NCBI GenBank assembly: GCA_008632985.1
Contig: QPGO01000104.1
Coordinates: 248,001-292,320, forward strand
Length of the DNA stretch: 44,320 bases
Direction: 5' to 3'
From: Psammoneis japonica
Lineage: Eukaryota
Shown here: piece after piece, positions 1-44,320 of the stretch
Numbering within the stretch: the first letter of the stretch is position 1
Layout: each line of letters opens with the position of its first letter
Position numbers and translations under genes: made by a program
The notes under the pieces: model-generated
The model's input: only the letters and a program-made list of their open reading frames with translations
What the model was told of the DNA's origin: nothing
Databases searched by the model: none

Positions 1-1455
1 CAGCTGCGCTCATCAATCTCAACCACAGCATCACTGACACCAATTCGTGGGGGAGGTGGAACCACAACATTTGAGAAGCGGCGTCTTTCTGATGCTCGTG
101 CGATTCAATGCTATTTGCTTTGTGGATCTCGTTTGTTTCAGCAAGCCATGCGCAATACATTAACGAATGTGCTCATTTACATGGCTCGCGATATGGAGAT
201 TTCAGTGTCGCAAAAGGGATCGTTGCTAGCGGCGATTGCCTCGGGCTATTTCTTTACACAAGTTCCAGGAGGTGCCCTGGCTGACAAGTTTGGTCCCAAA
301 AATGTGCTTGTCGGCGCCCTCTTGGCTTCTGCTCTGTGTTGTATGGCCGTACCAATCGCCGGAGACAAGTTTGGTTTGAAGGGGATTTGGCTCACAATGT
401 GTCTCATGGGCGCAGTACAAGGACCCATGTTTCCAACGTCGTCCGTCTATCTTTCAAGGTGGATGCCTACGGCTTCAGGACCAGGAGAGCCAGACGAAAA
501 AGCATGGGGAACCAGCATGTTGGATATTGGTATCTCCATAGGTTCGTTGCTGATTATTCCTATCGTGACTAGTTTGGCCGAAGCACTTGGCTGGAGAAAT
601 ACGTTCTTTTGTGTTGGCGGTGCCAGTCTTGCTTTTGTTGCCTTGTACATGTGGCTAGGAGCGGACTCACCGTCAGATTGCTGGTACATTAGTGATCGCG
701 AGCTAGAGTATCTAGAGAAACGTGTGATGAAACCTGTTTCAGCGCCATCCAAGGCCAGTGCAAAGGAAAAAGGCAGCGCAGAGGAGACTACATGGATTGG
801 AATGCCATGGAAGATGGCGAGACATCCCGGTCTCTGGGCTATATTTGTATGCCATATTGCCTTTAACTTTGGCGCTTACTATCTGACAAACTGGAGCCCG
901 ACCTACTACAAGGACATTTTAGGTCTGGAGCCTCATGAGGCAAAACTGCACCTGATGCTCCCGCACGTTACTAATCTTTTCATTCGAATGCTCAATCCAA
1001 GTTTGATTATGGCAGTGGCTCAAGCGGGTTTCAATCTACTACAGTCGCGTCGTCTCTTCACCGTCTTTGGGTATCTCGCAGCAGCGGCTTGTCTCGGACC
1101 CGTCTATGGTCTTCGAAAATTGAGTCCATGGGTGTCGACCGTGTTGTTTTCTCTTGCCAACGCATGCTTTGGTCTGGCTCCTACCGGATTTAAATCCAAT
1201 TACCTGGATATAACTCAAAAGTACGTTGGAATTGTGGCTGGCTATGGAAACACCCTGGGAACGGTTGCTTCCATTGTTGGACCAAAGATTACGGCGGCCA
1301 CATTGGTCCGGACAGAGGGAAACTGGTACGCTGTCTTGTGGACCGTGTGTGCTGTCAACATTGTGGCGGCTTTGAATTACGCCCGCAACTCTGTCGTGGA
1401 ACCGATTGAAGATCTTATCCAGCAAGAAGAAACAAACCAGGGTAAAAAGAAGTAA
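1..1455 (+). CDS. MFS transporter, SLC17/anion:cation symporter (sialin/PHT4-like); 5' end lies outside the window
   Basis: Frame is open from base 1 to TAA at 1453-1455. About 12 hydrophobic segments; motif A-like GYFFTQVPGGALADKFGPK; QGPMFP..WMP; WISDRELEY-type loop (WYISDRELEY); WSPTYYKD; YLDITQKYVGIVAGYGNTLGT typical of SLC17/ACS. Confidence 0.9.
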   Translation, partial: QLRSSISTTASLTPIRGGGGTTTFEKRRLSDARAIQCYLLCGSRLFQQAMRNTLTNVLIYMARDMEISVSQKGSLLAAIASGYFFTQVPGGALADKFGPKNVLVGALLASALCCMAVPIAGDKFGLKGIWLTMCLMGAVQGPMFPTSSVYLSRWMPTASGPGEPDEKAWGTSMLDIGISIGSLLIIPIVTSLAEALGWRNTFFCVGGASLAFVALYMWLGADSPSDCWYISDRELEYLEKRVMKPVSAPSKASAKEKGSAEETTWIGMPWKMARHPGLWAIFVCHIAFNFGAYYLTNWSPTYYKDILGLEPHEAKLHLMLPHVTNLFIRMLNPSLIMAVAQAGFNLLQSRRLFTVFGYLAAAACLGPVYGLRKLSPWVSTVLFSLANACFGLAPTGFKSNYLDITQKYVGIVAGYGNTLGTVASIVGPKITAATLVRTEGNWYAVLWTVCAVNIVAALNYARNSVVEPIEDLIQQEETNQGKKK

Positions 1456-1680
1456 TTTCTAGAGAGTAGTCGTAAGCCTTACTCTGAAAGTTTTGGATCG
1501 TTCGTTCGACTTTTCGCGTGCTCGCTCGTGCGCAAAAACATGCCGAGTGAGCGAACACCGAAATTCCAAAATGAAATTTCGAAAATTCCGTTTTTACGAT
1601 AGATTCAGTATCTAATCTACTTACGAAAGATGTTCTGTACGATTTGCCTCATTTTAATTTTTTGCCAAGTGCGGGTCACG

Positions 1681-2633
1681 ATGGGGAAACAAAAGCGAGG
1701 AGGACAAAAGAAAAGGGCGGACGTCCCGCTGGAGCGTCGGACTATTCTCGATGGACATTGCTCCATGTTGGTTCCACTCCCAATCACCAACAGTGGACTG
1801 ACGGGGGTTGGATGGATCGTGTCGGCATTACAGCCGCCGGTCTCGGGTATATCTTCGATCCTCTTAACGCAGAAGGGCCGATTGATTGTTTTTACAGCAA
1901 TGACGCCTACGCTAAAGCCGGATTCTGCACCATGTCACTCGAGCTGCGTCCGCCTCTGGAAGCTATTCGTGCAGAAAGCGCCCCGGAAAACCTTACCGAG
2001 TATCTCGAAGATTACCTGACATCAACAGAGAACCCTGCTTATTGTCGCGGTGAATACATCACCCTCGATGACGTACCGCAAGTCATTCAAGATCCATCCA
2101 GTATCGGGAGTGACGCCGATTTGATTGTACAAAAGAGCTTTGAAGTTTCCATTACTCCGGGTCCAAACATACCACGAGGTCTGACCGCCACAACGATTGC
2201 GGCGTTGATTCATTTTCAAGACAAGGGCGAGGTCTTGTTCAAGGCCAACAATTTTAAGCGTCATTCTCCTCCACTCGACTACCAACAGATTCTGAAATCC
2301 ATTTCATACACGGCTAATGATGCCTACCGTGCGTGCGAACCAACCTTCAGTTCATTTCCAGCAATGGAATTAGAGATTAGGAACAGATTTGCTGATGAAA
2401 TGCGTAGGAGAGCTGCTGCTTTTTATGAGGATGCTGCTTCAGAGGAAGAAACGCAACAAGCGGGATCTGCACGAAATCAACGAGATGCTTCTTGCCTTAA
2501 ATGTGGAGCCGACAAGACAGTCAGCGGTGGCGAGTTGCGTAGATGTGGCAACTGTAGCGCTCCGTATTGCAGTCGTGAATGTCAGGCTGCCGACTGGAAG
2601 CGACACAAAAAAGCCGAGTGTCGAAAGAAGTAG
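1681..2633 (+). CDS. C-terminal MYND zinc-finger protein; 5' structure uncertain (frame change near 1770)
   Basis: C-terminus CLKCG...LRRCGNCSAPYCSRECQAADWKRHKKAEC is a canonical zf-MYND. The most plausible ATG (1681, MGKQKRGG) is in a different frame from the long ORF 1644-2633. Confidence 0.8.
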
Positions 2634-5031
2634 ACAAAAGAGAAACTATTGGCTATCGTACGCAGCAGGGGGTCATTTTGGACGTCACTTGATGACAAGT
2701 TCAAATTAGAAAATCAGAATAGTTTATTTTATGTACTGTAGGACATATGCGCCAATGAGTGGAACAAGACCTACTAGCTTGTCCTCCCATGGGCGGATGG
2801 ATAGAATAATGAACAGAGGGACCATGATGAAGATACAAAGTGTGCGGTTGCTCGTGAAGCCTACCGACGTTACACGCCACGCCACGACGCTCGCAGAGCG
2901 GCCACCGCCGCGTAGAAATGGCATTTTGTACTGTGACGTCATCTTGCACGTAGATTCTACGGCAGTACTGAAAAGCCGCTCCTTCCTTCTTTTTTTTTGG
3001 GCCGAAATTCAGATCTGCCTCCAACAATTCTCAGTACAAAAAATACGTAAAAATTACTGAACGAAAATGGTGAGTCGCCGTTCATCGGTAAGAACGTTAC
3101 TGCTTGTGTTATTGGGTCAAAACTCGCAATGTTTCGATTGTGTCTCATCATCAACTTATATGACTATCGTTCTATCTAAAAACATTGCGACTTTTGCCAC
3201 TTGCAGAGCGAAAAAAAGACTTTTGCTGCCGCCCACTTGTTTCACACGGTGTCGCTGCTTCCGACAACTTCAGGCGACGTTCTCAAGGTTCAACATTGAA
3301 GGTGTGGCATAGGAGAACATTCATTAGTCGAAATTTATGATAGAGATGAAGGAGAAAATATCCTGACTGTTGTGGGAGGTGATGCTGAGCTGAAAACAAG
3401 AGCTCATCCACAAGTGCATCCGTCGCCTTTTCCTATCGCAACCGCCTGATCGACTCAGAATGCCAAGAAATTCACGAGGAGGGGTTGTTTAAGGAATTAG
3501 AAAGCCCCATCATGCAACAAAGGAACCAACTTTGGGCAAGGAAAGGAAACAACAGATCAATCCAAGGACATGAGGACCCGCAAGCTGGTTGACCCACAAT
3601 TCTGCGAATCTGCCACCGGAGACAATTCGCAAGGTAGGAGACGACTCCTAGTTGTAACTGGCAATTAAAAGTTCTAGCACATGCCACTTTATCATATCAC
3701 GCAGCAACAATCTATTCTCATCATTGCAGTGATGATTTCTAGCGCTTGGAGCCTTTAGGAGAGAACTGCTTGCGCTCACCAAGATCCGGATCAAACCCAC
3801 TTTGGGGCTTCAATGGCACTTATTGTGTTTGTTGACTCTTGCCATTGCTCACATTAAATGTCCTTCTATACATCAGATGCTTCCTAGACTGTTGTAAAGC
3901 TTTCAATCTGTGTTATTAACAATCTATGCATCCTTCCGTGTAAGCAAATGATGAAAATGGGTGTCCCACAGAAGGGTTCCGGCCAGCTGTCGTCATTTGC
4001 CTGTCACTGGCAGCATTTTCTACAGTCTGATCCCGATCGTAAGAATCATTGTTCACAAAAAAAGCCTCTTTCAAGTCAACATGATCAATTTAAGCCGTGC
4101 ACCGAGTCGATTTGGTTGGAGCTGGTGTGTTCAAAGGATCCGAGGTCCAACTGCTTGCGGCTCCTCAGGAACTCGCACAAAATTTTGACACCTGATAACT
4201 ATCCAGACTCGTCTCATACATCCATAGAGGGTGGCGTTTGAGCCATTGATTGAAACTTTTGGAACGATTAACGTAGACATTGAGTCGATTGATTGTCGCA
4301 AATGATTTTGACAAGCAAGGATTGCCGCGCTTGCTTTTGTTTTTGACACGGAGAACACTGCCAAAGAAAGAGCTTGTGCCTTTCTATGTCATCTTTATCG
4401 AATATATCGTCCAAGTCATGGGTAACTGCACAATGCATTCCACTTCACACCTTCAAAACATTTGCTGTCGTGTCGGATGCAGAAGAAACAAAGAAATTGA
4501 GTGAAAAGTTCAGATGACGATTAAAGGCATCACATGAAGATGCCTTGCTTTAGCACCCTTACCTTATGATCATAATGAGGTTTTAACATACTATCCAGGT
4601 GTTTCTTACACTTGGTGTTAAATATTGCCGCCGCCGCAACCGATCCCATGGTCGATTTGAGTTGTGTCGCGTGTCTGCGTTTTGGATGAAGAAACATTGA
4701 TTTTATGGGTTATGAGCGTTTTGTCGAAAATCACAGCGATGGCCGCGCGGACGTGGCCCAAAAGCGTCGTGACGCATGATCGATGCGCATGCACGCACTG
4801 CGTGAGCTCGGCCTCAGTATCGTCCTGATACAGTAATGTCGACCATGGCGCTGCATCAACTTCAGCGAAGCACAAAACGCACTCAAGACAACGATAGCGA
4901 AGCTCGCATGATATATCTAGCGGCGACCTAGAGCCGAAACATCTGTTTGTCCGACGATCAGCTTGCTTCTCCGACTCTATAGGAAGTAGAGGAGGATAGC
5001 TCGATCCAACATTCCCGAAAGCCAAAACACA

Positions 5032-5934
5032 ATGTGCAACCAGATGCGAGGTTTGTGGCTGATTTTGATATTGTTCAGGGCTGTCGTTACCACTCTACAG
5101 TTTCCACTGCCTCCCTGGAGGGGTTTCAAACAACTTACGCACATTGGACGCTCTGGTGTTGGATTGGACTTGATTCTAAGTCGATTTCGCGAGCCTCTGG
5201 TGCTTCACGTTGATTTAGCACAAAGCTCCTGTGGAGAAATCGTTCCAACAGTCAAATCAATGCGCACTCTACCATCTCCGAGTCATTCTGAAGCGGTTCG
5301 AGTAGTTCTCTTGTCAGATACACACGGGAAGCATCGATGCGTGCGATTGCCCCGCGCAGACGTGTTGATTCATTGTGGCGACGTATTGCAAAGATACGGG
5401 TACCTTGGAGATGAGGGAGCAGCATTGCGGGGACTGGAGCAATTCGATCAGTGGCTTGGTCGTCAACCAGCGAAGCATGTACTTATGATTGCTGGTAATC
5501 ATGATAAAGCCGTCCAAGGTCGATCCTGGTTTCCCGCAAACGCAACTCTGTTGAGTGGAGAAAAAATCCACGAGGTGGAAGGACTTGCTGTGTTTGGTTC
5601 TCCTTATTCGCCACCAGGAGTAACGACAAACAATGCTTTTCAGAAACCTCGATTGGGATATCGGCATGCTTCTCGTCTAGATAAGAATGTGGATATTCTT
5701 GTCACACACGCCAAGTGCCACGAATTCGAAACCGTTGCGAAAGAGCATGCCAAGGTATGGGCGCATGGCCATTTTCACAATCAGTATGGAATCGCTTATT
5801 TGACATGTCCTGGTAAAGAATCCGTTGTGTGTGCAAATGCGGCAACGTGTAACATGATTTACAGTCCAGTGAATCCGCCCATTGTGCTTGACATTGTGCC
5901 CTTATCAAAGCAGCCAAGCCCCAAAGGAGCGTAA
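5032..5934 (+). CDS. Calcineurin-like metallophosphoesterase (MPPED/239FB-like) with hydrophobic N-terminus
   Basis: All five metallophosphoesterase motifs in order: LSDTH, HCGD, IAGNHD, LVTH, GHFH; ends with NPPIVLDI typical of MPPED-like proteins. Confidence 0.9.
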   Translation: MCNQMRGLWLILILFRAVVTTLQFPLPPWRGFKQLTHIGRSGVGLDLILSRFREPLVLHVDLAQSSCGEIVPTVKSMRTLPSPSHSEAVRVVLLSDTHGKHRCVRLPRADVLIHCGDVLQRYGYLGDEGAALRGLEQFDQWLGRQPAKHVLMIAGNHDKAVQGRSWFPANATLLSGEKIHEVEGLAVFGSPYSPPGVTTNNAFQKPRLGYRHASRLDKNVDILVTHAKCHEFETVAKEHAKVWAHGHFHNQYGIAYLTCPGKESVVCANAATCNMIYSPVNPPIVLDIVPLSKQPSPKGA

Positions 5935-6618
5935 CGTCCCTTCACCTTGACGAGATCCTCATCATTCCCCGAAGAGGCCTGTCGATGACACCAAATGTTC
6001 ATTCGCATCTCATTTGAGTAGGAAAACGGCCGAGTATGGTTCGGAATTGCCGCCGTAACAATCACGTTTGTGATTCCAACAACCTGGTGTACCTCGGTTA
6101 GGATCAAGGTCGCAGTCTTCATCGTTGAAACGCAACATCTGTTGGCAGAGGCAAGAGGTGCATTATGCTACGAAAGCGGTTTAAGCGCGCATCAACCACC
6201 AGCTTGAAAACCGAAAAGTAGCAAACTCATGAATCCGGGAACTCGTTGCACCGTATTAGTATTCCATGATAGAGAACTGTATCACCGATGTGGTAACATT
6301 CCCAGTCGTCTGGAACATTTGCTTGCTTCGAGTCATCGTGAGCTCGTACGATTTGGAATCCGGCTTACTTCTTCACCCTATCTCTACGTTTTGATGACGC
6401 TGATTATCGATGTTGCAGCCATTTCTATGTATGGTGACAACGCAGTGTGCACGATAGGTGCTGTCGCTACTGCTATGAGAGGTGATTTAAGCTGAAACAA
6501 AGATTTCTATGGTGTGACCATCCCGGTATTGTAGCTAGTTTAGGGCATGAACGTTTCTCGGCGAGTACAGGACAGAAGCGGCATCTTCATCCCGTCAATA
6601 AAGCTCCCGACTGTCCTT

Positions 6619-7971
6619 CTATGGAACCGTAGCTGTTCCGATGATCCGATCGTAAACAAGGCTTATCAGATAGCAGACAAGGAAGAATACGACACTGAGC
6701 CCGAACGACTTCATCATCAATACAACTGGTGAATCTTCCTGCCGCATATCGTCTGCAGCTTCGACCTCTGAGACCGCCTCCTCGGAGGATGAATCAACGT
6801 CATCCTGCATTTCTAGTGTCGAAAGCAATGCCGCTTCGTTTTCCGCATCAAGAGCTTTCTCCGTTTCTTCGACTGGGCGAGCCATCTTGGAAGAGGTTCG
6901 CTTCTTGTGCTTTCTCTTTTTGCTTTTCTTGACTCGAGGTTGCACGCCACTGGATATCGTCACGGGATATTCTATCTCTTGCTCTGATTCAGAAGCAACA
7001 CCTTCATCCACAGGTTCTTCTCTTTCACTGCGTTTCCTTATTCGTACCTTTGACTTTTCGCCTGCAATTCTGCTCGCTTCTTGAAGATTATCAAGGTGCG
7101 ACGATGACTCAGAGTCTGATTCACTGCTTTTGCCTTCATTGTCGTAATGCAAAACGTAACGTTGCTTATCTTTATCCGTGTCGCCCAGCCCAGCATCTTC
7201 GGATTGAATCAATCCTTCCTTTTGTTCCCCGAATACGTCAGAAGCGTCGCCAACCCGTTGATCCTCCAACGCATCGAATTTCGCCTCACCTTCATCCGAA
7301 TCTTCAATGTCATTACCACTTTCACTGTTTCCACTCGATTGCTCACTTGCAGAAGAGTGTGGTATTTCTTGCGGTTGTATCTCATCGACACTGGCTGAAC
7401 CATCCCCCGTTAGCGATCGCGCTTGGTGGGCGCTTAAAGAGGTGTCCTCCAGTTCCGTCTCGTCTGACCTGTCTCCTTCTGTACTTGCATTGCGATCGTC
7501 ACTACTTGCTTCTGATATCATCTTAGCTTCCTCTTCCGCCTTTCTTACATCTTTCTTGACGGCCTTTTCCTCCATGACAGCTTGCTTCTTTTTCTTTTGG
7601 GCGACACCACGTTTCTTGCGTAAACGAGCATTTCGTACCTTTTGAATGAGTATGTTACGCCTTAGCTGTTCTAATTCTCCAAAAGTATCCTCTTGAATGT
7701 CTCTTCTAACTTTGTTAACTTGTTCTGAAAAATCTTCCATGAACCATTCCTCATCGACTCCATGGCGATCTGTTTCTCCACCACGAGGGACAAGTACCTT
7801 TTCTAAGAAAGTTGGTGTAACTAGTCGTTGTCTTGTAGCGAGCGCCGAGTAGCACTTATTGGAAGCATCATTCCCACTTCCATAAGTACTCTGAACAGTT
7901 GCAAAACAACCTGCCATGGCCAGGCCACGACAACCTTTTGGAAAGCATAACGATGTATCGCTCATGCTCAT
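6619..7971 (-). CDS. Acidic, low-complexity coiled-coil protein with C-terminal transmembrane anchor, function unknown
   Basis: Uninterrupted ORF of about 450 codons (first ATG at 7971, MSMSD). Contains VPRGG, a coiled-coil and basic stretch, long D/E/S-rich tracts and a terminal hydrophobic helix FGLSVVFFLVCYLISLVY. Confidence 0.7.
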   Translation of the reverse strand: MSMSDTSLCFPKGCRGLAMAGCFATVQSTYGSGNDASNKCYSALATRQRLVTPTFLEKVLVPRGGETDRHGVDEEWFMEDFSEQVNKVRRDIQEDTFGELEQLRRNILIQKVRNARLRKKRGVAQKKKKQAVMEEKAVKKDVRKAEEEAKMISEASSDDRNASTEGDRSDETELEDTSLSAHQARSLTGDGSASVDEIQPQEIPHSSASEQSSGNSESGNDIEDSDEGEAKFDALEDQRVGDASDVFGEQKEGLIQSEDAGLGDTDKDKQRYVLHYDNEGKSSESDSESSSHLDNLQEASRIAGEKSKVRIRKRSEREEPVDEGVASESEQEIEYPVTISSGVQPRVKKSKKRKHKKRTSSKMARPVEETEKALDAENEAALLSTLEMQDDVDSSSEEAVSEVEAADDMRQEDSPVVLMMKSFGLSVVFFLVCYLISLVYDRIIGTATVP

Positions 7972-9091
7972 GGTTAGCGCAACGGCGTGTTGTTGCGGTG
8001 TGTGTTTTGTGTTGCGTTTGTCACCGTTATCATTTTTGTACGTATGAATGCATTGATGGCAGATACGGCAGCATGTACCGGTACAGTAAAACAATAAACG
8101 TCACACCGTCTGTCTGTCCTTCCTTCCCAGTTTGTGCACCTGCCTTGGGGCGGCATTTGATTTGACTCTCGGGCCACATTCAGTCACTCCAACGTGACAA
8201 GGAAACCCCAGCAACCTGCACTGCACCCCTGTGGGGAAAGGGAAATGGACCAATCTTCAGAAATGTCATGGAGGAACTTCCCCACAAGTCTGTCTCGTTT
8301 CATGCCACCACACATGACCCCTTGGTTGTGAGATCTGCCAGACTGCATTCTTCCGAACGAGTGTGTCCAGCGAGCAAGTGTCAAGACAAATGCTGCCATT
8401 GCAGTCTTTGGGGCAATCATCAGTGGAGTCAATGGCATCAACAGACTTGTCTTGGGCAACATGGGGCTGTGAAGGTGATGCAATTGGGGGGGCCTGTTCC
8501 AGCTCCAGGTGATCCGCATGGGTTCGATTCCCACCATTTGGCAATTTGTGCATTTGGTGCATTGAGCTTTTTCAAAATCCATTTTTTGCCAAAAAGAAGG
8601 GCAAGTGTGCACTTTACATGTGTTTTCAGGTGTGCACTTGCCTTTCGATTTTTGAAACGATCAAAATTGAAGGAGTTCAATGTGCCAAAATCGGCCTCTT
8701 GCGTGATGAAAAGCGGATCACCCAGAGCTGGAACAGGCCTTGGACACACAGTTGCAAGGAAAAATTTCCATGGAGGCTGTGCAAGGCCACGCAAATTCCC
8801 CAGTGTTGACTCCAGAAAAAAAAAAAAAAGTGAGCAAAAATTGATGTGGTGAAATTGCCGCAAAATGATCACAAGAAAGAGACAAAGTGTTTTTGACGTG
8901 ACTTGGTTCGCTCAACACACAGCATGTGCTCATGATCTCACCGCTGTTCACACTGCCACCAAAATGTGTCATGCCCTCAAACAACATGAACATTGGAAAT
9001 GTTGCTGAGTGCAAATGAAGAAAGAGTCAAAGTCTGGACACAAAAAAACAGCACCACAATGTTGGTGGGCAACAACCAGATGAAGGACAAG

Positions 9092-9369
9092 TGACAGAAA
9101 TTGAAGGCAAATGGCAAGAATTCAAACAATGACTCCTTGCTGCTGTCTGAACAGCAGATGAGTCTCCGCTCAGAGACCGTTGCAGGAGCCGAAAGACGTG
9201 CAAGTCAGTGTGATCGGGCCACTGTTGTCATTCTTGTGAGCCGCATGGCTCGAAAGCAAACTGCGTCGCGCACGCACGCGCGGAACTAAAGAGCACACAA
9301 AACTGTGTGCGGTGAACCAAACAGCGTGCGACATTTCGCGCGCACCCAAATCCTGTTCAAATCCTGTCA
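9092..9369 (-). repeat. 3' LTR of Copia element
   Basis: Aligns end to end with 12349-12626; TG...CA termini with 6-bp inverted ends. Confidence 0.92.
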
Positions 9370-9479
9370 CTCCCCAGTTTGCTTGAGGAGTCACAGAAAC
9401 AGATTCGACTTCGGATTGACCAAAGAACTTTGGAGTCAAAGCACCAAAACATGAAGAGACAAGAAAGGATCAAGATCTG

Positions 9480-9700
9480 AGAGCAACGTTGCATTCTCCA
9501 AGTGGGTCATCTTGAGATGAGCTGCGCCTCCCCAATTGCAGATGCCGTTGTGCTTTTCAAAGCTCAAGGCACACTTGGGATCTTGTGGGATTCCACATCC
9601 GCACTTGCAATGGAAGGAGCAAAGCTTGGTCTGGTTGACAATGTTGAACGGCAGGGCAACATCGCAGGACAATGCAAACAAGTTGACATCACCTTCACTT
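9480..9700 (-). pseudogene. Copia pol remnant (integrase-RT linker)
   Basis: IVNQTKLCSFH..CKCGCGIPQDPKCALSFEKHNGICNW resembles the diatom Copia linker as I recall it (VNQAKLRSF..YKYGYEIP..Y.HA..D..NGN..W), with Tyr read as Cys. Confidence 0.65.
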
Positions 9701-9929
9701 CCTGAGCGAAGGTCGTAAAGACTGATGGCCGTCTGTTGGTTCTTGGAATGGTTGCCACACTGGGCTGCTGCTAGAAAAACAGAGCAGTGCTCGTGCAGGG
9801 TGGCATGGCGTTTGCACGACTCGGGGAACAGAGCAAGCATGAGTTCAAAGGCACAAGCGGTGGTCTTGTGTTCCACCAATCCGATTGCAAGCTCAGCTGC
9901 ATCTCCTGAGAGACTGATCCAATTGGAGA

Positions 9930-10665
9930 AACGAGTCTCAAGGTGCAAGCCTTTGGGGATCGGATTGGAGCAAGACATCTTGTGGTGCAAGGCTGCAGAT
10001 GTCTGATTGGGGCAACCAGTCCCGTGCTGCAAGACTTCTGGGATCCACCAAAAGGACTTGCCATTCTTGTGACACGAGTCTTCGGGGATCCAATCAGGAG
10101 GCCAAGTCTTGAGGTGCAAGACTTGGGGGATCCAATCAGGAGGCCGAGTCTTGTGGTGCAAGACTTGAGGGATCCAATCTGGAGGCTGAGTCTTGAGGTA
10201 CGAGACGTGGAGGATCCAATTGGGAGGCCCGGTCTCGAGGCACGAGACATGGAGAGTCCAGTTGGGAGGCCTGGTCTCAAGGCACGAGACTTGGGGCATC
10301 CGATCAGGAGGCCCAGTCTCGATGTGTGAGACTTGAGGCATCCGATCAGGAGGCCCAGTCTCGAGGTGCGAGACTTGGGGGATCCAACCAGGAGGCCCAG
10401 TCTCGAGGCACGAGACTTGAGGCATCCAATCAGGAGGCCCAGTCTCGTGGTGCGATGCTTGGAGGATCTGAAGACAACGAAGCTGCTTGGATGTCCTGAA
10501 CTCCAGTCAGGAGGCCTGGTCTCAAGGTGCGAGACTTGGGGCATCCAGTCAGGAGGCCTGGTCTCAAGGTGCGAGACTTGGGGCATCCAATCAGGAGGCC
10601 TCGTCTCATGGTGCGATGCTTGGAGGATCCGAAGACAACGAAGCTGCTTGGATTTCCTGAACTCC
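9930..10665. repeat. 42-bp tandem repeat (about 15 units) inside the Copia element, with a duplicated ~55-bp interruption
   Basis: GATCCAATCAGGAGGCC recurs every 42 bp (e.g. 10087, 10129); minus-strand reading repeats 14 aa (CLETGPPDWIPQVS). GGTGCGATGCTTGGAGGATC...GAACTCC occurs at about 10449 and 10610. Confidence 0.9.
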
Positions 10666-10761
10666 CCATCTGATGAACCGGTTGAACTGTTGTGAACAGA
10701 TTCAATGACGGGAAAAGGAGGCTCCCCATCAGGAGATGCGAGAAGCAAGTTGTCATCTCCA

Positions 10762-11412
10762 TCACTTCCCAAATGAAGACTGTGAAGGGTGACAGCAGTC
10801 GACACGTGGAGGTTGGCAGCACGTGGTTTGCGGGGTGCAAAGACTGCAGCTTTGGAAGCCATGGGTGGAGTGTCCCAACTGGTCCTGCACTGGGCCGAGG
10901 TTGCTTGCAGGCGGGTTGGTCAAGACATGTGGGGCGCGACTGACACCACTTCTGGGGGACACCTGAGTGGTGGCACAGTGCAAGGCTGGTGTCAAAATGG
11001 CACTGGGTTCACCTGGTTTGGATGGCAAGGGACTCAGCACAGGTGCGGAGGGTGCTGTGCCAGTGGCTAGAGAGGTCAAGCAGTCCGGACCAAGGCGGCA
11101 GTTGCGAAATTCGTCGGGTGTGAGCAACTGGGGTTCATTGGTCACATCATCACCGTTGCAAACTTTGACAAAGCAGAAGCTGATCAAAGCTGCCAGGAGG
11201 TTTCTGTGGGTCCGTGGCAAAGGCACTGCATTGGCGCCGTCTCTGTGAGTGAGGGCGTCAATTTGGGTGGGTGAGAACATGAACAACTCCTCACACGATT
11301 CAATCCCATTGATGGACAGGGCAGAACGAAGAGGGCTGTCATCGTCTTGATTGAGCACAGTGCCTGGAATGCATTTGAAGCTTTCGGTTTGTTGCTGTCG
11401 TGTGAGAACCAT
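10762..11412 (-). pseudogene. Copia gag N-terminal remnant
   Basis: MVLTRQQQ..F..VLNQDDDSPLRSAL..GI..LTPDEF..RLGP resembles diatom Copia gag starts; lies just downstream of the 5' LTR and leader on the minus strand. Confidence 0.7.
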
Positions 11413-12348
11413 GACGGAGGACGGTGCAGTAGAAACAAAAGACAGGAGCCAATCTAGAGCGCGATCTTGACTCGGAGTTTTGACTTGGAACTTGGCTTGA
11501 AAAAGACTTGACTTGAAATCTTGAACCATCTTAAAATCAGAAGTTGCCGGGCTGTGGCATCCCGTTCGTTGTCAAGTGCCAAACTTCCCATCCGGTCCGT
11601 GGAGTTGTGCCGGCACGTCCGAACCCACAGCCAGCGGCACTTTGGGTTGCTTGCGAGCGGAGCAGCGGGTTGTAAACCCCTGCAGGCAAGCTGACCAGAG
11701 GTGGACAAGACCCCCGAACCGTTCTCATTTTGCATCGTTTGGATTTCCCGATCAGGCTGGCCAGTTGACACAGGCGTCAGGCGCTGTGGACGAACGAACA
11801 AACGCGGGAAAACACCCTTTGCCCCAACGCAGGCTGCAATCATGGCTGCTTGCTCTCACAGTCTTCCTCGTGGACCCAGTGGAATTGCAGAGCACCAGCA
11901 GTCCGGGGCAGATCAGGTGCAACAGACTCGGCGTGCTTGTAGAGTGGCAGCAAAGCCGCAGTCCAAAGAGTGGGTTCAAGTCCCAGGCCGTGAAGACATG
12001 TGTGCACATGTCTTCAGCGACGAAGATCCTTGAATGTGCAGGGTTCTTGACCGTTAACCATTGAATGGGTGTGTGAAGGGATGAGGATCAAGGACAGACT
12101 TGGATGCAACCGTTGAATGCATGTCTACAGTGAAAAAGGCAGTGTGATCAATCCAGACATCCAGCGGCAAGGAGACTTGATGGTGACATTAAATTCCTGC
12201 CGATGCCTGGTGTTGAATGCAACACAGACTTGCCGATGTGTGTAGAACACACACGGAGGTCCACGCAGAATTGAGGTGGCGTCATCGGCAAATCAACGAC
12301 AACAATGGCGGTTGCTCAATGGGTTGACAATGAGCAAGACTGTCAATC

Positions 12349-12626
12349 TGACAGAAATTGAAGGCAAATGGCAAGAATTCAAACAACAACTCCTTGCTGC
12401 TGTCCAAACAGCAGATGAGTTTCCACTCAGAGACCATCGCAGGAGCTGAAAGACGTGCAAGTCGGTGCAATTGGGCTGCTGTTGTTGTTCTTGTGAGCCG
12501 TGTGGCTCGAAAGCAAACTGCATCGCGCGCGTGCGCGCGGAGCCAAAGAGCACACAAAACTGTGCGCGGTGAACTAAACAGCGCGCGACATTTCGCGTGC
12601 ACCCAAATCCTGTTCAAATCCTGTCA
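12349..12626 (-). repeat. 5' LTR of Copia element
   Basis: Matches 9092-9369. Confidence 0.92.
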
Positions 12627-12983
12627 ACAAATGTGGACACATGCAAACAAATGAAAAAGGTGAGATCCCAATGAGCGGCCATGTTGTTCAATCAGCAAGG
12701 GGTTCACCCAACAAATGAAGATGTTCACGCAATGGGCCGGCTCAGTGCAGGGGACAATGACCTGTGATTCATGGTGCCACCTTTTTTGCCCCTCGTCAGT
12801 GTGCAAGCGCACATGGTGACATGCAGCAGGCTGCCTTTGATGTTGATGGGGATGATGTGGCCATCAATGATGGTGATCTGTTGCAGGCCATTGGAAGCCT
12901 CAATCAACCAGTCATTGACATCATGCTTGCACTGCTTGAGCTGGCTGCAAGTGCAACACACAGCCACCAATGAGAGTTGGTGT

Positions 12984-13400
12984 ATCACGGTTGACGTGTC
13001 ACAGCCTTTAAATGTCACAAAGGGCGTGACAAAAATGACCTTTTGTCTGCATGCATGCTGCACTGTGAATTCACAGCGGAGTGGTTCATCGCAACCATTG
13101 GGCAGGAGGCCAGGGGTTCGAAACCCTGAGTGGGAGTTGTCTGCAGCAACGTTGATCACTGTCGAATGCACAAAACTCTGTGCAGTTCTGCATGTTCCTT
13201 CGTACGCACCCACACTGTTCCACCAAAACCGTGCAGTGTCAGCACACGTCAGCAAAGAGCCGCATGGACGCGTGGCACATGGGGAGGAGTGCAACACACA
13301 GCCACTGACAAGAGCCAATGCATCACGGCGACGTGTTGCAGCCTTTAAATGTCACAAAGGGCGTGACAAAAACAACCTTTTGTCTGCATGCATGCTGCAC
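12984..13400. repeat. Two copies of an ~80-bp direct repeat (about 12984-13063 and 13322-13400)
   Basis: Shared CAGCCTTTAAATGTCACAAAGGGCGTGACAAAAA..CCTTTTGTCTGCATGCATGCTGCAC. Confidence 0.85.
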
Positions 13401-13604
13401 AAGAGCACATGGATTTGCCCTTTCCAGCGCAGGCAAGCTGGCAACAAATGGCAATGACAGGTCCGTGTTGCATGTGAGTGACACTGTCAGCAGTGGCAAC
13501 AGGAGCATCAATGAGCTGGTGGCTGTCGATGCCTTGCATGTCAACCTGTCAATCACCATGATCCGCTGGAGCACCATCATGGCTGACACTCTGCATCCTT
13601 CATG

Positions 13605-13665
13605 ACTTTGTGCCCTTTCCCATTTTGTGCCCTCAGCCATTTTGTGCTCTTTGTGGTTTTGTGTC
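13605..13665. repeat. Short degenerate patch of the 17-bp TTTTGYRCCC satellite
   Basis: TTTGTGCCCTTTCCCATTTTGTGCCCTCAGCCATTTTGTGCTCTTTGTG; same units as the arrays at 33 kb and 40 kb. Confidence 0.7.
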
Positions 13666-13841
13666 CTTGTTGTGTTCAAGCCCCAGGGTGATGCACAAAA
13701 CAACGATCAATTTTGAGTGCAAATTGTGCATCTCTTGTACACAGAGCATTTGCACAATTGCAAAACACTCAAGTGGATGTGCTTTTGCTAGTGTGCAGAG
13801 CATGAACATTTGGTTGTTTTTTTGTTGGCATCACAGGAAAC

Positions 13842-15393
13842 GAGAACAACCCAACCTGCCAAATGTTGGGGGGCACTTTGGTCAGAAATGCTCTGGCATG
13901 ATTGGAGAGTGGTTTTCTCCCCCAAGACGTGCCATCCTGGGTGTCTGCATGTTGGGGGTGCTGCATGTTGGGTGAGCTCAATTTCTGCTCCCCCAACATG
14001 TCACCCCACAGCAGCACCTCCTTTCCCACCATGTCAGCATGACTTTTCCACTCAACAGTGTTTCATCATCATTGTTCTTCTTGCCCCAAGTTCCTCGTGA
14101 TGTCACCTCATGGTCACAGATGTCCACATCACCGATGACGTGTCCTTCTCACATTGTCACCATGGCGGTGATGTTGGCCTGAGCAGCCTTCATCCTTTTT
14201 TTGTCAACACACACTCATCATTGGCTGTTGTCAGTCAGACATTTCCTTTCAAGCTGCAGACCCTGTGTCACTCTCCTGCGGTTTGTGTGGCAGTTGTCAC
14301 AACTGATTTGCTTGAATGCCCTCATTGCCATCAAATTGCTCTTCAAATCTCATTTGACAAGTGCCCATGCAAATGGGCGGTGACCCTCCAGTGCCCTTCA
14401 TGCAGTGCCTGCTGGGATGTTGTTCGCAAAGATTGTCCTCAGTGCAAAGACCGCATTCTCAGTTTTTCGGAAGCCAGCTGCCATGACCAATGATGCAGAT
14501 TTTTATTCTGTGGCCATCCCTGACAAAATGATGTCACCACTTTTGCAGCAGATGATTCTGTCATGTCTGCGTGCCTTTTTGGTGCAGACCTGCCTTTGAC
14601 CAACATGTTTGAAGAAGCCGACCAGTTTGCCGCCCCTCCAGATGTTTCCACAGATTTGGCCAATCTGTCCCACGCCAAAATCACTGATCAGTTGCTCTCT
14701 GTTGATGCACTTGTTCTGATCCTTTTTTTGCCTCCAACAATTGGGCAGCAAAAAATGTCACCTGCTTGCCAAGAAATTGTTTGACAATGCACAATTTGCA
14801 GAAAAAGTGTCAGACAAGGACGCTGACATTCACTTGTTGCTGGGCAAGTCAGTGTTGTCCCTGTCCCCTGTCTGAGCCACAGCAGCACATGTTGCTGGAC
14901 TTGTTCAGACGGTTGGTTGGAACCCACCTTGCTGGCAGGGGAAGGAAACAAGAGCCTGGATCACTTTTGGTTTGTTCTGCCCACAACACCCACACATGTT
15001 TGCAACACATGTTTGGAAGGGTTGCATTTGCTTGAGAAGATGGTGCCCTTGGTGCCAGTGCAAACACTCGGCTCTGGCGAAAACACAAACTCCCGCTGCA
15101 GTGTGATTGACTTGTTGTGCAACTTTTTAGCATTTGGAGCTGGCCTGGAAAATCTGTGTGAAGCCGCTGACGAAAATGGTTTGTTTCAAGAAAATCAGCT
15201 GGTTTTCCATGCAAGACAGTGTTGTTGGGTTAAGGAAATTTATGACGCCTCCATTTCAATTTGGAACAATGATGAACAAACTGATTGTTCATTGCTTTTC
15301 ACAGCTTTTGAAACCTTTTCTGATGATTTTGGCCCTGCCGCGCGAGCCTTGCATAACATCCAATGTCAATGGCACTTGGGCTTGCCACATTGG
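13842..15393. repeat. Duplicated segment A, copy 1 (about 1.55 kb; other copy 27707-29291)
   Basis: Collinear match from CAACCCAACCTGCCAAATGTTGGGGG to GTCAATGGCACTTGGGCTTGCCA..TTGGGTTT, with small indels. Confidence 0.92.
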
Positions 15394-16144
15394 GTTTCTT
15401 TGCCAACCACATCATGTGGACCTTTGTTCCCTGATGACTCAAGTGTGACCACAACCAACATTGGCGAGTTCAGCAACTGCTTTCTCATTGTGCTTGGGCC
15501 CAAAGGTGCAAATCATGACCCGGTTGTGTCTGAGGTTGAAAGGGAAATTCACCTTCTCCAATCTGGGCAGGTGCCACCCATTTTTGTTGGCAGCGCTGGC
15601 AAATCAAGGAAACCCATCACAGACGTCTGGTTGTGATCTGGAGACCAGCCAGAAAAACAAGCAATCACTGGAATGAAACTTGGCATGAAAACCAACCATG
15701 CATTGTTCGGCCATGTGTTGAACATCAAGAAAGTTGGTTGTTGTCTTGCGTCTTGCGTCTTGCACTCACTGTCGCAAACGCATTGAAGAACCCTCATCAA
15801 TGGCTTTCAAACAATTGCAAACTTGACATGTTCATTTGGATTGTGTGCCAACCAGTCTGTTGATGCTTCCAGTCCATTGCTGCACACCCCCCCTCCTGCC
15901 AACTTTCCACTCAGCAAACTTGGCGGCAAATCGTTCTCCCTCCTTTCAAATGGAATCAAACAGCAACTGTGCAGTCATTGGTTTTGCACGGGAATCATGT
16001 GGAATGTACGAGCTGAATGGTCATTGTGACTTTTTGTCATGCAGAAGCCACGTGAAATCACAGCACACCATTTCACTGGTGGTGCATGAATGATGACCGA
16101 AAAAACCAGTCACGCGACACACTTGCCGTGTCATGAGAATCAGC

Positions 16145-16329
16145 TGAATGAGACAGGCACATGTGCTCTGTGTCCAAGTGTGCCCTCTCTGACACATGTG
16201 TGTCAACTGATGCACTGGACATTCAAGAAGCCGTTGGGAGTCAGTTCCAATCAGCGATTGTGCTGATCAGGTCTCTTCTCGGTTCTCTCACAACCTGTTT
16301 TATCAAGTCATCCCAAGCTGGATCTTGCA
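16145..16329 (+). repeat. 5' LTR of gypsy element
   Basis: Aligns without gaps to 21948-22132; ends GATCTTGCA. Confidence 0.92.
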
Positions 16330-16634
16330 CTGCAATTGCAGTCATTGTCACAGCTTGCTTGTTGCATCATCTGTTTCATGACAATGTGTGGAGTGCTGTC
16401 GAAAAGAGAGAAAGCTTGTTTGCGTGCTTGTGCAGAAAATTTCATTAGAAATCAATTGGAGCCTCAGCGCAATCATGCTGGTGAAATTGGCGATTCAGAG
16501 CAGCGTTTGTTTGAACTTGAAGCTCGTGTCACTGCGCTTGAATTTGTCATTGTTTGGTTGTTGATTGTTCTCATTGTGTGGATCAATTGGGAATGCATTG
16601 TTTCATTTGCTGTGTGGATTGTTGATTCTTTGAT

Positions 16635-17855
16635 CGCTGAAATTGTTCATCATCATGTGTCAAGAAGCCTTGAAGAAAGCGTGCATTGAGTGTAAAACCA
16701 CATTCTTGGACTCGGAATTGCCTGAAGTGAAACTCACTCAAACTTTCGACAGTGGAACTAAACTGTCAGAGATGTGTCCCATTTTTACAGGAGAACATAG
16801 AATTGAGTCATTGTTGCATGTGGAGGACCGTTTCTGGAAGGCAGCAAGACAGTTGGATCATGACACCGGAACAGAACTCTTCGATGCTTTTGAGGATTGC
16901 TTGCAAGGCACTGCGGAGGCAAAATGGCAGAACATCATGGCAGGCATTCCACAGAATCAAAGGATGCAGCTCGGTTCAATCAGCCATCACAGATTGCTGC
17001 CAGTGCTGTGTGAAGCCGACAGCTTGTGATGCGATGAAGATGCACTTGCCTGCTTGCAAGAAACCTTGCTCCGTGGAATCTGCAACACATGTTGATCGCG
17101 TGGAAACTTCATTTCGCTGTGCCAACCATTTGCCTGGAACCGTCCCTGAACTCACAGAGCAGGAACAGAAAAACATTGTCTTCTGCACCTTTCCTTTGAC
17201 ATGGCAGCAGCCCCACATTCGTGCGGGCAAGAATCTTGTTGCAGATTCAAAGGCGGACATTCAAGCCTGCATGAGCAATGAGAAGGTGTTTGCCGATTGT
17301 CAAGATGACAAGAGATGCAAGTCCAATGATGGCAATGGAGGGAACTCCAGCAACAAAAAGGGCAACCATGACAAGAAGGATGCTGAGGGTCAACCCCAGG
17401 CTGGTGATCCGTGTCCGGTCCCATGGCACAATGGAAGACATGCATGGGGCCAGTGTTGTGATGATCCAAATGACCCCAATTGTCGTGGACCTCACTTCCA
17501 AGGAGGCCATGGTCCTGGCCGTGGTGGAGGTGGATGCTTTGGCGGTTGTGGTGACCAAAACCAAGGAGGTCGCAGCACCTGTTGTGACAATTGCAACAAC
17601 AATGACAATGGGAATCAAAATGACAATGGCAACCAAGGTGGTGGTGGTCAACATTGTTGCAATGACAACAACAATCGTGGTGGCCAAGGTCAGGCCTGCT
17701 GCTGTGCTGCTCAAGCAGACAACATGAATTTCAGCCAGGCTCGAGAAGCTCCTCGTGGTGAGATGCACCATTTCAATGTGATTGGACAAGGTCCTCCACG
17801 TTCCGGAGGTGTGGTGAGGTTTCAGCCAGATGGGCAGTTTCCTTGGCAGTTCTGA
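16635..17855 (+). pseudogene. Gypsy gag (frameshifted near 16975)
   Basis: Two overlapping ORFs (16643-17029, 16752-17855) with ELFDAFEDCLQGTAEAKW, LTEQEQKNIVF..FP..WQ, a knuckle-like CPVPWHNGRHAWGQC and a G/N-rich tail; lies between the LTR and the protease. Confidence 0.8.
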
Positions 17856-17879
17856 GAAGAAGGAGCTGAATGCTCCCAA

Positions 17880-20800
17880 TTGCCTGCATGTGAAGCATTT
17901 GTTGAAGATGATTGTGCTGTGCCTGAAAATTTGCCTGAAAGTTTTGCCTTTGATTGTTTTGAAAATCCCAACGAACTGTTGCCTGTCAAATTTGAAGACA
18001 CTGCAGAAAATTGCATGAATGAAGAGGGGGACGTGTTTGATCAAGATGCATTTGAGCACAATGTTCCTCTCCCCAAAATGGGTTTGCAAGTCTCGCGTGC
18101 CATGTTGGTCCCATCAACTCTGTCAGTTGCCAAATTGACCCAACGGCATGAGTCGAATCGCATGATGCATGTGCCATTTGATTCTGGTGGATCTCACACT
18201 GTGATCTCTTCTCAAGTTTTGCCTCATGGAGCTGCGCCATCCATTGATGGGCAAGGAGCACAAGCTTTCCAAACCATTGCAGGTCCTTTCCAGTCGGGTC
18301 ATTGGGTGGCTCTAAGTGACATTGCACTGCCCGAATTCAACAAGACCAGAAGAGTTGACGGTTGTGTGGCTCATGTGTTTGATGCTCCGTGTGCGCATGA
18401 TGTCATTTTGGGTCAAGATTTCCCAGACAAAATTGGACTCCATTTGAACCATGACACAAGAACGCTGCGTTGGTTGGACCGCATCATTCCAATGAAGGAG
18501 CCTCATCATTGGTCCAAGTCCTGCAACTGGTGTGTTGCACTGGACCAAATGGATGAATTCGATGAAGATTGCAAGGACGAATGGAGCTGCGGATGTGACG
18601 ATGGACATGATGGCCACATGTTGGATGCCAAGCATGAAGCAACAGATCCTGCGGAAGTGGTCCGCAACCTGGATCACCTGATGGAAGAACAAAAGAAGAA
18701 ACTGTTGGCGGTGTTGGAAAAATGCTCAACCTTGTTTGACGGAACTTTGGGTCACTGTCCTCATGAAAAGGTGCACCTGGAGGTGGAAGAAAATGCTGTG
18801 CCCTGTCACTCAAAACCTTTTCCTGTTGCTCGTGTCAACGAGGAAGACGCGTTCAGGTCCAGGTGGGACCTTGCGCTGCTGAACTGTGACATCAACAGTT
18901 TTTTGAATCACGTCGTATGTTGCGCACGTAGATTTCTACGTGATTTTTTCGATGTTTTGTGTCATTTTACGGTGCACTCATTGAGCAATCCGTCCAACAA
19001 CTTTTGACATTTTTTGTTGCAGTGCAATTCTGTGGTGTCCTAAGAATCGTGCAGGGCAGGCGCATTTGCAAAAGCATCAAGTGGCAAGAGGCACAATTTC
19101 ACCACAAACTTGGCCGTTTGTTTGATGTTGAAGACAAACACATCCATTGGTTAAATTCTTGCACTGCGGAGCTCGCATGCAGAATTCTGTGGGCCCAATG
19201 TCACACGGAGTTCCACCTGGGACTGGAACCCATTGGAAGCATTTAAAAAGGAACTGAAGCATTTGGTGGACCTGGGAGTGTTGCGACCATGTGGACCTGC
19301 GGAATGGGCAGCTGGTGCCTTCATTGCTCCAAAGAAGGACGGCCAAGTGCATTGGGCATCTGATTTCCGTGAACTGAATGAGGCACTCAAGCAAAAAAGT
19401 CCACCCTTTTCCGGTTGTCCAAGATGCACTGCAGCGGAGAGCGGGGCACAAGTTCTTCACCAAACTCAACCTTGCTGTGTTCTGCTGCAACTTGGAATTG
19501 GACGATGAAAGCAAGGAGCTGGCAACAATTGCAACCCCGCACGGAAAGTTCCAATGCTGTCGCATGGCCATGGGATTGAAGCCAGCTCCAGATGTTGCTC
19601 AGTCTGTCATTGAAAAGATTTTGCATGGTTTGGACGTTGAAACTTGTGTTGATGACATTGGCGCCTTTGACGCTGACTTTGGCTGCCATCTCTCTCATCT
19701 TGACAAAGTGTTGCATCATCTGGAAGAGAATGGATTGAAGGTGAACCCATTGAAATGCAAGTGGTGTGTCCAAGAGATGGATTTCTGGGGCATTGGCTCA
19801 CTCCAACTGGTGTCAAACCATGGAAGAAAAAGGTCAAAGCGATTCTGCGAATGCAACCTCCACGGAACACCACGCAACTTCGCTCCTTTTTGGGTGCAGT
19901 GACCTGTTGTCGCAACATGTGGCCTCGTCGTTCTCACTTGCTTGCGCCTTCAATGGAATTGACAGGCAAAAGCCAGCTCCATTGGTCAGCGGCATGTCAG
20001 AAAGCATTTGAAGAAATGAAGGCAGTGATCACAGCGGAAGCTCTCCTGGCCCATCCAACCACAACCTGCTGTCCATGTGTGTGCCGATGCATCAGACTGT
20101 CAGATGGGTGCAGCCATTGTCCAAGATGGCAAACCTGTGGCGCACTGGTCCAAGAAGCTCTCAGCAGCTCAATGCAACTGTTCAACGATGGAAAAAGAAC
20201 TCCTGGTGGTCATCATGTGCTTCAAAGAATTTTGCACGATGTTGCTCGGTGCTGACATTGCTGTTCATGCTGACCATGAAATCTCACCTTTGCACTTTGA
20301 ATGCACAGCGCGTCCTTCGTTGGCATCCATTCCTTGAAGATTTCGTGCCCACCTTTGAACACATTGAAGGCAAGAACAACATGCTGGCCAATTGTTTTTC
20401 TCGACTCCCACGCATGGATCCACCTTCGGAGGGGAAGAGCCTTGGGCCAAGCAGCAAATGCAAAGGAAAAATCATTCATTTTGAAAAGTTGGGCAGCAGT
20501 GAATTGAGCAAGGCTGAGGAAGAAGAAGATTTGGAGTTGGGCACTTGCAGGTTCAAGTTTTGCCATGCTCCTGTCAATCCTTCTGATGAGTCTCATGCTT
20601 TGTCTTCTCTGCTTGATGAACCTGAATTGTTTGAATGCTCTTTGGACTGTCCGACATTGGACGAGATGCCAAATCCCACCGAGATGTTGCGGACACAACA
20701 GCTCCAGTTTGAGGACCAGCAACTGATCAACAGAGACAACAGAACCCACAGCAATTCGTGGTCAAGATTGTGAACCAGCGTCCTCTCATGTGTTGTCGTT

Positions 20801-21830
20801 TGCATTTGAATGATCTGCCTGGAGCATGGAAAATTTGCACTCCGACTGCATTGTTGCCTGATGTGCTCATGTGGTGTCATCGTGTGTTGGGCCATTGTGG
20901 AGTTGTTTGTTTCTACGAGAGCATTCGCACTCACATGCATCACCCTGCATTGCTTGGCATTGTAATGAGCTTGCATGCGACGCCTGTCAACATTTCAAAC
21001 AACTCGGTCCAGGACATGGAGAATTGCCTGAACGCCAAGCACCATCAGCTCCGTGGTCGGAAGCAGCAGTTGACCTTGTTGGACCGTGGAAAATGCCGAT
21101 TCAAGATCAAGAAATTGAACTCAGCACCCATGCTTGCATTGATGCTGTTGCTGGCCTGACTGAACTCACACATGTTGACAACAAAACTTCTCAACATGTT
21201 GCCAACAAGTTCCGCAACCTTTGGTTGGCTCGTTGTCCCAGACCAAATCGATGTGTCCATGACAACGGCAGTGAATTCATTGGTTGGGAATTTCAAATGC
21301 CATTGAACCAGGCTGGTGTTGAAGATGCTCCGACGACCTCATGGAATCCCACAGCCAACTCGATTTGTGAATGAATGCACCAAACGGCAGCTGACATTTT
21401 GCGAACTGTGGTTGCTGCCAACCCACCTTTGAACATTCAACAGGCCAAGCAGATGGTGGATGATGCCCTTGCTGCAGCCTCCTTTGCATTGCAATGCTCT
21501 CACTCAAGGTCCATGGGTGTGTCCAGTGGAGCGTTGGCATTCCAACAAGACATGATTTTGGATCCACCTGTTCTCTCCGATCTTGCTGCTGTTTGAGCCA
21601 ACCGTCAAGTGCTTGTCAACAAAAACCTGCAACGACAAAACGCAAAATGCCATTCTTGTGATTGTTCAGTGGGACAAGATGTGTCAATCAAGTCCGTGGA
21701 TCCAGCGAAGCCAGAAGCTAGAGCTCATGGTCTGTTTCGAATTGTGCAAGTCCATGCCAATGGGACAGTTTCGGCACTGTGAGCACCACACATCATTGAG
21801 CGGATTGATGTTTGTTGCGTGGTGCCGCGC
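17880..21830 (+). pseudogene. Gypsy pol (protease-RT-RNase H-integrase), frameshifted and interrupted by an insertion
   Basis: FDSGGSHT, DVILGQDF, FIAPKKDGQVHWASDFRELN, RMAMGLKPAPD, CVDD (YxDD position), [56 protein letters not shown]. Confidence 0.95.
18847..19234. mobile_element. 388-bp MITE-like insertion in gypsy pol
   Basis: Flanked by direct repeat GGAAG (18842-18846, 19235-19239). Imperfect TIRs: GTTCAGGTCCAGGTGGGAC versus the reverse complement of the right end, GTTCCAGTCCCAGGTGGAAC. Removal restores PFPVARVNEEAFKKELKHL. Confidence 0.9.
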
Positions 21831-21947
21831 CGGAGTTGAGGGTTTCTTCCCAACGTCTGGGTTCCCTTCTCCATGTGCATTGGAGTTTAAATTTGAGTCA
21901 AGTGGTTCCAATGGTGCACATGATTCTTGCACCATTGAGGGGAAGAG

Positions 21948-22132
21948 CAAATGAGATGGGCACATGTGCTCTGTGTCCGAGTGTGCCCTCTCTGATGCGT
22001 GCATGTCAACCAACACATGAGATGTTCAAGAAGCAGTTAGAAGTTAGCTCCGATCAGTGACTGTGCTGATCGGGTCTCTTCTCAGTTCTCTCACAACCTG
22101 TTTTGTCAAGTCATCCCAAGCCAGATCTTGCA
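21948..22132 (+). repeat. 3' LTR of gypsy element
   Basis: Follows the PPT; matches 16145-16329. Confidence 0.92.
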
Positions 22133-23249
22133 TCAGTGAGCAATTGACATGGTGACCGGAGCCGTGGCTGATTCCGGAATGAGAACACGGCAACCGTGGT
22201 GATTCTAGAAATCACCATGGTTGAAGTTTGCCAGCACAAAACATGCACAGGAATTGTGTTGGGCGGAGCCAAGAGTGACGATTGCGGTTGGCACCGGCAG
22301 CACCGCATTGTCTCGAGTGCAAACCAATGATGCCGATTCAGCAGGCAACCGGCTGAGTGTGACAACAACATGTGCTGGAGTGCAATGGAAGAGACATCTC
22401 TCCCATGACAGCTTGCAGCTGCACAGTCATTGAAGAGACAGACCAACATTTAACAGAACACTCACTTGCATTTAAAATCACATTTGCACACACAAGTTCA
22501 CACCATTTGCATTTCTGTTGAACAAGAAAATAAATTCCCTTGACAAAAACAATTCCTGCACTGTTGCTGTTTGATTCCTTGCGCAATCCGCACTTGCCGG
22601 CTCAATGGAGTCATCTCTCCCACACTCGCACACTCACCTCAGGTCGTTTGATTTCTCGTCTCGTGTTGACTGCATCTCCAAAAGCCTTGAAATCAAACTC
22701 CCCTCGGTTCATGTTGGACTCGTGCTTGTTCTCAATTCCTCACGGAATCACACGAAATCCAGCATGATTTCCGTGTGATTCTATGGCTCCAACTTCGCAC
22801 TGAAAGACCCCATCATAAAAACACATGCAAAATGAATGTTCAAGATAAATTTTCTGCTGACTGAAAAATCGGCTTCATTCTCTCCGTCATTTCACTCATC
22901 AATCAACCCGAAACAATGCAACAACAAGCAGCAGATGATGAGCAAAGAGCACAATTGCCGAGAGACTAAAATGCCACCGCAGTCACACTGTGGCAACAAG
23001 GCAAGTGCAGGCAGAAGAAGATCACACATTCTTCAGTGCTGCAAATTGAATGTCAGTGGACACAAGAGGACAAAATTTTGTGAGAGAACTTGTTTGCATT
23101 GACGCCAATCCTGCTGCTGACACTCCTTCTTTTTAACTCCTCGCATTGTTTCAGGAGAACAGTTTTTAACAGAGCTGCAGCTTCCTGGTTGGAGCCCTTG
23201 GGTGTGAAACTTAAGATCAACTCTGAACTCAAACACTTTTTTTTGTGAA

Positions 23250-25800
23250 GCCTGAGCAGTTGGCCTTGTCTTTGATGCTCGTTGAGTTTGTTGAGAAACG
23301 AGCATGTGTCCCAGATCAAATCCATCCAGCACAACTTGCAACAAACCAAACACGACATGTGGTGGTGAATGACATTTTAGAAGTGCAGCTGCACCAAGTG
23401 ACGAGCGGCCTGTGTTGCACAGTGCTTTTGATGATCCAATTTGTTCTGATGCTTCCAACATTTGGAACCTTGGAGTGTGGCATCAAGCAAGATGCAACCA
23501 TGAACTCCTTGCATTTGCTCACCCTTGGATGATTCTACAGCCAGACAAACCAAGCTGCAGCAATGCAAACAATGCTGACATTCCATTTGCAAAACTCACC
23601 ACAGTCGCAACTGGCAGTTGGTCCAGCAAAAACTTCAGTGCTTGCTCCTCATCGTCATCCACTCCAGCCACCCCGGAAGAGGTGCGCTTCTTGGTGGCAC
23701 GTTCAGGAGAACCTTGTCCGTGGGGGGCATGCCATTGGCCGAAAACATCAATTTGCTCTTCACTCAACGTTTGCACATTGAACGAGGGCACGCAGCAAAG
23801 TTCATGTTTTGAGACAGTGCACTGCAAAAAGTTCCCACTTTGCATGATGACAGAGAGTTGCCAAGTCAAAAGTAAAGCAGAGTGCGTCAGAGCCAACATT
23901 CCATCTACCTGCCGTCGATCTTGTGCAGCATCATCATTTGTCATGTCGATGAAGGTGTGAAGGCATCACTGCAAATGGTCATTTCTTCATCAATTTGTTT
24001 CAGTGGCTGACATGTCACTGCCTTTTGATGTGTCTTGTTGTGTTTGATTTGTTTTTGATGATTTGTTGAGCTGCTGAGATGTTGTTGTTGAGCAGGTCGC
24101 AGGGGAACGATGTTTCGCCATTGTCGAGATGCACAAATGACACAAAGAAGCACGCACCAAGGCAACCAAAAACGGAGCAGTCCAACTGGTCAAGTCTTTG
24201 CGAGCACCCAAATTTGTGTGTCACTCAGTCTTTGATGAGATTTGTGTTGGAGTTCTTTCTGTGGCAAGTTGGAGCTGTGGATTCCGGTGATTTCAGGTGG
24301 CTGCCGTGTGATTGCTTGACAGACCTGCAAATTTCTCCAAACTGCCAAAAATGAAATGCACACAAATGTCCATCAGAGCCAGTGGACCACAGCGGAAGGC
24401 ACAAAGCTTGTCTTGGTGATTGTTGCAGTGTGAACACACAAGTCATTTCTGGCATTTTGAAAAATGCCAACAACTGCAATCAGCTGAAAGTGTTGCAAGA
24501 CAAACCCGATCAAAATCCAGAATTGCCAGAAGCGCTTTTGCTTGATCGTGAACATCATCCTTGGAAATGCCGCATGTGTCAATTGCCTCCCATTTGGCTC
24601 AGCGGGGCACCTCCTGACCAGTGGCAGGAGGCACCAATGCATGGACTTGGCAACACTGCAAAGGCCATGATGCATTTGATGGAGAAAGGTTTGGCTTGTT
24701 GCTCACATGGGTGATGGGAGCAGATTGCAGAGTCCTTGCAGATGAACCAGGCATGACACTGTTGTGAAACACTGAGACTTCCTTGGCTGAATGTGCACCC
24801 ATTCACAAAGGGCAGTTTTGCTGGGTTTGAATGCAAAAATTGGATTGCGCTTGGACATTTGTTTAAATTCTTTGCCAACTTGTTTCTTGAAACACCGGAT
24901 GGCCCACCTGTGGTGTTTCTGCCTGTCAACAAACAAGCAAGTTGGACCATGCTGTTCAACAAGGCAGGGCTAAAAATGTGTGGATTGCCAATCAACAGCA
25001 GTGCCAAAGAACTGCATGAATGTGTCGCGGTTCACATGGATGTGACAGACCCTCCAGGCACACTGCCATCTGCTGAGCTGCAGGTGTCGGACGTTGTTAA
25101 AATGCTCAATTCTGCCTCAAACATGTGTGCGCATGCCCTGGCAGGATTCAGCTCAGATGCTTTGGAGCTGCATCTCAGGTTTTGCATCACGCAATTTCTC
25201 AATGACACGGATGCTCTGGATCTGCCAATGTGACAAAACCGTGGCAAAGACAGCAAAGATCTGGCCCCAATCTGGCATGAACGACATGCTGTTCTTGGCA
25301 TGTTGTCTTTTCCTGACAACATGCATGACAAAGGACCAGTGCGAGTGCATTGGGAAGGGGAAGACAAAAAGGTGCTGAAACAGAACAAAAGAGAATTCCA
25401 TTCATGCAGCAAAAATTTTGCTCAAAACATGCACAGCGGGTTCAATGTCGCTGCTGCAATGGACCGTGTGACTTCAACCAGTGAGAAGCACAAATCTTTG
25501 GACTCTGATGCCTTGTTGCAAGAGTTTCAGATTAAAAAAGAGATGCCAGATCTGCACATGTGCAAGACATGGCAGCATCTTCTTTCTCTTGTTGATGGAA
25601 AAGATGACAAAGAACCAACAGTTCTTGTGCAGTTAGAAGAGGGCAAGACTGGAGCTGCAGTGGAGCCCAACCGTCTGCTTCACATCCAGCTTGTGTGCAA
25701 GGAAACATTTGGTTGCAAGGATTGTTTTGCTGCCACAATCACCAGTGAAGAGTCATCCAACAGACTCCAACAGACGTCTGTTGCAAATGAATCAGATTGA
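23250..25800 (+). pseudogene. Degenerate DNA transposase, Plavaka/CACTA(EnSpm)-like
   Basis: Consecutive plus-strand fragments with LPPIW..EAPMHGLGNTAK (D.MH.L..G-like), GSFAGFECKNWIALG and LSFPDNMHDKGPVRVHWEG (GP.R.YWEG-like). Family assignment is from recalled motifs; boundaries approximate. Confidence 0.55.
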
Positions 25801-25837
25801 AGCCATTTTGGCAGGCTTCTGCAGGAAAACACGGATG

Positions 25838-27200
25838 GATCAATTTGCTGGGGATTCGTTGACTCCGAGTGCAGAGACCTGTGCCAAGATTTGGTTCTAA
25901 GATGGGCAACCCTTGCAACTGACATTTAGATCTCCATCACCTTGTGCTTGCTCAATCTTCTGCGGACTGGCTTGGGCAAATTGAGCTGGTGCATCGTCAC
26001 AATTTTCATTGACAAATCATTGGTCATGCAGGCTGCTTCTTCTGGCCGGTTGGCCAAACACCAATTCCAGCAATCAAGATTTGTCACAGACACAGCATGT
26101 GAATGATTGGAGTCAAAAATTCAACCATTGCACACAGTCACGCAGCAGTTGTTTGACACACAAGGTGAGCTTCTTGCACAGCAAATCTTCCGCTGTGATG
26201 CTGACATCTCTGGTGCAGTCTGTCTTCCTGCCATTGTAAACTTCATCAGACCATCAACCAGAGGATGCTCCTTTTGCAATCAACCTTCCATCAGAGACAC
26301 CGCAAACCACATCCGTCAGTCACCATGAGCAGCTGATGTTGCAGAAGCCTCAATTTGACAGCTGACATGACGCATCATGCACTTGTCTTGCAAGTGATGC
26401 AGCACATTGGCCAATGAAGAAAAAATGCACGTGTCGTTGTTGCCTTGCAAAAAGCAAACCTTGGGACCAAAGGTGGGGAGCAAGATTTCCTCTGGCTTTG
26501 ACAACGCCAATCCTTCAGGCATTTCACAAGTCACACCTGGCTTCAATGCCATCATGGCCTTGCACACACTTGGGTGGCAACACCCAAAGTTGCACTTGGC
26601 CAACCAACCAGAACAATGCTTTTGCTCATCACCTGCAGCTGTCCATGCAAAGAATTTTGGGTGCTTGTTGCCCGCATCTTCTGTGCTGTCTGCCAAGCCC
26701 TCCGCAAAATGCTGTTTTGCCTTGTCCTTCTGCAGGGCTTGCACTTTGCAAATCAGGTCTGTTTTGATCTGCTGTTCAGCCCTTCATTGTGTGATTTTCC
26801 TCAACTTCTTGTTGAGCTTCTGTGGCCTGTTGGGCTTCTCCTTTGCCTTTTTAACTGGACACCACAGCTTGTCCATGTTGGCTGTTCCCACATCATTGCT
26901 TTCTTTAAAATGGTCTTTGATCTGTGCTCCGCCATTTTCTTGTTCTTTGCACCAACCAAACAAATGAGGCATGTCACATTCCAGCAAATATCCATGGGAC
27001 GTTTGGGCACTTCTGCACTCCTGTTTTTGGGTGCTGTCCATTCCATGCAGCGCACTTTGGAAATTTTGATCACATCATCGCACTCCACTTTGGCGCGGTG
27101 ACGTGCACATCTGTGCCCTCTTTTGGACAGACTTGGTGTTCAGGAGCCTTGCACAACAACCCTTTGACGTTGTCTTTTCCTGTTGTCCTTTTCAAAAATT
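25838..27200 (-). pseudogene. Duplicated segment B, copy 1: degenerate ORF ending in a putative Cys-peptidase-like domain
   Basis: Collinear with 29298-30623. Minus-strand LLPTFGPKVCFLQGNNDTCIFSSLANVLHHL followed downstream by IFDSNH. Confidence 0.6.
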
Positions 27201-27706
27201 CTTCCTCCCTGTCCGCACAACTCGCTGCATCTCTGTGGTCACTCATCAAAGAACCCATGGCAGCATGAGTTTGCCTGGCAAGGTTTTGACATTGCACGTG
27301 ACAGATCGCTCTTTGTTCTTGGCACTGGTGCAGACAGCAGGCAGATTTGCACCAACAAGCACATGGTTCATCTCAGCAATGAAAAACTTTTGTTGATCCA
27401 AACCTTGAGCCTCTTTTGAGAGATCACGGTTGCTTTGAACCACCCTCAACAATGTGCTGCACAGCTTGTGTGACATTTTGTTCTTGCATTTTGGTGGGTG
27501 CATCTGTGCAACATGGTCGAAGTGTGTCGTCATCACCTCTTTAAACAACCATTTCCCCGCGTGCGGAAGCTCTCCAGCGTTGTCATCCATTGTCCCTTCT
27601 TTGGCAATGCACCGATTGGTGCAACCAACTGTCACCTGGGCCTCTGGGTTGTTGGCGTCAACGCTGGCAATGTCGTGGTTGTCCTTCAAATCAACACATG
27701 GGAAAT

Positions 27707-29291
27707 GAGAGCAACCCAACCTGCCAAATGTTGGGGGACATTTTGGTCAGAAATGCTCCGGCATGATGGGGGAGTGGTTTTCTCCCCCAAGACGTGCCAT
27801 CCTGGGTGTCTGCATGTTGGGGGGTGGTGCATGTTGGGTGAGCTCAATTTCTGCTCCCCCAACATGTCACCTCACGGCCGCACCTCCTTTCCCACCACGT
27901 CAGCACAATTTTTGTGCTTGATGCTGTTTTGTCATCATTGTTCTTCTTGCCCCAAGTTCTGTGTGATGTCACCTCACAGTCACAGATGTCCACATCACCT
28001 GCGACGTGTCCTTCTCACATCATTGCCATGGTGCTCATGTTGGCCTGACTGGCCCACATCCTTTTCATCATCACACACTCATCATCGGCTGTTGTCAGTC
28101 AGACATTTCCTTTCAATCTGTGGACCCTGTGTCACTCTCCCATGGTTTGTGTGTGGCAGTTGTCCAACCAACTTGCTTGAATGCCCTCATTGCTGTCAAA
28201 CAGCTCTTCCAATCTTGTTTGACAAATGCCCACACGAATGGGCGGTCACCCTCCAGTGCCCTCCCTGCAGCACCTGCTGGGTTGTTTGCAAAGATTGTCC
28301 TTGATGCAAAGACCGCATTCTCAGTTTTGCGGAAGCCAGCTGCCATGACACACAAATCCACCAGTGCAAAAAACGCGCTGCTCCCTCTCTCTCACCCCCA
28401 ACCAATGATGCAGATTCTCATTCTGTGGCCGTCCCTGACAATGATGTCACCACTTTTGCAGCAGATGATTCTGTCATGTCTGCAGACCTTTTCGGTGCAG
28501 ACCTGCCTTTGACCAACATGTTGGAAGAAGCCGACCGGTTTGCCGCCCCTCCAGCCGTTTCCACAGATTTGGCCAATCCACCCCACGTCAAAATCACCAA
28601 TCAGTTGCTCTCCATTCGACGCACTTGTTCCGATCCTTTTTTTGCTGCCAACAACTGGGCAGTGAAAAACGTCACCTGCTTGCCAAGAATTTGTTTGACA
28701 ATGCACAATTTGAAAAGTGTCAGACAAGGATGCTGACATTCACTTGTTGCTGGGCAAGTCAATGTTGTCCCTGTCTGAGCAACAGCAGCACATGTTGCTG
28801 GACTTGTTCAGATGGTTGGAACCCACCATGCTGGTGGGGGAAAGAAATGAGAGTCTGGATCACTTTTGGTTTGTTCTGCCCACCTCACCTGCACATGTTT
28901 GCAACACATGTTTAGAAGGATTGCATTCCCTTGAGGAGATGGTGCCCTTGGCACCAATGCAAACACTCGGCTCTGGCAAAAACACACACTCCGATTGCAG
29001 TGTGATTGACTTGTTGTGAAACTTTTCAGCATTTGGAGCCAGCCCAGAAAATCTGTGTGAAGCCGCTGACAAAAATGGTTTGTTTCAAGAAAATCAACCG
29101 GTTTTCCATGCAAGACAGTGTCGTTGGGTTGAGGGAATTTGTGACACTTCCATTTCAATTTGGAACAATGATGAACACACTGATTGTCCATTGCTTGTCA
29201 CAGCCTTTGAAACCTTTTCTGATGATTTTAACCCTGCCGCGAGCCTCATTGCATCCATTGTCAATGGCACTTGGGCTTGCCATGTTGGGTT
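27707..29291. repeat. Duplicated segment A, copy 2
   Basis: Matches 13842-15393. Confidence 0.92.
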
Positions 29292-29297
29292 TGGAAG

Positions 29298-31760
29298 GAT
29301 CAATTCACTGGGGATTTGTTGACTCCGAGTGCAGAGACCTGTGCCAAGATTTGGTTCTAAGATGGGCAACCCTTGCAACTGACATTCAGATCTCCATCAA
29401 CTTGCACTTGTTCAATCTTCTGCGGACTGACTTGGGCAGATCGAACTTGCACATCACCACAATTTTCTTTGACAAATCATTGGTCATGCAGGCTGCTTCT
29501 TCTGGCCAGTTGCCCAAACACCAATTCCAGCAATCAAGATTTGTCACAGACATGGCATGTGGATGATTGGAGTCAAAAATCCAACCTTTGCGCACAGCCA
29601 CACAGTGGTTGTTTGACAATCCACACAAGGTGAGCTTCTTGCACAACAAATCTCCCGTTGTGATGCTGACATCTCTGGTGCAGTCTATCTTCCTGCCTTT
29701 GTAGAACTTCATGGGACCATCAACCGGAGGATGCTCCTTCCGCAACAGGCCTTGCATCAGAGACACCGCAAACAACATCCGTCAGTCTCCAAGAGCAGCT
29801 GATGTTGCAGAAGCCTCAATTTGATGGCTGACACAATGAGTCATGTGCTCGTCTTGCAAGCAATGCAGCACACTGGCTGACAAAAAAAAAACGCACGTGT
29901 CATTGTTGCCCTGTAAAAAGCAAACCTTGGGACAAAGGTGGGGAGCAAGATTTCCTCTGGCTTCGACAACACCGATTCTTTGCCTGGCTTCAATGCCATC
30001 ATGCCTTGCACACACCTGGGTGGCGACACTCAAAGTTGCGCTCAGCCCACCAACCAGAATGATGCTTTTGCTCGTCACCCATGACTGTCCATGCATGGAA
30101 TTTTGGGTGCTTGTTGCCCACATCTTCTGCGCCATCGCTGAGTCCTCCGCAAATGCTGTTTTGCCTCGTCCCTCTGCAGGGCTTGCACTTTCCAAATCTG
30201 GTCTGTTTCAATCTGCTGTTCAGCCCTTTGTTGTGTGATTTTCCTCACCTTCTTGTTGAGTTTCTGTGGCCTGTTGGGCTTCTCCTTGGCCTTTTTAACT
30301 GGACACCGCAGCTTGTCCATGTCGGCTGTTCCCTCATCATTGCTTTCTTTGAAACAGTCTTTTTCTTGTTCTTTGCACCAACCAAACAAATGAGGCACGT
30401 CACATTCCAGCAAATCCCTGGAACATTTTGGTGCTTCTGCACTCCTGTCTTCGGGCACTGTCCATTCCACACAGCACACTTTTGACAAATTGATTGCATC
30501 ATTGTGCTCCACTTTGGCATGGTGACGTGCATCCATGTCCTCTTTTGGACAGACTTGGTGTTTGGGAACCTTGCACAGCAACCCTTTGATGTTGTCTTTT
30601 CCCATTGCTTTTTTCAAAAATTCAAAGAACGCAATGCCTCAATTTCCATGCATGCTCTTGGATTGTTTGATTTGACTGCACGGTTTTGACATCTTTTGTG
30701 AATGAGTTTGCCAAGCGGCAGATCCCTGGGCTTGGCGAACTTGGTCTTGCTGACTGCAGCAGAGGGTTTTGTGTCAGGCAGTCCATGCTCTGACAGATCA
30801 ATTGCAAGTTGGCTGTGCATTGCCTCCTTTGTGGTTTTCAGAGAATCCTTGAACCATCAAGGATTGTCCTTTTTCCAGACAGCACTGTTGTTGAGAGTTT
30901 TCTTCACACAGTTCTGGCAAACATCCTTGTCATGGAGAAATGGCAACAAAAACAACTTTGACTGGGTCTGCACCTGCTCCGTTGTTCTCAAAACTCTTGA
31001 GTTGTCATTTTCAATTTCTGCCAATTCTTTCCAGTTCCGCCATGGCTCTGCGAAACCCATTGTTTTTTAGCAGCACTCAACGACATTCTCCTGGCAATGA
31101 GGCAATGTGCCCCACTTGTTGCTTGCATGAAAGCAAAGGGACTGGGCAAGACCAAATGAAAATGGACAAACACCGCACTTTTTGGCAATGACATCCTCTT
31201 GCAGATGGTTGATCGTGCACACAAAGTCAAACGTAACTCCAATGTTGTGAAAGCAACGGCAGAGGAGCGCAGCCACCACACCATTGGACATGTCGCAGCC
31301 ATGTTCCTTTGCTGTTTTTTGCTCACAAACAATTGGCATGTGTGTGTGTTTGTGCTGGACATGCTGCCAGATAACTGAGCAGTTTTCATCATCAAAAACG
31401 CCAAGAAAGAAATGTGCCATGGCCTCTTGAAACCCCGCTTTGTCTTCCAGGTTGTTTGCGCATTTGTTGCTGTGGTGTGTGATGTCAAACAAGAAGACAC
31501 TGGAGCCTAGAGAACTTTTGAATGTGGCCATTTTCACCAAGCCGTTAGTGTCATGCTGGCTGTCGACCACCCCAGTCAATGCAGAACAATGCCAAGGGTG
31601 AGTGGCTGCACCCCTCCTTCCGAAGTGTGCCTTGTCACTCTCGACAAAGAGCTTGATTCTGGCAGGGGTGGGATCAACATTTTCCCTCCCCACAGCAACT
31701 TGTTCAACAGCAGTTGACAGTTGCTGCATGTTCATGTTGGACTTGTTCCCCTCCGACATG
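29298..31760 (-). pseudogene. Long degenerate ORF (about 800 codons) ending in segment B copy 2
   Basis: Chain of minus-strand fragments 31067-31798, 30857-31060, 30614-30820, 30075-30617, 29782-30195 and 29386-29778, including QGNNDTC and NNHCVAVRKGWIFDSN. Confidence 0.55.
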
Positions 31761-31819
31761 ATTGATGATGAAGCAGTCCAAGCCACCCCCACACACACTG
31801 CAGCTCATGTTCATGATGG

Positions 31820-32290
31820 AGAACAAAGTCTCTGGACAGGTTGCCAACAGACACAGCACCCAGCTCTCCTGTCCATCACAACGATTGCACTCCAAGAAAG
31901 ATGCACAGCCTGAGCACCAGTGAAGGAAGGGCAGCCATGACCTTCAAGGCAGCTGCGAATGACACACAACGACAACCAGAGTGGTGTTGTGTCATGTCGT
32001 GTGGGTGGAGACTTGCATCCGGGACAGAACTTGTGAGGCAGCAACTTGCATCCGTGACAGAGAACAATGTCTCTGGACAGGTTGCCAACAGACACAGCAC
32101 CCAGCTCTCCTGTCAATCACAACAATCGCACTCCAAGAAGGATGCACAGCCCAAGCACCAGTTGAGCAAGGGCAGCCACAACCTTCAAGGCAGCTGCAAA
32201 CGATGCACGACAACAATCAGAGCGGGTTTGTGCCACATCATGTGGGCAGAGACTTGTGTCCAGGACGGAACAAATTTGTGCGTTTCGTGC
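31820..32290. repeat. Tandem duplication, two units of about 240 bp
   Basis: GTCTCTGGACAGGTTGCCAACAGACACAGCACCCAGCTCTCCTGTC at about 31828 and 32069. Confidence 0.88.
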
Positions 32291-32975
32291 ACGCGTGGGT
32301 GACTCTGCTTCTTCAACAGCCGCAGGATTCCTGTTGAACAGGAAAATCCAAAATTCGAGTGCGTGATTGTGCCTGTTTCCATCAAAAACAAGAACAACAA
32401 TTTTGCAGTGGGATTTAGCTGATCAACAACATGGACACGGCTGCACTTGCACAAAGGCAGCAAAGTGCATTGTGCTTGCAATCAATGCCAAATTTGACAG
32501 AGATGGAGACATTGCCAACAGAAACAAAGGATGGGGCAGGTGTTGACAGAGAGAGATGCTGCTGCAGTTGGTGTTGATTGTGTGCTGCTGGGTGGTTGAC
32601 GTTTCATGTTCTGTCAAGAGAGCGAGCGCAGGCTGTTGCCATGGAAACAGCACTGAAATGCACACATGGCAAGCACATGCAGGGCGTCAATGTAGATTGC
32701 ATGTTGCGGCGCAGCATGTCATTGCTTGGGGTGCACATGTCATTGCAATGTAGAGCCAACAGACCAGCGAGGGGCAATGACATCCACATTCTTGCATGTG
32801 AATTTCTGTGTGTGTCTGCATGAACAACATTCAGCAACGTGTGCGATTCTCCGGGAACAAAACAAAGGAAGACAATTCGAAACAATTGCACAGACCAAAG
32901 ACAAAAAATGGGGTGTGTTTCGAAAAATTTAAATGGAGCACACCCGTTTTGAAATCCCACCCTTCAAACTGCAGA

Positions 32976-33470
32976 AATTTGGCACCCTTGGTCATTTTGC
33001 TTTTGTGGTTTTGCAAAACTTGGCCATTTTGTGCCCTTTGTGATTTTGCGCCCTTTGTGATTTTGCACCCTTTGCTGCCACTTTGCACCCTTTGTGATTT
33101 TGCACCTTTTTGTGAATTCACCCCTTGGCCATTTTGCGCCCGCTGTGATTTTGCACCCTTTGCTGCCACTTTGCGCCCTTTGTGATTTTGCTCCCTTTGA
33201 GATTTTGCGCCCTTCGCCATTTTGCACCCTTTGCCGACATTTTGCACCCCACATGATTTTGCACCCTTTGCCGACATTTTGCACCCTTTGTGATTTTGCA
33301 CCCTTGGCCATTTTGTGCCCTTGGTCATTTTGTGCCCTTTGTGATTTTGCGCACTTGGCCATTTTGTGCCCTTTGTGATTTTGCACCTTTGTGATTTTGC
33401 ACCCTTGGCCATTTTGTGCCCTTTGTGATTTTGCACCCTTTGCCGCCATTTTGCGCCCTTTGTGATTTTG
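32976..33470. repeat. 17-bp minisatellite array (TTTTGYRCCC plus TTTGTGA or TTGGCCA)
   Basis: Alternating TTTTGCACCCTTTGTGA and TTTTGTGCCCTTGGCCA-type units, with some 20-bp TTTGCCGCCA variants. Confidence 0.95.
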
Positions 33471-34199
33471 AATGAATGCTGATGTGCTGTCATGAATGCA
33501 GGCAGTTTGTGTGCTGTTGGCAATTGGCCCACTTTTGCTCATTCAGTGACCCCGGTGGCACAACATCTCACAATTCTAGAACCTGTTGATGCTGTTCAAC
33601 ACTCTGTCTTGTCTCACACCCAATTCTTGGCCATCATGGCAGCATTTGTTCACTTCATCAGAGCCAACATGCCATGATGTTCATTGCCTGGAACGGGCAT
33701 CGCAAACGGCACGACGGTGTTGTTGCGATCGATCAATTTTTGCGGCAAGCGCCATGTTGGTCCCATGGTTGCTCGTGCAATCGCTGAGTCCTTTTTGTGT
33801 GTGTCAACATTCATGGACATGAATGACATGCTCTTGGAGACCAGAGCTGTGATCCGCTAGACATGACGTCAGTGGACGGAATGTTTGATCACATGGATGG
33901 AACATGTTGGCCAAGACACGCAAACATTCGTGATGAAGACAACACAATGACTCATGCGCTGAGGTCTGTTTTTGACTGCGTGCATTTGACCAATCAAAAC
34001 ACGTTGTCAAACTCTTTAGACACTGCACATGTGGACACATGTCTGTCGCCAATCATCACTTGGGAGCAACACCGCCTGATTGTGGGTTCGCCAAGCAGAA
34101 ACCGCCAAATCGGCACAAGAACCACACATTTCTCCCACTTTTCTCCGCTCACATGAGTGGATGCTCACGCGTCAAAATGCAAGTGACCATTGATGCACC

Positions 34200-35085
34200 A
34201 TGGCTGCCACCGCAGCCTTTGCCGCTTGTCTTGCGCACTGTGGATGCAATGCGCAGATGCGCACCTGCACAGCCCATCAAGGCTTTGCTGCTGTCGAGGA
34301 CTTGGAACAGGCCCCTTTGACAGAAATTGCAGACATGACTGAGGGCATTGTGAAAAGCGTGGGTGCCGCCGCTGACCCCCAAGTCCGCTTCCCATGCCTG
34401 GCAAATCGCAAGTTCAAGGCACTGCGTGCATGGATTGACTGCCGCAGAGCCCGAAACCAAGAGCCGACCGCTGCTCTCTTCGCTGGCGATGTCATTGGAG
34501 CATGGACGGCACGTCTCACTGAACTGGAGCAATTCAAGTCAGCAGACTCAGACAACGAATCGGCTGCCAAGACGGCCATGGAGCTCAAGAATCTGTGTGA
34601 CTGGCCTGCCTTCCAAAAGTTGCTGGAGACCAAACTGCGCCACCACCGCAGCGCCGTTGCCAGCGTGCCACTTGTCTTCCCAACCAGGGAGCATGAAGAC
34701 GTCACCGCCAAAATGTTGGCTGCCACCTGCACTGCCATTGACGACTCATTGCTGCCACTTGACTTGCAGGAGCTCAGCACATGCAGGGTGGGCAATGCCT
34801 GCATGATCTCTTGAAGAAGTTGGTGACAGGGGGGCCCAGATGGGCTTTTGTCAAACCCTCCAATTGCAGCCGCAATGGTTGCACTGCTTTCTCTGCACTT
34901 GAGAGGCAGGCAGAAGGATTGGCTGCCGCCACTGCCCAAAAGAACCGTGCTTGTGCACAGATTGCTGCTGCAAAGCACAATGGACGGGGTCGATTCACTT
35001 TCGACCAGTGCACTCAGCACCATCAAAAAGCTCACAACGACTTGTCCAAGCTTGATGAACCGGCAGCCGAGACCAAGAAGGTCTC
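34200..35085 (+). pseudogene. Diatom-type Copia gag, frameshifted and 3'-truncated
   Basis: KFKALRAWID, VPLVF..REH, LHDLLKKLVTGGPRWAFVKP..RNG..AFSAL..QAEG, RACAQI..AKHNGRGRFTFDQC..HQKAHNDL..LDEP..ETKKV match the recalled diatom Copia gag core, with Tyr read as Cys/His. Confidence 0.8.
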
Positions 35086-35389
35086 TTTGTCCCCCAAAGG
35101 ATCAACCCTTGTGCTCCCCTTTTTTGGCAATCAAAACTCCCCGAGACCGCCCCAAAGATGTGGCACTTGCCCCATTGGAAGCACTGAAAGAACACCCTCT
35201 TGCAATTGTTCTGTCCCGCTGGCATCATTCCCAACCAGACGTCTTTGATGAAGCAATCCGAAAGCAATGGAAAACAAGTGTGAAGCTTCGCGTGATTCCA
35301 TCACTTCACCACACTGAGGCTCTCTCCTTTTGTTTGTCCTGCACCATCAAGGAAGCACAAGGAGTGGTGGGCGTTGTCCCGTCTAAGAA

Positions 35390-37000
35390 AATCTCACAAT
35401 TTCAAGTCCGCTCCATCTGTGCGGCAGCAGCAAAGCCATCTCTTCACCTTGGAAGACTCACATTCTTGTCCTCAAAAACAACTTTCTCGACTCCCCATGA
35501 ACTGGGATGGACAGCGCTCACATCGTGCAATTCCCTCTCCTCCAGATGCAAAACTCAGCATGAAGATCCTCTGGGAAGGTGGTCAGTGCAGATCTTTGAT
35601 GGGAAGAACGGCCGGCAAGTCATGTTTGTGTCATGTCATTATGTGTGCTCCAATTTGTCGTCCCTCGCAGGCAAGACCACGCATGTGCCCAACAAGTGGC
35701 CCTTCTTTGCCAACAGGTCGGGCAAATCCAGATCCTCGCCGAGCATTTTGCACCGATCTGACACGAATCTTAGAATGATCTCCAGATGAACCAAACCGTG
35801 ACATGATTTTGGTTGGAGATTTCAATGCTGATTTTTGCCATGACTCTGATGCTCTTGCCTCCATGGCTCAACAGTTCAACATGTCAGATGTCATGCACCA
35901 CCAACATGAAGACCTTGAATTCTCTGCCTGTGTGAGAGGTTCCAGGTGACTTGATTGTGTTTTGGTGACAGTGGTGCTTTGGCTGCAGTGAGACGATGCG
36001 GGTGCGAGTCGTTTGGGCACAGAATCTTGTCAGATCACCGGGTGCACCATGTTGATTTTGGCACAGCAGCTTCATTTGGGAATCTGTCCACAGACTTGCC
36101 ATGATTTCAATTCCGGGATCTTCAAGCATCTTCCCCCCAAACATGTGATTGCATGTCTTGAAGTGCTGGATCCCTTGATTTCCAGCTGCAATGTCCTTGC
36201 CTGGATGGAAGCTCTGCTCAAATCAGAGACACCGGATCACCAATCAGCAGAATGTTTGGACCAAGAAATGCTGCAGTCTTTGTTGTCAGTGGCAAAGAAA
36301 TGCCTCCATTGCAAGGAACTGGAATGGTCTGTCAAACTGGCTGTTCTTTGGAAGCAAGCATTTGTTTTGTCAAGAATGACGGTCATGTTCCGCAACCACA
36401 AGGACATGGTTCCATCCATTCTCAGAGCCAAGCACAAATTGTCTGTCTCATTTCCACTTCCTGCAACAATGCAGGAGTGCTCAACAGCTCCACGTTGATT
36501 TCGTTCTGAGTGTTGCCAAGTTGTGAAGGACAGTCAAAAGCACAGAGAAACTGAACAGGATGTGCTTGTCATGGAACTTGAACTTGAAGGCACCAAACAG
36601 TCTAAAGCTTGTGCAAGAATTCATCAAAATTCATGCTGTGCGGAAGAAACAAAGCAGGTCTTCAGGAAAATCAACACATGCAAGAAAACAGTGGATGCAG
36701 CATGAAGACAATGCAAGTGCGGAGGATCCGAATGACAACCCGAAGACATGTGAATCGTGGAAGACGGCAGATGCCCCCAAAGATGCAGCAGCGGCATTGC
36801 AATCCCAGAGTCAAGGTCACTTTGGCCAAGCTCAGGGAACCCCACCAACTGCACCCCCTCTGTCTGTCAATTCAGGCTGTGAAGGGAACACTGTTGTGGC
36901 AAGCTCCTGCCAGATGGCAAACATGAAACTGGCCAGCTGAATCTTGCCACTTCGTTGCTCATCCAGCATCTGCAGAGATGCACACCGCCAGCGGCATGAA
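35390..37000 (+). pseudogene. Non-LTR retrotransposon (LINE) fragment: AP-endonuclease and linker, RT missing
   Basis: DPLGRWSVQIFDGKNGR, PDPRRAFCTDL, ILVGDFNA, ACVRGSR*LDCVL (TY.RGS.RIDY-like), WSVKL and HFGQAQGTP.T.PPLS, as recalled from diatom LINEs. Confidence 0.8.
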
Positions 37001-37187
37001 ATCACATCTCGCTGGATGTCTGTCTTTCCAAATTGAAGATGTGGCCCAAATCAACCTCTGCTTCACTGAAGTCGGGCTCACATTTGGGACATTGGAAAGC
37101 CCTGCATGCTCCTCATTCGCACGCTGATGAGTCGGACTCCCAAGGCAATCCGTCTGCCAGAAAGGCTCATCTTGACCAAGTGCAAGG

Positions 37188-38473
37188 AGAGGATTGCGCG
37201 CCATCTGTCTCTGAAGAACAAATGGAGTCTTCTTTGTCAGCCAGAGAATTGTCAGATCTGGATTTTGTGCCTGTGGGGAATGTGTCCGGTGATCTTTCTT
37301 GGCGAGCGTCAATGTCTGCAAGAGCAAGAGACCAGCCAACGGAGTGCCCAAGGTGGGCGGAGAACTTGTCCTGTCCTGTCAATGGTGCACCAACAGCCCA
37401 GTTTGGTTTTGCCCATTTGGGGATTCCCAAAAATGGCAAGGGCAAGGGGGAATCACCTCACTCTTTTGGAGAATTCCCGGGAAATGAGGGCAATTTGGCA
37501 GGAAGGAATGACTGAAAGGGCTCAGGGAGGGGAACAAAAAATGAGTGCATTGCAGCAATTTCTGTTTGACAAGCCGGTGTGCCTTTTTCTTGTTTTCATG
37601 CAGCCGGGCAACAAGTTCGCAGGGCAGAAATTTGGCAGAGATGGTGCGTGCAGGACAAATCTGATTGCAGCGCAATTGACTGGCTGAGAACAGGGTGAGC
37701 ATTTGTGGCGTGATTGCTGTTTTTGATGCACAGGCACATGATGTGACAACATGCAACATGAAAGCATTGCGTGCAACAATTTCAATGGAAAATTTCAACG
37801 ACATGCTCAATGGTGACAAAGAGTGTGAAAATTTGATGGAGTTGCTGAGAGCAGAGCATGCATGTGCGGTCCAGCGCAATTTTGTCTTGCTTCAGGCGGG
37901 AATGTGGAAGACAAAAATGTTGGGTTGTGGGGCAATGATCATGTCAAAAATGAGTGAGCAAGAGTGGAGATGAATGACAAATGTGGAGCGCCAATGAGCA
38001 AACCTGCATTTCAGTCAGAGAGGTGTGCTCCCAACAAATGAAGGAGCACACCAAGAATTGCAAGGCGGGCGACAATGCCCTGTGACTCACGCACCCTTTT
38101 TTGCCTCTCTGATGTTCCGTCCAGAACAGAAGCAGCATGCAGGCCATGTCCATTCTCCTCCTGTCCAAGTGCCTGGGCCATTGGGCATTGTCACACGTGG
38201 CATCCACACAAATGGTCAGGAGCCATCTTGCAAGGCCACATTGCTTGCTTCTCTTGCTTGCAACACAGCTTGCAACCCACCTGGCATCTCTGCAGCTGTG
38301 TGCAATGAAAATGTCAGGACAGAAAAGGCCAGAACTCTGCTTTCCTGGACATCAAAGCCCTCTTGTTTGCAACTCTGTTCAATGCATCAAACATTTGCCT
38401 TTCAAAATGGCTCCATTTGTGCAACAATCACTTTTGCAAGTTCCACAATTTTGCCCAGTTGTGAGCCTGTCAC
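37188..38473. repeat. Duplicated segment C, copy 1 (lacks 1.3 kb present in copy 2)
   Basis: 37188-38365 matches 41718-42901, and 38366-38473 matches 44202-44309. Confidence 0.92.
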
Positions 38474-38849
38474 AACCCATCATTCATTTTGTTTAAGCCA
38501 TTCCCGCGCAAAGGAAACTTGTCCTCAAACTCACACAACAACCACTCATTTGAGGATTTCACGAACTTCTCCATCACAAAAGCATCCGCACTGTGCCAAC
38601 TCACCCACAATTCTGCCTTTGTTTCATGGCCACACCCTCTGCGTGTTTTTCTGCGCAAGCTCTGGTGCAGATGTGCCTTTTTCTGATGGTGCAATGACGG
38701 TTCTTGTCTGCCTGTTCAGACGTGTTCCTTTGTCGACATGCCATTGTTCCATGATCATTGACAATCTCATGCAGTGGAAAACGAATTGTGCCCAGCTCTC
38801 TTGGCTCAATCACTTTGCATTTTTCTTGGCATTTTTTGTTCTCACGTGC

Positions 38850-39550
38850 AAAGTTTCCACACAGGTCTCAGCACAAATTCTGCACATTCTGCAAGTCATT
38901 TCAGACGGACGACTTGTCAAACTGCCGATTGCTCTCTCTCCATGCCTCTCAAGCATCAAACACCCCCCCCCCTCTCTCTGTTGTCTGTTCAAGTTTCCTG
39001 CGTTGTGTGGCGAACATCTTCCTGTCGTTGCTCCTTTCAGAAGTTTGAAGAAGAGACCAATTCAGTGTGCACTGGCCAACCTTCCGCGCGCCGACAAGTC
39101 CACACAAGTTTCAGCGCAAGTTCTGCGTGTCAAGGAAACATTTTCAAATGGCCGATCTCCCAATCTCTTGACTGCTCTCTGTCCACACCTGCCAAGCTCC
39201 AAAGACCCCCCCTCTGCCCACTGTCCTTTTAAGTTCTCTGCTTTGTGCAGCGAATGCCTTTCCATCTTTGCTGCTTCCAGAAGTGTGAACTCGAGATGAA
39301 CTCAGCTTGATTTGGCTCTTGCCTGTTTGCCGATGCTTCCTGCCAAGTTCCTGCGCAAGACTCAGTGCAAGTTCTGCGTGTCATGAAAACATTTTCTGAC
39401 GGCCTGTTTTCCGATCATCCAATGGCTCTCCATCTGTGCCTGCCAAGCTTCAACGACCCCCCCGTTCCTCAGCGCCTTTTCAAGTTCTTTGTTCTGTGTG
39501 ATGAAATCCTTTTGTTGTTGCTGCTGCCAGAAGTTTGATTTTGAGACCAA
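38850..39550. repeat. Three diverged tandem units of about 247 bp
   Basis: TCAG.RCAA.TTCTGC...CATTT...GGC...CTCT...CAAGC..CAA..ACCCCCC...TCAAGTT recurs at about 38850, 39096 and 39344. Confidence 0.75.
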
Positions 39551-39944
39551 CTCGGTGGTTGGTGATGTTTTGGTCCCTGTTTGTGAAATTTACGGTGTTT
39601 GCTCTGTTTCAGATCCCTCCTCACTTTGGAACGTTCCAACATGGCTTGCTTCAGTGGAATGATCAGATCCAGTCAGAAGCAAAGAGCCACTCCATTGCTG
39701 TGGTTTCAAGTGCTTTGAAGGTGCCAAATCAATTTGCTGTTGCTGTCTGTGACGCCACTCCCAACTGTTCCCGGCGGGTGTCATCATTTGTTGGCAATGC
39801 CCATCTTGGCCAATCGCAATGCATTCCTGCTGCACACATGTGTGCTGGGGGTGTGGGTCAGCTTGTTGCTGGAGCTGCAGGGCGGAAGCGCAGCAGCACT
39901 TCAAACACAGAATTTTGGTTTTGTTTTTGTGCCAACTCACCCAA

Positions 39945-40800
39945 GCCCTTGGCCATTTTGTGCCATTTGAGATTCTGCTCCCTTTCTGATTTTGCGGCTT
40001 TGGCCATTTTGTGCCCTTTGTGATTTTGCACCCTTTGCCACCATTTTGCGCCCTTTGTGATTTTGCAGCTTTGGCCATTTTGCACCCTTTGTGATTTTGC
40101 ACCCTTTGCCCCCATTTTGCGCCCTTTGTGATTTTGTGGCTTTGGCCATTTTGTGCCCTTTGTGATTTTGCACCCTTTGCCGCCATTTTGCAGCTTTGGC
40201 CATTTTGTGCCCTTTGTGATTTTGCGCCCTGAGGCATCTCAAGCCCTTGGTCATTTTGCGCCCTTTGTGATTTTGAGCCCTTGGCCATTTTGCGCCCTTT
40301 GTGATTTTGCACCCTTTGCCGCCATTTTGCACCCTTTGTGATTTTGAGCCCTTGGCCATTTTGTGCCCTTTGTGATTGTGAGCTCTTGGCCATTTTGCGC
40401 CCTTTGTGATTTTGTGCCCTTTGTGGTTTTGCGCCCTTTGCTGCCATTTTGCACCCTTGGCCATTTCATGCCCTTTGAAGCATTGAGCACTTGGCCATTT
40501 TGCACCCTTTGTGGCATTGAGTCCTTGGCCATTTTGTGCCCTTTGTGATTTTGCACCCTTTTCCGCCATTTTGCACCCTTTGTGATTTTGCGCCCTTTGT
40601 GACTTTGCACCCTTTGCCACCATTTTGCACCCTTTGTGATTTTGAGCCCTTTGGCCATTTTTCCACCCTTTGTGGTTTTGCACCCTTTGCCGCCATTTTG
40701 GCCCTTTGTGATTTTGAGCCCTTGGCCATCTTGCACCCTTGGTCATTTTGCACCCTTTGTAATTTTGCGCCCTTTGTCGCGCCATTTTGAGCCCTTTCGC
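39945..40800. repeat. 17-bp minisatellite array, same family as 32976-33470
   Basis: About 850 bp of TTTTGYRCCC/TTTTGAGCCC plus TTTGTGA, TTGGCCA or TTTGCCGCCA units. Confidence 0.95.
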
Positions 40801-41717
40801 CCCTGTGCCATCACACACATTGTGGTCATTTGCACATGCTTCCCAAGGAAATGCAGCTGGGTCATGAAGCACTTGCTTTCCACGCCAAATGTGTGGTGTC
40901 ATGCATGGGCACAATCCTCTTTCAGGGTCACTCTGCTGTTGATCACGCACAGTTGCGCACACTCTTCAATCGAGTGTTCATGGGTGGGCCAATGCAAACA
41001 TGCGCATCAATGGGGGAGACACTTCTGAAGACCAAGGCAAAGAAAATTTCAAAGACAGCCTGAAAGCGCAGAGAAGAACATCTCACCTGCCAAACTTGGG
41101 AAGGGGTGTGTGAGTCCATGCTTGTTGAGCCGATGCAGGAATTGCCGACGCACCCTGCATCAGGTCACCCTTGGATCTCAATGACACAGGCTTCCATGGA
41201 CAACCATCATCTGGGGAAAAAATTCTAGATGACAGCAGGAAAAATCACCCTTGCACAAATGAGCAGGGCCAGAGTGCTCCCTGATGAATTGGCTGCAGCC
41301 AAGAGAGAGGCCTGCAATGTTGTTGATGGCAAGGCATTGCTCAAAACAGCGACACAATCCCTTCTCAGGATTGTGCCACAAGTGAGGCAGCACCAGGAAG
41401 TCAGGGCCAGGAGTCCGGTCAACCTTGGAAAGGAAGAGCTTCCTCCTGTGTTGCATTTCTGTTGTCCTCCAGAAACAACTTTTGGCAATGTGGTGTTCCC
41501 CAATTGAACAAAAACGGGTCAGAAAACGGCGCACAGCAGATGAGGAATGAGCGGAAAAAAGGACATGATGCGCCACATTTCTTGGCATGAGCGGATTTTC
41601 CAGAGGAGACACAGGTGCTTTTGGTGCCATCATTGCTTTGTCAGTGTCATCACAGTGGCTGCTGCCACAAAAAGATCATTGGAAAACTTGTCATCCCCCG
41701 CAAAGGGCATCACTCCA

Positions 41718-44320
41718 GAGAGGATTGCGTGCCATCTGTCTCTGCAGAACAAATGGAGTCTTCTTTGTCAGCCAGAGAATTGTCAGATCCGGATTTTGTG
41801 CCTGTGGGGAATGTGTCCGGTGATCTTTCTTGGCGAACGTCAATGTCTGCAAGAGCAAGAGACCAGCCAATGGAGTGCCCAAGGCGGGCGGAGAACTTGT
41901 CCTGTCCTGTCAGTGGCATGCCAACAGCTCAGTTTGGTTTTGCCCATTTGGGGATTCTCAAAAATGGCAAGGGCAAGGGGGAGTCACCTCCTCTTTTGGG
42001 GAATTCCCGGGAAATGAGGGCAATTTGGCAGGAAGGAATGACTGAAAGGGCTAGGGAGGGGAACAAAAAATGAGTGCATTGCAGCAATTTCTGTTTGACA
42101 GCCGGTGTGCCTTTCACTTGTTTTCATCCAGTCGGGCAACAAGTCCACAGGGAAGAAATTTGGCAGAGATGGTGCGTGCAGGACAAATCTGATTGCAGCG
42201 CAATTGACTGGCTGAGAACAGGGTGAGCGTTTGTGGTGTGATTGGTGTTTTTACTGCGCAGGCACATGATGTGACAACATGCAACATGAAAGCATCACAT
42301 GCAACAACTTCAATGGAAATTTCAACGACATCACTCAACGGTGACAAAGAGTGTGGAAATTTGATGGAGTTGCTGAGAGCAGAACATGCACGTGCAGGTC
42401 CAGCACAATTTTGTCTTGTTTCAGGTGGGAATGTCGAAGACAACAATTTTGGGTCATGGGGCAATGATCGTGTCAAAAATGAGTGAGCAAGGGTGGAAAT
42501 GAATGACAAATGTGGAGCGCCAGTGAGCAAACCTGCATTTCAGTCAGAGAGGTGTGAGGTGTGCCCCCAACAAATGAAGGAGTGCGCCAAGAATTGCAAG
42601 GTGGGCAACAATGCCCTGTGACTCGTGCACCGCTTTTTGCCTCTCTGATGTTCTGCCCAGAACAGAGCAGCACCCAGCTCATGTTCCTCCTCCTCCTGTC
42701 CAAGTGCCTGGGCCACTGGGCATTGTCACGTGTGGCATCCGCACAAGTGGTCAGGAGCCATCTCGCAAGGCCACATTGCTTGCTTCTCTTGCTTGCAACA
42801 CAGCTCGCAACCCATTTGGCATCTCTGCTGCTGTGTGCAATGAAAATGTCAGGACAGAAAATGGCCAGATCTCTGCTTTCCTGGACATCAAAGCCCTCTT
42901 GGATCCATCACGATGCCCAGCTGTTGCTTTTGACTCCACCAATGTTCATCTCAATGCCCTTGTGCAACAGACCTTTGGGTCTCACCTTGCAAATGTGGGA
43001 GCTCCCATGATTGTTGGCACTCAACGTTGGGTTGCAGTTGGGAGCAATGGCAAAATGGTCAACAACACTTGCACTGGGAACCTCTTCTTTAGCACCACTC
43101 AATCTTGGATGACAACAAGCCCACCCCAGAAAACCTGCTGGACAATTTGAGTGGACTTTGCTTCCAAACGGACAAAAGAAGCTTAGCCTCAGCTTTGGTT
43201 CAACCAACTCAGCCATGGTGGAGTCAACAAATGCGCGCAGCTGGCAGCATTCACCCCCTTTTTCTCTTGACTGATGATGACAAAGTTGCCCATGACAGCA
43301 CAATTGAGCACATTCATGGCAACAATCATGCTGGAGTTGGTGGAGAGCATTTCAAACTGACTCTTTGGAGCAAATTGCACGGATCTTCAAAAGTTTCATG
43401 GCAGCCCAGTTGTCAAAGAAGGCCACAAGAACGGTTTTTGTCAATTGCTCTTTTGCAAGCAGGTCAAGTTTTGTGCCGCTCTTTCCACCACAGACAAATG
43501 TGGTCATTCCAGCTGCGCGCTCATTGGATTTTGGCATGACAACACACGTCTGGGTCAGAGTGCTTTTGACGGGCTCCAATCCCAGGTGGGGCTTTTTGTG
43601 ACATTGGTGCACAGAATTCTGCGTGTGAGCTCCGCAGCAAAATCATCAAGCAATGAAAATGTGAATGATCGCTGACAGAAATAGAGGCAATTTTACGAAC
43701 GCATCTCCTCCTCCAAATTTGAAGTGCGTTGTTCACAGTTTGCCCGGGCATGTTCTTTGACATTGAAGAATGCACCCAATGCATTTTCATTGTCACAAGT
43801 GCAGAAAACAGAAAGCCTTTGGCTTGCAAAAGATGCAGTGTGGAGCAAATTTTTACAATGGAACACCAGAAATGCATGTGCAAAACATGCAACGGATGCA
43901 AAAAACAATCGTGTCACAGTCCAGCAGTGTGAGGTCCCACCCAGAGCTGGAACACGTCTTTTGCAGATTTGGGCTTCTTCTCCATTGGAGCAGATGGGTT
44001 CTTTCCCGCAATTCTTCATGGCGGGTCTCAGTCTGCCACATGATTGCTGGTGTCTGTCATGCAACCCTTTTTGTTTGTTCCTGTGTCAATCTCCCACTGC
44101 AAAAATCAGAAAGCTCATTTTCATTTCAACTGCATTGAATTTTTCCAAAAGCCAAAAAAAAGCACACTCATTTCATCTGCAAGCGTTGCACATGCATCTT
44201 GTTTGCAGCTCTGATCAATGCATCAAACATTTGCCTTTCACAATGGCTCCATTTGTGGAACAATCACTTTCACAATTCCACAATTTTGCCCAGTTGTGAG
44301 CCTGCCACAGCTCGTCATTC
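41718..44320. repeat. Duplicated segment C, copy 2 (longer copy; unidentified degenerate element, probably coding on plus)
   Basis: Matches 37188-38473 with an extra 42902-44201; runs to the window end. Confidence 0.85.

Follow-up and report, generated by a model that had tools for sequence, protein, structure and literature searches.

Nearly every TpA dinucleotide is missing from a 36-kb domain of retrotransposons and satellites in Psammoneis japonica contig QPGO01000104.1, and this is probably best explained by targeted hypermutation at the DNA level, acting on both strands and turning TA into TG or CA. The stretch analysed, here called the window, comprises 44,320 nucleotides (positions 248,001 to 292,320 of the contig), and coordinates below refer to it. 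The TpA-erased domain occupies 8097..44320 and continues past the window end. From 8097 (8101) to 44320, 110 TpA are observed against 2351 expected from base composition (observed/expected, O/E, 0.047); were TA as dense as in the adjoining genes, 8101-44320 would hold about 1458. The genes at positions 1-8100 have 326 TA against 564 expected. An earlier sequence-only reading, which described TpA as almost absent over 36 kb and normal in the adjoining genes, is thus borne out (O/E 0.05 versus 0.58). All 2-kb bins from 8001 on have a TA O/E of 0.00-0.12, with CA at 1.49-2.00, TG at 1.36-1.90 and CG at 0.29-0.57 (whole domain: TG 1.72, CA 1.71, CG 0.43); the satellites, the tandem arrays and each of these bins are as TA-free as the retroelements. 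AA is without depletion, at 1.09-1.54 in the domain bins versus 1.11-1.28 in genes.

Genes with normal TpA precede the domain. They include an MFS transporter gene with an open 5' end (1..1455, plus strand; PF07690 MFS_1, E 3.3e-36; TA O/E of bin 1-2000, 0.62), an ORF with a zf-MYND finger (1644..2633, plus; PF01753, E 4e-08) and a calcineurin-like metallophosphoesterase gene (5032..5934, plus; PF00149, E 7.6e-07) with 52 homologues, the best at 38% identity and oomycetes among those named. A 491-aa ORF of unassigned family (6619..8094, minus), with normal TpA and no match in a Pfam scan, adjoins the boundary. In the gene part each 250-bp bin holds 4-15 TA, the last such bin starting at 7751. 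The boundary lies at 8096..8100: TAs stand at 8064, 8076, 8082, 8087 and 8095, the last normally spaced one, followed by 8615 and 9287, and the switch from normal to depleted TpA takes place within about 20 bp. Runs without TA never exceed 141 bp in the genes but reach 1891 bp in the domain. An edge with no leak is not predicted by a process spreading along chromatin; it is equally compatible with elements that were mutated before arrival.

The direction of change is TA to TG or CA, the reverse of RIP. It can be followed in a gypsy pol region encoding protease, RT, RNase H and integrase (17955..21833, plus; Pfam matches and tblastn of 19 homologues), which is disrupted by frame changes and stops and has a 5' LTR remnant at 16147..16329 and a 3' LTR remnant at 21950..22132 (both plus; 83.6% identical). 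With conserved columns defined by at least 75% agreement among at least 8 homologues (393 columns), none of the 21 Tyr columns retains Tyr (11 read TGY Cys, 8 CAY His, 1 Phe and 1 Trp), versus retention of the residue in 297 of 372 non-Tyr columns (Fisher p = 2e-14). The 74 single-step unambiguous changes comprise 24 TpA to TpG, 14 TpA to CpA, 15 CpG to TpG or CpA, 10 other transitions and 11 transversions. Of 26 polarised A>G changes, 24 fall at TpA and one follows A; Arg codons have also become His, Cys or Gln. Motifs with a lost Tyr that had been named beforehand stand at the implied places, with CVDD at 19645, DASDCQ at 20086, PVAH at 20134 and CNCST at 20173 in the gypsy element, FDQC at 35000, and CKCGC at 9595 on the minus strand. 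As a control, an identical pipeline applied to 10 of 79 related metagenome loci keeps conserved Tyr at 191 of 212 positions, with Cys never found. TA O/E across the 79 loci is 0.46-1.08, and Tyr makes up 3.1-5.1% of all 19 gypsy homologues. One named gypsy relative is from the diatom Cylindrotheca closterium.

A remnant of an unnamed protein family unrelated to gypsy, which contains FDQC and one frame change (34236..35125, plus; homologue comparison), gives the same picture. None of its 7 conserved Tyr columns still reads Tyr (Cys in 4; His, Phe and Lys in 1 each); of the other conserved columns, 81 of 101 retain their residue. Its look-alikes form an Atlas cluster with Bacillariophyta as the commonest phylum. 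The label "Copia" given to this family earlier is unsupported, since no Pfam domain was found in the 9 scanned of its 103 homologues. A homologue search with the ORF adjoining CKCGC found none. The label "LINE" is likewise unsupported, with no LINE-type domain among the 181 ORFs of at least 90 aa, and the altered motifs "LDC" (from LINE RIDY) and "RAC" (from KAY) were not located in the window. Measured against gene-like O/E, the TA deficit (~1250) and the CG deficit (~1247) together approximate the TG+CA excess (~2420); this mass balance indicates that TA was converted by transitions and not lost otherwise.

Both DNA strands are targeted, and a 3' pyrimidine (TAY) is preferred. Strand balance is evident within the one gypsy element (11 Cys versus 8 His) and across the domain (4000 TG versus 3759 CA). 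The 110 surviving TAs are distributed as YTAR 62, RTAR 23, YTAY 18 and RTAY 7, versus 63, 65, 106 and 92 in the genes (p = 8e-13). Among products, the ratio (RCAR+YTGY)/(RTGR+YCAY) is 1.48 in the domain versus 1.16 in genes (p = 0.005), and a purine precedes 10 of 11 Tyr>His sites while a pyrimidine precedes 11 of 16 Tyr>Cys sites (p = 0.005). The use of both strands, the undepleted AA and the predominance of YTAR among survivors together define the target as TA followed by a pyrimidine. The two-strand, TpA-specific A:T>G:C process that the sequence-only reading had proposed for the repeat domain, with destruction of conserved Tyr codons, is upheld. As TA is its own reverse complement, adenine- and thymine-directed chemistry would leave indistinguishable sequence.

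Repeat pairs within the domain, all on the plus strand, give information on the timing of conversion; overall they hold 83 sites where one copy has TG and the other CA. Expected numbers come from a CpG-decay model in which an equal rate is presumed at every CpG. Pair P1, an LTR-like direct repeat (9092..9369 and 12349..12626, 89.6% identical), has 7 such discordant sites versus 1.1 (0.2-3.6) from CpG decay, and P2 (13836..15397 and 27701..29292, 84.7% identical) has 29 versus 6.5 (2.3-17). Both pairs underwent independent TA conversions after duplication. The second P2 copy lies between the two 1.37-kb LTR-like direct repeats of P4 (25833..27201 and 29293..30623, 85% identical), whose discordance is inside the CpG expectation. 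The 1.19-kb direct repeats of P5 (37187..38365 and 41718..42901, 92.1% identical) show no TA-derived discordance (5 observed versus 6.5 expected) and differences of CpG type; P5 was already TA-free at duplication. Tandem sequences comprise a 42-bp repeat array (10075..10665) and two arrays of a 17-bp satellite (32977..33471, with unit variants GCGCC/GCACC/GTGCC, and 39944..40797). CpG decay is a second, separate process over the domain (CpG O/E 0.43) and supplies about half of its TG/CA excess. In the portion of PMC9998398 consulted, diatom transposon methylation depends on DNMT5a. Decay of the kind expected from 5mC deamination in such methylated transposons is likewise active here. Deamination of 5mC at CpG, unlike the TpA process, is unable to remove TpA or to change Tyr to Cys or His.

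Under the favoured explanation, a sequence-context-specific A:T>G:C hypermutation would convert almost every 5'-TA-3' to TG or CA and would go no further than the margin of the adjoining gene. Each event would alter one base of the palindromic TA, after which the site would no longer be a target, so that TG and CA would build up and CG would not be made. Adenine before a pyrimidine would be converted most readily, leaving mainly YTAR, where TAR is read on both strands. Tyr codons (replaced by Cys or His codons) and TAA/TAG stops would be lost wholesale, with Ile to Val, Thr or Met among further changes, and such coding changes would inactivate the elements, as might suit a role in genome defence. 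Ordinary CpG decay of 5mC type acts on the domain in addition. The favoured candidate enzyme is a TadA/ADAT-like deaminase that would act in situ on DNA adenine, giving hypoxanthine, read as G, and that may be recruited to silenced or foreign DNA.

The only account of the signature to date is a 2026 preprint on the unrelated alga Bigelowiella natans by Mettrop et al. (bioRxiv 10.64898/2026.01.13.699255). In the parts of the preprint consulted, mutation-accumulation lines show 231 mutations within two integrated viral regions, of which 230 are A>G/T>C and each of those lies at TpA; the signature is verified in Illumina data from the lines, and the genome holds 124 TpA-poor, CpA+TpG-rich clusters. 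Its authors favour adenine deamination, as a putative mechanism, with an ADAT2-like candidate. Going by the same parts, the two cases share change solely from TpA to TpG or CpA on both strands, foreign or mobile DNA beside a normally evolving genome, and clusters with TpA loss and CpA/TpG gain, with RT and DDE domains enriched among TpA-poor CDS. Because the same signature arises live in B. natans, its kind is not new, and the earlier suggestion of novelty went too far; a literature search found no report of TpA-erasing hypermutation in diatoms. B. natans is a chlorarachniophyte (Rhizaria), whereas the mobile elements here have diatom relatives. Its live targets, as the preprint describes them, are NCLDV and a virophage insert with partial depletion (Rho 0.45, NCLDV), in contrast to the LTR-retrotransposon and satellite domain here, with near saturation (O/E 0.05) and a base-pair-sharp edge. 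The preprint's main text gives no 3' context, whereas TAY is preferred here, and ongoing activity is a feature of B. natans, whereas the present case is known from its sequence trace. The present case is marked by a likely diatom host, the involvement of retrotransposons and satellites, near saturation and the 3' preference.

Comparison with better-known systems sets the process apart. Fungal RIP changes C:G to T:A, mostly CpA to TpA, and enriches TpA. Shared with RIP are transitions confined to repeats beside intact genes, destruction of coding capacity, a dinucleotide signature and, in some repeat pairs, mutation after duplication. The direction is opposite, A:T>G:C at TpA with TpA erased, in line with the earlier statement that C>T deamination is not involved. 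APOBEC enzymes change C to U; ADAR acts on RNA, favours a 3' G and leaves its traces on a single strand of the DNA copied from it. Animal ADAR/APOBEC editing of retroelements and viruses resembles the present case in its deaminase-style transitions, fixed 5' neighbour and crippled mobile elements, but the present process affects both DNA strands, extends to non-transcribed satellites and is hindered by a 3' purine.

Thymine chemistry is a possible, though tentative, alternative. A TET/JBP-type oxygenase would convert the T of TpA to 5hmU or 5fU in silenced DNA, and mispairing of the oxidised base with G, or its misrepair, would give T>C (A>G on the other strand). All counts suit a T-centred rule equally (RTA sensitive, YTA resistant), since TA is palindromic. 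5-Formyluracil mispairs with G, and dinoflagellate 5hmU favours TpA. A dinoflagellate TET/JBP homologue makes DNA 5hmU and is linked to transposon silencing, according to the portion of PMC11572971 consulted. A candidate modification or enzyme in the present organism, however, has no support, and adenine deamination by an ADAT2-like candidate is the preference expressed in the consulted text of the B. natans preprint (bioRxiv 10.64898/2026.01.13.699255).

It is unlikely that true TA was read as TG or CA through dense base modification or through polishing or assembly error. A base-caller could produce a razor-sharp edge and context dependence, and the four runs holding the stretch are one sample, possibly the assembly's own source. 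Symmetric modification at a palindrome, however, would give conflicting strand calls and a consensus with TA and CG, both of which are depleted instead, and a context-driven miscall would resolve homologous sites alike, against the 83 discordant sites. The elements also bear frameshifts, stops and transversions. Contigs of one run, which may be the assembly's source, contain 0.63 of sampled 31-mers from 5001-15000; as the gene part makes up only 31% of that interval, about half of the TA-free words are probably present in them as exact 31-mers. In the consulted text of the preprint, Illumina lines verify the signature in B. natans (bioRxiv 10.64898/2026.01.13.699255).

Editing before integration, of retrotransposon RNA or cDNA (ADAR-like, ADAT-like or on single-stranded cDNA) with copies arriving mutated, is rather improbable. 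It accounts for the sharp edge without leak and for P5 being TA-free before its duplication. Against it stand the near-equal effect on both strands in one element, the equally TA-free satellites, tandem arrays and 2-kb bins, the independent changes in P1 and P2 after duplication, and protection by a 3' purine, opposite to the ADAR preference. From the parts of the B. natans preprint consulted (bioRxiv 10.64898/2026.01.13.699255), ADAR-type enzymes favour a 5' U, as this explanation would want, but the target there is an integrated single-copy viral region.

Targeted conversion of DNA also fits better than Pol eta, the polymerase proposed in the sequence-only reading. The A>G errors of Pol eta fall at WA motifs, which would entail loss of AA as well, and error-prone repair synthesis by such a Y-family polymerase recruited to heterochromatin might be imagined. 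This is very unlikely given the undepleted AA, the polarised A>G changes (24 after T, 1 after A) and a conversion that reached ~95% of one dinucleotide and altered little else, unlike patch synthesis. Native composition or selection, with repeat families always lacking TA or TA selected against, has nothing in its favour except the depletion itself and is rejected, as relatives have ordinary TA and Tyr contents and conserved residues are destroyed in dead, frameshifted genes.

The window divides into two parts. Ordinary genes occupy 1-8096, among them an MFS transporter gene, a zf-MYND ORF, a metallophosphoesterase gene (best homologue 38% identical, with oomycetes among the named matches) and a 491-aa ORF of unassigned family. 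An Atlas search with the MFS protein returned no informative taxon, and cluster look-ups of ten homologues yielded no names. From 8097 to the end TpA is nearly erased, with 110 sites seen against 2351 expected from base composition (O/E 0.047) and about 1458 if TA were as dense as in the genes. In the genes TpA O/E is 0.58 overall (0.50-0.62 by bin) and CpG O/E is about 1.0; the near-absence of TpA over repeats and its normal level in genes, with which the sequence-only reading had begun, is thus confirmed. All 19 of the 2-kb bins from 8001 on display TA O/E of 0.00-0.12 together with CA of 1.49-2.00 and TG of 1.36-1.90, and AA, at 1.09-1.54 in the domain bins, is not depleted. In the genes no run without TA exceeds 141 bp, and in the domain such runs reach 1891 bp. 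Chance is dismissed as the cause of the depletion.

The edge between normal and TA-free DNA, at 8095/8097, is abrupt: TA occurs at 8064, 8076, 8082, 8087 and 8095, and then at 8615 and 9287, with G+C nearly constant across the boundary. The loss is restricted to mobile and repeat DNA, i.e. a gypsy element, LTR-like repeats and satellites, and the adjoining genes are unaffected. An inverted-repeat search at the boundary found no terminal structure. The zero-leak boundary fits precise targeting, e.g. by homology or small RNA, and fits equally well the insertion beside the gene of elements that had already been mutated. CpG depletion (O/E 0.43 in the domain, 1.0 in the genes) begins at the same boundary, thus two independent mutational processes share one domain edge.

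The direction of change can be read from the element at 16147-22132, which fits Ty3/gypsy in having Asp_protease_2, RVT_1, RT_RNaseH and rve in order between direct repeats. Pfam places the protease, RT, RNase H and integrase pieces of its pol at 17955-21833, and the LTR remnants (183 bp, 83.6% identical) start at 16147 and 21950. The same domains are present in 19 gypsy homologues, each with 3.1-5.1% Tyr, which were aligned to the window by tblastn; the window copy is disrupted by several frame changes and in-frame stops. Within the 393 codons at which at least 75% of at least eight homologues agree, none of 21 conserved tyrosines is kept (11 read TGY for Cys, 8 CAY for His, 1 Phe and 1 Trp) vs 297 of 372 other conserved residues (Fisher p = 2e-14). 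Gly (25/25), Trp (15/15), Cys (9/10) and His (11/12) are retained almost throughout. The motifs quoted in the sequence-only reading were found where it had implied. Classification of the 96 changed columns gave 24 TpA>TpG, 14 TpA>CpA, 13 CpG>CpA, 2 CpG>TpG, 10 other transitions, 11 transversions, 15 multi-step changes and 7 ambiguous ones. TpA>TpG/CpA therefore makes up 38 of the 74 single-step polarised changes, the remainder being mostly CpG decay, and TpA is the site of 24 of the 26 polarised A>G and 14 of the 19 polarised T>C changes.

A second coding remnant, at 34236-35125, behaves likewise: tyrosine is kept at 0 of 7 conserved positions (4 Cys, 1 His, 1 Phe, 1 Lys) and other residues at 81 of 101, and the site of its FDQC motif is Tyr in 48 of 55 aligned homologues. 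As a control the same pipeline was applied to 10 of 79 related gypsy loci from metagenomes, chosen by hand towards the top of the list (each in the range L001-L027 and 3.8-10.4 kb long); conserved Tyr was kept in 191 of 212 cases and never became Cys. TA O/E in all 79 loci ranges from 0.46 to 1.08, hence the TA loss is a derived change at the window locus and does not characterise the element family. None of the 79 fell below 0.46, in a search whose patterns favour intact copies, so the TA-poor signature was not seen among them. L001, L002 and L003, the closest relatives, rank at or close to the bottom of the 79 in TA O/E (0.46-0.49), with TG/CA of 1.22-1.27; their low TA, near the 0.58 of the window genes, probably reflects host-like composition and not partial hypermutation.

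CpG decay is a second process in the domain besides that acting on TA. CpG O/E is 0.29-0.57 per 2-kb domain bin, and conserved Arg in the gypsy element is kept at 13 of 22 positions (the changes including 5 CAT His, 1 TGC Cys and 1 CAA Gln). About half of the excess of TG and CA can be put down to CpG decay, which cannot have removed TA. Measured against gene-like O/E, a TA deficit of about 1250 and a CpG deficit of about 1247 together match a TG+CA excess of about 2420. Methylated transposons are expected to decay in this way. In the diatom Phaeodactylum, CpG methylation of transposons is reported to be performed by DNMT5a (PMC9998398).

Both strands are affected, as judged from Tyr>Cys (11) vs Tyr>His (8) in the gypsy element and from TG (4000) vs CA (3759) in the domain. 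Satellites and every bin are TA-free, not retroelements alone, and the three observations together point to DNA, not transcript, as the substrate. With the polarised changes and the sharp boundary, these counts support the two-strand, TpA-specific A:T>G:C process confined to repeats that had been proposed from the sequence. On the gypsy sense strand TG exceeds CA by 10-14% at 16501-21000, which could reflect either a slight strand bias in the process or a skew native to the element.

The 110 surviving TAs are distributed as YTAR 62, RTAR 23, YTAY 18 and RTAY 7, and those of the genes as 63, 65, 106 and 92 in the same contexts (p = 8e-13); scaled for length, survival is about 22% for YTAR vs about 2% for RTAY. 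Surviving As are followed by A in 101 cases, by G in 64, by C in 38 and by T in 17, and a 3' purine protects the TA site. The product skew, (RCAR+YTGY)/(RTGR+YCAY), is 1.48 in the domain vs 1.16 in the genes (p = 0.005), as a 3'-pyrimidine rule predicts, and the preceding base is a purine at 10 of 11 Tyr>His and a pyrimidine at 11 of 16 Tyr>Cys changes (p = 0.005). Survivor contexts, product skew and codon flanks thus lead to a preferred target of 5'-TAY-3'. Each hit takes its site out of the target class, which accounts for the absence of newly made CG. The TAY rule is equivalent to RTA if the reaction is centred on thymine, and adenine deamination and thymine chemistry cannot be told apart by sequence. 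A thymine-directed chemistry at TA is a less likely alternative to adenine deamination; in dinoflagellates a TET/JBP homologue is reported to make 5hmU and to be tied to transposon silencing (PMC11572971).

That the true DNA differs from the assembly, through miscalling of modified bases or a similar artefact, is in our judgement very unlikely. Symmetric modification at a palindrome would be expected to yield a mixture including TA and CG, whereas TA is nearly absent and CG depleted. Homologous sites of the repeat pairs are also resolved differently, and the elements bear independent frameshifts, stops and transversions. The stretch 5001-15000 was found in four sequencing runs of one sample, the best of which, possibly the assembly's own source, holds 0.63 of 1047 sampled words; with genes making up 31% of the stretch and sampling assumed even, about half of the TA-free words are present in the contigs of that run. 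No RNA runs containing this stretch were found.

Less can be said for RNA editing by ADAR fixed through reverse transcription. ADAR favours a 5' U and a 3' G. The 5' rule agrees with the T that precedes the target, and the 3' preference is contradicted by the protection that a 3' purine gives (surviving As followed by A 101 times and by G 64 times); the one-strand pattern that such editing would leave is contradicted by the near parity of Cys with His and of TG with CA. The WA>WG signature of Pol eta, entertained as the agent in the sequence-only reading, does not fit a domain in which AA is undepleted (O/E 1.09-1.54) and A precedes a single one of the 26 polarised A>G changes; the target is TA, not WA. 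APOBEC, which converts C>U, does not fit. Fungal RIP is the chemical opposite, as it makes TpA by C:G>T:A, whereas in the domain TpA is erased (TA O/E 0.047) and the changes run from TA to TG/CA.

Self-comparison of the window returned five repeat pairs besides the gypsy LTRs, and these bear on whether the process acts in place. They are P1 (9092-9369 and 12349-12626, 89.6% identity), P2 (13836-15397 and 27701-29292, 84.7%), P4 (25833-27201 and 29293-30623, 85.0%), P5 (37187-38365 and 41718-42901, 92.1%) and P6 (31819-32030 and 32060-32271, 84.9%). At 83 aligned sites one copy has TG and the other CA, and such sites may derive from ancestral CG or ancestral TA. The CpG share was estimated from CG/CG and CG/YR counts with all CpGs assumed equal in rate, a model that is fragile if rates differ among sites; it predicts 1.1 discordant sites for P1 (95% 0.2-3.6; 7 seen), 6.5 for P2 (2.3-17; 29 seen), 15 for P4 (5.5-48; 29 seen, within CpG expectation) and 6.5 for P5 (5 seen). 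An excess, as RIP-like action after duplication would leave, is observed in P1 and P2 and is absent from P5. P1 and P2 suggest that TA sites were hit separately in the two copies once these existed, at near-normal TA density, and so support, as evidence short of proof, action on chromosomal copies. P5 is the youngest pair, and its differences are almost all of CpG type, with no TA-derived TG/CA discordance. Its TA was thus gone before it was copied, either by duplication of TA-free DNA or because a TA-free element was still mobile.

The nearest described parallel is that of Mettrop et al. in Bigelowiella natans (bioRxiv 10.64898/2026.01.13.699255), where 231 of 302 nuclear point mutations in mutation-accumulation lines fell in integrated NCLDV and virophage regions and 230 of the 231 changed A>G or T>C, every one of the 230 at TpA. 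That genome is also described as having 124 TpA-poor, CpA+TpG-rich clusters, with reverse-transcriptase and DDE domains enriched among TpA-poor CDS, and its authors propose a putative ADAT2-like DNA adenine deaminase as candidate (bioRxiv 10.64898/2026.01.13.699255). Every defining feature described there that sequence can test is matched by the window: TpA-focused A>G/T>C change, gain of CpA and TpG, and restriction to mobile DNA. The two differ in host lineage, as the mobile elements of the window have diatom relatives and its metallophosphoesterase has no match above 38% identity, which excludes B. natans as the host, and in target, with viral inserts in B. natans vs an LTR retrotransposon, LTR-like repeats and satellites here. 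They differ as well in degree (O/E 0.05 vs Rho 0.45 for a B. natans NCLDV insert, as given in the preprint) and in the 3' pyrimidine preference of the window, 3' context going without mention in the preprint's main text. The available text of the same preprint (bioRxiv 10.64898/2026.01.13.699255) does not mention diatoms, a literature search on diatoms and other algae returned RIP papers and base-editor reviews and no other report of the signature, and a 2009 paper on diatom retrotransposons (PMC2806351) makes no mention of RIP, hypermutation, dinucleotides or TpA.

The idea of a wholly new system has accordingly been overtaken by the preprint, and the window locus would instead be a new and far more extreme member in another lineage, one that adds the target rule TAY. 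A bolder reading, to which we lend appreciably less than even credence, is that diatoms or a close algal lineage have a dedicated TAY DNA-editing enzyme system, in effect a base editor of natural origin for adenine or thymine, directed almost to the base pair at transposons and satellites, that Rhizaria share it, and that it is an old, SAR-wide counterpart of RIP with opposite chemistry. If the sequence is correct, it provides a second and far more complete example of a process known from one 2026 preprint, in another algal lineage and on retrotransposons, not viral inserts, and would promote what has been an oddity of one species to a candidate for a widespread defence of marine protist genomes. 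Its fingerprint, TA with a 3' pyrimidine, on both strands, without leak into the neighbouring gene, is one that any enzyme put forward has to reproduce. A natural A:T-to-G:C enzyme working on double-stranded chromosomal DNA would also be of interest to base editing.

Loss of TAA and TAG leaves TGA as the only stop, and long false ORFs result. The domain holds 181 stop-to-stop ORFs of at least 90 aa on both strands, nearly all without a family match; Pfam recognised gypsy domains only among them, and nothing of Copia, LINE, DDE or viral type. Gene callers would call many false proteins in 8097-44320. In TA-free domains generally, where transposon proteins lose all Tyr and false ORFs arise, mis-annotation would follow unless the signature is recognised. 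The LINE label given to one element from the sequence finds no LINE domain among the 181 ORFs, and the Copia label given to the elements with FDQC and CKCGC motifs is likewise unsupported, as no RVT_2, rve or gag of Copia type occurs in the 181 ORFs or in the 9 scanned of 103 FDQC-family homologues. The ORF at 10765-11571(-), adjoining the CKCGC motif, has no homologue among longer proteins. The FDQC family itself, to which the remnant at 34236-35125 belongs, has 103 representative homologues, about 150-930 aa in length, of which the 9 scanned lack a Pfam domain. Its cluster of look-alikes in the Atlas, obtained with a language model, is mostly Bacillariophyta, and a single-protein scan limited to close relatives found none on viral contigs; the remnant may be an undescribed diatom mobile-element protein.

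Scans for tRNA and Rfam families found nothing. A 42-bp tandem array of 13 copies at 10075-10665 encodes, when read on the minus strand, a repeated ETGPPDWMPQVSHL-like peptide in long open frames, for which no homologue or family was found. A 17-bp satellite with the consensus ATTTTGCGCCCTTTGTG forms two arrays 6.5 kb apart, at 32977-33471 and 39944-40797. Its units differ as GCGCC, GCACC and GTGCC, a mark of CpG decay inside the array.

Follow-up and report, generated by a model that had tools for sequence, protein, structure and literature searches.

The window, a 44,320-nucleotide stretch of the diatom Psammoneis japonica (contig QPGO01000104.1), contains a TA-depleted repeat block in which the remaining TA steps depend on their flanking bases, as does the choice of product strand. 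Both strands are used evenly, AA is spared and the boundary with the neighbouring genes is sharp. The reading we favour, to which we assign a probability of roughly 0.6, is that the block is silenced transposon and repeat DNA altered by a DNA-level process that converts A:T to G:C at TpA, treats the two strands independently, prefers 5'-TAY-3' and is likely a deaminase. The reading of neighbouring bases by the mutating process would provide a concrete fingerprint toward finding the enzyme.

Composition and content of the TA-depleted block

The first part of the window (1–8095) is a gene flank of normal composition that served as an internal control, with a rho(TA) of 0.45–0.66 and a rho(CG) of 0.76–1.19. 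It carries an MFS transporter (1–1455, + strand), a MYND-finger ORF (1644–2633, +) and a metallophosphoesterase (5032–5934, +), all with Pfam matches, together with an ORF without a family (6619–8094, –). The final normally spaced TA lies at 8095 and the following TA at 8615, placing the start of the TA-depleted, CpG-poor and TG/CA-rich block at 8096. From there it reaches the window end at 44320, its real end being beyond view, with values per kb of 0.00–0.14 for rho(TA), against 0.45–0.66 in positions 1–8000, 0.22–0.67 for rho(CG) and 1.42–1.99 for rho(TG/CA). The original prediction concerned positions 8600–26000; the TA-poor block extends past this range to the end of the window.

Within the block, a dead Ty3/gypsy-type LTR retrotransposon (16147–22132, +) retains LTR remnants at 16147–16329 and 21950–22132 (84% identity, with transitions making up 28 of 30 differences) and a frameshifted pol remnant at 17955–21833, the span covered by tblastn of P0001, whose ORF pieces match Asp_protease_2, RVT_1 and rve (Pfam). 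Compared with the homolog consensus, the pol remnant holds one Tyr versus 38, 52 Cys versus 22 and 59 His versus 32. Self-comparison by blastn identified repeat copies, all on the + strand, at 13836–15397 (85% identity to 27701–29292, the differences being mostly transitions in TA/CG-derived columns), 25833–27201 (85% to 29293–30623) and 37187–38365 (92% to 41718–42901). A 278-bp direct repeat (9092–9369, +) is 90% identical to its partner at 12349–12626, and all 29 differences are transitions. Two unstranded tandem arrays, masked for control counts, have a 42-bp unit (9930–10670; unit variants GTGC and GCAC, and a single GTAC at 10199) and a 17-bp unit (32970–33475, with the same family again at 39920–40800 and 13600–13660).

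Context of the remaining TA steps

It had been predicted from a hand tally that about half or more of the surviving TAs, against an expected quarter, stand in YTAR context, and the full counts agree. Between 8600 and 26000, 38 of 70 TAs (54%; binomial p = 1.6e-7 against 0.25) are YTAR, made up of 17 TTAA, 8 CTAA, 7 TTAG and 6 CTAG, with 26 in mixed contexts (YTAY or RTAR) and 6 in RTAY. For the whole block (8096–44320) the classes are 62 YTAR (56%), 41 mixed and 7 RTAY among 110 TAs, of which three pairs are shared paralog columns, leaving approximately 107 independent sites; the YTAR share exceeds both 0.25 (p = 2.6e-12) and the 0.30 expected to first order given how often NT and AN occur in the block itself (p = 1e-8). 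Two baselines were used, both imperfect in that the flank consists of 8.1 kb of genic DNA and the transposon relatives, 78 intact, non-depleted gypsy loci from metagenomes, belong to other organisms. The 326 TAs of the flank comprise 63 YTAR (19%), 171 mixed and 92 RTAY (chi-square against the block, p = 7e-14), and the 17737 TAs of the relatives comprise 3723 YTAR (21.0%), 50.0% mixed and 29.1% RTAY (p = 1e-19). A YTAR share above 37% was found in none of the 68 relatives having at least 100 TAs. Normalised NTAN counts are not flat. The same bias is present from 26001 to the end of the window (24 of 40 TAs), in nine of nine 4-kb blocks, and in isolated and clustered TAs alike (54–62%), and a Y..R flank bias is absent for every other dinucleotide in the block (0.17–0.31).

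In a Poisson model, each strand contributes one weight, determined by the base 3' of its A, and the two weights are multiplied to give the survival of a TA. The model accounts for all ten symmetric NTAN classes with a residual deviance of 1.7–2.2 (6 df), compared with a null of 76–96 (9 df). Relative to A, per-strand survival is 0.63–0.81 for G, 0.30–0.38 for C and 0.15–0.17 for T across three baselines, and TAT is erased no less well than TAC. Among survivors the +2 base appears to count as much as +1, with A protective (weights A 1, C 0.40, G 0.39, T 0.15). Protection fades with distance, A being found at 57% of +2 and 39% of +3 positions versus 26%, and TTTAAA is not depleted, at 0.25 per kb in the block versus 0.12 per kb in the flank. 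Of the TAY contexts, TACG ranks with the better survivors, with a half-site ratio of 0.8–1.2 versus 0.15–0.19 for TACC and TACT, and TACA likewise persists far better than those two. The +2 effect with its protective A and the sparing of TTTAAA appear to be new here.

Strand of the product and origin of the remaining TAs

The prediction extended to a mutator preferring 5'-TAY-3'. TAY and RTA make mirrored predictions of what becomes of a TA step, so that a tally of survivors alone cannot separate them, and a preference for 5'-RTA-3' on the mutated strand, with a purine lying two positions upstream of its A, fits the survivor counts exactly as well. The products make this mirror motif very improbable. 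In gypsy pol, 29 positions had Tyr in at least 50% of at least six homologs, and after frame resolution 22 positions with TG, CA or TA were available. Tyr codons in YTAY, where RTA predicts His, gave nine Cys, one His and one retained Tyr, and those in RTAY gave three Cys and eight His (Cys:His, Fisher p = 0.0075). The 3:8 ratio in RTAY departs from the 50:50 expected by the model; the departure is not significant, but the model gives no reason for it. At codons with an A-first consensus (I, M, T, N, K), T|G versus C|A products number 22:19 before Y and 5:18 before R (p = 0.018); the T|G products track the 3' base, with no effect of the 5' base on which RTA depends (12:16 versus 15:21). For L/I/V codons, NCA:NTG is 9:25 after a 5' purine and 6:46 after a 5' pyrimidine, in the predicted direction (p = 0.088). 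Block-wide, the excess lies in YTGY and not in RTGR as RTA would have it, at 2441:1648 (1.48), whereas the flank has 339:292 (1.16) and the transposon relatives have 10599:11028 (0.96); masking of the tandem arrays leaves the ratio unchanged (2256:1532; Fisher versus flank, p = 0.007). Mixed-context paralog columns pairing TA with a product divide four as TAY predicts and one as RTA predicts.

With the flank taken as ancestor, mass balance gives gains per kb of 25.5 for YTGY, 18.4 for RTGY, 13.6 for YTGR and 9.5 for RTGR, and of the TAh lost, a fraction estimated at 0.72 with a pyrimidine at +1 and at 0.25 with a purine became TGh. Weights derived from the 98 survivors outside gypsy pol predicted 16 of 21 Tyr outcomes correctly (log-likelihood –11.68 versus –14.56 for 50:50), and adding +2 did not improve this prediction (–13.2 versus –11.68). 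The TAY preference is thus supported beyond the tally by three product-side tests, although as a motif it is incomplete, the +2 base counting too. Paralog columns with TG versus CA have no mixed-context deficit (37 of 72; of 83 such columns, approximately 32 may be CpG-derived), which is compatible only with a modest ratio of rates, near 3, and not with an absolute rule.

The original prediction took the remaining TAs to be ancestral. Conversely, most may be new, made after full erasure by dipyrimidine-biased C-to-T change of a UV-like or APOBEC-like kind (YCA to YTA or, from the other strand, TGR to TAR), in which case the YTAR bias would reflect the making of TA and not its destruction. The source counts of approximately 1822 for YCAR plus YTGR and 1667 for YCAY plus RTGR would yield around 52% YTAR, 48% mixed and 0% RTAY, near the observed 56/37/6, and background transitions of 3–5% per paralog column would create new TAs in numbers like those observed. 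From this background rate, new TAs could be a sizeable share of the 110, making 'survivor' partly a misnomer. As an account of the bias we nevertheless consider re-creation unlikely. The C/T background of the paralogs has no dipyrimidine bias (35/1072 after 5' Y versus 41/878 after 5' R), the Tyr, A-first and YTGY tests are independent of TA creation and yield the same rule, the strong enrichment of A at +2 is unpredicted, and seven RTAY sites are present. At least one TA, at 20914, is a conserved Tyr codon and three others match consensus residues. Across six paralog pairs, R[C/T]A columns number 4/438 against the background of 41/878 (p = 1.6e-4), which rejects context-blind creation and indicates that TA removal went on after the repeats had duplicated, and Y[C/T]A columns show no such deficit (10/335 versus 35/1072, p = 1). 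Newness could still hold site by site. Given the rate ratio of 2.9 derived from the products and the overall survival observed, a model of removal alone predicts YTAR, mixed and RTAY shares of 57/38/5% against the 56/37/6% seen; with the transposon baseline it over-predicts YTAR (67/30/3%).

Action on both DNA strands, likely chemistry and related systems

Cys and His outcomes are interleaved inside one gypsy element, the symmetric classes are even (RTGY:RCAY 938:911; YTGR:YCAR 902:895), and strand heterogeneity was not found over 18 2-kb windows (p = 0.31 and 0.11). ADAR-like editing of retroelement RNA before reverse transcription, or Pol-eta-like error-prone synthesis at WA motifs as in the second phase of somatic hypermutation, would likewise turn A to G with T or A preferred before it. 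The equal effect on both strands of a single element disfavours editing of its RNA, and the change also covers the entire 36-kb block, including non-coding, non-transcribed tandem arrays that are likewise TA-depleted. AA sites, whose mutation Pol eta would predict, are not targeted, as rho(AA/TT) goes undepleted from 1.15 to 1.26 and rho(AG/CT) unenriched from 0.94 to 0.92, making Pol eta unlikely. ADAR prefers G on the 3' side, whereas here a 3' pyrimidine is preferred. The Discussion of a preprint on Bigelowiella, described below, cites ADAR's preference for U at –1, and even so both processes seem extremely unlikely sources. An artefact of assembly or base calling, caused by modified bases within heterochromatin, is about as remote. 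Contigs from a public run contain 0.60 of the sampled 31-mers of 6001–16000, albeit possibly from the same data set, and frameshifts and diverged paralogs are also present. Moreover, the product choice follows context per strand, as symmetric modification would not, and, according to that preprint, Illumina data from another alga revealed real TpA mutations of the same type.

In the process we propose, the A:T of a TpA would become G:C, giving TG, or CA when the A of the other strand is targeted, with the two adenines of each step treated independently. An adenine would be targeted approximately three times faster when a pyrimidine follows on its own strand (T ≥ C > G > A), and more slowly, as judged from survivors, when A is the second downstream base. 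YTAR steps, being TA-purine on both strands, would persist, or outlast others once re-made by ordinary C-to-T change, and contexts joining a T-run to an A-run, such as TTTAAA, would be nearly immune. The chemistry may be enzymatic deamination of adenine in DNA to hypoxanthine, which pairs with C, although context-dependent lesion repair would produce an identical pattern. Targeting is presumably through repeat or heterochromatin marks, and cytosine methylation fits the CpG decay of the same block.

The flank rule might arise from base read-out by the enzyme or from the ease with which an adenine unstacks from its 3' neighbour. It is conceivable, if on balance doubtful, that the mutator needs TpA only and that the rule comes from the substrate, an adenine on a 3' purine, chiefly in an A-run, flipping out less readily; a repair version, with hypoxanthine cleared better in TA-purine contexts, is similarly doubtful. 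Base-stacking strength usually follows A > G > C > T, which the order of protection at +1 parallels, and protection reaches +2 and, more weakly, +3 and peaks where T-runs meet A-runs. The +2 weights, however, do not follow stacking strength cleanly, retention is far higher for TACA and TACG than for TACC and TACT, and the absolute need for T at –1 still demands sequence recognition. No result here separates substrate or repair from read-out by the enzyme.

A process of the kind we favour shares features with repeat-induced point mutation (RIP), whose dinucleotide-specific transitions inactivate repeats and mobile DNA across whole domains with sharp borders to unique genes and cytosine methylation (cf. 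PMC7296669). The direction is opposite and a different base is attacked, TpA being destroyed here and CpA/TpG created; in Neurospora and other ascomycetes RIP turns C into T, chiefly at CpA, so that TpA is created. TpA hypermutation as such is already known from one 2026 preprint on the rhizarian alga Bigelowiella natans (Mettrop et al., bioRxiv 10.64898/2026.01.13.699255), which describes TpA-restricted A:T-to-G:C hypermutation of foreign DNA, namely integrated giant-virus and virophage DNA, caught directly in mutation-accumulation lines. There, as here, change at TpA to TpG or CpA is near-exclusively A:T to G:C, only foreign or mobile DNA is affected, the spectrum of ordinary genes staying normal, long-term TpA loss with CpA and TpG gain forms clustered windows, and an adenine deaminase is proposed. 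In B. natans the insertions are viral, depletion is moderate (rho 0.45) and the process was observed directly, whereas the diatom block has retrotransposons and satellite arrays, near-total depletion (rho 0.00–0.14), joint CpG decay and a process deduced from sequence. The main text of the preprint, as far as seen, holds no analysis beyond the dinucleotide and no flank rule, and the TAY/+2 rule is apparently unpublished.

A TadA/ADAT-like specificity had also been suggested, and the details of this putative assignment match only partly. TadA and ADAT2-ADAT3 act on A34 following U33, so that U/T stands directly before the target adenine, and the natural TadA site is UACG; we know of no eukaryotic A34 tRNA with U35. 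The T at –1 and the +1 pyrimidine match this site, whereas TAT is no worse a target than TAC here and TACG is not favoured. Current adenine base editors are described as broadly context-tolerant for A, the evolved TadA variant ABE8e A48E is said to prefer YAC (review PMC13109818), and amphioxus ADAT2, the one ADAT2 for which deamination of adenine in DNA has been shown, acts in hairpin loops with a reported preference for GAA (PMC10354150), compared with TAY in the diatom block.

Extent and contents of the TA-depleted block

Across positions 1–8095 of the window (the flank), which hold four ordinary ORFs of which Pfam identified three, as an MFS transporter, a MYND-finger protein and a metallophosphoesterase, the fourth having no family, per-segment counts gave normal dinucleotide values, with rho(TA) of 0.45–0.66 and rho(CG) of about 1. 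From 8096 to the window end (the block), TA occurs 0–10 times per kb, with rho(TA) of 0.00–0.14, rho(CG) of 0.22–0.67 and rho(TG/CA) of 1.4–2.0. Overall, rho(TA) falls from 0.58 in the flank to 0.05 in the block and rho(TG/CA) rises from 1.18 to 1.72. The border is sharp, TA spacing being normal up to 8095 with no further TA until 8615. The ORF without a Pfam family (6619–8094, minus strand, 491 aa) has its 5' end within a few bases of this border, and the mutated DNA ends exactly there. TA depletion is limited to mobile and repeat DNA, consisting of gypsy sequence, repeats and satellites, with TA normal in all four flank ORFs.

Within the block, a dead Ty3/gypsy element (16147–22132) retains protease, RT and integrase remnants recognized by Pfam, and its pol remnant (17955–21833) was aligned to intact homologs. 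The MYND finger and the MFS protein mark the DNA as eukaryotic, and a diatom-like origin is suggested by the one named homolog of the RT, from Cylindrotheca closterium, with 51% identity. The block also contains several paralogous segments of 84–92% identity and tandem arrays of 17-bp and 42-bp units. Because TAA and TAG have been lost, long ‘ORFs’ are found in all six frames of the block; when 123 segments free of stops (110 aa or longer) were analysed with Pfam, the gypsy element was the sole find, and no deaminase domain was detected by Pfam among window ORFs of at least 110 aa.

A segment inside the gypsy element at 18845–19236, located between the protease and RT matches and without protein homology, holds six of the element's TAs together with several CpGs and appears less mutated than its surroundings. 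It includes an 8-bp perfect palindrome with a 2-base spacer at approximately 18924–18943. A MITE-like insertion was considered as the source of this TA-richer patch and rejected, given that no convincing terminal inverted repeats were present. At 35779–35946 (plus strand), a short open frame with an endonuclease/exonuclease/phosphatase-like motif, as in non-LTR retrotransposons, is followed by broken frames and is probably a dead LINE-like element; the larger ORFs adjoining it gave no Pfam match. The 17-bp T-rich tandem repeats form one family occurring in three places (13600–13660, 32970–33475 and 39920–40800) with a consensus near ATTTTGCGCCCTTTGTG, and their units differ by GCG, GCA or GTG, that is, at CpG/TpG/CpA positions. 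Units of the 42-bp array (9930–10670) show GTGC, GCAC or, once, GTAC (10199) at the same place, which may be the pattern left by independent changes on either strand of an ancestral GTAC, a GCGC ancestor also being possible.

Flanking bases of the surviving TA steps

Sites were classed as YTAR, which presents no TAY on either strand, as RTAY, which presents TAY on both, or as mixed (YTAY and RTAR). The original prediction, that TAs surviving between 8600 and 26000 are biased to YTAR, was confirmed by counting, with 38 of the 70 TAs in this range being YTAR (TTAA 17, CTAA 8, TTAG 7 and CTAG 6). The bias extends beyond it (24 of 40 TAs), giving 62 YTAR, 41 mixed and 7 RTAY among the 110 TAs of the whole block, and recurs in each 4-kb block and whether TAs stand alone or in clusters. 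Three baselines give 19–30% YTAR: the flank (63 of 326 TAs), the first-order expectation from the block's own composition (0.30), and 78 non-depleted gypsy loci from metagenomes (the TE baseline, 21.0% of 17737 TAs), where none of the 68 loci with at least 100 TAs exceeded 37%. The excess of YTAR in the block is real and strong (p = 1e-8 to 1e-19 across baselines), and no other dinucleotide in the block shows the same flank bias.

Survival was described by a Poisson model in which two weights, one per strand, are multiplied for each site, a strand's weight depending on the base 3' of its A (position +1). The model fits the ten strand-symmetric NTAN classes with a residual deviance of 1.7–2.2 on 6 df (null 76–96 on 9 df). 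Given that a product of weights fits all ten classes, the two strands behave independently. Normalization of the NTAN counts to baselines, proposed as a check on the bias, left them uneven, the weights by +1 base being A 1, G 0.63–0.81, C 0.30–0.38 and T 0.15–0.17 with any baseline. Contexts are therefore erased in the order TAT ≥ TAC > TAG > TAA.

As a description of the full motif, TAY proved correct for the pyrimidine at +1 and incomplete beyond it, since the +2 base counts as well among survivors. The base at +2 is A in 57% of the 220 half-sites (one strand's reading of a TA step, both strands included) versus 26% in both baselines, and the base at +3 is A in 39%. Inclusion of a +2 term improved the model by 2dLL = 93.3 on 3 df, with weights of A 1, C 0.40, G 0.39 and T 0.15. 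Among half-site ratios, TAAA and TAGA are enriched 2.4- to 4.1-fold and TACC, TACT, TATT, TATC and TAGG are reduced down to 0.15–0.36, while TTTAAA is as frequent in the block (9 in 36.2 kb) as in the flank (1 in 8.1 kb). On the evidence of the survivors, the motif extends to +2. Among products, a sixteen-context mass balance gave no +2 effect (Spearman −0.2, p = 0.47), a result confounded by overlapping hot dinucleotides; no +2 effect was found at codons beginning with A (2/27 versus 5/37, p = 0.69), and a +1+2 model was not better than the +1 model on the outcomes at Tyr codons. TACG and TACA together survive far better than TACC and TACT (33 versus 5 half-sites, from similar baselines), and a (methylated) CpG adjoining the TA may interfere with its erasure.

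Product-side evidence and the age of the remaining TAs

The survivor tally is blind to the choice between the TAY rule, whereby the A of TpA is mutated when a pyrimidine follows, and RTA, the mirror model that places a purine two bases upstream of the A, since a given TA step is lost or kept identically under either model. What distinguishes them is the strand mutated at mixed sites, and the products were therefore examined. Nineteen homologs were aligned to the gypsy pol remnant by tblastn, and removal of positions with fewer than six homologs, followed by resolution of overlapping frames, reduced 1478 codons to 1178 and then to 1023 usable codons. Twenty-two Tyr-consensus positions now read TG, CA or TA, 21 of them as TGY or CAY; seven further positions, from the 29 present before frame resolution, were left out (Phe at four, Ile, Trp, and a Pro that is an overlapping-frame duplicate). 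Tyr codons in YTAY context became Cys (TGY) nine times and His (CAY) once, with Tyr kept once, and those in RTAY context became Cys three times and His eight times (Fisher p = 0.0075). Where RTA predicts His, in YTAY, Cys is seen, and TAY is therefore the right model. In the RTAY Tyr codons of pol (17955–21833), His, the product of antisense-strand change, outnumbers Cys 8:3 where the +1 rule predicts parity, a non-significant departure (p ~0.2).

The same strand choice is observed elsewhere. At codons with a consensus residue whose codon begins with A (I, M, T, N and K), where a preceding T and a G now in first place mark a sense-strand change, the ratio of T|G to C|A is 22:19 with a pyrimidine next and 5:18 with a purine next (p = 0.018), and the base before the T is without effect (12:16 versus 15:21). 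At L/I/V codons, NCA is commoner after a 5' purine (9:25 versus 6:46, p = 0.088), the direction predicted by TAY for the other strand. The ratio of YTGY to RTGR reaches 1.48 in the block, compared with 1.16 for the flank and 0.96 for the metagenome gypsy relatives, with masking of tandem arrays making no difference, and a ratio of 1.47 was reached by 2 of the 47 relatives of at least 3 kb. With the flank taken as ancestor, gains in the TG classes match the losses of TA and CG at an own-strand conversion of ~0.72 for TAY and 0.25 for TAR. In paralog columns where one copy has TA in mixed context, the partner carries the TAY-predicted product in four cases and the other product in one. When weights were derived from the 98 TAs lying outside pol and applied to the 21 Tyr outcomes, the log-likelihood was −11.68, versus −14.56 for a coin. 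Furthermore, a rate ratio of 2.9 combined with the observed overall survival predicts YTAR, mixed and RTAY fractions of 57/38/5%, close to the 56/37/6% seen; under the TE baseline the model fits less well, predicting 67/30/3%. Paralog columns pairing TG with CA showed no deficiency of mixed contexts (37/72), in a comparison that is underpowered when the rate ratio is close to 3 and into which CpG-derived columns enter as a confounder (~32/83 expected). TAY as the target is right, and the Tyr codons, the A-first codons and the YTGY excess bear it out independently of the survivors from which it had been proposed.

Mismatches between paralogs are transitions in 403 of 490 cases, ~290 of these falling in columns that pair TA, CG, TG and CA. 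Background C/T differences in neutral contexts affect 3.3% of columns after a 5' pyrimidine and 4.7% after a 5' purine, indicating ordinary mutation without dipyrimidine bias. At this background rate, and with CA and TG very abundant, new TAs must be arising in non-negligible numbers. Columns of the RCA/RTA type are five times below background (4/438 versus 41/878, p = 1.6e-4) and YCA/YTA columns are at background level (10/335 versus 35/1072). The RCA/RTA deficit implies that TAs with a pyrimidine after the A of the other strand were removed again, and that removal went on after the copies diverged. Creation of TAs without regard to context is ruled out by the same deficit, and dipyrimidine-biased creation finds no support in the background rates. 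The possibility that the sites counted as survivors are newly created was therefore rejected in its context-blind form, although the present TAs probably include both true survivors and sites that have been re-created. A conserved Tyr codon at 20914 keeps its TA, and the TAs at 18313, 19244 and 21719 agree with homolog consensus residues. The context rule of removal sets the bias for surviving and re-created TAs alike.

Nature of the process and related systems

Cys and His outcomes alternate along the one gypsy element, product classes symmetric between the strands are balanced (938:911 and 902:895), and no regional strand bias was found at 2-kb scale, 18 windows being homogeneous. The target of the process is DNA, with the two strands used equally. 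RNA editing of the element ahead of reverse transcription is excluded, given that both DNA strands are changed, with Cys and His alternating, and that satellite arrays are TA-depleted as well. Mutagenesis of the Pol eta type at WA would target AA as well as TA; AA was found to be spared, with rho(AA/TT) moving from 1.15 in the flank to 1.26 in the block, and AG/CT is not enriched (0.94 to 0.92), making such a process unlikely. The target adenine has T at −1, as TA alone is depleted, AA/TT is not reduced and CA is enriched. Not all of the gain in TG/CA comes from TA, because CpG decay also feeds these dinucleotides. Repeat-induced point mutation (RIP), which changes C to T at CpA in duplicated DNA and raises TpA, runs in the opposite direction and was rejected, TpA being almost absent and CpA/TpG in excess in the block.

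The TadA natural site is UACG, with C at +1 and G at +2. It resembles the block motif in the T at −1 and the pyrimidine at +1, a pyrimidine being the favoured +1 base for targeting in the block (survival of 0.15–0.17 for T versus 0.30–0.38 for C). It differs in that TAT is targeted no less than TAC and TACG is not favoured, the TACG half-site ratio being 0.8–1.2 versus 0.15–0.19 for TACC/TACT, a contrast confounded by CpG decay and possibly by methylation. One evolved TadA variant is described as preferring YAC (PMC13109818), to which the T at −1 and the pyrimidine at +1 conform. Among DNA adenines, amphioxus ADAT2 reportedly favours those in GAA and in hairpin loops (PMC10354150), unlike the TA-pyrimidine rule of the block. 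Taken together, the rule fits an enzyme needing T at −1 and mismatches ADAR, Pol eta and the amphioxus ADAT2 DNA motif. It may be a read-out by the enzyme, and may just as well depend on the ease with which the adenine unstacks, since the order of protective +1 bases, A > G > C > T, parallels base-stacking strength; context-dependent repair could also produce it.

TpA-restricted hypermutation has been described for integrated viral DNA in mutation-accumulation lines of Bigelowiella natans, in a preprint that infers adenine deamination and proposes an ADAT2-like enzyme, an idea in line with the TadA/ADAT-family deaminase of the original prediction, and whose main text contains no neighbouring-base analysis (bioRxiv 10.64898/2026.01.13.699255). 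As portrayed there, that process and the one in the block have in common the TpA dinucleotide, the A:T-to-G:C direction, restriction to foreign or mobile DNA and a long-term signature. In the block, the changes are likewise A-to-G after T or T-to-C before A, with TpA lost and TpG/CpA gained. A full-text literature search yielded no further account of TpA erasure in transposons and none from diatoms. The block adds another lineage, and another class of target, to a process with one earlier description, and supplies its first flank rule. A metagenome scan with a gypsy pol profile gave 78 loci, none TA-depleted (rho 0.47–1.18), and has little bearing on how widespread the process is, as its peptide patterns favour intact copies.

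The most far-reaching interpretation compatible with the data, with a probability of about one in three, is that diatoms, and perhaps SAR-clade algae, possess a genome defence in which a DNA adenine deaminase is directed at silenced mobile DNA. Its motif would be T, the target A, a pyrimidine and then a non-A base, with a footprint of ~3 bases downstream on each strand that leaves TAs at T-run/A-run junctions immune. For the process itself, the simplest chemistry would be deamination of adenine, the resulting hypoxanthine pairing with C. Chromatin state might direct the mutator to its target, as suggested by the abrupt border, the repetitive nature of the block and the CpG decay that accompanies TA loss; in Phaeodactylum, H3K9 and H3K27 methylation has been reported on TEs (PMC4504042).

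If this deaminase reading is true, Bigelowiella de novo mutations should follow the same rule, tying both lineages to one enzyme, the motif would let that enzyme be recognized biochemically, and a natural double-strand-competent, TA-specific A-to-G editor would be of interest to base editing. In chemical terms, a mutator that removes TpA from mobile DNA mirrors fungal RIP in reverse, and one preprint, from 2026, is the sole report of such a mutator to date. The flank rule (TAT ≥ TAC > TAG > TAA, protection by A at +2, and immunity of TTTAAA) would serve as the enzyme's first biochemical fingerprint, checkable against the published Bigelowiella mutations and narrowing the candidate enzymes. For annotators, it states which residual TAs to expect in hypermutated transposons, and the two-strand multiplicative model offers a simple means to date or grade hypermutated regions.

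CpG decay in the block is also context-dependent, a strand's survival weight, set by the base preceding the C, being 0.75 for T, 1 for A, 1.21 for G and 1.26 for C. Relative to flank density, TCGA stands at 0.25, compared with 0.83 for GCGC (null deviance of 93, 9 df). Both amphioxus ADAT2 and TadA-derived editors are reported to deaminate C at TCG, and one enzyme for both TA and CpG decay is conceivable; ordinary 5-methyl-C decay is the simpler reading of the CpG loss. Three intact gypsy relatives from metagenomes (L059, L048 and L049) have CpG rho of 0.12–0.29 with normal TA, and CpG decay and TA erasure are therefore separate in other hosts.

Follow-up and report, generated by a model that had tools for sequence, protein, structure and literature searches.

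Decay at TpA and CpG after integration probably separated the two long terminal repeats of a dead Ty3/gypsy element in a diatom-like genome

The element located at positions 16145..22132 of the window (the whole stretch of DNA analysed, 44,320 nucleotides) belongs to the Ty3/gypsy LTR retrotransposons and is dead; the nuclear genome that hosts it is diatom-like. The element was probably worn down after its integration by two strand-symmetric transition processes, one acting at TpA and the other at CpG. In the mechanism that we propose, the first process would change TpA into TpG or CpA (A:T to G:C) and the second would change CpG into the same two products (C:G to T:A). TpA and CpG being self-complementary, the product would depend on the strand that was hit. 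If one ancestral TA or CG received its hit on the top strand in one LTR and on the bottom strand in the other, TG would now stand in one copy and CA in the other, a configuration called here a TG/CA swap. The CpG part would correspond to deamination of 5-methylcytosine on silenced repeats, and the TpA part to a locally targeted hypermutation of the Bigelowiella natans kind, for which the candidate chemistries are a deamination of adenine in DNA and a mispairing modified thymine.

The element is bordered by two copies of a target-site duplication, TCAGC at 16140..16144, read from the sequence and from empty-site contigs, and TCAGT at 22133..22137, read from the sequence. The 5′ LTR (16145..16329, plus strand) is 185 nt long with TG...CA ends and contains 1 TA, 3 CG, 22 TG and 20 CA, and the 3′ LTR (21948..22132, plus strand), also of 185 nt, has CA...CA ends and contains 2 TA, 4 CG, 21 TG and 19 CA. 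The polypurine tract GAGGGGAAGAG (21937..21947, plus strand, read from the sequence) adjoins the 3′ LTR. This tract and the TG...CA termini of the 5′ LTR are as in Ty3/gypsy elements, and so is the order of protease, reverse transcriptase, RNase H and integrase, the element being collinear with the homologue P0118. The Pfam domains of P0118 lie at residues 123–207 (protease), then 371–526, 589–710 and 866–1035, with Integrase_H2C2 (866–919) and rve (948–1035) in the integrase region. Alignment by tblastn placed the protease portion of the degenerate pol at 17955..18845 (P0118 residues 62–340), the reverse transcriptase and RNase H portion at 19236..20952 in several frames, and the integrase portion at 20913..21833 (residues 893–1196), all on the plus strand. 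The direct Pfam matches on the element were weak (Asp_protease_2, E 0.00025, under the curated cut-off; rve, E 0.00011), with the exception of RVT_1 (E 1e-11). The pol region also shows frameshifts and stop codons, and the catalytic YVDD of the reverse transcriptase is now CVDD at 19645, where a Tyr conserved in 19 of 19 homologues is encoded as TGT. Upstream, a stop-to-stop open frame of 374 aa (16731..17855, plus strand) gave 0 families in a Pfam search, and its position suggests that it is gag.

The pol region is interrupted by another element, about 380 bp long and of very high copy number, placed at 18854..19232 by the alignment gap and the contig depth. The P0118 alignment (tblastn) ran unbroken at residue 340 across 18845/19236, thus spanning the nested insertion, and the contig word depth was 75,000–126,000 inside it as compared to 1350–3950 in the rest of the element. 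Loose ends of contigs were found at 18854 and at 19231/19233, and imperfect inverted arms at 18854–18869 and 19210–19225. The nested insertion retains TA and CG (o/e of 0.22 and 0.80, respectively, over 18846–19235).

The two LTRs aligned without gaps at an offset of 5803 and were 82.7% identical over 185 nt. The 32 differing positions comprised 30 transitions and only two transversions, at 16216 (T/G) and 16232 (C/A), and the identity rose to 98.9% when the sequences were recoded as purines and pyrimidines. Forty-four aligned pyrimidine-purine dinucleotides were present. Eight of them were TG/CA swaps (16145, 16154, 16193, 16199, 16208, 16211, 16220 and 16319), six opposed CG to TG or CA (CG/X) and three opposed TA to TG or CA (TA/X), while the concordant pairs were TG/TG (15) and CA/CA (12), with no CG/CG and no TA/TA. 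Seven differences (five transitions and the two transversions) lay outside these dinucleotides. The original prediction had announced about eight swaps in about 185 bp, and this count was recovered; the examples quoted, at the LTR start (TG in the 5′ copy, CA in the 3′ copy), 16154, 16208, 16211 and 16319, were all found in place, as were the TA sites at 16235, 16242 and 16301. When 30 transitions and 2 transversions were placed randomly on the 5′ LTR, the mean was 1.07 swaps and the maximum 7, and none of the 200,000 trials reached the eight observed. The orientation was balanced, the 5′ LTR carrying TG at five swaps and CA at three (binomial p = 0.73). A 2-bp inversion, TG being the reverse complement of CA, was considered and dropped because CG/X and TA/X intermediates are present; we know of no process that inverts 2 bp.

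The LTRs are parts of one insertion, as evidenced by the 5-bp target duplication and by empty-site contigs. Three contigs of a public run joined 16144 straight to 22138. The 5993 nt that they lack correspond to the element with one duplication copy, and their junction agrees exactly with the outer borders of the element. The two copies of the duplication match at four of five bases, the last base being C on the 5′ side and T on the 3′ side. As only the 3′ copy has a G next to it, the mismatch would fit CpG to TpG decay after insertion. Reverse transcription copies both LTRs from one RNA template, so that RNA editing or reverse-transcriptase error would show in both. With one insertion and one template, the differences between the LTRs must therefore have arisen in DNA after integration. 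The post-insertion, DNA-level origin that had been predicted is thus upheld, and so is the argument raised against ADAR editing or reverse-transcriptase error. The claim that both strands were hit also agrees with the data, since each LTR has some swaps read as TG and others read as CA (5:3) and conserved tyrosines of pol became Cys in 11 cases and His in 8. The further statement that each swap needs hits on opposite strands of an ancestral TA or CG would hold for most swaps, but a swap may also form in one lineage, in two steps from an ancestral TG or CA, and this other route would account for about 6% of them according to the model presented below. LTRs canonically begin with TG, which makes the swap at the first dinucleotide a likely two-step case.

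TA and CG were lost within the element. The TA o/e was 0.05, with 20 TA in 5988 nt, six of them inside the nested insertion, and the o/e was 0.48 for CpG, 1.75 for TpG and 1.66 for CpA. The 25 conserved Tyr columns of pol now read 11 Cys (sense-strand A>G), 8 His (sense-strand T>C), 1 Tyr, 3 Phe, 1 Trp and 1 Pro, in comparison with columns for other residues, which were kept (Trp 13/13, Gly 32/33, Cys 13/14). The 38 conserved Arg columns included 12 CGN, 3 AGR and 20 codons for His, Gln, Cys or stop lying one transition from CGN, which corresponds to the decay of 20 of 32 CGN codons. From these losses (95% for the Tyr codons versus 63% for Arg CGN) we propose that the TpA process may saturate faster than methyl-CpG decay. 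Since 19 of 20 TAY codons were lost, the loss of TA would postdate the last coding-competent ancestor. A total of 109 changes in pol had a unique single-base path. Within them A>G occurred after T in 32 of 35 cases and T>C before A in 19 of 25, so that 51 of 60 such changes were located at TpA; G>A occurred after C in 21 of 25 and C>T before G in 7 of 7, giving 28 of 32 at CpG. The concentration of A>G and T>C on TpA is the signature of a TpA-restricted hypermutation, and the changes at CpG, the CpG depletion and the excess of TpG and CpA are that of methyl-CpG decay. GC-biased gene conversion was dropped as a candidate, only 9 of the 60 A:T to G:C changes falling outside TpA. The internal loss fractions may include decay older than the insertion.

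The element lies inside a domain that is nearly free of TA and poor in CG (8100..44320, delimited by dinucleotide o/e per 2 kb). Over these 36 kb or so, the TpA o/e varied from 0.00 to 0.12 and the CpG o/e from 0.30 to 0.57 per 2 kb, compared to 0.50–0.62 and 0.93–1.09, respectively, in positions 1–8000. Taken overall, the TpA o/e was 0.57 in 1–8000 and 0.04–0.06 from 8201 on, and the edge was sharp, the number of TA per 100 bp dropping from 8 to 0 at approximately 8100. The segment 1–8000 carries frames with MFS, zf-MYND and Metallophos matches. The TpA loss is therefore local, affecting the repeat domain and sparing the neighbouring gene stretch. Elsewhere in the TA-free domain, 33 long frames were searched against Pfam and matched 0 families, and a protein atlas search with the frame 6619–8100 gave no usable match.

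The family is abundant, with 5060 contigs of the public run at least 80% alike to the element when placed on it. Among 40 listed of 1785 variant positions, the other copies had TA where the element has TG or CA in 11 cases, and the reverse was seen in none; CG was present in the other copies in seven. At a share of at least 30%, the same 40 comprised six TA and six CG, and some of the TA states were of low share (0.06–0.26). Only one of the 40, 16313, falls in an LTR. Other copies show both TA and CG at 16998–16999, so that part of the family's TAs may not be ancestral but derived. Two loose ends belonging to other copies covered 16268 and 16280 only, both CG/X sites, with CG at 16280, and a between-joint fragment over 16211–16221 showed TG or CA states only. 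A purine/pyrimidine-coded scan of the window did not reveal a third copy of the LTR (66% for the best remaining match), and transition-tolerant IUPAC patterns for two LTR stretches had 0 matches in metagenome, genome and viral contig collections. Of four other repeat pairs in the window, three had more swaps than the number predicted from the pair's own CG/CG and CG/X counts (29 observed versus 6.5 predicted, 29 versus 15.0 and 7 versus 1.1). One repeat pair had seven swaps and only two changes at other sites in 130 positions. The pair 37187–38365 / 41718–42901 showed no excess.

The swaps probably originated from both TA and CG, with TA as the larger contributor. The LTR data alone do not separate the two sources (2ΔlnL 0.41). 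In the model used, the LTR loss fractions were tied to the internal Tyr (19/20) and Arg (20/32) values, under the assumptions of equal loss rates in LTRs and internal sites and of a single rate for all CpGs. It apportioned 75% of the swaps to TA, 19% to CG and 6% to TG or CA, by which about five to six of the eight would come from TA and about two from CG. The derivation of swaps on integrated DNA from TA is thus suggested by the model and the internal sites, and not by the LTR sites, where the three TA/X observed are near background (0.6–1.6 expected in models with no TA). Uneven CpG methylation, or a heavier methylation of the LTRs, would raise the share derived from CpG.

Methyl-CpG decay alone could have made the swaps if all eight sites were CpG at insertion, with the TA loss predating the insertion or the LTR having had no TA. 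We consider this unlikely, with a real chance nonetheless. The LTR counts taken alone fit it equally well (−lnL 47.88 versus 47.68 for a mixed origin), the six CG/X sites indicate that CpG decay is under way in the LTRs, and CpG decay fully explains the repeat pair without excess (5 swaps versus 6.5 expected). Diatom repeats are moreover CpG-methylated, as described in passages of PMC5124317. Such an origin needs 21–22 CpGs among the 44 sites in 185 nt, which implies an ancestral CpG o/e of about 1.9, against 0.93–1.09 in the unmutated part of the window, and an ancestral LTR without any TA. The loss fraction needed, 0.88, is just above the 95% interval (0.44–0.79) of the internal 20/32. At the internal rate, 41 of 44 sites would have to be ancestral CpG and 19 CG/X and 6 CG/CG pairs are predicted, where 6 and 0 were observed; when tied to the internal rates, LTRs with no ancestral TA were rejected (2ΔlnL 8.11, p = 0.0044). 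Furthermore, 19 of 20 TAY codons were lost, though a coding-competent copy needs TAY. The internal-site, family-copy and model tests thus all speak, indirectly, against an all-CpG origin.

It appears extremely improbable that the changes preceded integration, whether through A-to-I editing of the RNA by an ADAR-type enzyme or through errors of the reverse transcriptase. Sense-strand A>G at TpA was somewhat commoner than T>C (32 versus 19, p = 0.09), and the 5′-neighbour preference of ADAR enzymes is close to TpA. Changes of this origin would be restricted to the sense strand for ADAR and common to both LTRs, unlike the differences between LTRs seen here and the frequent sense-strand T>C (19 at TpA, with the eight Tyr to His), and the TA-free state also spans 36 kb of neighbouring non-retroelement repeats with its sharp edge near 8100. 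It is also very unlikely that the LTRs are not sisters, whether because two members of the family recombined to form the element or because gene conversion replaced one LTR, in which case the divergence would be family diversity and not mutation since insertion. Partners for such exchanges are abundant (the 5060 contigs), and a contig that passes directly from 16210 to 22025 represents a recombinant or solo-LTR-like copy. Against this, the duplication matches at four of five bases with a mismatch that fits CpG decay, the empty-site contigs fit the outer borders exactly, and just two transversions are present in 185 nt; the differences would in any case remain DNA-level decay, in two copies. 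Modified DNA causes systematic base-calling errors on some platforms, and modified bases of the repeats could in principle have been misread as TG or CA. No evidence supporting such an artefact was found, and its likelihood is minimal. In the public run, possibly the assembly's own sample, 59% of the sampled 31-letter words of the stretch were present exactly in the contigs and 524 of the 5060 contigs were at least 99% alike to the element; given the possible common sample, this is not counted as independent support. If miscalling were systematic, the two LTRs would show identical letters, and the element has frameshifts, stop codons and a nested insertion as well.

Decay after integration at both TpA and CpG, the reading that we favour, resembles several known systems in part. 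In repeat-induced point mutation (RIP), known from Neurospora and further fungi, C:G pairs become T:A and TpA is enriched. As here, its transitions wreck repeated or mobile DNA, spare neighbouring genes and leave a dinucleotide signature. The direction is opposite, however, as RIP enriches TpA where the element's TpA was erased (o/e 0.05), the dominant non-CpG changes being A:T to G:C. APOBEC enzymes edit cDNA from C to U and ADAR enzymes edit RNA from A to I, and both can fix context-specific transitions in retroelement copies. This editing takes place during the replication cycle, on one strand only, and is common to both LTRs, whereas the LTRs of the element differ, both strands were hit and non-retroelement repeats carry the same signature. 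Methyl-CpG decay, known from vertebrate and plant transposons and from diatom repeats, converts CpG into TpG or CpA on either strand. It accounts for the six CG/X sites, for an estimated 1.5–3 swaps and for the CpG o/e of 0.48, but it can explain neither the removal of TpA nor the change of Tyr codons into codons for Cys or His. In diatoms, repeats are described as heavily CpG-methylated in parts of PMC5124317 and PMC9998398, and the latter reports relatives of fungal DNMT4/RID in many species.

The closest likeness was found with Bigelowiella natans, in which measurements showed integrated viral DNA to be hypermutated by A>G and T>C changes at TpA only (10.64898/2026.01.13.699255, Mettrop et al.). 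According to the available preprint text, A>G and T>C make up nearly all the changes, which are without exception located at TpA and yield TpG or CpA, whichever strand is hit; they are confined to foreign or integrated DNA and form clusters poor in TpA and rich in CpA and TpG. Reverse-transcriptase and DDE domains are enriched among the TpA-depleted coding sequences (10.64898/2026.01.13.699255). The elevated rate in B. natans, about 1000-fold over background per generation, is a feature of some lines only. The differences are that B. natans is a chlorarachniophyte and the host here diatom-like, the word "diatom" being absent from that text, and that the TpA depletion is mild in B. natans (Rho TpA 0.45 in a giant-virus region) in comparison with an o/e of about 0.05 over 36 kb here. 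CpG decay accompanies the TpA loss in the present domain, and "CpG" is absent from that same text. The B. natans evidence is mutation measured in accumulation lines, and ours is inferred from sequence. For diatoms, a full-text literature search retrieved no account of TpA erasure; for other organisms it gave only the Bigelowiella preprint, whose supplementary tables may bear on the generality of the TpA signature.

An LTR pair constitutes a built-in clock together with its control, the copies being identical at integration. The K2P distance between the LTRs was 0.210 over all sites, 0.077 outside the pyrimidine-purine dinucleotides and 0.011 for transversions alone. The prediction that dating by LTR divergence would overestimate the age is thus confirmed, with an approximately 2.7-fold inflation (0.210 versus 0.077), and such dating overstates age in genomes with this type of decay. 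Transition-heavy decay also conceals old repeats from ordinary similarity searches, and purine/pyrimidine coding recovers them. Erasure of TA and CG in the repeats of this genome would thus follow insertion and take place at the DNA level, on either strand, which would narrow the search for a mechanism to enzymes or base modifications acting on double-stranded, self-complementary TpA and CpG. The TpA signature, known from one chlorarachniophyte preprint, is extended to LTR retrotransposons and a diatom-like genome. There is, in our view, about an even chance that diatoms possess a repeat-directed mutator, acting after integration on both strands to change TpA into TpG or CpA, that is shared with Bigelowiella. 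If this is true, the mutator would represent an ancient defence of genomes in the SAR supergroup, and the candidate enzyme would perhaps be a DNA adenine deaminase.

The element at 16145–22132 is an LTR retrotransposon. Its two direct repeats of 185 nt (16145–16329 and 21948–22132) formed a gap-free alignment, 5803 nt apart, a polypurine tract (21937–21947) adjoined the 3′ LTR, and the target duplication copies TCAGC (16140–16144) and TCAGT (22133–22137) flanked the whole. In three contigs of a public run from the same organism, position 16144 was joined straight to 22138. These contigs represent the empty site, which carries a single copy of the duplication, and they fix the borders proposed in the original prediction. 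The flanks (16000–16144 and 22138–22300) occur elsewhere in this bridged form, and either the flank itself is repetitive or the insertion is heterozygous. The duplication copies showed one mismatch, at a place followed by G in the 3′ copy only, which would fit CpG to TpG decay. Nineteen homologous pol proteins aligned along the element (tblastn). The best of them, P0118 (1197 aa), was collinear with 17955–21833 across several frame changes, and its Pfam domain sequence (protease, RT, RNase H, integrase) is the Ty3/gypsy order. On the element itself the Pfam matches were weak, RVT_1 excepted, and this copy is dead. One RT homologue was named, from the diatom Cylindrotheca closterium.

The two LTRs differed at 32 of 185 positions, with 30 transitions and 2 transversions, and were 98.9% identical under purine/pyrimidine coding. 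Among the 44 aligned pyrimidine-purine dinucleotides of the pair, eight were swaps, reading TG in one LTR and CA in the other. CG faced TG or CA at six sites and TA faced TG or CA at three, while 15 sites were TG and 12 were CA in both copies; none was CG or TA in both. Random placement of 30 transitions and 2 transversions gave a mean of 1.07 swaps and a maximum of 7, and eight were never reached in 200,000 trials. TG was located in the 5′ LTR at five swap sites and CA at three, indicating no strand preference, and the examples quoted originally were all correct.

Both LTRs of one insertion derive from a single RNA template, so that RNA editing or polymerase error would be common to both; the mutations that distinguish the two were acquired in chromosomal DNA. 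The duplication and the empty site point to a single insertion, and on that basis the argument made earlier against ADAR editing or RT error stands. The accompanying warning on LTR dating was also correct: the K2P distance fell from 0.210 over all sites to 0.077 when computed on the 97 positions that lie outside pyrimidine-purine dinucleotides, and to 0.011 when transversions alone were counted.

Since TG and CA each lie one transition from CG and equally from TA, parsimony on the LTR pair alone does not decide the ancestor, and a four-state Markov model of this pair agreed (2ΔlnL of 0.41 for allowing versus excluding ancestral TA). The pol region was compared over 527 columns conserved among homologues. 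Only one of 25 conserved Tyr columns was still Tyr (11 had become Cys and 8 His), and the catalytic YVDD read CVDD; Trp was kept in 13/13 columns, Gly in 32/33 and Cys in 13/14. The 38 conserved Arg columns held 12 CGN codons, 3 AGR and 20 decay products. Of the 109 changes having a unique single-base path, A>G accounted for 35 and followed T in 32 of them; T>C accounted for 25, preceding A in 19; G>A for 25, following C in 21; and C>T for 7, each preceding G. Transversions made up the other 17. These losses and contexts show that TpA and CpG were both worn down in the element. The loss of TpA is the more complete, with a fraction of 19/20 (95% interval 0.75–1.0) versus 20/32 for CpG (0.44–0.79).

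Over 16448–17579, a related copy was present as one 1148-nt contig of the public run, about 89% alike. It reads TA at several places where the element has TG or CA, indicating that less-mutated family members exist in the same sample. Among the 40 variant rows listed of 1785, family contigs showed TA in 11 and CG in 7 where the element has TG or CA, and the element kept CG in 3 and TA in none. Six TA and six CG rows of these 40 had a share of at least 30%, with CG shares (0.65–1.0) above TA shares (0.30–0.58), the pattern that faster loss of TA would give. The low-share TA rows may be derived.

Could CpG decay by itself have produced the swaps? The best CpG-only fit had to place about 21–22 CpGs in the 185-nt LTR and to set the loss fraction at 0.88. 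At the internal rate, 41 of the 44 sites would have to be CpG, and 19 sites with CG in one copy and 6 with CG in both would be predicted, where 6 and 0 were observed. Constraining the model to the loss fractions of the interior led to rejection of the version lacking ancestral TA (2ΔlnL 8.11, p = 0.0044), and the constrained model apportioned the swaps as 75% from TA, 19% from CG and 6% by two steps from TG or CA. For other repeat pairs of the window, CpG-derived swaps were predicted from the surviving sites with CG in both copies or in one. The pair 13836–15397/27701–29292 showed 29 swaps for 6.5 predicted (P = 8e-11), 25833–27201/29293–30623 showed 29 for 15.0 (P = 9e-4), and 9092–9369/12349–12626 showed 7 for 1.1 (P = 1e-4). 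The latter differed at only 2/130 other sites, so swaps build up fast in this pair. The pair 37187–38365/41718–42901 displayed no excess (5 for 6.5), as if duplicated once TA was already gone. The model and these calculations assume one rate across CpGs and equal rates in LTRs and interior, and CpG rate heterogeneity would make the excess smaller. The LTR swaps are probably of mixed origin, five or six from TA and about two from CG. LTRs canonically begin with TG, and the swap at the first dinucleotide probably arose from it in two steps.

The element lies in a domain extending from about 8100 to the window end, with observed/expected ratios of 0.00–0.12 for TpA, 0.30–0.57 for CpG and 1.4–2.0 for TpG and CpA. 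In the first 8 kb, TpA was at 0.50–0.62 and CpG at 0.93–1.09, and the gene frames were ordinary: an MFS transporter (its best named relative, at 66% identity, belongs to the diatom Ditylum brightwellii; unnamed matches up to 85%), a zf-MYND and a metallophosphoesterase. The MFS match and the RT homologue from C. closterium suggest a diatom-like genome. The edge was sharp, TA falling from 8 to 0 per 100 bp within one 100-bp step at about 8000–8200, where gene-bearing DNA with a TpA ratio of 0.57 and a CpG ratio of 1.0 gives way to the TA-free domain. The near-complete loss of TAA and TAG stops has left long open frames in all six frames, with 36 stop-to-stop frames of at least 80 aa in 6.3 kb (16000–22300), and gene finders are liable to be misled in such domains. 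No Pfam family matched 33 long frames elsewhere in the TA-free domain, the four repeat pairs included. The domain also contains tandem arrays. Those at 32977–33471 and 39924–40797 repeat every 17 nt or a multiple of it and are related to each other, and the one at 9934–10667 repeats every 42 nt.

The pol alignment was broken exactly at residue 340 of P0118 by about 380–390 bp (18846–19235). This break and the contig depth delimit a separate, nested element, about 380 bp long, whose ends form imperfect inverted repeats (core about 18854–19232). Its depth was 75,000–126,000, 30–60 times higher than the approximately 1,350–3,950 of the remaining Gypsy. With 6 TA remaining (observed/expected 0.22) and a CpG ratio of 0.80, it is far less mutated than its host element, and may be younger or have been spared by the mutation process.

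Two context-specific, strand-symmetric transition spectra are recorded in the DNA, and both probably arose after integration. The CpG part would correspond to 5-methylcytosine deamination; heavy CpG methylation on repeats is described for other diatoms (PMC5124317 and PMC9998398). The TpA part would match the signature of mutation in Bigelowiella natans accumulation lines, where, according to a preprint (10.64898/2026.01.13.699255), two integrated viral regions gained 231 mutations, 230 of them A>G or T>C, all at TpA. Its authors suggest that adenine deamination of DNA serves there as a defence, and the text makes no mention of diatoms. In full-text literature searches, TpA-specific hypermutation was found only in this preprint. 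What is new here is the LTR-pair logic applied to an older element, in which TpA loss overlaps CpG decay and thereby leads to reciprocal swaps.
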